The translations under genes and the position numbers were made by a program. From contig NC_135830.1 in NCBI RefSeq assembly GCF_964213995.1, positions 7,068,001 through 7,132,000 on the forward strand: a stretch of DNA of 64,000 nucleotides, given 5' to 3'. Below, one piece after another: positions 1-64,000 of this stretch. Source of the stretch: Mustelus asterias. Taxonomy: Eukaryota. How positions within the stretch are numbered: the stretch's first letter is position 1; every line of letters begins with the position of its first letter. The notes beneath the pieces were generated by a model. That model was not told the origin of the DNA and ran no database searches. It worked only from the letters and a program-made list of their open reading frames with translations.

Positions 1-575
1 ACTATCTCACACCTCTGCATTCTTGCTCTCACACACTGGCTCTCTCACAATCACTCTCTCACAAACATAGAACATGCACACACTCTAACACACACTCTTA
101 CACACAGACACAGTCTCTCACATAAGCACAGTCTCGCGCACACATTCGCTCTCTCACACACACATGCACTATGCCTCTCACATTCCCTCTTCCGTACACT
201 CTCACTTCGTCTCACACACATTCCCATGCTCTCTCTCTCATACGGACACTTGCACATGTATTCTCTCACACAGGCACATATTTCTCTCTCTTTCACACGC
301 TCACTCCCTTACACATTGTCTCACACACGCACAATCTTGCTCTCAAACACTGTCTCTCACAAACACCCTCTTTTTCACACGCACACAATCTCTCACACAG
401 TCCCTCCTTCTCTTACATACGAAAACACATGTATGTACAATGTATCTCTCTTTAAACACTCCACCTATCACAGACACATGTTCTCTCAACAGTTATTTCA
501 CTCACACACACTCACGCATCCATTCTGTCTAAGTTTCACACTTTTTCTCGCTCACACACACTCTCCCCGCCCCTC

Positions 576-606
<31 letters not shown>

Positions 607-1121
607 TCAAACACCCCACATTGCTTCTATCTCCCACACACATTGTACACATCTTTCGCACTCACACGCCATCCCATGCACAGTTTCACACACTGATGAA
701 CATATTATTTTGCTTTCCAATAGGCACTCCCTCTCACACACACTGTCTTTCACATGAACACAACACTCTCCCACACACACACCCTCCCTCAAGCACACAC
801 ACTCTCTTTCACAGACATCGTGTATCTCAAATAGACACACTCCCTTTCACATCAACATACACACACTCACACACAGAAGTACTCTTTCACACAGACTCCC
901 CACACACACTCTCCCCGCCCCTCCACACACATACATTTTCAAGAAGAGACACACTGTCACACACAAAGAATAACTCTTCAAACACACATTCTGTCTCACA
1001 CACACACATTATCTCACACATCCTTTCTCTCACGTACACTCTCTCCTCTTGCACGCACAGCCCACTGTCTCACCCACGTGCAAACGCATTCTATCATACA
1101 CAGGCATCCTCACACACACGT

Positions 1122-1155
<34 letters not shown>

Positions 1156-1290
1156 CCTCTATCTCTCTCTCTCTCCCTATCGCTCTCTCTGTCACACACA
1201 CCACAGACACACACACACACACTCTCTCTCTCTCTCTCTCTCTCACACACACTTTCGATCTCACATACGTCAGAGTGTCTGTCCTTGACA
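1..1290. repeat. Degenerate (CA)n/(CT)n low-complexity tract
   Basis: Almost G-free CA/CT dinucleotide-rich sequence; produces spurious His/Thr/Ser/Leu ORFs. Confidence 0.95.
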
Positions 1291-1297
1291 CCATAGA

Positions 1298-1605
1298 GTA
1301 GAATCATAGGATGCTACAGTGCAGAAGGAGGCCATTCAGCCCATCGAGTCTGCACCAATAGCAATCCCACCAAAGCCCTATCCCCATAACCACATGTATC
1401 TACCCTAACTAGTCCCCCTGACACTAAGGGGCAATTTAGCACGGCCAATCCACCGAACCCACACATCTTTGGACTGTGGGAGGAAACAGGAGCACCCGAA
1501 GGAAACCCAAACAGACACGGGGGGAACTTGCAAACTCCACACAGACAGTGACCCAAGTCGGGAATCCAACTCTGAGGCAGCAGCGCTAATCACTGTGTCA
1601 CCGCC
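1298..1605 (-). mobile_element. tRNA-derived SINE (shark HE1-like)
   Basis: Same sequence family as 19190-19518 and 50918-51255; CR1-like 3' tail (tagaatcatag) at left end. Confidence 0.8.
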
Positions 1606-2194
1606 ACCGCCCCCCCCGTCCCGACCCCCCCCCCACCCCCCCCCCCCCCCCCCACGACCCCGGTGGCATTTGAATGAGGGTGGGATCAAGGGGCCCGAGT
1701 AAAACTAGTCAATAAGAATCGGCGGGAAATTCTTCTCTGTTTGGAGTCATACTTAGCACAAAGCAACACGGTATTGGTGGTTGGAGGTCAAACATCTAGG
1801 TTCAGATTTCACTGCAGGATTTCGGCAGGGGAGTGTTCTGGGACTAACAATCTTCTACTGCTTCAACAGTGACATTCCATCCAACATGGGGTCAGAAGTA
1901 GGAATTTCCATGTGCTACACCGGACAAAAACACCCAAAAAATAAGAAGGGAATTGGCTGAGACCAAGGCCGCCTGGCTCCCAATACTGGTTGATTCCTGT
2001 GCGACCCATCCTAGTTTTGCTGTCAGCTTCCCTACAGCTCCCTCAGTCTGACTATTTGTTCACTGGTACGTGTTTCTTAAAGAAAGACACCGACATTAAA
2101 GCAGCTGCCCGGTGATTTACACATCCCTGTTACTGAAAGCTGATCAATGTGGAGAATCGGGAAAAGATCGATGGAGAGGAAGAGGTGGAGGTGG

Positions 2195-3690
2195 CCCACT
2201 GACTCTCTCACCCTCACCCACACTTCCTCACTCACGCTCAATCTCTCATCCTCACTCAAAGAACTTGACTCACTCACCCTCACTTACCCACCTTCCCTCG
2301 CTGACACACTCTCACTCATTCATCCCCACTCACAAATCCCAACTCACTCATCCCAACTCACTCATCCCAACTCACTCACCCTTGCTCACTCATCCACCCT
2401 CACACACTCAATTTCACACACTCAACCTCACACACTCAACTTCACACACTCAATTTCACGCACTCAACCTCAGAAACTCACTGATCCTCATTCACCCTGA
2501 GTCACTCACCCTCACACCCTCACTCACTCAAAATCACTCACACACATTCGCTCTCTCACTCTCACCAATCCTCACTCACTCACCCTCATTCACTCACATT
2601 CACACCCTCATTCACTCACCAGCACTCACTCACTCACACTCACTCGCCCTCACACACCCTCATTCACTCACTGTCACTCAGTCACCCACACTCACACGCT
2701 ATCACTCACTCAACCTCACTCACTAACCCTCAGTCACTCACTCAGAGCCTCAGTCACTCACCAACACTCATAGTCACCTTCGTTCACTCATCCCACTAAC
2801 CCATCCTCACTCACCCAGTCTCACTCACTCTCACTCACTCAGTCCACTTATCCACCCTCACTTATCCAGTCTCACTCACTCTCACTCACCCTCATTCACC
2901 CCACTTACCCACCTTCACTCATCCAGTCTCAATCACTCTCACTCACTCACCGCACTTACCCTCCCTCACTCATCCAGTCTCAATCACTCTCACTCACCCT
3001 CACTCACTCTCCCCACTTACCCACCCTCACTCACCCAGACGCACCCCCACACACTCAAGCTCAATTACCCTCTCCCTCTCACGTACGCCACCTGACCCAT
3101 TCAAACTCACTGAGACTCACGCACCTACATTCACTCACACACCCTCACATATTCACCATCACTCACGTTCACCCACCCTAACTCACAGATCCTCAATCAC
3201 TCATCCTCAGTCAAACACCTTTACTCACTCACCTTCACTCATCCACCCATCCGCATTCATTCTCCCTCACACACTCTCACACACCACCCTCAATAACACA
3301 CCCTGACTCACTCATTCTCTCACCCTCACTTACTAAGTCACATTCACTCCTCACCCTCATTCACTCGCTCTCACTCACCCACCTTCACTAACCTTCACGC
3401 ATCCTCACTCACTCACCCTCATTCATTCTCTCTTACCGACACTCACTCACCCACCTTCACTCACACATTCAGCCACCTTCACTCACCCACCCTCTCTCAC
3501 ACACCCTCATTTAGTCACGCTCTCTCACCCACACTCACTCACTCACCCTCAATCACTCATCCTCACTGAAAGAACTTCACTCACTCACCCTCACTTACCC
3601 ACCTTCCGTCACTCACACACCATCACTCATCCACTCTCACTCCTTCAATCGCTCACCCTCACGCACTCACATTCTCTCACTCACACTCGC
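2195..3690. repeat. Degenerate (ACTC)n/(CACTCACCCT)n C-rich repeat
   Basis: Recurrent actcactcaccc units over ~1.5 kb. Confidence 0.95.
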
Positions 3691-3789
3691 TAAACCTGTG
3701 TGTGGAGGTCTGCAACGAGAGAGAAGAAAGATCTCAAGCGGCAGTTAGTTTGGTGTTCAAATGTGGGAGCTGCCCTGCGAATGTGGAGA

Positions 3790-4430
3790 GCTGGGGGGAA
3801 TCCCTGGGGGCTCAGGGCCAAGGACAATGGCAAAGAGCCGTGGAGAACAGGAGGCGTGGTAAAGGGCAGAGAGCCGGGGGGGAAGGGCAGAGAGCCTGGG
3901 GAATGGGCCCACAGCCGGGCAACAGGGCTGAGAGCCGGGAAAGGGCAGAGAGTCAGGAGAAAGCGCAGAGAGCCAGAAGAAAGGGCAGAGAGCTAATAGA
4001 AAGGGCAGGGAGCCAGGTGAAAGGGCAGAGAACCAGGAGAAAGGACAGAGAGACCAGGGAAAGAGGAGAGAGCCAGGATAAAGGGCAGGGAGGCCGGGGA
4101 AAGGACAGAGAGCCGAGGAAAAGGACAAGAGAGCCCAGAGGAAAGGGCAGAGAGTCAAGGGGAAAGGCAGAGAGTCAGGGGGAAAGGGCAGAGAGCCAGG
4201 GGAAAGGGGAAAGTGGATAGGGAGCAGGGACACCGGGCAAAGAGCCGGGGGAAAGGGTAGGGAGCTGAGGGAAAGGGCAGGGAGCCGGGGGAGAGGGGAC
4301 AGAGCTGGAGGGAAGTGTAGAGAGCCAGGTGGAAGTGCGGAGAGCCGGGTGAAAGGGGAAAAGAGCTAGAGGGAATAGCAGAGAGCCAGGGGAAAGCGCA
4401 GAGAGTCGGGGAAAATGGGCAGAGAGTGGG
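3790..4430 (+). repeat. G/purine-rich ~20-bp tandem repeat (consensus ~GAAAGGGCAGAGAGCCAGGG)
   Basis: About 30 imperfect 20-bp units visible directly, strong purine skew on + strand. Confidence 0.9.
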
Positions 4431-5404
4431 TGATCGACGGGCGGAGTGAGGATGTGCAAAATAGACCTAGCACCACAACCAGATCATCTGTAATCTCAGT
4501 GAATAATGGAGGAGACTTCAGGGCCCGAATGGCCAACTCTTGCTATTAATGTCTGACCCTTCAATTAGACAATGTTGCAATTATTTGAATTTGTAATCAC
4601 ATTGAGAGTTTCCTGGTCATTCAGTAAGTATTCATTCCGAAGGTAGTTTTGAAGCAAAGTCACCAATCTTCGTTTTGTGGAGTGAGAGGCAGTGAGTTGG
4701 AGAGAGGAAGGGACATCAGTTAGTTTGAACACAGGCAATAGCCAAAACTACAATGTGGATATGCCGACGCTAGGTTGGGGTGGGCACAGTAAGGAGTCTC
4801 ACAACACCAGGTTAAAGTACAACAGGCTTATTTGGAATCGTGAGCTTTTGGAGCTCTTTCATCAGGTGAGTGGCTGATATGAATGAAGAGACAAGTTCTT
4901 CATCACAAAGTGCTGTTGTTTGAGAAATAGCTCGTGCCTGAAGTAATGGAGAAACTCTTTACACTTCTCTGTTAATCTAATGAATGGTATGTCATTACAA
5001 TGACATCAAAATGTTTTTGTCTTTCCAACCTGATAGAGGTCGAGACAGTGATGTGAGTTTCTACAAAGATGGCGATTCTCAAATGATAGGAGTAACAGAA
5101 TCTGAAAGGTGTATGTAGGTCTTAATCGGGAAATATTAAGTTAAGTTCATAATTCGAGACAAATCGTGATGTAGAAACATAGAAAATAGAAGCAGGAGTA
5201 GGCCATTCGGCCCTTTGACCCTGCTCTACCATTCACTTTAATCACAGCTCATCAATATCCTGACCCCGTCTACTACCCATATCCATTCATCCCTTTAGCC
5301 CCAAGAGCTATACCTAATATAGAAACTTACTTGTATAAATATGTTTGACAAATTAATAAACGCAGATAAGAGTCTAACTTGTTTAATCGACTATTCTTTC
5401 CCAG

Positions 5405-5704
5405 CGACACCGTCTCCGCCCACTCTCTACAGCCTGATCTCCTCCTGTCAGCAACACAACACCGGCGGCTCCGTCACCTATGGCTGTCTGGCGATGGACT
5501 ACTCCCCAGAAATCACCAGTCTCACCTGGAAGAAAAATGGACAGCTGATCACCACTGGATTTAAGACTTACCCATCAGTGAGAAACACGAAGGGAACCTA
5601 TACCCTGAGCAGCCAGTTAACCATCACCCAGTCAAAGGGAAAGTGCAGCAAAATCGACTGTGAGGTTCGACACAGCGGCTCAGTCAAGAGCATTGGAATG
5701 CAAT
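5405..5704 (+). CDS. IGHM: IgM heavy chain Cmu1 exon
   Basis: ttcccag acceptor, gtaagt donor, phase 1; [17 protein letters not shown]...[18 protein letters not shown]...CEVRHSGS, C1-set domain typical of shark Cmu1. Confidence 0.95.
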
Positions 5705-6663
5705 GTAAGTGTTGTGGAACTTGGGCAAGACAGGAACGCACCGATTGAACTGTATAAGGCCTTAGTTATAACTGATCTGTAGCATTCTGAAAAATTGAAT
5801 TATGCAAAATCCAGGTAAGTGCCTCCTGACTGAAAAGTTGCTCAGAATCAAAGAACAACAGAAATGATACTGTGCAGAATGAGGTCATTTAGCCCATCAT
5901 GTCTGTGCTGGCCAAAGGGGAGAACAAATAAACTAGCCAGACAAGTTAAGTCTATTTTCCAGCCCTTGCTCCGTAGCATTGCAGGTTAAAGCACTTGAGA
6001 TGCAGACCCAGATACCTTTTAAATGACCATGCTCCCTGGTAATTGAGCCCTCCACTTGGGGAATGAATTATTTTTGCCTACGTCCCTTATTTTTTTGTGA
6101 ACCACAATTATGTCACGCCTCAGCCTCCTCTTTTCCTAAAGAGAACAAACCCTGCCTATCCAATCTCGCCTCATGGCGGGAATTTTCAGTCCCTGGCAAC
6201 ATTCTTGTAAACCTCATCTCTCGCCAGAGTCATTACGTTATTCCTGCAACGTGGTGACCAGAACTGTACAGCAAACTCCAAACGTGGCCTAACTAGGTTT
6301 TATACAGCTCCATCATTGCATCACTGTTTTTGCATTCAATATCTCACATAATAGAGAAACTAATCTGATATGCTTTCTTGATCAACTTTTCCAGCTGCCC
6401 TACCATCTACAAGGACCTGTGGACGTGCACTCTAAGGTCTTGCATTTCCTCAATCCCTCTTAACATTCCAGTTTATTTCCTTGCTTTGTTTTCCCTTCCC
6501 AAATGCATTGTGTGGCACTTTTGACGGTTGAATTTCTCTGCCAATTCAACCAAACCATGGATATAATTCTCAAATCGGCAGCTATCGTGCTAAAATAAAA
6601 GAACTAATTTTAATTGATGTCAATTGAATCTTCAAGTAACATCTGAACATTTGTTTGTTGAAG

Positions 6664-6975
6664 GCCCAATCGTTATCACCCCAACCGTTATCCTCACCGT
6701 GAGTTCCAGTGAAGAAATCACCAGCAGAAAATTTGCAACCATCGTCTGTTCAATCATTGATTTCCAGCCAAAGTCAATGACGGTGGAGTGGCTGAAGAAT
6801 GGACAACCCATGAATTCAGGAATTGTCACCTCTCCCGCCTGTGAAGTGAATGGGAACTTCTCGGCCAGCAGTCGGTTGACAGTCTCCGCTCAGGAATGGT
6901 TCAGCAAAGCGGTCTACACCTGCCAGGTCACTCATCAAGGATTCACTCAGAGTCAGAACATCAGCGGATCTCTGG
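6664..6975 (+). CDS. IGHM: IgM heavy chain Cmu2 exon
   Basis: gaag acceptor, gtaag donor, phase 1; [41 protein letters not shown]...YTCQVTH. Confidence 0.95.
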
Positions 6976-7888
6976 GTAAGAGACTCAAACCGAGAAAAAA
7001 ATTATTCCGCTGTTAATCGAAATTAGGGATCTATTAAAGTTAATACAAAGCATAGAACAACTTCTAAGTTATTGTCATGTAGTTTGCTGCATTGGGACAG
7101 TGCCCCATTCAGAACTTCATCACAACATCAATTTTTGTTATTCCTTCATGAGATGTGCATTTGTGGCCCATCCCGGAGGCCACTTAAGTGTCAACCACGT
7201 TACTGTGGATCTGGAGTCACATGCATGCCAGGCCAGATAAAGACAACAGATTTACTTTTCTAAACGGCATTCGTGAACCAGGTGGGTTTTTACAACAACG
7301 GCTTCATGATGATCATTTGACTTTTAATCATAGATTTTTACTAAATTCAAATTTCACCATCTGCAGTGGTGAGATTCGAATCTGTGTCCCCAGAGTCGTG
7401 CCCTGGGTTACAAGACCATTGGCAACACCACCATGCCACTGCCTCCCCTTGAAATAGTGTTCCCTTCCATTTTGAAGTAACACAGTAAGCGAGGTGGTCT
7501 TGATGTCAGCTTTTTCCTGAGATAGCTGGAAAGATTTGGAGAGACAGTCGGTGTCGGACTGTTTCACAGGTCACAGCATAGGGGTAAAATATTGGGAAGT
7601 GCATCCACCCTACTTATAAACTAACTGCCAGTACTTGGTTCCTGAGTTCAGGAATGGTATATTTGTTGGGGAATACTGCAATGTTGATTCATGAGAATGA
7701 TACCGCTGCTAAAATACTTGAACAAAAAGAGAATAATTTCACAGAGCAGGCTGGTTTTCCATCCTCCATAGAGGTTGAAAGGTGATAGAGGTTGATATAT
7801 CGAAGGCAACTTCGTCTCCTTCAGGCTGAAGACTGCTGTCCTGCTTCTGAAGAGGGAACTAGGGTTGATTTTCATTTTTCATTCACAG

Positions 7889-8197
7889 ATCCTCCCCAGT
7901 GCCCTGATACCACAGTGACGATACAGCCACCACCAATAGAACAGGTCTTACTGGAGGCGACCGTGACCTTAACCTGCATCATTTCTCATGCTCCTTATGG
8001 AGTCAATGTGTCCTGGATCCGAGACAGGAAGTATTTGAAATCAGAGATTGCCGAAAAGCCAGGAGCGAATCCTGACAGCGTGGTCAGCAACTTAAACATC
8101 TCGACACAAGCCTGGCTGAGTGCGGCTGTGTTTGACTGCGTGGTGAGCCATCAGGATCTGCCGACTCCTTTAAGAAAATCCATCCACAAGGAAACAG
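7889..8197 (+). CDS. IGHM: IgM heavy chain Cmu3 exon
   Basis: ttcacag acceptor, gtgag donor; [17 protein letters not shown]...VSW...[22 protein letters not shown]. Confidence 0.95.
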
Positions 8198-8698
8198 GTG
8201 AGCTGAGAGATTGAAGCAATAAATGTGTCACTGTGTCTATTTCCAGTGTCAGTGTACTGGTCAATATTCAGTATTCAGTGCATTAATGGTGTCCCCTGAG
8301 TGGAAACTCTACTAACTAAAAACTGGGGGTTGTAGATATTTTTACGGGGAAATTTGATGTGTTGATGAATGAAAAGTGAACTGAAGGCGATGTTATTGGG
8401 TTGAGATCGAATAACGAGGGAGGAGCCTGATGTGGAGCATAAAAACCAGAAAACCAAAAATAAAGCCGATCAGTTGGGCCGAATAGCCTGATTCTGTGCT
8501 GTAAAATTTCTGAAACTTCCCAGTCCAGCCCCCTGAGTTATTTGAGAAAATAATTGTGTTCACCTCTGCTCCAAACTGGAAGTCAAAAATGGAAACATTT
8601 AAAATCGAAATGAAGCACATTTTTCTTATATCTAGCCAGCAGTTTCATTGTCTCCAGAATTCTCCAGTTTATTGACATTTATTGTACATTTTCTGCAG

Positions 8699-9090
8699 AT
8701 CCAAATCCGCGGGAACCGTTCGTCTCTGTCCTCTTGCCCTCGGCAGAAGAAGTCTCCGCTCAGAGATTCGTCTCCCTCAGCTGCTTAGTGAGACGTTTCT
8801 CCCCTCGAGAGATCTTCGTCAAGTGGACCGTCAACGACAAGCCGGTGAATCCTGGGAACTATAAGAACACCGAGGTGGTCGCGGAGAGCGGGAATAGCTC
8901 CTTCTTCATGTACAGCCTGTTATCCATTGCAGCAGAGGAATGGTCCAGCGGCGCTTCTTACTCCTGTGTGGTGGGACATGAAGCCATCCCCTTGAAGATC
9001 ATCAACAGAACAGTTGACAAATCCAGCGGTAAACCCAGTTTTGTGAACATTTCCCTTGCACTGATGGACACCGTTAATTCATGTCAATGA
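8699..9090 (+). CDS. IGHM: IgM heavy chain Cmu4 exon plus secretory tailpiece (internal donor after 9028 for membrane form)
   Basis: ctgcag acceptor; [18 protein letters not shown]...[11 protein letters not shown]; tail [20 protein letters not shown] with N-glycan sequon and penultimate Cys; G|GTAAA internal donor. Confidence 0.97.
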
Positions 9091-9117
9091 GAATCACTCG
9101 GTTACATTAAAAACTTC

Positions 9118-9132
9118 AATAAAAAGAATAAA
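9118..9132 (+). terminator. Secretory-form polyadenylation signals (two AATAAA)
   Basis: AATAAA at 9118-9123 and 9127-9132, ~30-40 nt after the secretory stop. Confidence 0.85.
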
Positions 9133-10189
9133 ATCTTTTTCCTCCAACGATAAATGAAATACCCAATTGCTTAATTGATTGGTTTTCAATTTTACTTCCA
9201 CTATGTATCTTTGGTTTGAGTCAGGTATTTTCACGTCTCGGGCCCAAGCCTTGTTGAACCAGTGCACCCAGCTCAGATACACCCTGGGTTAGAGACAGAG
9301 TAGAGCACATTCATTACAGGATTCTGCAAAATATCTTCACCGACTTTCCTCCCACTGAGGAGAAATCTGACAATTTCAACATTTCTGACAAACAAACACA
9401 ATTTAGATCTCGGTGTTCCTGCTTCTCTCATTGTCCATGCCTTTACCATTGATGTCAGCTTTAAGCTGCTGCACCACACCCACTGGGAACTGAAGTGAGG
9501 GTCACACACAAACATGGAGCAACAATCCCCCCCATCAGAGAGAGGGGAGAGTGAAATTGTGAACATACCGGATTCCTACTCACCCAACAAAGAGAGGGGA
9601 GGAGCAGTAGCTAACCCATGTACCACCACTTCCTCAATGAAAAGAGGAGGAATGTCATTATTTAATCCACTCACCTCCACCTCGTCAGTGGTTAGAACCA
9701 TCAGGCACATTGCTTCACCGGGTAGAGAGAGGGAAATTATGAGCTCACTCTCCTCCCTCTTCGCAAGTAACGTGTTTGGAAGGGACCAGCTCTCTACTAG
9801 AAGAACCCAGTTGCCAACAGTACAAATTAGCTTCTGGCTTATTTGCTGCAGAGTTTGAAGTATCATTATCCTAATCAATGTGATGCATATATACTTATGC
9901 AACATAATTTTAAAATGTTTCTGCACTCTTGTTCCTGTTAATCATGTCCTGGCATTGATTTCCCATAATGCAAATTGAAACAAATGGTTGAATCCTCCCC
10001 GGTTTTTACTGTTCTGTCCCTGATGTTTCTGAGATGCATCAATGAATGATTTCATTCGTTCTCCTGATATCCCCGTGCCACTCACATAAACTACATTCAT
10101 ACAGCAAAACATTGAAAATATGCTCCATTATTCGTATTGTTTGGATCATTTTCAGTTAATGATTGCGGTGAAACTTGGAGCAACAGCTA

Positions 10190-12160
10190 AAAAATACACA
10201 CACTGACAATACTCCACAAAACTGTCACAATTATAAATACACACATAAGCGCACACACACACACTCACACTCACACACATACACACACACACATCGACAC
10301 AAATGCACAACTACACACACAAATACACATACTCACACATATGCACACAAATACAGAAAGACACATGTAAATATACACACACAAACGCATGCATATACCC
10401 CCACACACATACATATACAGAAATAGGGACAGGCACATTCAAATACAGACACAGAAACACACAAATACACAACAGATACACTTTCACACACCATAGGTAC
10501 ACTCAATACTTGCACAGACGAACACACATGCAGAGAAACAAGAATGCACACACAAATGCACTCATGGGCAAAACATGCACAAACAAAAATACACACTTAC
10601 ACAAATACACCCACACAAAAATACACCCAGACACAAACACATCCGTACACAAATATACATAGGGACACACCCATTCTCTCTCTCTCTTTCTCTCTCACAC
10701 ACACACACACATACACACGCACACACACACACACACACATAAGAACATAAGAAATAGGAGCAGGAGTAGGCCATCTGGCCCTTCGAGCTTGCCCCGCCAT
10801 TCAACAAGATCATGGCTGATCTGAAGCGAATCAGTTCCACTTACCCGCCTGCTCCCCATATCCCCTAATTCCCTTATCGATCAGAAAACTATCTACCCGT
10901 GATTTAAGCATATTCAACGAGGAAGCCTCCACCACTTCAATGGGCAGAGAATTCCAGAGATTCACTACCCTCTGAGAGAAGAAGTTCCCCCTCAACTCTG
11001 TTCTGAACCGGCCCCCCCTTATTTTGAGGCTGTGCCCTCTAGTTCTGGTTTCCCTTCTAAGTGGAATGAATCTCGCCACCTCGACCCTATCCAGCCCCTT
11101 CATTATCTTATATGTCTCTATAAGATCACCCCTCATCCTTCTAAACTCACATACGAACACATAGACACGCGCTCTTGTACAAACAGACACTAAAACAACA
11201 ACATACACACACATAATCAAATATGTACAAACGCACACATGTACACATGAAACACACAAGTACATACACATACACATACGTGAGTAGGTACAGACCCAAA
11301 CACAAACACATACATGCATAGACACAATACAGACAGATACACACGCATGCAGACCCACATAAATACACAAGCACATACTTAGACTCAAATAAATACATAT
11401 ATTAGCACACGTTCACGCTGATAGGAATATAGATATAAAGACACACAATGTTATACACATTCACAAACATATATGGAAATACATATAAACAAATCACCAG
11501 ACTGCATATAGAAGAACAGACAGCAAAACATTTACACACAAACATGTTGACGCAAACATTAACATGCTCATAGAACAGAACACCATAGCACACATTACTA
11601 CACATCGAAACACAAATATACATCAACGCACCGTTATAAAGAATGTCAACACGTGTATACATACACTGACATGTTAACAGGCGTGCACACAGACACATGG
11701 AGAAACAGACGCACACAGAAAGGGAAACAGTAAGTAGTCACCTGATGATGGGGCAACGCTCCGAAAGCTCGTGCAACCAAATAAACCTGTTGGACTTTAA
11801 CCTGGTGTTGTGAGACTACTTACTGTGCCGACCCCAGTCCAACGCCGGCAACTCCACAGAAAGGGAAACAAACATTACTAGAGTGACAGAAATTAACACA
11901 GAGCAATAGGCATAAACACATGTGCACGCATTAAGAATGGCATTAATATATATTCATAGACTTCACACAATAATAGAGTCATATATACACAATGACAAAA
12001 GAATAAAATATGCGCACAGATGCAGACACACAACTACACAAATCAACAATCACTGGCAAATGTACGCGCACATTAACACTCATAATCACATATTAACTCA
12101 GAGCCAAAGATTAATGCAGAGCACGAGATGCTCATGCATACGCACACAAATGCAAAATCT
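10190..12160. repeat. Degenerate (CA/TA)n tract with nested CR1 3' fragment (10738-11146, minus) and Penelope-derived insert
   Basis: Low-complexity CA/TA sequence; nested segment encodes RRMRGDLIETYKIMKG...FFSQRVVNLWNSLP (CR1 ORF2 C-terminus). Confidence 0.85.
11730..11854 (+). mobile_element. Penelope-like element terminal fragment with minimal hammerhead motif (11739-11773)
   Basis: CAC-CTGATGA-tGGGGCaacGCTCC-GAAAGCTC-GTG; flanked by direct repeat CACAGAAAGGGAAACA (11714-11729, 11855-11870). Confidence 0.7.
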
Positions 12161-12729
12161 TCAATACAAACGGTAGGCAAATGATGAAAGTACAATTTAA
12201 ACGTGACTTTTTAATGGAGATATCCACAGATTTATTATCCCAATGTACAATGAACATATAAACACGCTGAGAAACTGAATTAAGCTCACGGTCTACTAAA
12301 TATTTCCACCATAAAGAAGCACAGATCGGAAATTACATCCCAACTCTTAAACAACAACATTCACAGTTTACAGATCAGTAACCATCTGTGAAAACAATCA
12401 TTGATCAGTGAACGTTCCTCGATATCAGTGATAATACTCTTCAATAAGGGATAGTTCCGAATTGTTAAAAAATCAACTGATTTTCAAGAAAACACCTTCA
12501 GTGCTTTCTGACATGGACTGTCCAAGGAATGTCAATAAAGATCAGGTGTGAAAATAGTTACGGAGGTCGGTTACTGACTGTCCTGAGCTTAAGAGTAGAT
12601 ATACATTGAAAATTAAGTTCAAGAATAAATGAACAGTTTAAAAAGGAGAACGGGGAGAAGAAAAATAACAATAAGATTACCTGGATAAATAAAGTAATCT
12701 AATTTCATATCCTGGTCTCCGTCCCCTAG

Positions 12730-12857
12730 ACTCCACCGACCGCATCTGGATTGAAGACAATGAGGATGATAACAGTAACATCTGGACAACGGCTTCCACA
12801 TTCATTGTCCTGTTCTTCCTGAGCATTTTCTACAGCACTGCGGTCACTCTGGTGAAG
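12730..12857 (+). CDS. IGHM: IgM TM1 exon
   Basis: cccctag acceptor, gtgag donor; (D)STDRIWIEDNEDDNSNIWTTASTFIVLFFLSIFYSTAVTLVK with conserved IgM transmembrane (CART) motif; in frame with Cmu4 internal donor. Confidence 0.95.
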
Positions 12858-12993
12858 GTGAGATGATTGAATGCACTCACATATCAAACTGACAGAATGG
12901 ACTTGAAAAATCTCTCAATGTTCCATTAAAAACTCTAACTTTAATATCCCGCATCATAAACAACTGCTTCATTATTGTATCTTTCTTTTACAG

Positions 12994-13002
12994 ATCAAGT
13001 GA
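12994..13002 (+). CDS. IGHM: IgM TM2 exon (IK*)
   Basis: tttacag acceptor then ATC AAG TGA, giving the K-I-K cytoplasmic tail. Confidence 0.9.
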   Translation: MK

Positions 13003-13454
13003 TGGCTTGAATTTTGGATGCTGCAGATTTCCCTCAGCTGATTATTATGATCTCCGTATGACACAAATACAATATCTGCTCTTGGTGACTCTATCAGTCA
13101 AATTCTCTCCGTTTATCATTCTGAATCTGTAACTGAGACAATCGTAGACGGTATTTCCGTTTTCAGAGTGAAAAGTACGAGGCATTTTTTGTTATAATGT
13201 AATTGTGGTTAACAGTTTCCCCATAGTTTAAATATCATGTATAAATAAGAAACTTTTCTCATTCCTTATCCATATTTGTTAATTCCTCTTTCTATTAAGG
13301 TCCTGTTTTCTCTTTCTGGTGTATGTAACAGATGTACAAATATTGACGGATTCCCTGTGCATGTGTTGTGTTCTCAATGTGAAGCTCGATCGTTAAATTC
13401 ACTTTTCTAACTTTAAAAAATAATGTCGCTGTAAAATATTCTCTGAATTTTTAA

Positions 13455-13460
13455 AATAAA
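13455..13460 (+). terminator. Probable membrane-form polyadenylation signal
   Basis: AATAAA ~450 nt after TM2 stop. Confidence 0.6.
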
Positions 13461-13629
13461 TATTGAATGAAAATTTAACCATCTCTGGCTTGGCTTAATT
13501 CCGTTTTCCAAAGCGCATCAACTCCGCCTCATATTCCATATTATACGGTTTCCCCTCTTTCCCAGACATAGGTTCCCCCAGTCCTGTGCGGGATGTGTTT
13601 GAACTCAAGGCCGTTCAGTGAAAGAGTCA

Positions 13630-13648
13630 CTGCGCCACCAAGTGGCCA
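13630..13648 (-). promoter_or_regulatory. CTCF-like motif
   Basis: Minus strand TGGCCACTTGGTGGCGCAG closely resembles the CTCF core TGGCCACCAGGGGGCGCTA. Confidence 0.55.
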
Positions 13649-14029
13649 ATCCGTATAAAGACACCTTCATCTCTGCCTTTTTATGATAAAATCCAGAGAC
13701 AGAGCGAGTGAAGAATGAGAAGAACCTCGGTGATTTCACTCATAAACTGGTCTGCCACTGACCGAGTTTCAGGTAATTCTAAAAAGCAAAGGCCGATGCA
13801 GGACAGTGTGTGGCAGAAGATAGTTTCCTTTACACTGCCCCTTAAAAAAGCTATCAGTGTCGCTGCAGCGTGGGTTAACAGTGTGAATCTCTCTATATTT
13901 CGTCCGATGAAATACTTACAAGGCAGACATGCCACAAGCTAGATAGAGAACACATACAGAGCAGAGGTGCAAACCATGAGGTGAAACCAAGAGACTGAGG
14001 TGCATTTCACATAAGCACATAATAGATTA

Positions 14030-14845
14030 CAAATTTCGGAAAGCGGAAATGCCCTCCGTGCCTTTTTCTACCGCGCGGAGGCGTTTCCTGTGCGGGCTGC
14101 TGCTGCACACCTTCCACGACCGCATCCTCGCCTGTCGCCCGGATACACCTTGGCGGGCCTTGTTGCCGCCGGGGGGCCGAGGTCCCCGCTGGAGGTCCCT
14201 CTATGGAGGGATCTCCCCCAATTACGTCGGGGACCTGGGGTGGAGGGTGATGCATGCAGCAGTGCCGCACAACCGTAGGAATCACTGGTTCACGGGCTCC
14301 AAAGCATGCCCTTTCTGTGGCCTGGTGGAGTCCGTGGACCATGTCTATGTTTTGTGTCTTAAGCTGCAACGCCCTTTTTGTTTTGCTAAAGAACCTTTTA
14401 TTGATGTTTTGTTTGCACTTCAGTCCCACGCTCCTGATCTATGGACACCCGCTGCGGAGAGGGGAGGGTCGGGATGGCGACCTCGTCTTGAACGTGCTCC
14501 TCGGCCTGGCGAAACACGCCATTTACCGGTCCAGGCAGCGGGCGATCAAGGGGGCCATCCATCCTGACTGTCTTGCCCTCTACCGCGGCTACGTTCGCGG
14601 CCAGGTGTCCCTGGAGAGGGAGCATGCGGTGTCCACGGGCGTGGTTGACGCCTTCCGCGCCCGTTGGGCATCGCAGGGGTTGGGGTGCGTTATTGACCCT
14701 GACAATCACATTTTAATTTGATGTTTTTAAGTTTCCTTTGTACTTTGATTTCTGTTCGGGCTGTTCCCCCTCCTTTTGGGGAGCTCCCCTTTTACTTTGT
14801 CCTGATTTAATCTGAGTTTGTTTATTTGGTTTGACCTAAAAAGAG
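14030..14845 (+). mobile_element. Tx1/L1-clade LINE 3' fragment (zinc-binding domain), frameshifted
   Basis: GC-rich; WRSLYGG...DLGWRVMH...CPFCGLVESVDHVY zf-RVT-like motif; T-rich 3' UTR. Confidence 0.75.
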
Positions 14846-15239
14846 GGCAACATCTGGGAGGAAATCAATGTTTCCCCCTTTCCATTTCTTTTCTCATTCT
14901 GGGGGAAATTGGGGACTTGCAGCAAGTGAAGGGAATGAAGTGAATTCGGTCTGTATATTTCACACATTTTTACTCCAGTAATGTAGACATTTATCTGTCT
15001 GGCAGCCTGCATGGAGATTTCCAGGTCCTCTGTATCCAGGACAGGAAGCAGTGAGCATGGATCTGTCAATCAGCCTCAATCAGCACCTTCAGGAGAATTG
15101 GGAGGGTGAATATTAGATACAGCAGAGTGAGAATGGAGGGAGAGTGTGTGGGATGGAGATTTACAGCTTTGGGGAATGACAGAGGAAAGAATGTTCCATA
15201 GAAATTAGAATGATAATATGGCGGCCGGTCCCGCCTCCG

Positions 15240-16965
15240 ACTTCGATTTAGCTCGAACTTGCTCTACAGCAGAACCAGTCGTGGTGCCACAGGCCTGGTT
15301 GCTGCTGGTATTTTCCCCTGAGTGGCTATTTCAACACCCCCTCCCCACCACTCCCCGCAACAGTATCCAAAACGGTATACCTCTTTGAGAGGGGAATCGC
15401 CACAGGAGACTCCTGCATTACATGCCTGCCTGACCTGGCAGTCACCCATCTATCTGTCAGGACTTGTTGTTTGACACCTTCTTGAAGCTAGTGTCTGTAG
15501 AGTCATATAGTCATAAAGGTTTACAGCATGGAAACAGGCCCTTCGGCCCAAATTGGCATGCCATCCCTTTTTTTTGAAGCCCTTAAACTAATCCCAATTG
15601 CCCGCATTTGGCCCATATCCATCGTACCCATGTAACTATCTAAATGTTTTTAAAAAGATAACTATCACACCATCCATCGCACTTACTTCCCCCTGTATAC
15701 TCCACCGTCATAGAGTCATAGAGGTTACAGCATGGAAACAGACCCTTTGACCCAACTTGTCCATGTCGCCCTTTTATTAACCACTAAGCTGTTCCCAAAT
15801 GCCCATGTTTGGCCCATATCCCTCCATACTCATTTTATACATGTAGCTGTCCAAAATCTTTTTAGAAGACAAAATTGTATCCGCCTCTCCAACTACCTCT
15901 GGCAGCTTGTCCCATGCATTCACCATCCTCTGTGTGAAAGAATTGCCCTTCTGTACCCTCTTGTAGCTCTCCTCTGTCACCTTAAACTTACCCACTCTCG
16001 TTGTAGACTCCCCGACCTTCTGGAAAAGATGTTGACCATCAAACTGACTATGCCCCTCATTATTTTATAGATCTCCATAAGTTCACCCCTAAGTCTGATA
16101 CCATCCAGGGAAAAATGTCCCTGCATATCCAGTCTCTACTTATAACTCAAACCATCAAGTCCTAGTAGCATCCTAGTAAATATTTTCTGCACTCTTTCTC
16201 GTTTAATAATATCCTTTCTATAATAAGTTGACAAGAACAGTACACAGTCTTCCAACTGTGGCCTTACCAATGTCTTGTGCAACTTGAACAAGACGTCCCA
16301 ACTCCTGTATTCAATGTTCTGAACAATGAAACCAAGCATGCTGAATGCCTTCTTCACCACTCTGTCCACCTGTGACTCCACTTTCAATTAGCTATGATCT
16401 CTTTGTTCTGTAACTCTCCGCAACATCCTCCCATTAAATGATTAAGCCCTGTCCTGGTTCGATCGACCAAAATGGATCACCTTGCATTCATCTGAATAAA
16501 ACTCCATCTTCCATTCATCAGTCCACTGGCCCAATTGACTATGATCCTGTTGCAATCCTTGATAACCATCTTCACTGTCCACTATGCCTCCAATCTTGGT
16601 GTCATCTGCAAACTTATCAACCATGCCACCTAAATTCTCATCCAAATCATTAATATACGTGACAAATAACAGTGGACCCAGCCCTGAGGCACACCGCTGG
16701 TCACAGGCCTCTAGTTTGAAAAACAACCCTCTACAACCACCCTCTGTCTTCTGTCAACAAGCCAATTTTGTATCCATTTAGCGACCTCACCCTGGATCCC
16801 GTGGGAGTGTTTCCAGCTGCTGCTCCAACCGAACCATGCGGTCTGTGAGGAGCTGCAGCTGGTCACACTTCCAGCAGACATAGACGCAGGGACACGAGAA
16901 ATTTCCCTAATCTCCCACATCTGGCAGGAGGAGCATATCATTGTCGTTACTGCCACCTCTGCACT
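15240..16965 (-). mobile_element. Nested, decayed CR1/HER1-like LINE fragments
   Basis: Minus-strand peptides LGPLLFVTYINDLD...KFADDTKIGG, LVRPQLEDCV, FTQRMVNAWDKLP; tagagtca tails. Confidence 0.85.
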
Positions 16966-17303
16966 TGGACACTGAAAAAAAGAAAATAATAAGAATCTTA
17001 CTTGCTTTTGACAAAGAGGGACATTCACAAACTCTGGGTGGCAACACCCAGAGGGGTCGCGGAACGAGATTCTGGGGTCGGGAGCTCCGAGGCAGCGATA
17101 ACTGTGGAGCCTCAACTGAATGTTCACAGCTTTCTGTCACCTTTAGATTCTCGAGATTTATTTTAAACAATGGGCGTGGCCTAAATTGACGACGTTCGGG
17201 TCTGAAATATTTCAGTTCAGCTGAGATCCAGTGTCCCAGAGCAGTCCAGCTCTGCAGTCTCCAGCTCCCCGTCATTTCAACCATCAGCTCCGGCAGCAGA
17301 GCG

Positions 17304-17346
17304 ATGGCAATCCTTCTTGTTTTCACCCTGTGTGTCTGTTTACCCC
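17304..17346 (+). CDS. Leader exon of NAR-TCR V
   Basis: ATG...MAILLVFTLCVCLP + C, gtgagt donor (phase 1), ~150 nt upstream of V exon. Confidence 0.85.
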
Positions 17347-17494
17347 GTGAGTACCGATCAAACTAAAACACATTCTGTTGGATTGAATATAAAGCTGTCC
17401 CAGCCCATCCCAATTACAGACACTTCTGGGGTTTTAGCTCCGTTGTCTGCTTCGGCTCTGCTGGTCCATTAAACCCTTTCTCTTTAATTTCCTG

Positions 17495-17782
17495 GGTCTT
17501 TCAGTCAGTCAGTGACACAGAGCCCGGCAGCGGTGACCAGGAAGGAGTGTCAGTCTCTCACCATCAATTGTGTTTATTACGGTCATAACTGGGGCTACCG
17601 TTTCCAAAATGGATATTTCTTCAGACAAACCCAGACCGGGACAGAGCGGGAGCGGATCTCCAGCGGAGGGAGATTTGTTGTGTCTGTGAATAAAGCAGAA
17701 AAGACATTTTCGCTGGAAATTCGGGATGTGAGAGTTGAAGACACCGCCATCTATTACTGTAAAGCTGATTACTGGTACTACA
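17495..17782 (+). CDS. NAR-TCR variable segment (VNAR-type V)
   Basis: QSVTQSPAAVTRKECQSLTINCVYY...RQTQTGTERERISSGGRFVVSVNKAEKTFSLEIRDVRVEDTAIYYCKADYWYY: VNAR-like CDR2 deletion, extra FR1 Cys; start position inferred, acceptor non-canonical. Confidence 0.9.
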
Positions 17783-17820
17783 CACCGTGATGGGCCTCGG
17801 CTTCCAGCGATACAAAAACT
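17783..17820 (+). other. RSS (22-nt spacer) of NAR-TCR V
   Basis: CACCGTG-22 nt-ACAAAAACT. Confidence 0.9.
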
Positions 17821-18180
17821 CTCCCTTCAGATTCTCACAGAACCAAATGAAAAACCGGAGTTAATCTGCCCTGAACACCGCCCCCCGTCCCGCGCCTCCC
17901 CCCCACCGCCACCCCGACAATTGCACCTCACACTCTCGGTGCCACAGTTTAGTTTTTAACGGGACCTGATTATTATCGTTGACGCTTCGAGTTTTATAAA
18001 CACGGAGTGTGAGTGAATGGTGGTGTCTTTCCTGGGAGTGTTGTCGGTGAATGGAGAATGGGAATTATTGATCCCAGTTACAAACCACAACACCAGATGG
18101 GATCCTGGGCTCACAGCCGGAGCTGGGAGCCACATTCCGCGCGGTTTAATTCATGTTCCAACATCCCACCCATTACCCGA

Positions 18181-18251
18181 TGTTTTGATGCTGAATTATA
18201 ACACTGTGTAACTTTGGGAGAGTCACAGTGGAAGGAAGCTGAGCAAATACC
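18181..18251 (+). other. NAR-TCR D segment (18209-18223, TAACTTTGGGAGAGT) flanked by 12/12 RSS
   Basis: TGTTTTGAT-12-CACTGTG [D] CACAGTG-12-GCAAATACC. Confidence 0.9.
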
Positions 18252-18601
18252 TGTGCACAATTACAGTACAAATTCTCAGGGCCCAGACAGTGAATCATTG
18301 GTTTGACGATATTATCGCTGTAATCTGGATTACTTCTACTGTAATCTCCACCACTTACATCTTTCTTTGATTTTTTTTGCTATATATGAAGTTAATATTT
18401 CCTCCCTGCGGCCATTTACTGAGAGCTTGGGCCTCACAAAGTACAATTTGAACCGACAGAGACGTTGAAACGTTGAATCTTGTTTATTAATTTTAAATCC
18501 CCCGAATAATTGGACACTTCCGAATGACTGCTGATGGTTTCCCGGCAGATTGAGATGTCGATGGTTCTTGTACCGGGGAGACTGAGAGAGGTGCCACTGT
18601 G

Positions 18602-18654
18602 TACTAAACGGAAATATGTGGATGGATCCGGGACGTTGGTGACTGTCACAGCCG
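18602..18654 (+). CDS. NAR-TCR J segment
   Basis: GGTTCTTGT-23-CACTGTG (18563-18601); TKRKYVDGSGTLVTVTA (NAR-type DGxG); gtaagt donor phase 1. Confidence 0.92.
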
Positions 18655-19189
18655 GTAAGTGGCTCCAAACCCCGCCGTGTTACAGACTGTCTCGTTTAAT
18701 GTTCCCCATCACTTTATCATTGTGATCTGTCTCGTTTCAATCCAATCGGATCTTCCAATGGAAAATCATCCGTTACAGATTTCGAGTTGGGAGCAGGATG
18801 TGATTTTGGAGTCGGGTCCAGGTCAGGCCCGGGGAAAGTGTCTGTGAGACCTGATGGAGTCGGCGGTCAGCGGGGCAGGGATAGTGGGGTGAGGCTTGTG
18901 GGTGGGGGTGGTGGTGAGGCGCTGGGTGCGGTTCAGTGTTCTGTGAGAGTTGACAGCATCTGGGCGATTGTTTTAAGAGGCACATCAACATCAAGAACTC
19001 TGACACTCCTGGTATTTTTTTTAACAAACTCAAATTGACAACACTCCAGAATCCACTCTGGATGTGAAATGTGACGGGAGATGCTTGTCTGTCGCTTACA
19101 GCCCGGCAGCGGGGTCTCAGAGCTCTCTCCTGGGCAGGAGATTGCAGTCCCAGCCGTGCAATGTCAATAAGCTACCAGCTGAATGAGAT

Positions 19190-19518
19190 CATAGAATCAT
19201 AGAAACCCTACAAGTGCAGAAGGAGGCCATTCGGCCCATCGAGTCTGCACCGACCACAATGCCACCCAGGCCCTACCCCCACATATTTACCCGCTAATCC
19301 CTCTAACCTACACATCTCAGGGGCAATTTTAACCTGGCCAATCAACCTAACCCACACATCTTTGGACTGTGGGAGGAAACCGGAGCACCCGGAGGAAACC
19401 CACGCAAACACGAGGAGAATGTGCAATCTCCACACAGACAGTGACCCGAGCCGGGAATCGAACCCGGGACCCTGGATCTGTGAAGCAGCAGTGCTAACCA
19501 CTGTGCTACCGTGCCGCC
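19190..19518 (-). mobile_element. HE1-like tRNA-derived SINE, near full length
   Basis: Minus strand begins GGGCGGCACGGTAGCACAGTGGTTAGCACTG (A box), GGTTCGATTCCC (B box); (tagaatca)n tail. Confidence 0.85.
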
Positions 19519-22264
19519 CTGATCGATGTCACTGCGGCCAGTCCATTTAACTGCAGTGACTCACTCAATACCTGACCCGGGAGACAAACAGAAAACTAAA
19601 CCACGGGCTTCAGGTATAAGGGACCTTGTCCGAAGGAATTTTGTAATAAAGAAATCAGTGACTGAAATTAGTGACATTGTACCTGATATTTCTTTAAATA
19701 TCCTCCTTATAAACAATAACTTTTTCTCATTTTCCACCGTTAGTGGTTAGTTCTGGACCACAGGTCTTCAGTAAATTGCTGGGATATTTCCAGAGCCCAT
19801 AGCCTTTGCAGTATCCTGTGCCGTCAGCCGATCCTGAAGTCACCTGGAGAGACTCAAATTGGATGAAAACTGACATCAGTGATGCTGGGGACCTCCGGAG
19901 GAGATTGAGATGGATCATCCACTCGATATCTCTGGATGAGGATTGTTGCCAAGGCTTCAGCTTTATCTTCACCGGATTGACAAATCAGTTATAGGGATGT
20001 CTGGTGTTGCTGCCGGCATTGCCTCCTGCAGTCTTCATTGAACCAGTGTTAATCCCTCGTTTGCTAATGTCAATGCAGGGGAGACGCCGGACCATGAGGT
20101 TACAGATTGTGTTTGGGTGAAAATCTGCTGCTGCTGATGGCCCATAGTGCGTCATGGATGCCTAGTGATGAGTTGCTGGATCTGCTCGAAAACTATCCGA
20201 TTTAGCACGGCGACTGTGCCATACTACACGATGGAGTGAAGCTCAATGTGAAGACAATAATTTGTGTCCACAAGGACTGCATGTGGTCACTCCTACTGAT
20301 ATTTCTCTGGTGATGCATCTGCGGCAGTAAGGTTGCTGAGGCTGAGGTCAAATATGCTTTATTCCCCATTGGTAGTTTCCTCGCTACCTGCCGCAGTCCC
20401 AGTCTGGCAGTTATGTCCAGCTATGTGCGACCGAGCCAGTCGTGGTGATAGATATTGAAGCCCCCTAACCAGTATACGTTATGCATGTTTGACATCCTCA
20501 GTGCTTCATCCAGATGTTGTTCAACATGGAGGAGTGTAGATATATCAGCAGAGGCGCGTGGTAATCAGCAGACCGCTTCCTTGCCCACGTCTGACCTGAT
20601 GTCATGAGACTTCATGCGGTCCAGAGACGGTATTGTGGACTCCCAGGGCAAGTCGCTCCCGACAATATCATGCCACCAGCTCTGCTGAGTCTGTCCTGCC
20701 AATGGGTCAGGACATACCGGATTTGTGATGGTTGTTTGTGGGCGATTGCTGTAATGTATTTGTAGCCCTGATTATTGTTAACTGAAATCACACAGTGCAG
20801 TAAGAGAGGAGGATGATGTGGTAATCGTATCAAGGAGAACAGGAACAATAGGAAACAATTGTGAAGGGAATATTCATTTAGAACAAGCGATAGAGAATTA
20901 ATCGACATGGAGAGAAAGATTGGATTATTTCTGGTGAATACTGAAAATACAAGGATTGAAAACGAGATTTGTGGAGATTCGAACTGAACTGGAATACTAT
21001 GTGAGATTTGATCTCCTTTAGTTTGGAAGGATGTACATACTTCGGAGGGAATTTAACTAATATTCACTAAACAGAGTCTTGGGATAAAATGATTGTCCTT
21101 TGAGAAGTGATTGAAGACCCATTGCCTATTTTCCCTCGACTGATATTAGAGGAGTGAGGAGTGATCTCAGTAGAATTTATTATATTCTCAAAGGACTTGA
21201 AAGGCAAATTCTGGGTGGTAGTTTTTCCAATCAGGGAAGTCTATAATTTGGGGTCACATTTTCAGAATAACGGTTCAGCAATTTGGACTGCGGAGAGGAG
21301 ACATTTCTTCAGTCAAAGCCATTGTGGTGAATCTGCGAATTCCAGACCACAGAGAACCGTGGATAGTTAGTGTTGAACGCATTCAAGGCAGCGTTTGTTA
21401 CATATTTGTACACTAAAATGGTCAGGGCAAATGTGGGCAACACAGGAGATAAGCTGCAACATAACTGAGTGATGGAGCAGCTTGAAATGTGGAACAGGAG
21501 TTTCTATACAATGTACAATTTAGAGAAAACTCTGCCCAGAGAACCCGGGAGAAAATCAGTTAATGAGCAGAAAAAAATGAAATTGTGAGAGATCCAAAAG
21601 AGGCAGTTCCCAGTGAGTAACAGTAAAACCACTGCGGAAACTGAACAGGATGAACGCAACTGACAACTACGAGACTTTGGGACGCGTTCCCACGACTCAG
21701 GAAAACCAAACAGCACAAAGTAAATGAAATGAAAATGACTAGATATCTCAATGTAAAGAGAAGGGGAGAAAAATGATACCAATAGATAGAAAATAAACAA
21801 ATAGATTAGAAAGCAAACATTGACTGCCGGGAGGTGTTAAACTGAAATAAATAAATGACATTTGGCCACCGATGGTCAACATGGTTCGGCCCCATCGGAG
21901 CTGATGAATCGCAATCACTCTGTTGGATCTTGCTGTGCGCTGTGATGTGACGCAGCTGGATTGTTCTTCGGCAATCATCTCCAGAAAAGGATTGCGTCAC
22001 TGATAATAAAAAGTTCCCTTCGATATCTCTCTCAAAAAGGAAAATAGAAACTAAAACCTGACATATATCATAGAATAAGTTAGCGTGGAAGGGCGACATT
22101 CGGGCCCTCGGGTAGATGGTGCCACTTGATAAATGAAATCCAATTCTTCCACGAGCCATGAATTTTCCCCATAAACCTGTTATTTACCTGTTCAGGGATG
22201 TGATCATTGCTCATTCATAATTCATTGTTAAACCAGCTCCTACTGAGCTGACAGTGTATTCATG

Positions 22265-22735
22265 GATTCACAGAATTTACGGCAGAAAGACTTCGATCCA
22301 AACTGATCCATGCCGATCAAAATGCCCATCTAAGCTCAGCCATTCGCCTGCATTTGGCCCATATCTCTCTAAAACTTTCCTACCCATGTATCTGTCCAAA
22401 AGACTTTTAAATGTTGTCAATGTCCCTGCCTCAACCACTTCCTCCGGCAGCTCATTCCACATACGTACCACCCTCTGTGTAAAAAAAAGTTGCTCTGCAG
22501 GTACCTGTTACTTCTTTCCCTATTCCCTCTTCCTCTCGACTCCCAAACCCTGGAAGAAAGACTGAGTTCATTCGCCCTATCCGTGCCTGTCATGATCTTA
22601 TACACTTCTATAAGATCACCCCTCTACCTCCTATGACCAAAGGAAAAAGTCCAAACTCTCCCTATAACTAAGTCCCTTGAGTCCTGGCAACATCCTTGTA
22701 AATCTCTTCTGCACTCCCTCCAGTTTAATAACGTC
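22265..22735 (-). mobile_element. CR1-like LINE 3' fragment
   Basis: VRMWNELPEEVVEAGTLTTFK; GDLIEVYKIM. Confidence 0.8.
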
Positions 22736-22932
22736 GTTACAGATCATTAGAACTTGTGCAAAATAAAATGTCACCTCATTGTACACTGGTTTATAGAGTA
22801 AGTCAATATCGTTCCATTAGAATTAAAATAATAATAACTCCGCATAAAACTGAGCTACTCCTGCGACTGACACAATCTCCGACTAAAAAATGGCAAAAAC
22901 TAAACAAAACTCTTTTTTTTCTAATCCTGCAG

Positions 22933-23238
22933 ATTCCTCTTCCCTGGTATCCAAGAATCCGCCTCTACAAATCTCTGCTGTCGATGACACGGTTGCTTTA
23001 AGCTGTGAATATTCAGGGTTCTGTCAGTACACAGTACACTGGTACAGCCAGCCCCCAGGGCAGGCTCTGAAATACTTGCTGCAGAAACACACTTCAGGAG
23101 GGGGCAATAAAGAAAACGCTGCCGGGGAGAGAATTTCTGCTTCTATCGATTCTGTCCAGAAAATCAGCCGGTTAAAGATCTCCAAACTGCAACTCAGCGA
23201 CTCGGCTGTCTATTACTGTGGACTGAGTCGGCACATAG
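22933..23238 (+). CDS. TRDV: Leaderless NAR-TCR-supporting TCR delta V segment
   Basis: cctgcag acceptor in phase with NAR J donor; DSSSLVSKNPP...LSCEYSGFCQYTVHWYSQPPGQALKYLL...SDSAVYYCGLSRHI; extra CDR1 Cys; no leader seen upstream. Confidence 0.92.
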
Positions 23239-23399
23239 CACAGTGATGCAGAACACGGAGAGAGCTGTACAAAAACCTAAACATGGTGAGGATTACAGAC
23301 ACAGTGATACAGAACACGGAGAGAGCTGCACAAAAACCTGAACATGGTGAGGATTACAGACGCAGTGATACAGAACACGGAGAGAGATGTGCTGAAAAC
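23239..23399 (+). repeat. Three tandem 23-RSS copies (61-bp period)
   Basis: CACAGTG-23-ACAAAAACC at 23239 and 23300; degenerate CGCAGTG-23-GCTGAAAAC at 23361. Confidence 0.95.
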
Positions 23400-23825
23400 T
23401 TAGTCCTACTCCTTGTCCAACAGGTTCAAGATTCTTGCTCCTGCTGTTGACGAGGGCGAGGACTGTAGGACAGATGAGCGAAGTGGCCACAGTACCGTGG
23501 GCCAGGGAGCCATTCAAGTGGGGTAGAAAGGAGGAATCTAGTCGTAATCGGCGATCGTATAGTTAGGGGCATAGACAATGTTCTCTGTGACCAGGAGCGA
23601 TAGTCCTGTAGATTGTGTTGCCCCCTGGTGCCAGGTTTCGGGTCACCTCCTCTGGACTGCAGAGAAATTCGGAATGGGAGGGGGAAAATCCAGTTGTCAT
23701 TTTTGACGTATGTACGAATGACACAGGCAGAACAAGGATGCACATTCTGCTAAGGGAAGATGAATAGCCAGGTTCTAAACTCAAAATCATAACCAAAAAG
23801 GTAATAATCTCTGGATTAATATCTG

Positions 23826-23985
23826 AGTAAGAAGTTTAACAACACCAGGTTAAAGTCCAACAGGTTTATTTGGTAGCAAAAGCCAGACCAGGCTTTTGCT
23901 ACCAAATAAACCTGTTGGACTTTAACCTGGTGTTGTTAAACTTCTTACTGTGTTTACCCCAGTCCAACGCCGGCATCTCCACATC
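23826..23985. mobile_element. Short Penelope-derived inverted-repeat insert
   Basis: ~60-bp perfect inverted arms around AGACCA; flanking direct repeat ATTAATATCTGAG; same family as 54042-54513. Confidence 0.75.
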
Positions 23986-24048
23986 ATTAATATCTGAGCC
24001 ATGAGCTAACTGGGACACGATTAATGAGATTAAAGAGGTAAACGTGTG

Positions 24049-24960
24049 TGTAAGGGGAAAAATTCTAATAGGTTAGTAAAGATTTTTAGACATTTAAAAA
24101 TGAGGACACTGACAGAACTGACAGCATTAAGTTAAATGACTTTGAAACAGATTTATAAAGTAACACGAAAGCAGTTTGCACACATATGAAATGCAGTAAG
24201 AGATTAAACAAGTGATTATGATTTAAAGATTTGAATGTATTAATATATTTTTAAGAATCATTGTTCACTTTAGCCAAAGGCAGTATGCTGCGAAGCATTA
24301 TGGTAAAGGGTATTAGGGCAGAGCTATATTCTAAAAAAATATTAAAGCCTTGAGAATATGCAAGTTTCATCAGTAGAGCTTCTAATGGAAAGAACATTCA
24401 GAACACTTAAACAAATTTTATGAATAGGGTATATTCACTGTCCAGATAAAATGGATGCATGCCCAAACGTGGAGTCAAGTGTTAATCTGGTTTGGCAGTG
24501 ACCTGTAGAGGAACTCATTGGAACGTGCCCTTTGAACTTTGGGGCTGGTGTCTGGTTACTATGGGATACAGAAATCTGGGTTAGCCAAGGTAGGAGTTTG
24601 CAATTCTAAGGACGAAGGAACTGCCATTTTGCCAGAAGGTAAGATGTGATTGGCAAAGGTATCTAACATAAATTATTGCTGGTTTAAGTATATTGAAGAT
24701 GATTGATTTAAAGCTCATGAAAGGCGGGAGTAATCAATAAGGAAAACTATAATTGGCCTGATTTGAATTGCATACGTCAGATTTCATTGGAGAGGACTAG
24801 ATGCTCTATATCAGAGCCGCCCTGACCCTTTATTTATTTCTCTTGGTGGCCGCTGGTCAAAATAAAGGTTACGTCTTTAAACTGAGACACTGGCTTCGTC
24901 GGTCCTGTATTGTCTGAGATTTACTGACGGTATCTGACCACCTCGAAAAACCAACCAACA
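24049..24960 (+). mobile_element. Solo LTR
   Basis: TG...CA termini, GTGTG target-site duplication (24044-24048, 24961-24965), AATAAA near 24861; interrupts the CR1 remnant. Confidence 0.75.
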
Positions 24961-25734
24961 GTGTGGCTCATAGTTTCATGTGGGAGAAATGTGTTCGAAT
25001 TCATGGAATATTAGCACCAGTATTTGTGCAGGAAGGAGCTGTTGCATCGGTGCGGACTCAATCTGAATCATGCTGGCGAATAACTAGGGCTGTAAATAGG
25101 GTTTTAAACTAAATAGTGGGGTCAGGAGGAATCAGTGTTCAGTTCCATGTAATACTAAAAAATATCGAAGTTAAAGGAGAAGGTTGGAGTGAAGGTTAAC
25201 GATGAAACTGATTGTTACCAGAAAATAAAAGGAAGGGACAGAACGTGTGGACATCATAGGACACCAGGAAATCGTGCAAGAATAGGGAAATTTGATAACA
25301 GAACAAACTTAAAGGCTTTGTACCTCACTGCACGAAACTTTGGGAATAAAATTAATGAGTTAATTGTACAAATTTAGAGAAATGTGTATGAATTCATGGC
25401 GATTACTGAGACATGGTTGCAGGCAAAACAAGATTTGGGAATTGAATATCCAAGGGTACTCAATATTTCGGACGGATAGACAGAAACGAAATGAGATGCT
25501 GCAGTAATATTTAGGTCCCCAAACAGCCGTTTGGCAGTGAAGCATAGTATAAATGAGGAAATATTGGGGGCTTGTAAGAAAGGTACGTCAATAATCATGG
25601 ATGATTTTAATATGCATGTAGAGTGGATTTATCAAATTGGCAAGGGTCGCCTCGAGGGAAAGTTCATTGAATGTATTAGAGATTGCTTCTTGCAGAAATA
25701 TGTTGTGGAACCAACGAAAGAGCAGACCAATCTT

Positions 25735-26950
25735 GATTTTCCACCCAATGTGGTGGACAAGGCTCTCAACCGTGTCCCACACATCTCCCAGGCTACTGCT
25801 CTCACACTCTCTCCTCCCTCCCAAAACCAGGATAGGATCCGCTTTATACCCACTTTCCAGCTCACACGCCTCCGCATTAAAAGAATCATCCTCCGCCATT
25901 TCTGCCAACACCTGCATAATGTTACCTTTCAACCCAATTTGCCCTCAACCCCCCCCCCCCCCCCCCCCTGCCAGTATTTCACAGGGATCATTCCCTCTGG
26001 GGCACCCTTTTCCACTTCTTCATCACACCTAGCAACTCACCCACCGCCAGTGGCGCTTTTCCATGCTACCATAGAAAATGCTATACCTGCCCCTTCTTCA
26101 GCTCCCTCCTCAGCATCTTAGGCCCCAAAATCTCTTTCCCGGTGTAGGAGCGCTTCACGTGCACCTTCTTTAATCTCGTCTATGGCATTCGCTGCTCGCG
26201 ATGCTGCCTAATCTACATTGTAGAGAACAATGCAGAGTGATTTGCAGAATAATTCTGGTCTGTCCGCAAGCAGGACCCAGATCTTCCTGCAGCTTCGACA
26301 CACCACCCTGCTCTCCTATCCACACGTCTGTCCTTGCCCTCTTCCAATGTTCCAGTGAAGTCCAACGTAAAATGAAGGAACAGCACTTCATCTTCAGATT
26401 AGACAAATTACAGCCTTCTGGACTGAGGATTGAGTTCAACAATTTCAGAGCATGAACTCTCTACTCCACCTCCACGCCATCTTCTTTTCATCGCATTCGT
26501 CCATTTTTTATCATTTTCTACTTTTACTTCTATTCATCAACATCTAAAATATCGCTTTTCATTTTACTTCATCTACCCATCCCTCTCCCCATTCCACTAC
26601 GGACAACTGCCACATTCATAGACTGTGCACTTTCAGTTCTGCCATTTACACATTCCAATCTCTTAATGGACGCTCTTAGCAACATTCTCAGCCTTGATCA
26701 TCACCATTTACATTCCCTTTGTCGTTCTGTCTATGCTATTTGTTTCAATTATAGTTCCCCACCCCCAGAAAAAACCCACACTCACAGTATACATCTTGTC
26801 CAACTTTCCTTGTCTTCTGCTCTGAGGAAGGGTCACCCTGACTCGAAATATTGGTTCGATTCTCCCTCTACAGATGCTGTAAGATCTGCTGAGGGTTTTG
26901 CAGCATTTTCTGTGTTTCTTTCAGATCCCAGCATCAGCAGTATTTTTTTA
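25735..26950 (+). mobile_element. Penelope-like retroelement 3' fragment (GIY-YIG endonuclease remnant)
   Basis: FPPNVVDKAL...RIILRHF; KEQHFIFRLDKLQPSGLRIEFNNF C-terminus; interrupts CR1 at GAGCAGAC direct repeat. Confidence 0.7.
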
Positions 26951-28903
26951 TTATAGGGAGCAGACTATTCTGGATTTGGCATTGTGTAATCAGCAGGGAT
27001 TAAATAATGATCTAATAGTTAAGGATCCTCTAGCCAAGAGTGATCATAGTTAGATAGAATTCCAAATTCAGTTTGAGGACGAGAAACTCGAGTCCCACAC
27101 TAGACTTCTGCAGCTAAACACAGGGAACTACGAAGACATGAGGACAAAATTGGCCCGAGTGGACTGGGAAAGAAGACTAAAAGGCAGGACAGTTGATGAT
27201 CAGTGGCAAATGCTGAAGGGGACAATTAATTCCTCCCAACTAAAATACATTCCCATGAGGAATACAGACAGTAAGAGGGGGAGAAATATCCATGGCTCAG
27301 CAAGGAAACTAAAGATAGCATGAAAAGAAAAGCCAATGCATATCATATTGCAAAGGCCTGTGGCAGACTGGAGGATTGGGAAACTTGTAATGATCAACAA
27401 TGGGTTACTGAAAAGTAACAAAAAGATCCAAGGTAAATTATGAAAGAAAACACGCACAACATTTAAAGAAGTACTGCAAAAGCATCTTAAATATCTAAAA
27501 GTGAAGAGTGGAGCGAATGTGATTGTTGGACCCTTGGAGGATTCGACTAGGGAATTAATCGTGGGGGAAATAGAAATGGTGGAAACTCTCAATCAATAGC
27601 TTGCCTCAGTTATCACGCTGGGCAAATCGAGCACCATCGCAATAGCAACAGGAAATGCAGAGGTAATAGAAAGGAAGGAACTGAGAAAAATCATGATCAA
27701 TAGTGAAAAAGTGTTAAGCAAACAGTTGGGATTGAAGACAGTCAAGTCCCCAGGGCCGAATCGCCTACAGCTTATGGTCTTAAAGAAAGTGATAGTAGGC
27801 ACATTGGTTATAATCGTCCAAAATTTCCTGGATGTGGGAACGGTTCCAGTGGGTTGGAAAAAAGATAATATAATGCCCATATTCAAAGCGGGAAGGAGAC
27901 ATAAGGTATAAAACCAGACGCCAGCTAGTTTGACACCTGTCGTTCTAAAGTTATTAGAATCCATTTTTAAGATTGTAGTAACGGGACAATTAGAATGCCA
28001 AAATGCATTCCATTAGGGTCAGCATGGTTTTACGAAGGGCAAATCGTTTTGACTAATTTGCTAGAGTTCTTCGAAGATGTAACAAGCAAACTGGACACTG
28101 GGGATCCTGTAGATATGGTATATCTATACTTTCAGAGGGCATTTGTTAAGGTACCATACCTTGAAATGCAAGATAGTGTGTGTGTGCGTGCGTGCGTCCG
28201 AGTGTGTGTGTGAGTATGTATGTGAAATAAGAAGAGAGTCCAACAGAGGGAGATTGCTGGAAGTGTGTGTCTGTTTGAAATAAAGAGAGGGTCCAACAGA
28301 GGGAGATTGCTGGAAGTGAGAGACTCTGTGTGTATCTGTGTCTGTGTGCTTGTGTTTGGGTATGACTGCCTTCTTGCGAGTCTTGCCTTTTCGCTGCAAT
28401 TAATCTTTTACACCGTGCCTCTATTTAATGATCACAGCCGTGTTTCTGCAACGCCCTTCTGAAAAGATTTCAGAAGTAACTACTGTGTTCCAAAGCAAAG
28501 CAGGAGATTGCTGATGGAGAAATTCTTATTTCTTCCATTAGGTGGCAGGAAAGCCAACAAAATGTCCACCCCCCACCTCTTGGTGTCTCTGTTTCACTGT
28601 CCTCTATCACACTCTTATCTCTCAATTCCAATACCTGTATCAATGTGTTCGGTCTCACTTTCATTACAGTGGACACAGTGACAACGCAGTCTAAGACGCT
28701 GCTCCTAATTGTCGCATTCTCCATTGACTCCACTCTTGTTACAGATGTTTTGGTAATACATCGTGTACAAACAAGCTGGCTTCATAGTTCCTATTTCGGT
28801 GGAAGCCTAATAACTGCACTTCCTCTTCAGGCCTGTTCCTCACTATAAAGAAGCGAGTCAAGATATATTGTACTATTCTACCCATTGCAAATACAACTTG
28901 CAG

Positions 28904-28955
28904 ATGGATCACCCACGAGCGTTAAAAGCTTTCATTCTAGCAGCAATCATATCAG
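28904..28955 (+). CDS. Leader exon of divergent V segment
   Basis: MDHPRALKAFILAAIIS + G, gtgagt donor; TATAAA at 28844-28849; in phase with V exon at 29659. Confidence 0.7.
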
Positions 28956-29080
28956 GTGAGTTACACTTCACATTCTCATTGATTACCTCTCAAGAAAGCC
29001 TTTTATTCTTCCACATTTAATGTTGCTTTTAGAGAAAAAGTAGAGCAATATTCGCAGTGGTTGGATTTAATTAATTATTA

Positions 29081-29360
29081 GGGGCGGCATTTTGGCACAA
29101 TGTTTAGCACTGCTGCCTCACAGCGCCAGGGACCCGGATTCGATTACCGGCTTGGGTCACTGTGCAGAGTCTGCACGTTCCCCCCATGTCTGCGTGAGTT
29201 TCCTCGGGGTGCTATGTTTTCCTCCTGCAGTCCGAAACATGTGCTGATTAGGTGCATTGGCCGTGCTATTCTCTCCCTCAGTGTAATAGAACAGGCGCTG
29301 GAGCGTGGCGACAGTAACTTCATTGCAGTGTTAATGTAAGCCCACTTGTGACACTGATAA
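29081..29360 (+). mobile_element. tRNA-derived SINE in leader intron
   Basis: GGGCGGCA...TTAGCACTGCTGCCTCACAGCGCCAGGGACCCGGATTCGATT head shared with the other SINEs. Confidence 0.8.
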
Positions 29361-29658
29361 ATCAACTTAATTTAGTTATTCTCATTGATTTCCTTTCAAT
29401 AAATTATTTTATATTCTTATATTTAATGTTGATCTTTCGAGATAAGTACACAGCAATATTACTGGTGACTGAGTTTATTTAATGATTGGAATTTTACAAA
29501 TAGTTATTTAAAAGCTTCAGTAGTGAGAAAAGGCAGTGGGAACTGGGGCCAACCTCCATTGGGCACACCCCATCCTCCCCCTCCCCCGCAGCTCCCCAGT
29601 TTCAAATCGATAGAGTGCCTGGAACCTCCACTTAATTCTAATTTTCTCTGTCCTTCAG

Positions 29659-29978
29659 GTAGCCTGGCTGCATCCGCAGTCATCCACCAGCCGGAGGCAG
29701 AGGTGAGGGTCCAACAGGGAGCCACCACGACAATCACCTGCTCCTACACAGAGGTGGAGAGAGCTTGCTTGGTCTGGTACCGGGAACCTCTCCACCCAGC
29801 CATGGGGGGAAGTCCCGAGTATATTGTCGTCCGCTGCACCGATGGTTTCAGTGACAGCGCCACATTTTCCAGGCGTCGCTTTTCCTCCTCCCTGAGCAAA
29901 ACTTACAGAATCATCAGTCTGACAGTTGCACCGGTGACAGCTGAGGACTCCAGGAAATACTTCTGCATCTTAAACACA
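29659..29978 (+). CDS. Divergent V segment (TCR alpha/delta-like) with two extra cysteines and a weak 23-RSS
   Basis: ttcag acceptor; VIHQPEAEVRVQQGATTTITCSYTEVERACLVWYRE...PEYIVVRCTDG...AEDSRKYFCILN; CACACTC-23-ACGTAAACT at 29979-30017. Confidence 0.8.
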
Positions 29979-31702
29979 CACACTCGCACATTCCAGGCAG
30001 CAGCCTCTACGTAAACTGTAGGTTCCTCTCCCAGGCAATGGGAACGCTGGGCATGATTTGTAGCCCCATTGTCCAATGTCGGTGTTGTAGAATTGCAGCA
30101 TCAACACAGGGATGGACAGGCAGACAGATGTGAATTAGATTCTTAGACACATCAGCTGATTCAGTAACACACAAAACAGATATATGGCCACTAGACAGCT
30201 AGATAAATAGAGTGGTAAACACAGGAATTGATGCATTCACATACAAAGCAGATATATGGTCACTGGACAGTTAGGTAGATAGAGTTATAGACACGCGAAC
30301 TGATGAATTAAAGAAGACAAATATATGGTCACTGGACAGTTTAGTGGATAGTTTCATCGACAGATTGACTAACACACAAAGATATATGGACACCAGAGAG
30401 TTAGATAGATTAGCAGCCACATCAACTGCTGGACTAGCACGCAAAGTGGATGTATGGTTACCAGAGACTGATTTACAGGTGATGGACGGCTTGGGGTCAC
30501 AGTCTGTGCAGAGTTTGCACGTTCCTATCGTGTCTGCATGGGTTTCCTCGTGATGCTCCAGTTTACATCCACTGTCCAAAAGACATACTGGTTGGGTGCT
30601 TTGACCATGCTAACTTCTCCCTCAGTGTGCCCGGGACAGGTGCCGCAATGTGGCAACTAGGGGATTTTCATAGTAACTTCAGTGCAGTGTTAATGTAACC
30701 CTACTTGTGACACTAACAAATAAACTTTATGAATAAATAAGCAGGAAGGCACAGTGTGATCAGTTCTGAACAAGAGATGGGTACACGCTGACTTTTATAC
30801 ATGAAGAGAGACTTTGAAGGATGTGATTACACCAGAGAGGGTGCAGAGGAGGCTGACAAGGATGCTGCCTGGGCTGGAGCGTTTCAGCGATGAAGAGAGG
30901 CTGGTTAGTCTGGAGGTACTTTCCTTACAGCAGAGAAAATGAGGAGGGGGGTGGAACTGATTGAGGTGTACAAAATTAGGAGGGATATAGATATCGTGAA
31001 TAGGAAGGGACATTTCCCCTTCGTGGAGAGGTCAATAACAAGGCGACATGAATTTAAGGTAATGGTCAGCAGATTTAGAGTGGATTTGGGATCAAAACAC
31101 TTTCACCCAGTGGGTGGTGGGAATCCGGAACTGACTGCTTGAAAGGGTGGTACAGGCGGTAACCCCTCAACACATTTAGGAAGCATTCAGATGAGCATTT
31201 GAAACGCTATAGCATGCAAGGCTACGGACCAAGTGCTGGGAAATTGGACCATTGTCCATTTCCACTTGTGCTCACAGTCCAGCTGCAGCCAATGTGTTTG
31301 GGGTCTCTCACACCAGGACCAGAGCCTTTCTGATTTCACCAGGGCTAGTGCATTCGGTTGCACTTTGTCCCTTAGAATATTATTGTTCTAACTGAGTGAC
31401 ACTATTGCTAAGGAAAGGGGCGAATCTCGAGATGAATGAGACAGTAATCACAATTTGCTGCAAAAATGAACATTTGTGACATTGGAATTATTCAATATTT
31501 GGCCCTTGCTGCTTTAAGAAAAAGACACAATTATTATTGGCTCTAAAGAATGTGTTATCGGTTGCAAATTCTGGGTATGTTCTTGCAGAAACTGCTATTG
31601 TTGTGCAAAGGGACCTTGGTGTCCCAACACACCAATAACTGAAAGCAACTTGCAGCGACAGCAAGCAGTTTGAAATGCAGCTTGTTCCTCCTGTTCTTGA
31701 CC

Positions 31703-32497
31703 ATGAGGTTAACAATGTTACTCGGACTATTGGAGGGTTCCTTCTGCAGTGAGCTGCTTGACATTTCCCCAAATTCCTGCTGTGTGTGTTTGCAGAACCT
31801 CACCTTTCAATGGTGTGTTACAGGGGAAGGAATCATCATAGAATCCCTACAGTGAGAAGGAGGCTATTTCACCATTGAGTTTGCACCCAGGCCCACTCTG
31901 CCATGTCCCCGTAACCCCTGCTAATCACCTAATCGAGACATCTACCGATATTTAGGAACACGTTAGCATGATAAATCCACCTAGCGTGCATATCTTTGGA
32001 CTGTGGAAGGAAATTGGAGCATTCAAAGGAAACCCACGCAGGCACGGGGAGAACGTCTAAACTCCACACAGATAGTACTCAGGCCTGGAATAAAAACCAC
32101 TGTGCCACCGATCCGCCCATCACAATCATGGATGTCTCTTTGACTTTAACAGGTGTCCAGTCGGAAGTAGTTCTGACGCAGCCAGAGGCAGAGAAGTGGT
32201 TCCCAGTGTAGTCCCTGTCCCTGACCTGCAATACCAGCGGCTTCGACTTCAGTGGCTATTGGCTGTACTGGTACTGTCATGGTCCCTGAAAGAGGCCAGA
32301 CTGGCTAGTTTCCTACTATGATGAAGACTTCCATTGATACTGTGGGGAGACTCGAGGACGATTCACTGTTTCCAAAGAGCTTGCACACAATATATTTGCT
32401 TTGGATGTCAGGTTTCTGACGATGGAGGAAACAGCTGCTTATTAGAGTACACAGTTAACACAGTGAGGCGGGTCAGCCCCAGATTTGTAAAAAAAAC
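31703..32497 (+). pseudogene. VH-like pseudogene (leader 31703-31748, V 32153-32458, 23-RSS 32459-32497)
   Basis: VQSEVVLTQPEAEKWFPV*SLSLTCNTSGFDFSGYWLYWY...; four in-frame stops, second Cys lost; CACAGTG-23-AAAAAAAAC; SINE in leader intron. Confidence 0.88.
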
Positions 32498-34168
32498 CCA
32501 AACTAGAGGAACTGCACACAGTTTGTCCCCTTCATCAAACTCCAATAGATTCATTGCTGACAACAATTCATGGAACCATAGTGTTACTCTACCACACAGA
32601 ATAAGGCCATCCATCTAACGTACGGATAATATCACACCCGGACAGTCACTTCCTCATAAATCTCATGTGGTTTAAGTTTGCTAAGTGGAATGAAATTTTT
32701 GTAATATCACTCAAACTTTTCAAATCCTGACAGGGCTGGTCAGACTGGATTCAGGAATGTTGCTTCCTCTGGCTCCGGGGTTTGGGGAGGGGGGGGGGCG
32801 GTGGACGGGGGAGGGGGGTGGTGGTGGAGCGTCTAGAACAGAGTGTCAGCGTTTCAAAATATGTGACAGGTCATTTATGAGAAATGTCTTCACTCAGAAG
32901 CTGTGGAACTCTCCACCTCAGGAAGTTGCGGAGGCCAAGTATCTGAATATATTTAAAAATGAAATAGATAGATTTCTAGACTCTAAAGGTGTGAAGGGTT
33001 GTAGGGAGAAAGGAGTATTGCAATAGAAGATCAGCCATGATCATAATGAATGATGGAGCAGGCTCTAAGGGCCGAATGATCTATTCCCGCTCCTATTTTC
33101 TGTGATTCAATGCTAAAAAGTCGACCATGTGGTGCTTTAACAAGTACCATTGGAAAGTGTACAGCCGCAGCATGGAACATATTATCATGATCCAAGATAT
33201 TAGGCTTAATCGCCTATAAAAGCTACCCGGATCTGCACCGGATGTTCTCTAACCTCCAAGACGACGGACCAGATGCCACAATGCTACTGCGGCCCGTTGA
33301 CTGAATGAATGAAGCTCCAACAACACTCAAGAAGCTCGACACTATTTAGTACAAAGCAATTCAGTTGATGGCAACCAATTCCACAAATACACACATTGGC
33401 AGACGTGGCACAGTGGCAAACATTTAGACATGCAGGAACTCGCTAAGGCTCTTTCGGCAGCACTTTCCAAACCTACAAACACTGCCATCTAGGGGATAAG
33501 AGCAGCAGATACCTGGGACCACCACGACCTGGAGGTTCACCTCCAAATCACTCCCATCCAAACTGGGAAAGATTCTCCAGACTACACACGTAACTACAGA
33601 ATAATGGATTATTCTTTACACAGCTGGGATCTGGAATGCATTGTCTGGATGAAGATTCAACAACAAATTTCCTTGAGCATTGGATATATTGCTTGAATTG
33701 GAATATGAAGCGATCTGTGGAATGTACAGGGGAGATTATCGGTGTTGTTATGTCAGTGAATTGAATGGGCAGTTTGGACAGCATGTGACGGTCATGCTAA
33801 GAGCCTACCTTATTAAATCATTCTGCTAAAGCAACATGGAATCAGTCCCCTAATGAAAATAATGTTCCAGACGGTACTGTTAACGGAAACATGAGGAATA
33901 TGATTCAATTCGCCCTGAGTAACAATGAATCTTTGCAGCTTTATTTAACAATGCAAATTCGTTGGCGCCCATTCTGTATTGATATGGATATATTGTCACG
34001 TGTTGACAGTGTCTTCTATTCTAATTGGTGTCTTGTCAAAACCCTCCCCCTGCCCTTGTACAAACCGTTGTGACTAACGATCAGAAGTTAAAGATCGGCC
34101 CAGGGCTCTGTTCAGTGAATGACTGGAGGGAGTCCCGGGAGGAGGGTGTCTAAGTTAACACAAGCTCC

Positions 34169-34220
34169 ATGAGCATGGCGCTAGCAATATCTCTCGGTCT
34201 GTTTATTGGCTTCTTATCCT
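34169..34220 (+). CDS. Leader exon of VH-like segment
   Basis: MSMALAISLGLFIGFLS + T, gtgagt donor; completes to ...FLSCVQS, like shark IgM VH leaders. Confidence 0.85.
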
Positions 34221-34339
34221 GTGAGTAGTTGGATATTCTCAGAAAGCTCCCATAGTCTCTGTTTAACATTAATCATTCCCTGTGGCGTGACACAAACTGG
34301 ATTCACCTCACCATAATTATTGTTTCTTTCGGTTAGCAG

Positions 34340-34644
34340 GCGTCCAGTCGGATGTGGTGTTGATCCAGCCAGAGGCAGAGATAGGGATAGTCGGGCAAAC
34401 CCTGACCCTAACCTGTAAAACCAGTGGATTTGATCTTGGGAGATACACCATGCTTTGGTACCGACACAGTCTCGGGAAGGGACCGGGCTGGCTCCTTTGG
34501 TACTACAATGAAAATAGCAAGAATTACAATCCGGAGTTTGGTGAACGAATCACTGCAACCAAATACCTTTCCAACAGTGTATTCGTGCTCTCTATTAGGA
34601 CTTTAACAATGGGAGGCAGCTCTACGTATCACTGTGCACAACGG
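34340..34644 (+). CDS. Stand-alone IgH (IgM-like) V segment in the TCRdelta V region, open frame; 23-RSS at 34645-34683
   Basis: CVQSDVVLIQPEAEIGIVGQTLTLTCKTSGFDLGRYTMLWYRHSLGKGPGWLL...STYHCAQR; CACAGTG-23-ACAAAAATC; no own D/J/C seen downstream. Confidence 0.9.
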
Positions 34645-34919
34645 CACAGTGATATAGATCACACCCAGCCCTGTACAAAAATCCACAAGAGGAATTGCAG
34701 CCATTTCCCTGCTTTCATTTTCATTCTTTGGATGTCCACCCTTAATTTTCCTTGAATTAAATGGTTTGTTCGGCCATATCAAATGGTGTTTGAGAGTCAA
34801 TCGCATTGTTGTGTGGATATGCCGTCACAGGTAGGCCAGGTCATGTAAGGAAGGTAGATTTCTTTCCTTAAAGGGTATCCGTGAATCAGATCAGTCTTTA
34901 CAACAATCGACAATTGTTT

Positions 34920-37750
34920 CATAGAACATAGAACAGTACAGCACAGTAGAGGCCCTTTGGCCCTCGATGTGGTGCCGAGCTTTGTCCGAAACCAAGATCA
35001 AGCTATCCCACTCCCTATCATTCTGGTGTGCTCCATGTGCATATCAAATCACCCCTTGAAAGTTCCTAAAGTTTCCGACTCCACTATCACAGCAGACAGT
35101 CCATTCCACACCCCAACCACTCTCTGAGTAAAGAACCTACCTCGGACATCCCTCCTATATCTCCCACCGTGAACCTTATAGTTATGCCCCCCAGTAACAG
35201 CTACATCCACCCAAGGAAATAGTCTTTGACCGTCCACTCTATCTATCCCCCTCATCATCTGATCAACCTCTATTAATTCGCCTCTCATCCTCCTCCGCTC
35301 TAATGAGAAAAAGCCCTAGCTCCCTCAACCTTTCCTCATAATACCTACCCTCCAAACCAGGCAGCATCCTGGTAAATCTCCTGTGCACTCTCTCCAATGC
35401 TTCCACAACCTTCTTATAGTGAGGTGACCAGAACTGCATACAATATTCCAAATGAGGTCTCACCAAGGTCCTGTACAGTTGCAGCATAAGCCCATGGCTC
35501 TTAAACTCAAACCCACTGTTAATAAACGCTAACACACTATAGGCCTTCTTCACGGCTCTATCCACTTGAGTGGCAACCTTCAGAGATCTGTGGATATGAA
35601 CCCCAAGATCTCTCTGTTCCTCCACGTTCCTCAGAACCCTGCCGTTGACTCTGTACTCCGCATTCAAATTTGTCCTACCAAAATGAATCACCTCGCACTG
35701 ATTAGGGCTAAACTCCATCTGCCATTTTTCGGCCCAGCTCTGCTTTGCAGCCTACAACAGCCCTCCACCTCATCCACTACTCCACCAATCTTGGTGTCAT
35801 CAGCAAATTTACTGACCCCCTTTCAGCCCCCTCCTCCAAGTCATTGATAAAAATTACAAATAGCAGAGGACACAGCACTGAACGGCCTTCACGACACACG
35901 ACGGCGCAGAGTCGCTGAGCAGAAACTGATAGCCAAGTTCCGCACACATGAGGACGGCCTAAACCGGGATATTGGGTTCATATCACACTATCTGTAATCC
36001 CCACAGCTTGCCTGGACTCCCAATGTCTCACTAGCTGTCCTGTCTGGAGACAATACACATTTCTTTAACCTGTCTTAATGCTCTCTCCACTCACATTGTT
36101 TGTACCTTTAAGACATGATTAGCTGTAAGTATTCGCATTCCAACCATTATTCTGTAAATTGAGTTTGTGTCTTTATATGCCCTTTTGTGATTAGAATTCC
36201 CACTCACCTGAAGAAGGAGCTTAAGGCTCCGAAAGCCTGTGGCTTTTGCTACCAAATAAGCCTGTTGGACTTTGACCTGCTGTTGTTAAACTTCTTTCTA
36301 TGAGATAGCCAGTTACTTATCCAATTGGCCAAATTTCCCTCTATCCACACCTCCCTTACTTTCTTCATGAGCCGACCTTAGGGAGCCTTATCAAACGCCT
36401 TACGATAATCCATGTATACGACACCAACTGTTCTACCTTCATCTACATACTTAGTTGACTCCTCAAAGAATTCAATCAAATTTGTGAGGCAAGACGTACC
36501 CTTCACGGATCTGTGCTGACTATCCCGGATTAAGCGGCATCCTTCCAAATGGTCGTAAATCCTATCCCTCAGGACCTTTTCCATTAACTTACCAACCACC
36601 GAAGTAAGACTAACCGGTCTATAATTACCAGGGTCATTTCTATTCCCTTTCTTGAACAGAGGAACAACATTCGCCACTCTCCAGTCCTCTGGCACTATCC
36701 CCGTGGACAGTGAGAACCCAAAGATCAAAGCCAAACACTCTGCAATTTCATCCCTTCCTCCCAAAGAATCCTACGATATATCCCATCTGGCCCAGGGGAC
36801 TTATCGACCCTCAGGTTTTTCAAAATTGCGAATACATCTTCCCTCAGAACATCGACCTCCTCCAGCCTATCAGTCTGTATCGCACCCTCATCTTCAAAAA
36901 CATGGCCCCTCTCCGTGGTGAACACTGAAGAAAAGTATTCATTCATCACATCTCCTATTTCTTCTGACTCCATGCACAAGTTCCCACTACTATCCTTGAC
37001 CGGCCCTAACCTCACCTTGGTCATTCTTTTATTTCTTACATAAGAGTAAAAAGCCTTGGGGTTTTCCTTGATCCGACCCGCCAAGGACTTCTCATGCCCC
37101 CTCCTAGCTCTCCTAAGCCCTTTTTTAAACTCATTCCTTGCTACCTTGTAACCCTCAAGCGACCCAACTGAACCTTGTTTTCTCATCTTACATACGCTTC
37201 CTTTTTCCTCTTGACAAGACATTCAACCTCTTTTGTGAACCATGGTTCCCTCACTCGGCCATTTCCTCCCTGCCTGACAGGGACATACCTATCAAGGACA
37301 CGCAATATTTGTTCCTTGAACAAGCTCCAATTTTCATTTGTGCCTTTCCCTGACAGTTTCTGTACCCATCATATGCTCCCTAATTCTTGCCTAATCGCAT
37401 CATAATTACCCCTCCCCCAATTATAAACCTTGCCCTGCCGTATGGCCCTATCCCTCTCCATTGCAATAAGGAAATACACCGAATTGTGGTCACTATCTTC
37501 AAAGTGCTCTCCCACAAACAAATCTAATACTTGGCCCGGTTCATTACCCAGTACCAAGTCCAACATGGCCACACCTCTTGTCGGCCTATCCACATATTGT
37601 GTCAGGAAACCCTCCTGCACACTCGGTACAAAAACTGCCCCATCCGAACTATTCGACCTATAAAGGTTCCAATCAATATTTGGAAAGTTAAAGTCACCCA
37701 TGACAACTAACCTGTGACCTCCACACCTATCCATATTCTGCTTTGCAATG
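34920..37750 (-). mobile_element. CR1/HER1-like LINE ORF2 (5'-truncated, disrupted) with nested Penelope fragment ~35880-36298
   Basis: VVMGDFNFPNIDW, KSPGPDGI, NYRPVSLTSVVGKLME, LVRPHLEYC; (catagaa)n tail. Confidence 0.9.
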
Positions 37751-38344
37751 GTAGTCATTAGATTTTTGATTCCAGATTTTTACTTCATTCAAAGTTCAGT
37801 AACAATCTTTGTGGGATTCGAGTCCCCTTTGCACAGTAGTTATTCCATTGATCTATGTTCTTACGTGGAACACCACCCCCGACTGAACATCTGGAAAAGT
37901 GAAGAAGCACTAATTATGGAGAGGGGGGGGGGGGCGTTGAATCCAGTTCCACCAATTTCACCAGGGAGGGGGAACACCGAGATGGAGACTTTGCAAAACT
38001 TCTGAAACTGTCGAGTTTCTTACAGGATCTGAAAGCAGGAAACACATCCAAGAGATACCCTTGAAAATATTCTCCAGGAGCCTGTGTTGATTTAGACACA
38101 AACCAGATTCCTGGTCATTCACTGAACAAAGAACCGGGGAGTTTTCAGATGTTTTTACTCAGTTAAAAATACTGTCCCCAGCATAAATGCCAATCGGTGA
38201 CTGATACCCAGGATGATTTTTGGGTATGTTTTAATCAGATACGATTGTAGAGTTGTATCCATCACATTCCATTGAAACCACTGATTCGATTGAGAACAAT
38301 CCGAATGGTCTCACTGCCCCACTTACTCCACAAATCCTGTAGAT

Positions 38345-41300
38345 TTGTGGAATACGTCTGTTGTTCCCAATGTAGGATGTGGGAGGTCCTGGAGGCTCCT
38401 GGTCTCCCGGACGTCCATATCTGTGATGGGTGTGTCGAGCTGTGGTTCCGAAGGGACCGTGTTAGAGAACTGGAAGTGCAGCTCGAGGATCTTCGTCTGG
38501 TTAGGGAAAATGAGGAGGTGATAGACAGGAGCTATCATCAGGTGGTCACACCAGGGCCATGGGAGGCAGGCAAGTGGGTAACGGCCAGGAGGAGGAAAGC
38601 TCAGGTGATAGAGAGCACCCATGTGGATGTGCCCCTTCACAATACGTACTCCTGTCTGAATACTGCTGTGGGGGACAACCCACCTGGGGGAAGCAGCAGT
38701 GGCTGTGTCTCTGGAGCAGGGTCCGGCCCTGTAACCTAGAGGGCTAAAGAAAGGAGAAGGAAGGCAGTATTAATCGGGGACTCAACAGTAAGGGGGTCGG
38801 ACAGGCGTTTTTGCGGAGGCTGACTGGAGTCTCGGATGATGGTCTGCCTCCCGGGTGCCGAGATCCGCGATGTCTCTGGTCACGTCCCAGAAATCCTGAG
38901 GAGGGAGGGAGAGGAGCCAGAGGTCGTGGTACATATCGGTACCGCTGACATAGGTAGGAAGAGGGAAGGGGTCATGAAAAGAGAATATAGGGAGTTAGGT
39001 AGACAATTGAGAAGGAGGAACGCAAAGGAAGTAATCTGAGGATTACTGCCTGTGCCACGGGAAAGTGAGAGCAGGAATGGGGTGAGGTGGAGGATGAATG
39101 CGTGGCTGAGGGATTGGAGCAGGGGGCAGGGATTCTGGTTCCTGGATCATTGGGACCTCTTTAGGGGCAGATGTGACCTGTATAAAAAAGACGGGTGGCA
39201 CTTGAATCCCAGGGGGACCAATATCCTGGCAGGAAGGTTGGCTAAGGCTACTGGAGAGACATTAAACTAGAAAGGTTGGGGGAGGGAATCGAGATGAGGT
39301 GACTGGGAGCGAGGAGGGTATCCCACAAATAGAGAGGGATTGTAGACAGCGGAAGAGGGAGAATAGACGGGTGATAGAGAACGGGAGAGCTCAGACCAAT
39401 GGTTTGAGATATGTCTATTTTAATGCCAGGAGTGTAGTAAATAAAGTGGATGAGCTTAGAGTGTGGATCGATGCTTGGAAGTGTGATGCGGTGGCCATTA
39501 CGGAGACTTGGGGACAGGGACAGGACTAGACACTTCAGGTGCCGGGTTTCAGATGTTTCAGAAAGGGCAGAGAGGGAGGCAGAAGAGCGGGGGGAGTGGC
39601 ACTGCTGATCAGGGATATTGTCACAGCTGTAGAGAAGGTGGACGCCGTGGAGGGGTTGTCTACGGAGTCTCTGTGGGTGGAAGTTCGGAGAGGGAAGGGG
39701 TCGATAACTTTGCTGGATGTTTTCTATAGGCCGCCCAATAGTGACAGGGCTGCTGAGGAGCAGATAGGGAAACAGATCCTGGAGAGATGTAGGAATAACG
39801 GTTGTCGTGTTGGGAGAGTTTAATTTCCCAAACATTGATTGGAATATCCCTAGGGTAAGGGGCTTGGATGGGGAGGAGTTTGTGAGTTGTGTACAGGAGG
39901 GTTTCCTGACACAGCATGTGGATAAGCCTACAAGAGGAGAGGCTGTACTCGATCTGGTACTGGCTAATGAGCCTGGACAGGTGTCGGATCTCTCAGTGGG
40001 GGAGCATCTTGGGGATAGTGATCATAACTCTATCTCCTTTATGCTAACATTGGAAAGAGATAGGATCAGGCAAGCTAGGAAAGTGTTTATTTGGAGTAAG
40101 GGGAAATATGAAGCCATCAGGCAGGAGATAAGCGGCATAAATTTGAAGGAGGTACTCTCGAGGGAAAGTACCGAAGTAAGGTGGCAGATTTTCAAGGAAT
40201 GTTTGTCTGGAGTTCGACATCACAACGTTCCGATGAGACAGGGAGATTTTGGTAGGTTACGGGAACCGTGGTGCACGAAAGCTATGCTGAACCTAGTCAA
40301 AAGGAAAAGGAAAGCGTACAATAGGTTCAGAGAGTTGGCGATTATAGGGATCTAGATGAGTATACGGCTTGTAGGAAGGGACTGAAGAAGGAAATTAGGA
40401 GAGCCAGAAGGGGTCACGAGAAGGCCTTGGCAGGTAAGATTAAGGAGAACCTTAAGGCGTTCTATAAACATGTGAAGAGTTAAAGGATGAGATGTGAAGG
40501 AATAGAACCTATAAAAGCTGAAGGTGAGAAAGTCTGTATGGAACCAGTAGAAATAGCAGAGGTGCTTAATGAATGCTTTACCTCGGTATTCACGGTCGAA
40601 AAAGACCTGGGTGGTTGTACTACAGGATTGCGGCGGACTGAGAAGATTGAGTTTGTCGACATTAAGAAAGAAGATGTGTTGGAAATTTTGAATAAAATCA
40701 AGTTAGATAAGTCGCCGGGACCGGATGGGATGTACCCCAGGTTACCGTGGGAGGCGAGGGAAGAGATTGCAGAGCCTCTGTCGATGATCTTTGCGTTGTC
40801 GATGGAGACGCGAGAGGTTCCGGAGGATTGGAGGATTGTAGATGTGGTTCCTATATTCAAGAAAGGGAATTGGGATAGACCACGAAATTACCGACCGGCG
40901 AGTCTAACCTCAGTGTTTGGTAAGTTGATGGAGAAGATCCTGAGGGACAGGATTTATGAACATTTAGAGAAGTTTAGTATGCTCAGAAGTAGTCAGCACG
41001 GCTTTGTCAAAGGCAAATCGTGCCTTACGAGCCTGGTGGAGTTCTTTGAAAATGTGACTAAACACGTTGACGAAGGAAAAGCGGTAGATGTAGTTTACAT
41101 GCACTTCAGCAAGGCTTTCGATAAGGTCCCCCATGCAAGACTTCTTGAGAAAGTGAGAGGGCATGGGATCCAAGGGGCTGTTGCCTTGTGGATCCAGAAC
41201 TGGCTTGCCTGCAGAAGGCAGAGAGTGGTTGTAGATAGGTCTTTTTCTGAATGGAGGTCGGTCACCAGTGGAGTGCCCCAGAGATCTGTTCTGGGACCCT

Positions 41301-42225
41301 TGCTGTTTGTCATTTTCAGAAATGACCTGGATGAGGAAGTGGAGGGATGGGTTGGTAAGTTTGCCGACGACACGAAGGTTGGTGGTGTTGTGGATAGTTT
41401 GGAGGGATGTCAGAAGCTGCAGTGTGACATAGATAGGATGCAAGACTGGGCGGAGAAGTGGCAGATGGACTTCAACCCGGATAAATGTGTAGTGGTACAC
41501 TTTGGCAGGTCAAATGGAATGAAGGAGTATAATATCAAGGGTAAGACTCTTAGCAGTGTAGAGGCTCAGAAGGACCTTGGAGTCCGGGTCCATAGGGCTC
41601 TTAAATCGGCCTCACAGGTAGAGGAGGTGGTTAAGAAGGCGTATGGTGTGCTGGCCTACATCACTTGAGGGATTGAGTTTAGGAGTCGGGAGATAATGAT
41701 GCAGTTTTATAAGACCCTCGTCAGATGTAGAAATTATTGAAAGGGTGCGGAGAAGATTTACAAGGATGTTGCCTGGATTGGGTGGCATGCCTTATGAGGA
41801 TAGGTGGACAGAGCTCGGTATTTTCTCGTTGGAGAGACGAAGGATGAGAGGTGACCTGATAAAGGTGTACAAGGTGTTGAGAGGTATAGATCGGGTGGAT
41901 TCTCAGAGGCTTTTTCCCAGGGCTGAAATGGCTGCTACGAGAGGACACAGGTTTAAGCTGCTGGGGAGCAGGTACAGAGGAGATGTCAGGGGTAAGTTTT
42001 TCACTCAGAGGATGATGGGTGAGTGGAATCGGCTGCCGTCAATGGTGGTGGAGGCAAGCTCGATAGGGTCTTTTAAGAGCCTTCTGGATGAGTACATGGG
42101 ACTTAATAGGATTGAGGGTTGTAGGTAAGCCTATATATAGGCCAAGGTAGGTAGGGACATGACCGGCGCAACTTGTGGGCCGAAGGGCCTATTTGTGCTG
42201 TAGTTTTTCTATGTTCTATGTTCTA
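38345..42225 (+). mobile_element. Near-full-length CR1/HER1-like LINE (ORF1 Zn-finger/esterase, ORF2 endonuclease-RT), inactivated
   Basis: CSQCRMW...CDGC; CLPGA, VVHIGT, DGWHLNPRG; GEFNFPNIDW; RT ORF 40487-41668 with KFADDTK; (ttctatg)n tail; several stops and frameshifts. Confidence 0.93.
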
Positions 42226-43589
42226 AATACATTTATGTTCCCGCTGAAACCGTCTATTCCATCCTCAACGGAAGTTATCACTCAGAATGCATCCAGCACC
42301 CATCCAGGCTTGCCTTTCGGATTACCCTGGATATCATTGATATAAAATATCCAAGGAGAGGCAGTTGTATTGGCGGGAAGAAAAATGTTTAAATGGCTCA
42401 GGTTTAAGATGATTTGCTCCAGTTTAGAGTGGCCCCGGAGTAGCGTCAGTGTTACCTGGCAAGTTGCAATGTTTCAGGAGCTGCCCATTAATTAGGGCGG
42501 GGGAACTGGTTCCATAGTGATTTCAAAGGAGAGACAGTTCAGTGTTGGCAATGTCTACATTGTAACTGCTTTGTGCCAATTGTGGGAAGGTGGGAACAAG
42601 TCGGGAAAGACTTTGACTGATAAAATCTCCCAATTAGGTAAAACAGAAGGTTTATAGGATTATCACGACATCGGACTTCTTCTCCATGGTCGCTCCTATC
42701 CTGCTCTAACAGTATATGTTGAATTATTAGTGGTTGACGGAAGTCGATGCTGGACTATGGGGAGATGGTGGCCCACTGGTATTGTCACTGGATCAATAAT
42801 TTAAAGACCCAGGTTACTGATTCGGGGAAGAAATGTCAAATCTGATCAAGGCAGTTGGTGAAATTTGAAAACAATAAAATAAAATCTAATGACGACCATT
42901 GTCGATGGCTCTAAAACCCCATCTTGTTCATTAATGCGGCTTTGCGGAAGGAAATGTGCCGTCCTTACCTGGCCTGACATAGACGTGACTCAAGATACAG
43001 AGTAATGTGGTTGAAACTGAAATGTTTCTGGTCAATGGCAACACTCAGAATTTTTCAGGTATGAAAGCAGTATTTTAGAAGCATCTAGATGAACTCTTCA
43101 AATCTTTTATATACAAGGCAATGGACCAAGTGCTGGAACACGTAGCTGTTTGATGGCGAAGACAGACAAAAATGGATGAAGGGCTGTAAAATTCCATGGC
43201 CTAATGACTAACTCACCAGCTCCCCTTTCAATTCGGCCATGGGACATTAAACGCCTAACAGAGAAGACAAACTATTTTGTATCATATCCAAAAGTGGATG
43301 TGTGAGATTGTATAAGTTCCTCAGTTTTGTCATTGGAGCAGTGGGATTGGGCTGGAATCCCCAACGATTTCGAGACGATGACCTTACACAAAATTAACCA
43401 GGAGAAATGAGGTGCGGAAGTTGATCATTACTGAGACAGAAGGCGGCTGAAACCTGCCATGTGTACAGAAAAACATGCATTGTCGCCACTTCTCAAACCT
43501 CCCTCGACAGTATTTTAAATCCCACGAGCTCTACCTTCTTGAAGGCCAGGGCCAGCAGCCACATTGGAATCACCATCGTCTGGAAGTTG

Positions 43590-44026
43590 TTAAGGTGTCA
43601 GAGAAAACAAAACAAGTATGTTACGAATCCCATATGTTAGGTTATGACTAGACCTCAACCGTGTTTCAATTTTGACATTAGTGTGAGGATAAGGTGTTTC
43701 GCTCCAGGTCTGATTCCATTGACACACAAGGAAGCGCTTATCAAAACTAACTTCATTTAACAGTACAGTTTGACCATAACGAACGAATTAGTTTCACTTT
43801 TCCCAATTGAAATGCTTAGCTTAACAACATGCAATTCATAGCCGCTAATTCATCCCTATCAGTTCAAATTCAAGCAATATTCCTCTGATCGACTTGGACT
43901 CCTCTTCAAAATCAGTAACAATCCCCTGCTTATGCGCTTGGACTTGTTAAAAGTCCTAAAACACCTCTGGAGAGAGAGGCAGACAGAGAGACTCCTGTCT
44001 TCTGCCAGCCCCACACAGCAGCCTTC

Positions 44027-44057
<31 letters not shown>

Positions 44058-45476
44058 CAGAGAGAGAAAGACCTCTTTTTTCTTTCAGGACCAAGCAGAA
44101 ACTGGCTGTTTTAAAATAAAATAAAGCATTATGTTTTCCTTGCAAGCCCATTCACATGACCCTGCCTCTGCCAATCAACCCAATCAAAGCCCTACTCGGA
44201 AACCACAGGGGAAAAACCAAAATAAACAAAAATGCATTAACTCAGATTAAAATAAACACATACTTAGCTAAAATGAATCATTTGCCTGCATTAACAGTAT
44301 TCTCTGGGTTGGCCATAGAAGAGCGAGGATAGCGGTGGGAGGGTGTTTTTTTTCCGAATGGAGGTCTGTAGCTAGTGGTGTTCTGCAGTGATCAGTGCTG
44401 GGACCTGTGCTGTTCGTAATATATATCTAAATGGCTTGGAAGTAAACGTAGCTGCTCTGATTAGCAAATTTGCGGATGATACTAAGATTGGCAGAGTTGT
44501 GGATAGTGATGAAGATTGTCAGGGAACACCACAGGATATAGACAACCTGGAAAAATGGGTGGCGATCTGGCAGATGGAATTTAACCTGAACAAATGCGAG
44601 GTGATGCATTTTGGTTGATCCAATTGAGGTGGGAGCCATGAAATAAATGGCAGAACCATCAGGAGCATAGACACAGACAGATTTGAGAGTAAGGTCCACA
44701 GATCCTTAGAAGTGGGAGCACAGGTGGAAAAGGTGGTAAAGAAAGCATATGGCATGCTTGCCTTCATCGGACGGGGCATCGAGTATAAAAGTTGGCAAAT
44801 TATGTTACAGTTGGATGAAACTTTGGTTCGGCCACATTTTGAATAGTGTGTCCAATTCTGGTCACCACACTACCAGAAGGATGTGGAGGCTTTGGAGGGA
44901 GTGCAGAAAAGGTTTACCAGGATGTTGCCTGGTATGGAGGGTATTAGCTATGAGGAGAGATTGAATAAACTGGGATTGTTCTCCCTGGAAAGACGCAGGC
45001 TGAGGGGCGATCTGATCGAAGTTTATAAAGTTATGGAAGCTATAGATAGAGTGAACAGTTGGAAGCTTTTTCCCAGGGCAGAAATGACAATTACAAGGGG
45101 GCAGCAAGTGCAAGATAAGGGGGGAAAGGTTCAGTGCAGATGCGTGGAGGAAGTTTCTTACACAGAGGGCGGTGGGGGTCTGGAATGCATTGCCATCTGA
45201 GGTGATTGAGGCAGTCACTTTAATAACATTTGAGGCATATCTTGATAGGCATATGAAGAAACGGGGAACAGAACGATATAAGCGGTTGGTCTAGATAAGA
45301 CAACATGATCGGCACAGGCTCAGAGGGCCGAAGGGCCGTTTGCTGTGCTGTACTGTCGTTTGTTATTTGTTCTTTGTGCAGACAAATCGGCCCCCGTAAA
45401 ACAGAGTTGAATTTTAAACATACCTCTTACAAGAAACATGATAGAAATTAATTTCTTAAAGGCACAGTATCGTTAC
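43590..45476. mobile_element. LTR-like insert with (GA)n and nested CR1 3' part (44305-45375, plus)
   Basis: Interrupts an older repeat at a TTGTT direct repeat; TGTTACG...CGTTAC ends; nested KFADDTKIG, RRLRGDLIEVYK. Confidence 0.55.
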
Positions 45477-48400
45477 TTGTTCCCCTCCAAATCGCTCACC
45501 ATTCCAACTTCTAAATATATCACTGTTTCTTAACTGTCGCGGGACGAAAATCCTGGAATTCTCTCCCTAACAGCACTGTGGGTGTAAACATCAGAAAATT
45601 AAATCTAATGGTGACCCAATTTGATTGCTACCAAAACCCACCACTTTCACTGATGACCCTGTGGGGAAGGAGACCTGCTTTCTCTGCTTGGTTTATCCTG
45701 CTCGTGACTCAATATCCACAGCAAGTGATTGACTCTGGAATAGCCTCGCAAAACATTTATTTGAAGTGATGAGTAACAGGTAAGAAATCCAGAGAGTTTT
45801 TCAGGAGAAACTATATTGCACAACGAGTGTTGAAAACGTGGAACTTCCTCTCACAAAACGTAATTTTGGCCAATTCCATGAATATATTCATGGGGAAGTA
45901 AGAAGCACAGAAGGGCAAGTGAAGATTAGAATGATATAGGTGTGAGAGAAAGGCGGGCGAGAAGCGGCTCTTGGCATCGACAGCAGCATAATATTTAGTA
46001 CCTGCCCTTACCCTTTCAGCGCGTCGAGGCTGCTGCGCCATTTAACATGAGTGTGGTTGATCCGTGACTTCAAGTCTACCGCCCTGTTCGTTACTATATC
46101 TCTGAATCCACCTAAAACACATTGATTTACGTTTCAGATGCATTCAACAACTGAACAGGCATAGTTCCCTGGCGGTGGACAATAGAAAGCGCTGTCCATC
46201 CCCTTCTAGCTTCTATGTGCCCCCTCACAGCTTGTATTCCCATCTGTCCTTGTAAAATGTACAAACCCAGATATATTATCATCTCGCTTTTCGTGTAGCT
46301 CATTGATGGAGAATGCAACTAGCCTTAGCCATGAGCCTTAATGCACACTGACTAGCAGCAATGACCAATGTTAACATCTCCCGTTCAAGGGGAGGTGGAC
46401 ACGTCGCGGTAAAGTTACTGGTTTAATAATCCTGGGACCCCAGATCATTCTCAGGGGACTTGGGTTCGAACCTCAACATGGAAGCAGATGGCGAAATTTC
46501 AGTTCAATAAAAATCTGGAATTAGAAGTTTAATGATGACCATGAAAGCATTGTTGATTTCCTTTTTAAAAAAAAGCAATCTGCATTTTAGAGAAGAATAT
46601 CTGACATCCTTCCATCGCCTGGGCTACATGGTACTCCAAAAAATGCCCGACAGGGTCTTGAAAGGCATCCTGTTAAAAGGGAGGGGGGGGGGAGCAACAG
46701 GTGATGGGCAATAAATGTTAGCCCAGACAGCGACGTCCACATTCCATTAATGAGTTAAAAATATCCATGCTCTGATTCTGCCCATTACCCTAGCCGTGCT
46801 AATATTTGGCTGCCAACTGTACAGTCACTTGACTTGCCTATTGACATCGTGTTTGCTTGTTTATTGAATGTATTTTTGGAAATTCAATTCTACTGCCTCC
46901 ACTTGATCTATTTTGCGACTTGCAAACTCAAAGGTATTAATGCGTTCCTCAAAGTGAATTGCTTTTCGTAAAACCTGATGGACCAATCTATGATTTTCGA
47001 GGTGCTTTATTAAGACTGCCTCAATAACAGATTGCAGCTCTTTCCCGCCGGCTGACGTGAAGCTGAAGGAAAAAAGTTGTACAGTAGTTCCCTGTTTCCT
47101 CCCTTTCCCCCTTCATTCTTTAAGAGGAGTTTCAATAGCTGCATGAGTAAGAAAGAGACAAATATAACGTTGTGTTGGACGGTTGGCTGAAGGAGGTTCA
47201 GAAATGTCCGTTGGCCTTTAACAATGATATGGATCAGCTAGTTCGAATGTCATGTACAATTTATGCAATTGTCTGGAAAGTACAATGTATTTAAGTGAAC
47301 TTGTAACTTGTAGATTTTTGTAGTCCAGATTCTGGGTTCCATTGAAATAGGTAACACAAACATGACTTTGCATTTCAGACAGGTTCCTAACATTCGAATA
47401 GAACACAGCAATGGATTCATTTGCACACTGAAGTAATACTTTAAATATTCTCTGGTCGTAACCTGGCGGCAAAGATTCATGGAGTCAGACTCTGTCATTG
47501 TGAAATCTATTGGTGGGTTATGTAGCTCCTCAGCCGGGTGTTAAGTGTAATTCTACTGTGACGCTTTTATATCGCAAGTATCCATTTAATTATGACGAAG
47601 GGAATTTTCAATGGAAAGTAGGGCAGGAAGTAGCACATCTTGCATTTAGAATTTCTGCATCCCCAGTATCTCGAAGGGGATGGCAAAAATAAATTTTGCA
47701 TCGGTTTGTCACATTACGTGTAAAAAGAGATTTTTAACAATCCTCTATTTTGTCCGCTATTCAACTTCATTTGTGTGTGGAGATAGCCCCATGCCTTTGT
47801 TACCTCTGGATTCGCCTTTCAAGTTTTATATCCCACATTCCTCACTGCATTAACTTCAGTTGGTCCAAACTATAATATCCAGAACTTCACTCCCTCCAAG
47901 TCTGGCTGATCTCGGGCAGGAGGTGCCGTAGTGTCACGGTCAGGTTGCTGTATTAGCGATTAGCCAGAGCCACGGGCTCTCTGCACGTGGGTTCAAATCT
48001 CACCATGGCAAGTTATTTGAATTGCAACTCAAGTCATAAACTTGGAAGGGAAGGTTTTGTACTCAGTCATGTTCACTGTGAATCTGGTTCAATTATTCCT
48101 TTTAACGTTATCTACCAACCTTACGTGGTCTGACTGCACATCGACAGCAATGGACAGACCTCTGGATTGACGTAACAATCCGATTTGATTTAATTTGCTT
48201 TATTATTGTCACAGATATTAGTACACAGTGAAAAGTATTGTTTCATGCATCATATGCAAACAAAGCATACAGTTCATAGAGAAGGAAAGGAGACAGTGCA
48301 GAATGTACAGTCATAGCTCGGGTGGAAAGAAAGTTCAACTTAGTGCGAGGTAAGTCCATTCAAAAGTCTGATGGTGGCAGGAAAGAAGCTGTTCTTGAGT

Positions 48401-49134
48401 CTGTTGGTATGTGTCCTCAAACTTTTGAATTTTTTTCCCGACGGAAGAAATTGGAAGAGTGTACATCCGGGGTGTGTGGGGTTCTTGATTTTTGCTGGCT
48501 GCTTTTTCGAAGCAGCGGGAAGTGTTTCAATGGATGGGAGGCTGGTTTGCTTGTCCGACTGGGCTTCGTTCACGGACCTTTGTAGTTCGAATCCATTCAG
48601 TTCAGTGCAATTAGGGATGTCATGCTAAGTAAAAACAAAACTATATTGGCTTCTGGGTAAACATCAGAGTTCCCGTCATTCTCATAGTTGCTCTTTTCTC
48701 CATCTTTGTAACCTTCTCCAACCTGTATGCCTTTCAGTCTGTTGTTGCTCCAGTTTTGGCCTTTTGAAAGTGCCCCAAATTCCTTTGGGCCCCTCAATCC
48801 GCGAGCGTGCCTTTAAGAGCCTTGTTCCTGAGCTGGAGAATTCTCTACGTTAACCACTCACCGCCGCCCCCGTCCACCCGCTCTGTTTACCTACCTCCAT
48901 TCCTTTAATAATGTTCCTGAAAACTTACCTCACCTTCAGCACATCCTGCTGGTCATCTAACCCCACAGTTTTTCTGTGCAAAACATATTTTTCGCCAGCG
49001 CTCGTGTGAAATCCCATGGACCGTTTTACTCGGGCTTTATCGGAGTGGAATTGATAGCTGCATTTATCAGCGAGATTCTGCTCTAGCAGCTGAAGTTATA
49101 CATCTGACAGTAGCAGCAGCAACAGCTGCTGACG

Positions 49135-49217
49135 AGTTTTTGTACTGGCATGTATCACTGTGGTGGGCTACGTGGGACCACAGTAGCTGAATCTCCCTCA
49201 ACGCCCGTACAATAACC
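49135..49217 (+). other. TRDD: TCR delta-type D segment (49163-49178, GTGGGCTACGTGGGAC) with 12/23 RSS
   Basis: AGTTTTTGT-12-CACTGTG [D] CACAGTA-23-ACAATAACC; G-rich, open in all three frames. Confidence 0.92.
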
Positions 49218-49427
49218 TCCCAGCCTCACAGGAGTTCACCAACCTCTCTCAATAGCACCCCTCTCAGCCCACTCCCCGCCGCTGACTCCCAACCCCACCG
49301 TGATGTTGACCGAGTTTATCCTATTACTGGTCTGACCCAGCCCTAATCAAATCAGTCAGACACAGGACAGAGAGAAAGAGTGGTGAACGGGACCCCAGTG
49401 GATCTTGTTCCGGGATCAAACTCTGTG

Positions 49428-49487
49428 CAACATATGAAAAGGCTAAGCTCATCTTTGGCAACGGGACCAGGCTGATTGTGGAACCCA
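49428..49487 (+). CDS. TRDJ: TCR J segment 1 (apparently functional)
   Basis: GGATCTTGT-12-CTCTGTG; TYEKAKLIFGNGTRLIVEP; gtaagt donor. Confidence 0.9.
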
Positions 49488-50825
49488 GTAAGTAACTAAT
49501 CCTGGATAATGTTCTCTCTTCATGTTATTTTGCCCCCTGTGACTTAATTGAGACATACAATTATTTTAATGATCATTGTTGTTTTATGGATGAGCAGGGA
49601 TCTTTGGGAATTTGAAGCGTAGCTTGACTGGGCATTGAGATTTTCCGAAGTATTTTCTTTAAACATTTAACTGGCCTCTATCATGACAACACAAGTGTGC
49701 TGCCAACAGGGAGATATGTCAATGATCTGGCTGTGTGTAGTACAAGTAAGTGACACCTCGATAGATAGCTGGAAGATACTCACCACGATAGAGTCATCGG
49801 GTCATAGAAGGAGACAGCACTGGAAAAAGCCCTTCAGCATAATGAGGGGCATAGATAGAGAAGACAGGAAGATAATTTTCCCTTTACTTGAGAGAGCAGA
49901 GAGCAGCCAGGGGCATAGATTTAAGGTAGGGGCAGGAGATTTAGAGGGGATGTGAAGAAAACATTTTGACCCAAAGGGTGATGAGCGTCTGGGACTCACT
50001 GCCTGAAATGGTGATGGAGGCCGAGACCCTCTCAACATTTAAGAAGTATTTAGATATACATTTGTGATGTCATATCATACACGGCAATGGGCCAAGTGCT
50101 GGAAAATGGGATTAGAATAGTTATTTGGTTTGTCTTTGACTGGCGGAGACATGATAGGCCGAAAGGCGTTTTCTGTGCAGTGGACTTCTCTGACTTTATG
50201 AATCTTTGCCCTCAGACTATGAATAAAGAATATTTCAAATGTCACTTCAGTGTGCAAATGAATCCATTATTGTGTATGAATTCTAGTGGTAGGGAACCTG
50301 TCTGAACTGCAAAGTCATGTTTGTGTTACCTATTTCAATGGAACCCAGAATTAGGACTACAATCATCTATGCAGCCTTCTGGCATCAAAATCACAGTTCT
50401 AAGTTACACTTATAAAGGTGGGGTGAGTTGAGATTGGGGGGAGGGGGTGGGTTGGGGCTCAATGGTGTAGATTTCCTTTAGTTCCAATTCTGAACGAAAT
50501 CCCAAAAGCAGCATTTTTGTATGGATTTGAAAATTCCGTTCGGAAGTGAGCCATGGAATTCTCGACACGTGTTACCTCGCTTGGATGTGTACATTGAGAG
50601 CTCCCAGCCAGTCACGCTCTGACTTATTTTCCTGGGAAATTAAGAGATGGATGACTTGAAAGATTGTAAAAGTTTCTGATTAACTTTTGATCCAAACAAA
50701 CTGCAGGAAATAGTATTCTGTAGCGAGACCTGCTTAACTGCCCTGAGCAATGACTAAAGCCCTTTTTGAATTTTGGCATGCATGCTCCCTGTCTTTGGGT
50801 TCTGACATGGAGAGTAATCGCAGTG

Positions 50826-50889
50826 TACGCTCGTGCTTCTTACAGACCATTAATATGCGGTGGTGGAACCAAATTGAGCGTGGAGCCAA
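50826..50889 (+). CDS. TCR J segment 2, non-canonical CGGG motif, weak RSS
   Basis: GGTTCTGAC-12-CGCAGTG; YARASYRPLICGGGTKLSVEP; gtgagt donor. Confidence 0.75.
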
Positions 50890-50917
50890 GTGAGTAGAAT
50901 CTATTGGCATCAATTAC

Positions 50918-51255
50918 GGGTGGCACGGTGGCACAGTGGTTAGCACTGCTGCGTCACAGCTCCAGCAATCCAGGTTCGAATCCAGGCTTGGGTTACTGTC
51001 TGTGTGGAGGTTGCACGTTCTCCCCGTGTCTGCGTGGGTTTCCGCCAGATTCTCTGGTTCCTCTCACAGTCCAAAGATGTGCGGGCTATGTTTATTGGTC
51101 ATGCTGAATTGCCCATTAGTGTCAGGGACTGTGTAGGTTAGAGGGATTAGTGGGATAAATTTGTGGGGATAGGTCCTGGGGTGGGATTGTTGTCAGTGCA
51201 GACTCGATGGGCCGAATGGCCTCCTTCTACACTGTAGGGATTCTATGATCTATGA
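50918..51255 (+). mobile_element. HE1-like SINE
   Basis: GGGTGGCACGGTGGCACAGTGGTTAGCACTG...GGTTCGAATCC head; ttctatga tail. Confidence 0.85.
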
Positions 51256-51761
51256 ATTTGAGAAGATTCATTTTGCACTCAGAAGTTTTTGGCCTCATTG
51301 CAAAAGTGGGGAAAAAATTTGCCATTGTGACAAACGAACCTGACGAATTATACAATGATGAAGGAATGTGTCCTTTTCCACTTGCACATAAAGACGTTCC
51401 TCACACAACTAAGTATCTCACACGTACCAAGGGTTACCAGTCAACTATTGATGCCACAATGCTTCAAAGAATAGTGATCCAACTTTTTTTTAAAAAAGAA
51501 AACAATATTTCCTAATGCCAGACTGATTCCGGGATAGCAGGATTATTAGCTTTGTTTCTCTCTCTACACGTGCTGCCAGACGTACACAGTTTATCCAGAA
51601 TTGTCTCTTTCTAATTTGCTATTTAATCGGTCGCACCTGTTTTGAGGGCAGATAGGTCATAAAATTATGCTAAGAGCATGTACTCCCCAGGGTTTTGAAA
51701 TAGCTGAAGTCTCTGTGGCCTGCCCCAGTGGAAGCTTTCTGCTTGGGCAATAGTCACTGTG

Positions 51762-51824
51762 TGTATAATGCTGATACTGAAAAACTGATATTCGGCAGCG
51801 GCACCCGACTGCAGGTTGTGCCAA
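51762..51824 (+). CDS. TRDJ: TCR J segment 3 (apparently functional)
   Basis: GCTTTCTGC-12-CACTGTG; YNADTEKLIFGSGTRLQVVP; gtaagt donor. Confidence 0.88.
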
Positions 51825-53394
51825 GTAAGTGCGAGTCCACCTTCATTTCCTCCCATTAGATACAGATTTCTGCTGAATGGTGTCGGGTGAAAGGCCGGTA
51901 AAGAGCCAAGGCAGTGCTTGGAATGAAGGAGAAGCCATTGCACCAATCAATTAAGCTATTAGGCACCGAGTATCGAGTTCAGCTCACTGTTTATTAAGCC
52001 GTGTCATCAACACCAGTTGAAACATTAGGCATCAGTGATGTGACATCAAACTGAAATTGGGTTACTAATAGGATAGAAAATGCCAATTTAGCAGGTTGAG
52101 TCAAATGCCCACTGATTTGAGTAATTACCTACATATATTTCATTTTCAAGTTTGTCTTTGTTAAAACTAATAATCTTGCTAAAACTATACAAGGTACGAT
52201 TTAGACCACATCTGGAACACTGTCCCCTTACATTAGGAAACCTATACTGGCATTGGAGGCAGTTCAGGGAAGGCCACTACTTTGATCCCAGGTATGGATA
52301 TGTTTTTTCGGAGAGTTTGAGTATGTTGGGCCTGTACTTAGTGGAGTTTAGAAGCATGAGATGTGACCTTATTGAGACTTATTGGATTCTCAGGGGACAT
52401 GACAAGGTTAGATGCTGAGACGTTATTACCTCTTGTAGGACCAGAGGTCATAATCCCAAAGTATGGGGTTGCCCATTTATATAATGAAGATTTTCTTCTT
52501 TCAAGCCAGCAGTGAATCTGTGGAATCATTTACCGCAGAGCGCTGTACAGGTTGAATGTTCAGATTTTTAACCCACAGGGCAATCGAGGGTTACGAGGAT
52601 ACAACGGGAAAGAGGTATTCAGAATTATCACATCAGCTAATTCATGATCTCATTGAATGACCGATGGGCCAAATGGCATCCTTCTGCCCCGTCGTCCTAT
52701 GGTCTCCGGTCTTTGTTAAACTGCTGACACGAATGCATGCTTGAAATAAGGCTTCAAAGTGAAGTGTTGGTCAACGATTATCAACAACAGGTTGATGTTT
52801 TGAACCAGGTGTTAGAGTTCAAATTAAAGGGTCACTCCTTTAAAGACAGATATGAGGAGACTTTTTTCTCTCTTCAAGAGTAGTGAGTCTCGTCATCTCT
52901 CTTCTTCAAACATCAAGGGGAACAGGGCCTTTGATTATTTTAAACACAGCTAGATAGATTCTTGATTAACAAGGGATAAACGGTGATCGGGAGTAGGCAG
53001 GAATGTGGGGGTGAGGTTACAATCAGATCAGTCATGATCTTACTGAATAGCGGTTAGGCTGGAGTGGCCCAGTGCCTTACTCCGACTCCCACTTTGCATG
53101 TTCGTATGTGTTGATGTCAAACTATTTTCCCAGGATTTGTGTCTCCTGGGTGTTCAGGGAGAAGTATCGGTGAAGATGGAAATTGTGAAACACAGTCAAT
53201 TCATTATCCAAATATTGTTCCCTGATATAGTCAAAAAAACAGTGGGAGCTAAGTGTGAGGGAGAGGGAGGGAACGGTTATATTTGGTTGAGGAGAGAAGC
53301 TAATTAAAAGAAGTGACATGATACAAACTGAATGTGAGCTAGCCCTGTGTTCATATGGCTGGGTCCATATTTTGTAGTAGCTGTTACTACTGAA

Positions 53395-53442
53395 CTGAGA
53401 AGCTTGCCTTTGGCAAAGGGACCAAACTCACTGTGGAGCCCA
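53395..53442 (+). pseudogene. TCR J segment 4 with damaged heptamer
   Basis: ATATTTTGT-12-TACTGAA (lacks GTG); EKLAFGKGTKLTVEP; gtaagt donor intact. Confidence 0.75.
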
Positions 53443-54041
53443 GTAAGTCCTCAACTATCTTCCACCATGATCTATTTACAGTAGGATGACATTTACAGTT
53501 CCAAACAGTAGGATGACATTTACAGTTCCAAACATATCACCAAGTCGTGTTTTTAAAAAAAATCAGTACAGGCTTAAAGGGAGGAGATGCAATATAATGG
53601 CCATTCATAACTTGGGGAGGTCTTGTGGTGCAATGGGCTAGAATCCCTACCTCTGACCTAGAAACGCCGGGTCCGAGTCCCTACCCTTGGACTTGATGAA
53701 CAAGGAAGGTGAGAAAGCAACGCTGCCAAAGATTGGGAGTGAGAGGGAGACTCCTGCTCAGCAACGCTTGATATGTAGCATGGCTCTCTCAAGCTCTAAG
53801 CCCTTCACAAAAGTCGAGCGACGTGTTCCAGAAATTGCTATCACTGAAGGCAGAAGAATTCTGTCTAAATGCACCAGTCGGTGCAGAGAGGTAACTTGGC
53901 TTTAAATTTGGCCTTGGATGTGCTTAGCTTTGTAGAATGTTATCAGATGCCTTGTTCATCTCTTGGCCATAGATAATTTTTAAGATTTACCATTCGCACA
54001 CCATGGCAGTTGTCGAGGCTCCCACTGACATCAGTGATTAT

Positions 54042-54513
54042 AGTAAGAAGTCTCACAACACCAGGTTAAAGTCCAACAGGTTTATTTGGTAGCAAATACC
54101 ATAAGCTTTCGGAGCAATGCTCCTTCGTCAGATGGAGTGGTCTCTGTTCTCAAACAGGGCACAGACACAGAAATCAAATTACAGAATACTGATTAGAATG
54201 CAAATCTCTACAGCCAGCCAGGTCTTAAATGCACAGACAATGTGGGTGGAGGGAGCATTCAATGCTCCCTCCACCCACATTGTCTGTGCATTTAAGACCT
54301 GGCTGGCTGTAGAGATTTGCATTCTAATCAGTATTCTGTAATTTGATTTCTGTGTCTGTGCCCTGTTTGAGAACAGAGACCACTCCATCTGACGAAGGAA
54401 CATTGCTCCGAAAGCTTATGGTATTTGCTACCAAATAAACCTGTTGGACTTTAACCTGGTGTTGTGAGACTTCTTACTGTGCTTACCCCAGTCCAACGCC
54501 GGCATCTCCACAT
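54042..54513. mobile_element. Penelope-derived insert forming a 437-bp near-perfect palindrome (54042-54478)
   Basis: 218-bp arms around a single base (54260), one mismatch seen; flanking direct repeat CATCAGTGATTAT; hammerhead motif in each arm. Confidence 0.88.
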
Positions 54514-54606
54514 CATCAGTGATTATGCCAGTGTTGCTGTGTATACTGGATGGAATCTGAATGAGCTGATGCACTGGTAGGTTTCTGATGGCCACTATTC
54601 ACGGTG

Positions 54607-54672
54607 CTCATTACTATGACGGTACTTATAAACTCATCTTTGGCTACGGGAAACAACTGAATGTTGTGCCAA
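54607..54672 (+). pseudogene. TCR J segment 5, splice donor mutated (ATAAGT)
   Basis: GGTTTCTGA-11-CACGGTG; HYYDGTYKLIFGYGKQLNVVP; donor AT instead of GT. Confidence 0.8.
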
Positions 54673-55295
54673 ATAAGTGCCAGGTGATTTCTCTTTACCC
54701 TTCGATGGATATTTCTGCAGAATCCATGTCTGGCGAATGGTGACAAAGAGGGAAAGTAACGCTTAAAATTAAAAACAAGCTGTTAGATGGATTTATGTAT
54801 CATTAGATAATTAATTAGAACGATAGAGATCCAGAGGATATAATCAGTAAATTCGTAGATGATACACAAATTGGTGGTGTGGTAAATAGCGAGGAGGAAA
54901 GCCTTACATTACAGGTCGATATTGAAGGACTGGTCAAATGGGCAGAGCAGTGGAAAATTGAAATTTAACTCTAAAAAGTGTAAGCTGATGTATTTTGGGA
55001 GGAACAACAGGGCCAGGGAATATACAGAAGTTAATTGAAACTGCATGGAAGGAAAGTTAAACTGCTAGCTATGTCTTGTACTTTTTGAAATAGAGTAAAG
55101 CAAATAAAGCAAAAGGGTTAAATGGGGATGGATTTCAGGGAGAGGAATAGTTGCATTTTTGCTTTGGAGATCACCTGGCATTACAATTTGAATCCCAATC
55201 TATGGTCAAATCACCAGGTCAAGCAGGTCAAAAACAACCTCTTGCAATACTGTCAGCACGGGAGTTACGGATTTGTGTAGCATCTTCCATGATTG

Positions 55296-55904
55296 GCCAG
55301 AACATTGAATACAGGAGTTGGGACGTTTTGTTGAAATTGTACAAGACATTGGTAAGGCCACATTTGGAATACTGTGTACAATTCTGGTCACCCGATTATA
55401 GAAAGGATATTATTAAACTAGAAAGAGTGCAGAAAAGATTTACTAGGATGCGACCGGGACTTGATGGTTTGAGGCTGGATAGACTGGGACTTTTTTATCT
55501 GGAGTGTAGAAGATTGAGGTGTGATCTTTAGCGGTTTATAAAATAATGAGGGGTATAGATCAGCTCGATAGTCAGTATCTTTCCCCAAAGGTAGGGACGT
55601 CTAAAACTAGAGGGCATAGGTTTATGGTGAGAGGGGCGAGATACAAATGTGTCCAGAGCGGCAATTATTTCACGCAGAGGGTGGTGAATGTCTGGAACAA
55701 GCTGCCAGAGGTAGTAGTAGAGGCGGGTACAATTTTGTCTTTTAGAAAGCATTTAGACAGTTATATTGGTAAGATGGGTATAGAGGGATATGGGCCAAAT
55801 GCAGGCAATTGTGATTAGCTTAGGGGTTTAAAAAAAGGCTTCATAGACAAGTTAGGCCGTAGGGCCTGTTTCCATGCTGTAATCCTCTATGACTCTATGA
55901 CTCT
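55296..55904 (+). mobile_element. CR1 3' fragment inserted into a J RSS
   Basis: LVRPHLEYCVQFWSP...; (gactctat)n tail; ATGATTG direct repeat at 55289-55295 and 55905-55911. Confidence 0.85.
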
Positions 55905-55913
55905 ATGATTGTG

Positions 55914-55973
55914 TCATCCCCACAACTGAAAGTCCGATCCTTGGAACTTGAACAAAACTCACTGTGGAACCTC
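55914..55973 (+). pseudogene. Pseudo-J 6
   Basis: GATTGTG heptamer; TTESPILGT*TKLTVEP; GC at donor; nonamer displaced by LINE. Confidence 0.75.
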
Positions 55974-56270
55974 GCATGCATCCTCACAACGTGCAATGGT
56001 CTCACCCTGCATTTACAGAAAATCTGAACCATATTTGCTGAGATTGTAAAGTGGATAGAAATATATGACATATGGAGCTAACAGGCAAGGAGTGGGAATT
56101 AAGTGTAAATTGGTGGATGGGGCGAACATATTTATTTCAGGATATAACCTGCCCTGGCTTTTGAAGTCAGCAGAATCTGAAATTGAACTCAAAACTCAAA
56201 CTCAGGATAAATAAAATATAAATAAATCTTATATTTCTGCTCAGGTGTTTGTACTTTTTGCCGCATTATG

Positions 56271-56340
56271 TACACATGTACTAGCACCAGAACTTTGAAT
56301 CTTATCTTTGGCAGAGGAAACAAATTCACTGCGCAACCCA
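56271..56340 (+). pseudogene. Pseudo-J 7
   Basis: TRTLNLIFGRGNKFTAQP; donor ATAAGT; degenerate RSS GGTGTTTGT-11-CATTATG. Confidence 0.7.
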
Positions 56341-56874
56341 ATAAGTCGTTTTAAATTTTCAGTTTGGACCTGGTTAGAGTATGAGTAACTGAAGTTACCT
56401 CGTTTTTTTATTGCGTAGGAAATGGGCATTGCTGGCTAGGCCAGCACTTACATAGCCCGTCCCTAAATGTGGAAGGCAGTGGTGAGCTGCCTGCTTGAAC
56501 CTGCTGCACTGGTCCATGTGTTGTGTGTATTATTCCATTCCTGCCGACAAAACATTTCCATTCTGTGCAGAGATTGTGGGGAGTGTGGTGGCCAATGGCT
56601 ACTTGAAGTTAGCAAGTGCATTAAGTTTCTGACCATTCTTTCCCTCAAAGTTCCTTTTTACACGATGCAAGTAAATAATTTATTGACCTATTACGTTCAA
56701 ATGGGTGGGAAGTGAGGGGGGAGACATTTATATTTTTACCTGGATATAACCTGCCCTGGCTATTGAAGTCAGCAAAATCTGAAATTGAATTCAAACTCAA
56801 ACTTAGGAGAAATATAATATAAATAAATCATTCTTCTGCTCATGTGGTTGGGTTTAGTTTTTTGTCCCATTGTG

Positions 56875-56944
56875 AACAGATGTGCTGGCACCAGAACTTT
56901 GTAACTTGTCTTTGGCAGAGGCAAAAGATTCACTTTACGACCCA
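56875..56944 (+). pseudogene. Pseudo-J 8 (tandem duplicate of J7)
   Basis: CATTGTG heptamer; GTRTL*LVFGRGKRFTLRP; donor ATAAGA; flanks similar to 56100-56400. Confidence 0.7.
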
Positions 56945-57145
56945 ATAAGACATTTGAAAACGTCAGTTTGGATCTGGTTGGAACATAAGTAATTGACCTT
57001 TCCTTAAAGATTCTCAAGGGCTCTTCCTCATGTGAACTTTGTATATTCCCCTGCCTCCGAATTATTGAGTATGCTTCATCATTACTAAACGACATCTGCA
57101 ACTTCACTCCAATGGAAGGTCTATGTCTGTGCCCTTTATACTATA

Positions 57146-57195
57146 CATTATGACTACACTGTGAAGCTGCGGCACCCAGTTGACAGTTGTGCCAA
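57146..57195 (+). pseudogene. Pseudo-J 9 (FG deleted, frameshift)
   Basis: GGTCTATGT-12-TACTATA; HYDYTVKL then frameshift GTQLTVVP; gtgagt donor. Confidence 0.7.
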
Positions 57196-57345
57196 GTGAG
57201 TACGATTGGAAGTTACTCTCATTATGTTTCATGTCGATTATTTTTTCGCTATATTGTGTCTGACAAATAGCAACCGGGGCAACCATACAAAGTATTACAT
57301 GAAATACAAGTGAAGGCATTCTGTCCGTAAAATGAACTTCAGAAA

Positions 57346-59118
57346 GATAGAACATGGAACATTACAGCGCAGTACAGGCCCTTCGGCCCTCGATGTTGCG
57401 CCGACCAATGAAACCAATCTAAAGCCCATCTAACCTCCACTATTCCAAAATCATCCATATGTTTATCCAATAACCATTTAAATGCCCTTAATGTTGGCGA
57501 GTCCACTACTGCTGCAGGCAGGGCATTCTACGCCCTCAATAATCTCTGAGTGAAGAACCTACCTCTGACATCTGCCCTAAATCTATCACCCCTCAATTTA
57601 AAGCTATGTCCCCTCGTGCTAGCTATCACCATTCGAGGAAAAAGGCTCTCACTATCCACCCTATCCAATCCTCTGATCATCTTGTATGCCTCTATTAAGT
57701 CACCTCTTAATCTTCTTCTCTCTAACGAATACAACCTCAAGTCCCTCAGCCTTTCCTCATAAGACCTTCCCACCATACCAGGCAACATCCTAGTAAATCT
57801 CCTCTGCACCCTTTCCAATGCTTCCACATCCCTCCTACAATGCGGCGACCAGAACTGTACGCAATACTCCAAGTGCGGCCGCACCAGAGTTTTGTACAGC
57901 TGCAACATGACCTCCTGGCTCCGAAACTCAATCCCTCTACCAATAAAAGCTAACACTCCGTACACCTCCTTAACAACCCTATCAACCTGGGTGCCAACTT
58001 TCAGGGATCTATGCACATGGACACCGAGATCTCTCTGTTCATCCACACTACCAAGTATTTACCGTTAGCCCAGTACTCTGTAAACCTGTTACTCCTTCCA
58101 AAGTGAATCACCTCACACTTTTCCGCATTAAACTCCATTTGCCACCTCTCAGCCCAGCACTGCAGCTTATCTATGTCCCTCTGTAACCTGCAACAACCTT
58201 CCGCACTGTCCACAACTCCACCGACTTTAGTGTAATCCGCAAATTTACGAACCCATCCTTCTACGCCCTCATCCAGGTCATTTATAAAAATGACAAACAG
58301 CAGTGGCCCCAAAACAGATCCTTGCGGTACACCACTAGTAACTGAACTCCAGGATGAGCATTTCCCATCAACCACCACCCTCTGTCTTCTTACAGCTAGC
58401 CAATTCCCGATCCAAACCACTAAATCGCCCTCAATCCCATGCCTCCGTATCTTCTGCAATAGCTTACCGCGGGGAACCTTATCAAACGCATTACTGAAAT
58501 CCATATACACCACATCAACTGCTTTACCCTCATCCACCTCTTTGGTCACCTTCTCAAAGAACTCAGTAAGGTTTGTGAGGCACGACCTACCCTTCGTAAA
58601 ACCGTGTTGGCTATCCCTAATCAAATTATTCCTTTCTAGATGATTATAAATCCTATCTCTTATAATCCTTTCCAAAACTTTGCCCACAACAGAAGTAAGG
58701 CTCACTGGTCTATAATTACCAGGGTTGTCTCTACTCCCCTTCTTGAACATGGGGACAATATTTGCTATCCTCCAGTCTTCTGGCACTATTCCTGCAGTCA
58801 ATGACGACACAAAGGTCAAAGCGAAAGGCTATGCCATCTCCTCCCTGGCCTCCCAGAGAATCCTGGGATAAATCCCATCCGGCCCAGGGGACTTATCTAT
58901 TTTCACACTGTCCAGAATTGCTAACGCCTCCTCCTTATTAACCTCAATCCCGTCTAGTCCAATAGCCTGCATCTCAGTATTCTCCTCGACAACATTGTCT
59001 TTTTCCTGCGAGAATACTGACGATAAATATTCATTTAGCGCCTCTCCTATCTCTTCAGGCTCCACGCACAACTTCCCATTACTGTCCTTGACTGGCGCTA
59101 ATCTTACCCTTGTCATTC
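57346..59118 (-). mobile_element. CR1/HER1-like LINE RT 3' half
   Basis: KSPGPDGIYPR, NYRPVSLTSVVGK, GVPQGSVLGPLLF, LVRPHLEYCVQFWSP; tagaaca tail. Confidence 0.93.
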
Positions 59119-59488
59119 CCTAGTCATTACCCTCGATAGATGGATAGCGAGCTCAGATCTCAATGCTTAGTTAGACATGCCGCAGGTGGCAGACCAATCT
59201 CTGGGCCTCAGCAATGTGACATACATGGATGTGCGACTCACTGGGTGACCTTGCATCATGGAGAAGTTATGTAACTGGAGGGAAGCGATGTCCTGCTCGT
59301 ATTACCGCAAAATTATTAACTCCGAAACTCAGCGAATATGTGAGGGACCTGGGTTCGAATCCCGTCACGGCAGATGGTGGAATTTGAATTGAATAATCTG
59401 GAATTAAGAATCTACTGGTGTCCAGGAAAACCATTGTCGATTGTCGGAAAAACCCATCTGGTTCATTAATTTCCTCTCGGGAAGGAAA

Positions 59489-60790
59489 CATAGGAACATT
59501 GAAGATGGGAGCAGGAAGGAGCGTTTGGCCTTTCAAGCATGATCTGCCATTTATTATGATCATGGTTGATCATCCACTCAATAGCCTAATCCTGCTTTCT
59601 CCCCATAACCTTTGATCCTATTCGCTCCAAGTGCTATATCCAGCCGCTTCTTGAATACATTCAATCTTTTGACAACAACTACTTCCTGTGGTAATAAATT
59701 TCACAGGCTCACCACTCTTTGGGTGAAGAAATGTCTCCTCACCTCCGTCCTAAATGGTCTACCCGGAATCCTCAGACCCCTGGTTCTGGACTCCCCCACC
59801 ATCGGGAATATCCTCTCTTCATCTACTATGCCTTGTCCTGTTCGAATTTTACAAGTCTCGATGAGATCCATTGTCATCCCTTTAAGTAAGTCTCCCGAAT
59901 CTATGAAGGCCAAATCACGCCTCATATCTTCATAGTCTCCTTTATTACGATTGAGCACAGTCGTGTCCGAGTCAACTACTTCACTCTCCACCTTGATAAA
60001 AAATTCTCTCATGTTATGTTCACTCATCGCCAAGGGGTCTTGCACAGCTAGATTGGCAATTATTACCCTCTCACGACACAGTACCCAGTCTAAGGTGACC
60101 TGCTCCCTCGTTGGTTCCTTCACATATTGGTCAGGGAAACTATCCCGTACCCGGTCCAGGAAATCCTTCTCTACAGCATTGTGGCTAATTTGATTTACTC
60201 AATCAACGTGCGGATTAAAATCACCCTTGATCACATGTATTTATAATTTCGTGTTTAATGCCATTTCCAACATCACCACTGCAGTTTCGCGGTCTGTATA
60301 TGACACCCACTGATGTTTTCTGCCCCTTGGTATCTCTCAACTCTACCCAAATAGACTCCACATTATCAGAGCTAATATCGTTTCTCACCAGTTTGTTAAT
60401 TTCCTCTTTAACCAGCAGTGCCGCTCCACCACCTTTTCCTTTATGCCTGTCCTTCCTAAATATTGAATACCCTGGGACATTCAGTTCCCACTCTTGGGAA
60501 CCCTGCAGCCGTGTCTCCATAATTCCAATTATAGCATGCCCATTTATATCTATCTGCAAGATTAGTTCATCCACTCTATTGCCAATGCTCCGCGCATTAA
60601 GGCACAGAGCCTTTCAGCTTGTCTTTTTAACATTAATTGTCTCATTTTTTAATTTTGTCCTTGGTTTCTCTGTATATCATTTTTCGTATTCCCTTTTCCA
60701 CCTCTTGATTTTATCCTTGTTCCCTCCTTCTCTGACTCCTTACATAATTTCCCAACCACCTGGCATATTAGTTTCATTGGGTGACCTTGC
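59489..60790 (-). mobile_element. Internally deleted CR1-like LINE (endonuclease part joined to 3' end)
   Basis: IIGIMET, FRKDR...GGGAALLVK, VGVIYRP; then FFTQRVVSL 3' end. Confidence 0.8.
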
Positions 60791-61753
60791 AGTATTGTGA
60801 GGTGGTGAAACTGGGGGGAGGCGATGGCCTAGTGGCGTTATCGCTAGATTATTAATCCAGGAAATCAACTAGTGTTCTGGGGACCCTGCATTCAAATCCC
60901 TCCACGACAGATGGTGGAATTTGAATTCAATAATCTGGAATTAAGAATCTACTGTTGACGATGCAAACCACTGTTGGAAAAACCCATCTCGTTGAGTAAT
61001 GTCCTTTAGAGAAAGAAATCTGCCATTCTTATTAGATCTGGCCAACATGTGCAATTTGATTGACACTCAAGGGCAATATTGGGAATGGATAATAAACTCT
61101 GGCCAGCCAACGGTGCCCATGTCCCACGAATGGACAAAAAATATCTCTCTTTTGGAAAATGAGCTCGAGTAACTGTTGATTCAAGTAAACATAAACGCAT
61201 CTTTCAGACTCAACATGTCTGTTTACCTCTTCGAAATATAACAGGATTATGACAATAAGAACAGATAATGCTGGGAAAAACCACAGCAGATCAGGCAGCA
61301 TCTGTAAGGAGAGAAAGCTTAGCTAACAAATTAAAGACTATCCGTTGAATTGTATTTCTTTTCTGCCAGGTTTTGAGGCGTCACTGGCAAAGCCATGTTG
61401 CAAATTTATGTTAAGCCATTTCAGAGATTGGCAGTGCAGGCAGAACCTTGTTCCTATGTTACCTAACAAAGTTTCAGAGGCAAAATATACTTCTTGCAGG
61501 GGGAGGACGTGGGTGGCTATATTTGACCAGTGGCTGCCTTGGCTCAGAAATTCTTCACGTTGATAGAATCTTAGAGAATCCAAGGAGGCTATTCGGCCCA
61601 TTTAGCCTGTGATGGTGGGGAGGGGGAAGATATGCAATATCTGTTTCCTGCAGTGAATCAGTGACTGTTCCAGCTTTGTCTTTGCCGTGAATTGTCTGAA
61701 ATCTGAAACAGCTATCTCAATAGAAGGTTTCTGTCTGAGAAATTGTTACTGTG

Positions 61754-61803
61754 CTAAGTTAAGCTAACGTTCGGCAGCGGCACCCAGGTGACAGTTGTAC
61801 CAA
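61754..61803 (+). CDS. TRDJ: TCR J segment 10 (good RSS; in-frame TAA at 5' end)
   Basis: GGTTTCTGT-12-TACTGTG; *VKLTFGSGTQVTVVP; gtgagt donor. Confidence 0.82.
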
Positions 61804-62590
61804 GTGAGTGTGAAGTCAGTGTGTTTCTATTCTTTCACTCCACATCTCCTCTGTGATCTAGTTTTCTGTTGTAAGTAGTCTAGTCAAGTTGGGCAGAGTG
61901 CCAATATAATATGTGGCATGCAGGCGAAGAGATTGCACAGTTTTGAGTCAGTTTTGATCTAGCTCAGCCTACCCAGTCATTGAGGTACATGGGACAGGAG
62001 TTGGGACTGCACGCCTCAGTAATATGGTATTGAACTGAGAAGCAGATTTGTGTACTGTGAACGGGATAGGAAGATTCCACCCAGAGTGTTGATCAAAAAG
62101 AAAGAGGGGAGACGAATAAGCACCATTGTTCTGTTTAAACCTTTGTAATTGTGAATTACACAGGCTTTTCATTTTGTTGTTGAAAAATAAATTCTCCTCA
62201 TATCAGTCCCATATTCTTTGACTATGAACGCCGGTTCTGGACCCTGCTGCCATCCTGCATTTCTCGTGTCGAATCCTGCATTATGGGTTTTAATGAGATC
62301 TTCTGCTCCTGCCTCCCTTCTTCTGAACCACAGACAATAAAATCCTAACCAACTCAATCTCTCCTCATATGTCAGTCCTGCCACTCCAGAATCTGTCCGG
62401 TGAACCTTCGGTGCACTCCCTCTTTAGCCAGAACATCTTTTCTTGGATATTGTTTTGCATTTTTTTCTGGATGAAATAATGAACCAGCTGTGGAAGCAAA
62501 TCGAATCTCAAAAACCTTAGCATGAAAAGCAATCCTTACATTGCTATTCATGTGGGTTATGTCGATTTTGTACCATCTGGAATCACTGTG

Positions 62591-62650
62591 CAAACTATGC
62601 AACCAGAAAGCTTACCTTTGGCAGTGGAACCAAACTCACTGTAGAACCCA
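62591..62650 (+). CDS. TRDJ: TCR J segment 11 (apparently functional)
   Basis: CGATTTTGT-12-CACTGTG; NYATRKLTFGSGTKLTVEP; gtaagt donor. Confidence 0.9.
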
Positions 62651-64000
62651 GTAAGTGAAACTATTCTCTGCATTTTGTGTCTGGTTATAGTTTACGAAAG
62701 TAATGTCCGATTCTCATACACCTGTAAAGAATCTTTATCCTGTAATTGCTGCTGTTGAGTTGATTAGGAGGAGCAGGAGGCGAGAGGGTGGAGTGAAAAA
62801 TTAAAACGTCCTCTGACAACTCTGTGTTAGAATTTACAAACAGCAAATTATTAGACTCCTGCAACGATGGAGGAGACCATTAAGCCCATCGCTCTTGCTT
62901 TGGGGACAGTAGAATCATCGTCATTGAATTTTACAGAACAGGAAGAGGTCCTGCGGCCCATTGTGCCTGCTCCAGCCATTATAACCATATCTATTCCAGT
63001 CGCATTTTTCAGCACTTGGTTGTAGCCTTGAATGCTACGGCATAAATGATCTTTGGACTTGCATGCCAAGGTCCCTCTGGTCCTCTGCACTTTCTCGCGT
63101 CCTGCAGTTCATGGCGTATTCCCGTGCCTTCAAAATGCATCACCTCACACTTTTCAGGTTTAAATTCCGTTTGGCACTGCTCTACCTGTCTGACCAGCTC
63201 ACCCATATCGTCCTGTAATCTTTGCAAGTCAGTGACACTTAACCTCACACGAAAAACATGTGTGCATCCTTGGCTTGACTTTGTGTGAAATTTGTATACA
63301 GCGCTCTCGAAATAATGCAAATTAAATGTCTTTCTTCTGTCCTCTGTGAGGTAAATATGACTCAGCTGCTGCAATGCGAAGTTTCTGTCTTGGAAATTCT
63401 TCCTGCATATTTATTAATCACAGTGAGACACCCACATTCAGCAGTGAAATATGTGACCAGTAAGGATAAGCTTACTTAATGTCATTATCTGCTGTGTGAT
63501 AGACAGGGAGCCAGCATCATGTGGGAAGGTAATTGAGGACATTGCACTGATATAATGAATTTGCGCAGCTGAATATCCACCTCAGCTCGTCCTAAATTGC
63601 AGTGTCCAGTCTTTTTTTAGCTCCAGTCCTTAGTAATGTCATATTGGACTAAAAATATCATAATTTTACTTTTACTTCTTGGATGTGGGCATTAAATCAA
63701 ATCAAATCAAATCAAATCCGAATTGCCCTCTGGGCAATTTCAGGTTCCATGACATCGCTTCTTGGATCCAAACCACTGGACGACATATTTCCTTCTCTAA
63801 AGGACATTGTTGATCTAAATGGGCATTTACAACCCATGGCAGAAGTCCTGTTTTCATTCGCAAACTTGGCAATAATAAATTCACTTCCCTCGTCCAAGTC
63901 ATTATGTATATTGTAAATAATTGTGGCCCGAGCATTGATCGCTGAGGCACTCCACTTGTAACAGATTGTCATCCTGAAAATGCTCCTCTTATCCCAACTC

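What the first reader, a model, noticed from the sequence alone, without database searches (positions are those of the whole stretch)
3790..4430. Switch-region-like G-rich tandem repeat ~1 kb upstream of Cmu1
Seen: ~640 bp of ~20-bp units (GAAAGGGCAGAGAGCCAGGG), G-clustered on the non-template strand; typical units carry GGCA (RGYW) and AGCC (WRCY). Known: these are AID hotspot motifs; mammalian S regions are G-rich tandem repeats 5' of C exons that form R-loops/G4; shark isotype switching was reported to occur without recognisable S regions. Inference: a candidate primordial S-like element in the Smu position. Caveat: palindromic AGCT is rare here and similar minisatellites may be common genome-wide.
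Basis: partly seen in the sequence, partly recalled or inferred. Interest (0 to 1): 0.7.

Follow-up and report, generated by a model that had tools for sequence, protein, structure and literature searches.

The report
Aged minisatellite in shark IgM intron
A worn, G-rich 20-base repeat sits about 1 kb before the first constant exon of this shark's IgM antibody genes and is predicted to form RNA-DNA loops, but it is poor in the key class-switch motif, missing from the IgW and IgNAR genes checked, and also forms longer arrays away from antibody genes, so it is most likely an ordinary repeat copied along with the gene.

Summary
The repeat is real: 3861-4426, period 20, 27.6 copies, 70% matches. 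It lies in the J-C intron of a houndshark-type IgM cluster, about 980 bp before Cmu1 and about 9.2 kb after JH. The sense strand is 47% G and is the only predicted sense-strand R-loop site in 94 kb. The array is present in 35 of 37 IgM copies examined and in three other organisms' contigs.

It fails as a switch region. It has 4 AGCT (7/kb, against 50/kb in a working synthetic S region), WGCW below shuffle level, and a length of 0.57 kb. None of 3 IgW and 3 IgNAR loci carries a counterpart. It varies more than its flanks among paralogues. The same unit forms young arrays of 18-273 units in a non-Ig repeat family, giving at least 386 of 753 genome-wide motif matches.

Verdict: an old minisatellite, likely inherited passively. 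A role as an IgM-only break-prone site is untested (about 10%). This scan reached the same reading before on other copies in this genome.

The parts
3861..4426 (+). Decayed 20-bp G/A-rich minisatellite, 27.6 units, in the JH-Cmu1 intron (the finding)
   Evidence: TRF; composition and motif counts; present in 35 of 37 IgM copies examined
3690..3860 (+). Unique spacer and G-rich lead-in between the C-rich and the G-rich arrays; the predicted R-loop start (3793) lies here
   Evidence: 93-100% identical in close paralogues, 80% in one divergent paralogue, no hit at E<1e-10 in five others
2202..3688 (+). C-rich (TCAC/CTCACC) low-complexity array, inherited together with the G-rich array
   Evidence: TRF; found upstream of the G-rich array in paralogues
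4753..4835 (.). Short high-copy interspersed repeat fragment (SINE-like label is my inference)
   Evidence: hits at unrelated loci; very high contig depth
5172..5318 (.). Second high-copy interspersed repeat fragment
   Evidence: very high contig depth; hits at unrelated loci
5405..5704 (+). IgM Cmu1 exon
   Evidence: open frame; 82% to Triakis IgM P0003; splice sites read
6664..6975 (+). IgM Cmu2 exon
   Evidence: splice sites read
7889..8197 (+). IgM Cmu3 exon
   Evidence: splice sites read
8699..9087 (+). IgM Cmu4 exon with secretory tail
   Evidence: 96% to Triakis scyllium IgM
12750..12865 (+). IgM transmembrane exon (approximate ends)
   Evidence: motif scan

Best explanation
This is a decayed 20-bp G-rich minisatellite in the J-C intron of a shark IgM cluster that was likely copied passively each time the cluster duplicated and likely has no selected role in isotype switching. 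Shown: array, position, strand, presence in most IgM paralogues with matching flanks, and the same unit in young arrays of a non-Ig repeat family. Inferred: it expanded by slippage or unequal exchange from a unit like that of the young arrays before the deepest split among these IgM copies, stopped being homogenised, and then decayed by point mutation (including methyl-CpG decay at the CCG position, which would give today's AGCCA units and the few AGCT sites) and by unit-sized indels. Being inside the IgM transcript and 47% G, it is predicted to form R-loops and G-quadruplexes; on this reading that is a by-product.
For: (1) Same unit outside Ig loci: arrays of 273, 75 and 75 units at 92-95% homogeneity on C27, C35, C1461 with flanks unrelated to the IgM intron, and in 7 of 20 further fetched copies of that family (20 of the 40 listed). 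No Ig hit by tblastn in 237,950 bases around them, while the IgM, IgW and IgNAR controls hit. These give at least 386 of 753 matches to a degenerate 24-mer. The two unit consensuses differ at 2 of 20 positions, both mixed in one set. (2) No constraint seen: among 25 distinct full-length paralogues, mean pairwise substitutions are 0.061 in the array vs 0.034-0.041 in intron flanks, and indel events 6.2/kb vs 0-2.7/kb; length runs 313-685 bp; 2 of 14 Cmu1-selected copies lack it. (3) AGCT median 5.3/kb over 35 arrays (range 2.2-13.5); WGCW 6 vs 12.1 in shuffles. (4) 0 of 3 IgW and 0 of 3 IgNAR loci have the unit, a comparable G-rich array or a predicted R-loop site, although reviews report shark switching both ways between IgM and IgW (PMC4279169, passages). 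(5) All 216 anchored units of the C27 array read AGCCG; the window array has AGCCG 6, AGCCA 6, AGCTG 2, AGCTA 2, and all four AGCT sit at that unit position. (6) No germline recombination signal at the array: four-gamete incompatibility 0-0.05 across it vs 0.15-0.42 in the 3' flank.
Against: It is the only sense-strand R-loop-forming sequence that my scan finds in 94 kb (3793-4662) and has the top G4Hunter score. Its 47% G equals the 46% that gave efficient switching in a synthetic mouse S region (PMC4245955, passages). It is kept in 35 of 37 IgM copies, six of them at only about 71% identity, always at 46-48% G, and contigs of three other organisms cover it, two of them bridging into the 3' flank. 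WRCY+RGYW density is in the top 4% of local windows, and 6 units carry WRC targets on both strands a few bases apart. In mouse, S-gamma3 with lower AGCT density became a strong donor when put under E-mu (PMC9149575, passages), so low AGCT does not rule out breakage. Divergence figures in a repeat can be inflated by misalignment, and 20 of the paralogues were picked by likeness to this array. Fast sequence change is also expected of true S regions (recalled). Shared descent of the two array sets is inferred, not shown. No B-cell data were tested.
Confidence: 0.8

Rival explanations
1. An ordinary minisatellite by origin that has become a break-prone site: transcription of the rearranged IgM gene would form an R-loop/G4 at the array, expose WRC sites on both strands to AID, and bias IgM-to-IgM inter-cluster switching or homology-guided exchange to this shared stretch.
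For: Only predicted sense-strand R-loop site; 47% G and 41 GGG runs; the RNA folds 19.6 kcal/mol lower with G-quadruplexes allowed; shared by 35 of 37 IgM copies, so it could serve as both donor and acceptor; one of 14 Cmu1-selected copies has a roughly 3-kb deletion ending inside the array at a 3-base microhomology.
Against: 4 AGCT only; about 9 kb from JH with no promoter shown nearby, whereas mammalian S regions lie 200-600 bp from their promoters (PMC4245955, passages); cannot explain IgM-IgW exchange, as the IgW loci checked lack it; one deletion end in a 566-bp target is within chance; no paralogue recombination peak. The R-loop rule is my own implementation of a recalled rule, and the authors of PMC4245955 endorse no such predictor.
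Confidence: 0.12
2. A primordial switch region, ancestral to or equivalent to tetrapod S-mu, kept by selection.
For: Position 5' of Cmu1, tandem structure, G-rich non-template strand; persistence across paralogues and in relatives.
Against: [quoted passage not shown]
Confidence: 0.03
3. A transcriptional element: the C-rich array (2202-3688) and the G-rich array face away from a 170-bp spacer, a skew flip like that of a divergently transcribed promoter, and could mark an intronic promoter or a polymerase pause site.
For: GC skew goes from -0.88 to +0.6 across 3690-3860; both arrays score as R-loop sites, on opposite strands; both are co-inherited.
Against: The spacer is not recognisable in five of six divergent paralogues; C-rich CA/CT tracts fill much of 1-3700 and 10200-11600, so a skew flip is easy to get by chance; the likeness to promoters is recalled; no transcript data.
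Confidence: 0.05

Closest known systems
GC-rich, strand-skewed vertebrate minisatellites (VNTRs); class description recalled, no call
   Same: Head-to-tail 20-bp unit, purine/pyrimidine strand asymmetry, copy-number variation (313-685 bp in IgM; 18-273 units in the non-Ig family), young and decayed arrays of one unit.
   Different: The IgM arrays are old (65-76% matches) and multiplied by gene-cluster duplication; allelic length variation was not tested.
Mammalian IgH switch regions S-mu, S-gamma3, S-alpha (PMC4245955 and PMC9149575, passages)
   Same: Tandem repeat in the intron 5' of a C exon; G-rich, G-clustered non-template strand at 47% G; predicted R-loop/G4.
   Different: 0.57 kb; AGCT 7/kb vs 50/kb in a working 720-bp synthetic S; WGCW below shuffle level; about 9 kb from JH with no promoter shown; found before IgM only, not the IgW or IgNAR loci checked; unit shared with non-Ig DNA.
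Xenopus S regions (described in PMC4279169 and PMC8201067, passages)
   Same: Position upstream of a C exon in an ectotherm IgH gene.
   Different: Xenopus S is AT-rich (AGCT-dense, recalled); this array is G/A-rich and AGCT-poor.
Shark inter-cluster isotype switching without S regions (Zhu 2012, Zhang 2013; seen only through reviews PMC4279169, PMC4588147, PMC8201067, PMC5192425)
   Same: The array lies in the J-C intron, where I recall the DNA fusion sites were reported (primary paper not held).
   Different: Reported switching runs both ways between IgM and IgW; the array is IgM-only in the loci checked, and no link to junctions is shown.

Membership tests
IgH switch (S) region | Tandem repeat in the intron 5' of a CH1 exon | tested here: met
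IgH switch (S) region | G-rich, G-clustered non-template strand (mammalian type, 35-50% G) | tested here: met
   47% G, 41 GGG runs; benchmark PMC4245955
IgH switch (S) region | Dense palindromic AGCT/WGCW AID targets | tested here: not met
   4 AGCT (7/kb; p=0.03 vs shuffles, but 11% of local windows reach it); WGCW 6 vs 12.1 in shuffles; median 5.3/kb in 35 arrays
IgH switch (S) region | Multi-kilobase length (typical range recalled; a 720-bp synthetic S worked in PMC4245955) | tested here: not met
   566 bp here; 313-685 bp in paralogues
IgH switch (S) region | A counterpart before each isotype that takes part in switching | tested here: not met
   0 of 3 IgW and 0 of 3 IgNAR loci; other IgW/IgNAR loci may exist that the searches did not score
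IgH switch (S) region | Own upstream promoter / I exon and sterile transcript within a few hundred bases | not testable with these tools
   no RNA holder listed for this stretch
IgH switch (S) region | R-loop formation in activated B cells | tested here: inconclusive
   predicted only (recalled rule)
IgH switch (S) region | AID-dependent breaks and switch junctions concentrated in it | not testable with these tools
   needs B-cell DNA
Minisatellite (VNTR) | Head-to-tail unit of about 10-100 bp | tested here: met
   period 20
Minisatellite (VNTR) | Variation in unit number between copies | tested here: met
   (between paralogues; alleles not tested)
Minisatellite (VNTR) | Non-coding and no more conserved than flanking DNA | tested here: met
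   intronic; 0.061 vs 0.034-0.041 substitutions

The most novel reading that the evidence does not exclude
Houndshark IgM clusters share an intronic G-rich repeat that forms R-loops/G4 in B cells and focuses AID-initiated inter-cluster switching: a repeat co-opted as a switch-like element independently of tetrapods, in a group said to have none, showing how an S region can start from a passenger minisatellite.
Probability: 0.1. Interest if true: 0.75.

Novelty: new member of a known kind. Interest (0 to 1): 0.18.

Why it matters
On the best reading it matters little: an old intronic minisatellite, useful as a marker of IgM cluster history and as a warning that G-richness in the S-mu position is not enough to name a switch region. 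It does give one cheap, sharp test of an open question, namely what guides shark isotype switching. The array is the one strongly G-skewed, R-loop-prone stretch of a 10.7-kb intron shared by most IgM clusters, so junction mapping would show at once whether breaks favour it. If they did, the statement that sharks switch without S-like DNA would need revising.

Tried and rejected
(1) Subtelomeric satellite: arrays near the starts of C27 and C35 suggested it, but no triple telomere hexamer was found in the fetched stretches and the arrays sit inside a dispersed high-copy family; dropped. (2) A coding gene or Ig exon around the non-Ig arrays: 80 open frames from C27:25-50 kb gave only a reverse-transcriptase fragment and two sub-threshold Pfam hits; tblastn with three Ig chains found nothing. 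The family remains unidentified. (3) G-skewed patch in IgNAR introns (G4Hunter 0.57-0.65): the one I read looks like a LINE fragment with a short G run, not an array. (4) Gene-conversion hotspot: 16 of 17 long identical tracts between divergent paralogues fall in the array, but they all involve one near-identical group and loci picked for likeness to this array, so I give it no weight. (5) Excess variation at AID hotspots in the germline: not seen (8 of 46 WRC/GYW sites vary vs 76 of 276 other C/G sites). (6) Expression: no RNA holder listed; no evidence either way. Organism D's contigs leave most of the array uncovered; a hole proves nothing. (7) Conservation in the more distant organisms stays open. 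(8) Primary papers (Zhu 2012, Zhang 2013, Zhu 2011, Hsu 2016, Lee 2008, Ott 2021) are not held; they or their supplements may describe repeats and junction positions in nurse shark introns. (9) Paper searches listed no title on this repeat; I saw listings only, so this is weak.

Full report
Observation. Tandem Repeats Finder gives an array at 3861-4426 with period 20, 27.6 copies and 70% matches; 3790-3860 is a G-rich lead-in. The plus strand is 47% G and 4% T. Its mean G4Hunter score (0.91) and G skew (0.54) exceed all 1846 overlapping 566-bp background windows in 94 kb of window plus upstream DNA.

Context. The window is G000:C71:7068001-7132000 of a 3.68-Gb genome. Four constant exons and a transmembrane exon follow the array. 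Cmu4 is 96% identical to Triakis scyllium IgM, so this is a houndshark-type IgM gene. Upstream of the window lie an open VH, RSSs for two D segments and one JH, 6.9 to 5.3 kb before base 1, on the same strand. The intron is about 10.7 kb; the array starts about 9.2 kb after JH and ends 979 bp before Cmu1, with its G-rich strand as the non-template strand.

Other IgM copies. A search with the array returned 43 rows (40 of 187 candidates scored). All 20 loci fetched, the top 20, have the same flanks and Cmu1 about 1 kb downstream. To avoid circularity I took 14 Cmu1 hits that were not in that list: 12 carry the array, six of them at about 71% identity; one has lost nearly all of it in a deletion of about 3 kb and one shows no trace in the 4 kb fetched. 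With three more IgM loci the count is 35 of 37, 313-685 bp long, 46-48% G. Several loci are identical pairs, so these are not 37 independent events. Contigs of organisms B, C and G cover every bin of the stretch, and pieces in C and G bridge the array's end into the unique 3' flank (G: 39 differences in about 240 bases); names are coded, so the depth of time is unknown.

The same unit outside Ig loci. An exact 24-mer had 30 matches and a degenerate one 753, with 0 for the reversed controls. The first places listed were arrays of 273 units (C27) and 75 units (C35) at 94-95% homogeneity, plus 75 units on C1461. Their flanks match each other but not the IgM intron. That flank has 2468 first-look candidates, the 40 scored being 98-100% identical. 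Of 20 of these 40 that I fetched (picked by hand down the list), 7 carry arrays of 18-178 units, two cut by the end of the fetch, and 13 have other DNA at that place. Three Ig chains find nothing by tblastn in the 237,950 bases fetched, while the IgM, IgW and IgNAR controls hit. These ten contigs account for at least 386 of the 753 matches. A two-unit pattern tuned to the IgM variant gave 53 matches; those I could check lie in IgM loci except one in the C1461 array, and many were not fetched. So the unit was seen in two settings, not scattered at random.

Age and decay. The consensus units of the two sets differ at 2 of 20 positions, each mixed in one set. All 216 anchored C27 units read AGCCG; in the window array that position reads AGCCG 6, AGCCA 6, AGCTG 2 and AGCTA 2 times, and the four AGCT sites are the last two kinds. 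Unit-to-unit matches within an array (65-76%) are about equal to the identity between the most distant paralogues (about 71%), which fits an array that stopped being homogenised near the deepest split sampled (inference). Common descent of the two sets is likely but unproven, since GA-rich seeds are common in this genome.

AID motifs. AGCT 4 (7/kb; shuffles 1.5, p=0.03; 11% of local windows have as many). WGCW 6 vs 12.1 in shuffles. RGYW 22 vs 25.2. WRCY 20 vs 8.9, from the AGCC in the unit. WRCY+RGYW is in the top 4% of local windows, but WRC and GYW per kb are below the window average. PMC4245955 (passages) names AGCT and GGGG as the shared motifs of mammalian S regions, used 720-bp synthetic regions with 4 AGCT per 80 bp (50/kb), found better switching at 46% than at 29% G, and places S regions 200-600 bp from their promoters. 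The array matches the G density and misses the AGCT density sevenfold. PMC9149575 (passages) shows that a lower-AGCT S region can act as a strong donor under E-mu, which tempers this point.

Other isotypes. Three IgNAR loci on C71 (found; two 85-99% identical to Triakis IgNAR exons, the third 49-73% and without a C1 hit) and three IgW-type loci on C185 (found with a ray protein that I take to be IgW from its layout) were read from V to the first C exon found. None has the unit, a BLAST hit to the array or a comparable array; best G4Hunter over 566 bp is 0.38-0.65 in IgNAR and 0.45-0.54 in IgW. JH was not located in one IgW locus. Reviews say shark loci lack S regions and that switching runs both ways between IgM and IgW (PMC4279169, PMC4588147, PMC8201067, PMC5192425; passages). 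An element needed for that exchange should not be IgM-only.

Constraint and recombination. In an alignment of 25 distinct paralogues (27 of 36 loci aligned over the full stretch; the divergent ones dropped out), mean pairwise substitution is 0.061 in the array, 0.034-0.041 in intron flanks and 0.060 in Cmu1; indel events are 6.2/kb vs 0-2.7. Four-gamete incompatibility is lowest across the array (0-0.05) and highest in the 3' flank (up to 0.42). Misalignment and the way loci were picked weaken both results.

What speaks for a role. My implementation of a recalled R-loop rule marks 3793-4662 as the only sense-strand site in 94 kb and finds none in the six IgW/IgNAR stretches; RNA folding gains 19.6 kcal/mol with G-quadruplexes. 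Six units hold WRC targets on both strands a few bases apart. The array is old and nearly always kept. These leave open an IgM-only break-prone site, at about 0.1.

Verdict. Works like: a G-rich minisatellite, predicted to be R-loop/G4-prone. Member of: minisatellites, yes; switch regions, no (AGCT density, length and isotype spread tested and not met; promoter and junctions untestable here). Seven earlier notes of this scan on other copies in this genome reach the same reading; they are not independent support, and my reading was written down before I saw them. Other papers opened: PMC12227049 (start of abstract and passages), PMC2435157 and PMC6795676 (passages; nothing on this repeat). The primary shark switching papers were not held, so a prior description of such a repeat in nurse shark cannot be excluded. 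Interest 0.18.

Noticed in passing
window 17488-62700: Directly after the IgM cluster come a NAR-like V (48% to Triakis IgNAR V; NAR-TCR label recalled), TCR-like and IgH-like V segments, RSS-flanked D candidates and three TCR-type J segments (53409, 61770, 62617). The NAR-like V has about 55 near-full-length relatives at 65-100%, many on the contigs that also hold IgM, so IgM and TCR-delta-type cassettes look amplified together. IgH linkage to TCR alpha/delta is reported in PMC12227049 (start of abstract).
   Followed up: partly
G000:C27:25761-47530 (L031-L033), C35, C1461, L058-L077: An unidentified high-copy repeat family (shared block of about 20 kb, 94-98% identity; 2468 flank candidates) in which some copies carry a young 18-273-unit array of the same 20-bp unit and others carry 2-3 kb of different DNA at that place.
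   Followed up: partly
L057 (G000:C479, about 20.8 kb): An IgM copy with a deletion of about 3 kb joining a short repeat at window-equivalent ~1350 to the array's last units (~4383) at a 3-base microhomology; germline status not checked.
   Followed up: partly
window 2202-3688: 1.5-kb C-rich array that scores as an R-loop site on the antisense strand; GC skew flips from -0.88 to +0.6 across the spacer to the G-rich array.
   Followed up: partly
L084-L086 (G000:C71:2.92-2.93 Mb, minus strand): Divergent IgNAR-like gene with V and J already joined in one frame and no C1 exon found.
   Followed up: no
L087-L088 (G000:C185:391-396 kb, minus strand): IgW-type V that runs on into extra D-like residues before its RSS, only 3.8 kb from the first C exon; may be partly pre-joined; JH not located.
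   Followed up: no
window 23239-23390: 61-bp tandem duplication that gives a V segment two perfect 23-spacer RSSs (23239, 23300).
   Followed up: no
G000:C71:13.14 Mb; C2355/C2511; C2117/C1179; C1457/C127: Identical or near-identical pairs of IgM loci, including an inverted copy of this one on the same contig: very recent duplications or uncollapsed haplotypes, which inflate copy counts.
   Followed up: no
window 4427-5400 across paralogues: IgM paralogues look mosaic: the nearest relatives for the array differ from those for Cmu1, and site incompatibility peaks at 4650-5250.
   Followed up: partly
P0007: A database protein labelled Aeromonas veronii is 94% identical to this shark Cmu4; likely host contamination of that record.
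   Followed up: no

What the first reader, a model, noticed from the sequence alone, without database searches (positions are those of the whole stretch)
5405..62650. Intact IgM constant region physically embedded upstream of a NAR-TCR / TCRdelta V-D-J region: a hybrid B/T receptor locus
Seen: all six IgM C exons are open, with canonical splice sites and both polyA signals, and end only ~4.3 kb before the NAR-TCR leader and ~36 kb before a 12/23 D and J array, all in the same orientation. Known: shark IgH genes are V-D-D-J-C clusters, and shark TCRdelta transcripts using IgM/IgW V segments were first described as trans-rearrangements, with IgH remnants later reported in the TCRalpha/delta locus. 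Inference: an apparently functional IgM cluster here could serve B cells while its VH (upstream, outside the window) could join Ddelta in cis by simple deletion in T cells, so one V gene would feed both an antibody and a TCR.
Basis: partly seen in the sequence, partly recalled or inferred. Interest (0 to 1): 0.85.

Follow-up and report, generated by a model that had tools for sequence, protein, structure and literature searches.

The report
Shark IgM gene beside TCR-delta segments
An intact-looking shark antibody (IgM) constant gene really does sit a few kilobases upstream of T-cell-receptor delta gene segments, but this kind of mixed antibody/T-cell-receptor neighbourhood was already described for sharks and rays in 2025.

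Summary
Six IgM constant exons (Cmu1-4, TM1, TM2; 5405-13002) are open, share one splice phase, have AG/GT sites and AATAAA signals after both ends. TM2's stop lies 4.3 kb before a complete germline NAR-TCR cassette (V, D, J, leaderless supporting Vdelta). A TCR-type V, a broken and an intact VH-like V follow, then one 12/23 D 36 kb downstream and six J segments, all on the + strand.

Orientation and RSS spacers would allow an upstream VH to join Ddelta by deletion. The VH-D-D-JH lies outside the window, no RNA run was available, and short contigs could not bridge the repeat block at 13976-16930.

The kind is known. Flajnik et al. 2025 (PMC12227049, sections read) report IgM, IgW and IgNAR clusters linked near TCRalpha/delta in four elasmobranchs, with TCR-type Vs between IgH clusters. 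They already use that proximity to explain "trans-rearrangements". The scan's unchecked notes list similar IgM/TCR-V neighbours elsewhere in this genome.

Verdict: a real, well-preserved instance of a published architecture. Low to moderate interest.

The parts
2202..4426 (+). Tandem repeats in the intron upstream of Cmu1: a C-rich 14-mer array at 2202-3688 and a G-rich 20-mer array at 3861-4426
   Evidence: Tandem Repeats Finder; strong GC skew. No JH motif was found in 1-5400.
5405..5704 (+). Cmu1 exon
   Evidence: Open frame, AG acceptor, GTAAGT donor; Pfam C1-set E 3.6e-15
6664..6975 (+). Cmu2 exon
   Evidence: C1-set E 5.9e-21
7889..8197 (+). Cmu3 exon
   Evidence: C1-set E 5.3e-09
8699..9090 (+). 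Cmu4 exon with secretory tailpiece (ends ...DTVNSCQ, stop). The internal donor for the membrane form is GT at 9029-9030.
   Evidence: C1-set E 1.7e-21; aligns to solved IgM Cmu4 + tailpiece; tailpiece conserved in 4 relatives
9118..9132 (+). Two AATAAA signals after the secretory stop
12730..12857 (+). TM1 exon (acidic stretch plus hydrophobic span ...NIWTTASTFIVLFFLSIFYSTAVTLVK)
12994..13002 (+). TM2 exon (IK, stop)
13455..13460 (+). AATAAA after TM2
13976..16930 (.). Block of high-copy transposon fragments between the IgM gene and NAR-TCR. This is the only stretch where a misjoin could hide.
   Evidence: k-mer depth 4e3-3e5 against 20-650 in the flanks; reverse-transcriptase-like ORFs
17304..17820 (+). 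NAR-TCR leader (17304-17346), V exon (about 17505/17513-17782) and 23-RSS (17783-17820)
   Evidence: best PDB hits are shark VNAR domains
18181..18251 (+). NAR-TCR D (18209-18223) with a 12-RSS on each side
18563..18654 (+). NAR-TCR J (18602-18654) with 23-RSS and a GTAAGT donor in phase 1
22933..23399 (+). Supporting Vdelta exon without a leader (22933-23238; AG acceptor in phase with the NAR J donor). It is followed by a 23-RSS at 23239-23277, a second copy at 23300-23338 and a degenerate third copy.
   Evidence: V-set E 1.2e-13
28904..29976 (+). TCR alpha/delta- or light-chain-like V: candidate leader 28904-28955, V exon 29659 to about 29976, poor RSS (CACACAC, weak nonamer)
31703..32497 (+). 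VH-like pseudogene (leader 31703-31748, V exon about 32154-32458 with stop codons) that keeps a 23-RSS at 32459-32497
34175..34683 (+). Intact VH-like V (leader 34175-34220, V exon 34340-34644, 23-RSS 34645-34683) with no D, J or C of its own
   Evidence: best PDB hits are antibody VH domains
49135..49217 (+). Ddelta (49163-49178) with a 5' 12-RSS and a 3' 23-RSS
49400..49487 (+). J segment 1 (49428-49487) with 12-RSS, FGNG and a GT donor
51734..51824 (+). J segment 2 (51762-51824) with 12-RSS, FGSG and a GT donor
53392..53442 (+). J-like segment 3 with FGKG and a GT donor, but no recognisable heptamer and an in-frame stop at its 5' end
54580..54672 (+). J-like segment 4 with FGYG, an 11-spacer RSS and no GT donor (likely pseudogene)
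61726..61803 (+). J segment 5 (61754-61803) with 12-RSS, FGSG and a GT donor
62563..62650 (+). J segment 6 (62591-62650) with 12-RSS, FGSG and a GT donor

Best explanation
This is a genuine stretch of an elasmobranch antigen-receptor complex. The constant gene of an IgM minicluster (four C exons, secretory tail, two membrane exons, all intact) lies inside the D-proximal end of the TCR delta V region. It is 4.3 kb upstream of a complete germline NAR-TCR cassette and 36 kb upstream of Ddelta and the J segments, in the same orientation.

Shown here: the exon structure, the splice phases, the RSS spacers and the order of the parts.

Inferred: in B cells the minicluster rearranges its own V-D-D-J, which lies upstream of the window, and splices to Cmu. 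In T cells, V segments with a 23-RSS join the 12-RSS of Ddelta by deletion. Those V segments include the NAR-TCR supporting Vdelta, the TCR-type V and the VH-like V at 34 kb. Any V lying further upstream, the IgM cluster's VH included, could do the same and would excise the Cmu gene with the intervening DNA.

Ig-like V domains on TCR delta chains are most simply supplied by the dedicated VH-like V at 34 kb. Use of the cluster's own VH is allowed but not demonstrated.
For: - Exons, splice sites and polyA signals.
- C1-set in 4 of 4 C exons.
- IgM Cmu4-tailpiece match.
- VNAR-like V with its own 12/12 D and 23-RSS J, whose donor is in phase with a leaderless V exon.
- VH-like V with leader and 23-RSS.
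- Only one other D-like element, a 12/23 D, and 12-RSS J segments with FGxG and alpha/delta-type ends.
- No other C exon in the window.
- Independent runs of the same organism code hold the unique flanks at 99-100% identity (16997-17165 and 17337-17523 with 0 differences; 13852-14037 with 0 differences).
- Published precedent: PMC12227049, sections 6 and 15.
- Unchecked scan notes place a J-C intron 3.2-5 kb before the window, an inverted V 36.8 kb beyond it, and other IgM C genes next to TCR V arrays in this genome.
Against: - No read or contig bridges 13976-16930, so contiguity rests on the assembly alone.
- At five intron positions (12437-12657) every laid contig carries a different letter from the window. 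This exact IgM copy was therefore not re-found in those runs. That may be because depth about ten times higher than at NAR-TCR shows many near-identical paralogues and contigs drop rare variants.
- A contig identical over 13852-14037 then runs on unlike the window, and its continuation is not in the window.
- The VH-D-D-JH and Cdelta are outside the window.
- No RNA evidence for this Cmu copy.
- The window's Cmu4 has R where 3 of 4 relatives have G (LVRRFSP against VRGFSP), of unknown effect.
Confidence: 0.8

Rival explanations
1. Dual-use VH. The VH of this IgM cluster is rearranged within the cluster in B cells. In T cells it joins Ddelta in cis by a deletion of some tens of kilobases, so that one germline V feeds both an antibody and a TCR delta chain.
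For: Every mapped part is in the same orientation. V-type 23-RSS and the Ddelta 5' 12-RSS are compatible. Chimeric IgM/IgW V - TCR delta transcripts are reported for nurse shark, and proximity is offered in print as their explanation (PMC12227049 sections 4, 6 and 15; PMC5931798 discussion passage).
Against: The VH and its RSS were not seen because they are outside the window. No transcript data were available. Two VH-like Vs without Ig D/J/C lie closer to Ddelta, and that published class of dedicated segments could account for Ig-like V use without the cluster's VH. The 23-RSS for shark VH is recalled from the literature and was not tested here.
Confidence: 0.25
2. Silent or orphan C gene. 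The IgM constant gene is a non-expressed copy, for example V-less or lacking control elements, kept open by recent duplication or by gene conversion with the many other IgM clusters. It plays no part in either lineage.
For: k-mer depth over the TM region is about ten times that of the NAR-TCR flank, so there are many near-identical paralogues that could homogenise it. Unchecked scan notes describe V-less and headless IgM clusters elsewhere in this genome.
Against: All six exons, all splice sites and both polyA signals are intact. The variable positions seen in the laid contigs fall in introns and the 3' flank (five at 12437-12657, then 13144, 13158, 13850), with none in TM1 or TM2. An unchecked scan note reads the DNA just before the window as a J-C intron.
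Confidence: 0.15
3. Assembly misjoin. An IgM cluster contig was joined to the TCR delta region through the shared transposon block at 14.0-16.9 kb.
For: No contig bridges 13976-16930. One contig identical up to 14037 continues differently, and its continuation is absent from the window.
Against: The diverging contig has multi-copy depth (about 320), so it most likely comes from paralogous IgM clusters. IgM C genes next to TCR alpha/delta Vs recur in this genome (unchecked notes) and in four published species. Ig-type V genes lie downstream in the same window regardless.
Confidence: 0.05

Closest known systems
Elasmobranch antigen-receptor complex (IgM/IgW/IgNAR miniclusters linked near TCR alpha/delta; Flajnik et al., Sci Adv 2025, PMC12227049; abstract and sections 6, 15, 18 read)
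   Same: IgH minicluster genes and TCR alpha/delta segments share one chromosome stretch, with TCR-type V exons next to IgH clusters and NAR-TCR V in the same region. Proximity is offered there as the basis of Ig V - TCR delta joining.
   Different: The text I read says 'linked near' and gives no distances. Here the last IgM exon is 4.3 kb from a NAR-TCR leader and 36 kb from Ddelta. Whether that fine-scale order is already shown in their Fig. 1 or table S1 I could not see, because figures are not held and supplements are closed. The species of the window is unknown to me.
[quoted passage not shown]
   Same: The V at 34175-34644 is VH-like by sequence. It has a leader and a 23-RSS, has no Ig D/J/C of its own, and is the nearest intact V to Ddelta in the window.
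   Different: It was not compared with nurse shark TAILV sequences, since none were available. Expression with Cdelta only was not tested.
NAR-TCR, the doubly rearranging TCR delta (Criscitiello et al., PNAS 2006; seen only as described in PMC12227049 and PMC5931798)
   Same: A VNAR-like V with its own D and J lies upstream of a leaderless supporting Vdelta that carries its own RSS.
   Different: Nothing different was found in the cassette itself. The RSS behind the supporting V is present in three tandem copies.
VH genes inside TCR delta loci of other vertebrates (frog, coelacanth, chicken, monotremes and marsupials), as listed in PMC12227049 section 15
   Same: Ig-type V genes are used by, or placed for use by, TCR delta.
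   Different: In those cases only V segments are reported in the TCR locus. Here a whole, apparently intact Ig constant gene is present as well.

Membership tests
IgM heavy-chain constant gene (shark minicluster type) | Four C1-set constant domains with canonical Cys/Trp/Cys | tested here: met
   4 of 4 exons pass Pfam C1-set. The Cys-Trp-Cys pattern is visible in each translation.
IgM heavy-chain constant gene (shark minicluster type) | Secretory tailpiece with an N-glycosylation site and a penultimate Cys, on the Cmu4 exon | tested here: met
   The exon aligns over residues 5-128 to solved IgM Cmu4 + tailpiece chains. The tail [23 protein letters not shown] is identical or nearly so in 4 relatives.
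IgM heavy-chain constant gene (shark minicluster type) | Alternative membrane form: internal donor in Cmu4, plus TM1 and TM2 exons | tested here: met
   Donor GT at 9029-9030, TM1 12730-12857, TM2 12994-13002, all in phase. That the TM sequence fits the conserved Ig membrane motif is recalled, not tested.
IgM heavy-chain constant gene (shark minicluster type) | Own VH-D-D-JH a few kb upstream | not testable with these tools
   This region is outside the window. No JH motif occurs in 1-5400. An unchecked scan note calls the DNA 3.2-5 kb before the window a J-C intron.
IgM heavy-chain constant gene (shark minicluster type) | Expressed in B cells | not testable with these tools
   No listed holder is on record as RNA. 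The four runs laid were contigs with DNA-like cover.
NAR-TCR cassette | VNAR-type V with leader | tested here: met
   Best PDB hits are shark VNAR domains, E 3e-18. Leader at 17304-17346.
NAR-TCR cassette | Own D and J with compatible RSSs | tested here: met
   V 23-RSS, D 12/12, J 23-RSS
NAR-TCR cassette | J donor splices in frame to a leaderless supporting Vdelta that has its own RSS | tested here: met
   Phase-1 donor at 18654|18655 and AG acceptor at 22932|22933. No leader was found in the 630 bases upstream of the V exon. 23-RSS at 23239.
TCR delta D-J region | D with 5' 12-RSS and 3' 23-RSS | tested here: met
   49135-49217
TCR delta D-J region | J segments with 12-RSS, FGxG and splice donor | tested here: met
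   4 of 6 J-like segments meet all three. The one at 53.4 kb lacks a heptamer and the one at 54.6 kb lacks a GT donor.
TCR delta D-J region | Cdelta downstream of the J segments | not testable with these tools
   There is no C exon in the window after the J array. An unchecked note places an inverted V 36.8 kb beyond the end.
TAILV | VH-like V within the TCR delta locus, without Ig D/J/C of its own | tested here: met
TAILV | Groups with nurse shark TAILV in a tree; expressed with Cdelta and not with Ig C | not tested
   No TAILV sequences or transcripts were available. The homologue search was blank.
Elasmobranch antigen-receptor complex | IgH minicluster genes physically linked to TCR alpha/delta segments | tested here: met
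   They share one 64-kb window, 4.3 kb and 36 kb apart. This rests on the assembly, because the read test of contiguity was inconclusive.

The most novel reading that the evidence does not exclude
A complete, functional IgM minicluster sits inside the D-proximal end of the TCR delta V array. Its single germline VH is then used both for IgM heavy chains in B cells and, by a cis deletion that excises its own D, J and Cmu as a circle, for TCR delta chains in T cells. The 'bona fide trans-rearranged' IgM V - TCR delta transcripts of sharks would then come from ordinary intralocus joining of this and similar clusters.
Probability: 0.25. Interest if true: 0.6.

Novelty: new member of a known kind. 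Interest (0 to 1): 0.3.

Why it matters
If the arrangement is as assembled, it gives a base-level view of where an antibody gene cluster ends and the TCR delta gene begins in a cartilaginous fish. That boundary bears on how IgH and TCR delta diverged from a common locus. It also bears on how Ig V domains come to be used on shark T-cell receptors.

It also makes one question directly testable. Are the chimeric IgM V - TCR delta transcripts made from the VH of a working IgM cluster in cis, from dedicated VH-like segments, or in trans? The general picture, though, is already published: IgH clusters linked to and mixed with TCR alpha/delta V genes, with proximity explaining the chimeras. The gain here is detail rather than a new principle.

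Tried and rejected
A JH just upstream of Cmu1: a 23-spacer RSS-like match at 5012-5050 is followed by no J-like coding sequence, and no [FW]GxG motif occurs in 1-5400. I took it as chance.

A second Ddelta at 48081: the 12-RSS at 48052-48080 has neither a 3' heptamer nor a J motif behind it. It remains a lone RSS.

TCR beta or alpha identity of the D-J array: the J ends (…VEP, …VVP) are of the alpha/delta type. A D with 12/23 RSSs sits 250 bp before the first J. NAR-TCR, a delta-only form by the papers read, lies upstream. I therefore read the array as delta. Cdelta itself was not seen.

Contiguity by reads: only Logan contigs of 100-280 letters were laid. The block 13976-16930 is high-copy repeat, so the test was inconclusive. 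I then searched the window for the continuation of a contig that leaves the window at 14037, to see whether the block is a simple insertion. It found 0 matches, which is also uninformative.

Expression: no listed run is on record as RNA, so this was not tested.

Species and relatives:
- The Cmu4 exon search gave 8 proteins among 18 candidates. The best named hit was a Chiloscyllium punctatum fragment at 82%, with an unnamed fragment at 95%.
- The VH-like V search found 2 candidates, none significant.
- The NAR V search gave 7 of 8 candidates significant, none with an informative name.
- The species remains unknown to me.

Ig octamer: ATGCAAAT has 5 matches in the window against 3.6 expected. 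One lies about 220 bp before the VH-like leader. This is not above chance.

Literature: five counted searches found one paper that covers IgH-TCR alpha/delta linkage in elasmobranchs (PMC12227049). I read its abstract, sections 6, 15 and 18, and found passages. From PMC5931798 and PMC6795676 I saw found passages only. Deiss 2019, Ott 2021, Criscitiello 2010, Criscitiello 2006 and a 2024 review are not held. What I say of them comes from citations in the papers read or from recall. They may already show this very order of genes.

Every exon was searched apart.

Full report
**What is in the window**

The window has no N. From 5405 to 13002 on the + strand lie six exons of an IgM heavy-chain constant gene:
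- Cmu1 5405-5704
- Cmu2 6664-6975
- Cmu3 7889-8197
- Cmu4 with the secretory tail 8699-9090
- TM1 12730-12857
- TM2 12994-13002

The C-domain and TM1 exons start with two bases that complete a codon (phase 1); TM1 ends on a whole codon and TM2 starts on one. Each acceptor is AG and each donor is GT. The donor for the membrane form lies inside Cmu4, with GT at 9029-9030. All four C exons pass Pfam's C1-set threshold. Cmu4 with its tail aligns over residues 5-128 to solved IgM Cmu4-tailpiece chains. The tail is identical or nearly so in four relatives, among them bamboo shark and elephant shark fragments. AATAAA stands at 9118 and 9127, and again at 13455.

Upstream of Cmu1 there is no J motif. 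There are two long tandem arrays instead: a C-rich 14-mer at 2202-3688 and a G-rich 20-mer at 3861-4426. The JH therefore lies more than 5.4 kb upstream, outside the window.

**Downstream of the IgM gene**

A block of high-copy transposon fragments runs from 13976 to 16930. A complete germline NAR-TCR cassette follows:
- Leader at 17304-17346.
- A V exon whose best solved relatives are shark VNAR domains, with a 23-RSS.
- A D at 18209-18223 flanked by 12-RSSs on both sides.
- A J at 18602-18654 with a 23-RSS and a phase-1 donor.
- A V exon at 22933-23238 that has an AG acceptor in phase with that donor and no leader. Behind it is a perfect 23-RSS, present in three tandem copies, the third degenerate.

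Further V genes follow:
- A V of TCR alpha/delta or light-chain type with a poor RSS, at 28904-29976.
- A VH-like pseudogene with stop codons but an intact 23-RSS, at 31703-32497.
- An intact VH-like V with leader and 23-RSS at 34175-34683. Its best solved relatives are antibody VH domains.

After LINE fragments (about 35-42 kb) comes the only other D-like element of the window, at 49163-49178, with a 5' 12-RSS and a 3' 23-RSS.

Six J-like segments lie between 49428 and 62650. Four of them have a 12-RSS, FGxG and a GT donor. The one at 53.4 kb lacks a heptamer and the one at 54.6 kb lacks a GT donor. A local tblastn of all these exons against the window found no further V or C copies and no TCR C exon. 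All the parts above are on the + strand.

**What could not be confirmed**

One search for sequencing runs listed 23 rows, none on record as RNA and none holding half of the sampled words. I laid the four best runs (one organism code, one study) on 12400-18300.
- They are short contigs of about 100-280 letters.
- The unique flanks are present at 99-100% identity: 13852-14037, 16997-17165 and 17337-17523 with no differences, and 17854-18065 with one.
- Nothing bridges 13976-16930, where k-mer depth rises to between 4e3 and 3e5.
- Depth over the TM region (about 180-650 in X1) is roughly ten times that of the NAR-TCR leader region (about 20-70). The IgM part therefore has many near-identical paralogues.
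- At five intron positions (12437-12657) all laid contigs differ from the window. No differences fall in TM1 or TM2.
- One contig identical up to 14037 then continues unlike the window, and its continuation is not elsewhere in the window.

I read this as the end of the unit shared among IgM clusters, but it does not exclude a misjoin. Contiguity therefore rests on the assembly.

**How it most likely works**

The IgM gene has everything a working constant gene needs. The NAR-TCR cassette, the VH-like V, the D and four J segments look functional.

The RSS grammar is the usual one. V segments carry 23-RSSs, and the D carries a 12-RSS on the V side and a 23-RSS on the J side. The J segments carry 12-RSSs. 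Since all the parts face the same way, any V upstream of the D joins by deletion. A VH of the IgM cluster would lie upstream in the same orientation. That it carries a 23-RSS is recalled for shark VH and not seen here. It could join the D in cis and would excise its own D, J and Cmu, the NAR-TCR cassette and the other Vs.

That step is inferred, not shown. A simpler source of Ig-like V domains for TCR delta is the dedicated VH-like V at 34 kb, the nearest intact V to the D in this window.

**Comparison with what is known**

Flajnik et al. [quoted passage not shown] They also report that TCR alpha/delta-type V exons lie between IgH clusters, and that NAR-TCR V genes lie in the same region. [quoted passage not shown] They cite earlier work for VH genes in the TCR alpha/delta locus of elephant shark and nurse shark, and for the TAILV class. 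I could not read those earlier papers.

Five literature searches found no other paper on this linkage. The text I read gives no distances and does not say that an intact IgM C gene lies within some 40 kb of Ddelta.

Unchecked notes of this scan list several other IgM C genes beside TCR alpha/delta V arrays in the same genome. One is another intact-looking IgM C gene upstream of TCR Vs 'in the same orientation as NAR-TCR and C-delta' on another piece. The scan has thus met this arrangement before on other DNA of this genome.

**Verdict**

The kind of locus is known, and this is at most a new, finely resolved instance of it. I cannot tell whether the species is one of the four published. By Cmu4 identity it is not a close relative of bamboo sharks, at 82%.

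I put the anatomical reading at 0.8, the dual-use reading at 0.25, a silent C gene at 0.15 and a misjoin at 0.05. Interest is 0.3.

Each exon was handled on its own.

Noticed in passing
window 2202-4426: Two long tandem arrays lie in the intron before Cmu1: a C-rich 14-mer (about 105 copies, 2202-3688) and a G-rich 20-mer (about 28 copies, 3861-4426). Their strand skews are opposite. The G-rich one recalls switch-region repeats.
   Followed up: partly
window 23239-23399: The 23-RSS behind the NAR-TCR supporting Vdelta is part of a 61-bp unit present three times. There are two perfect heptamer/nonamer pairs (23239, 23300) and a degenerate third (23361).
   Followed up: partly
window 48052-48080: A lone, well-formed 12-RSS (CACAGTG, 12-13 spacer, A-rich nonamer) about 1.1 kb upstream of Ddelta, with neither D-like nor J-like coding sequence behind it.
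   Followed up: partly
window 53392-53442 and 54580-54672: Two of the six J-like segments look defective. One has no heptamer and an in-frame stop. The other has FGYG, an 11-base spacer and ATAAGT in place of a GT donor.
   Followed up: yes
window 8701-9087: Cmu4 reads LVRRFSP where 3 of 4 relatives have VRGFSP. This letter, private to the copy, could serve as a marker for copy-specific expression.
   Followed up: no
window 13852-14037: In two of the four runs laid (X1 and X4), a contig identical to the window over this stretch (multi-copy depth about 320 for the X1 piece over this stretch) leaves it at 14037/14038, exactly where the high-copy repeat block starts. The continuation is not in the window.
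   Followed up: partly
window 33951-33958: An Ig octamer (ATGCAAAT) lies about 220 bp upstream of the ATG of the intact VH-like V. The motif has 5 matches in the window against 3.6 expected, so this is not above chance.
   Followed up: yes
window 10150-12300: The Cmu4-TM1 intron is filled with CA/TG-rich simple repeats, plus a reverse-transcriptase tail fragment on the minus strand (ORF 10831-11388).
   Followed up: no
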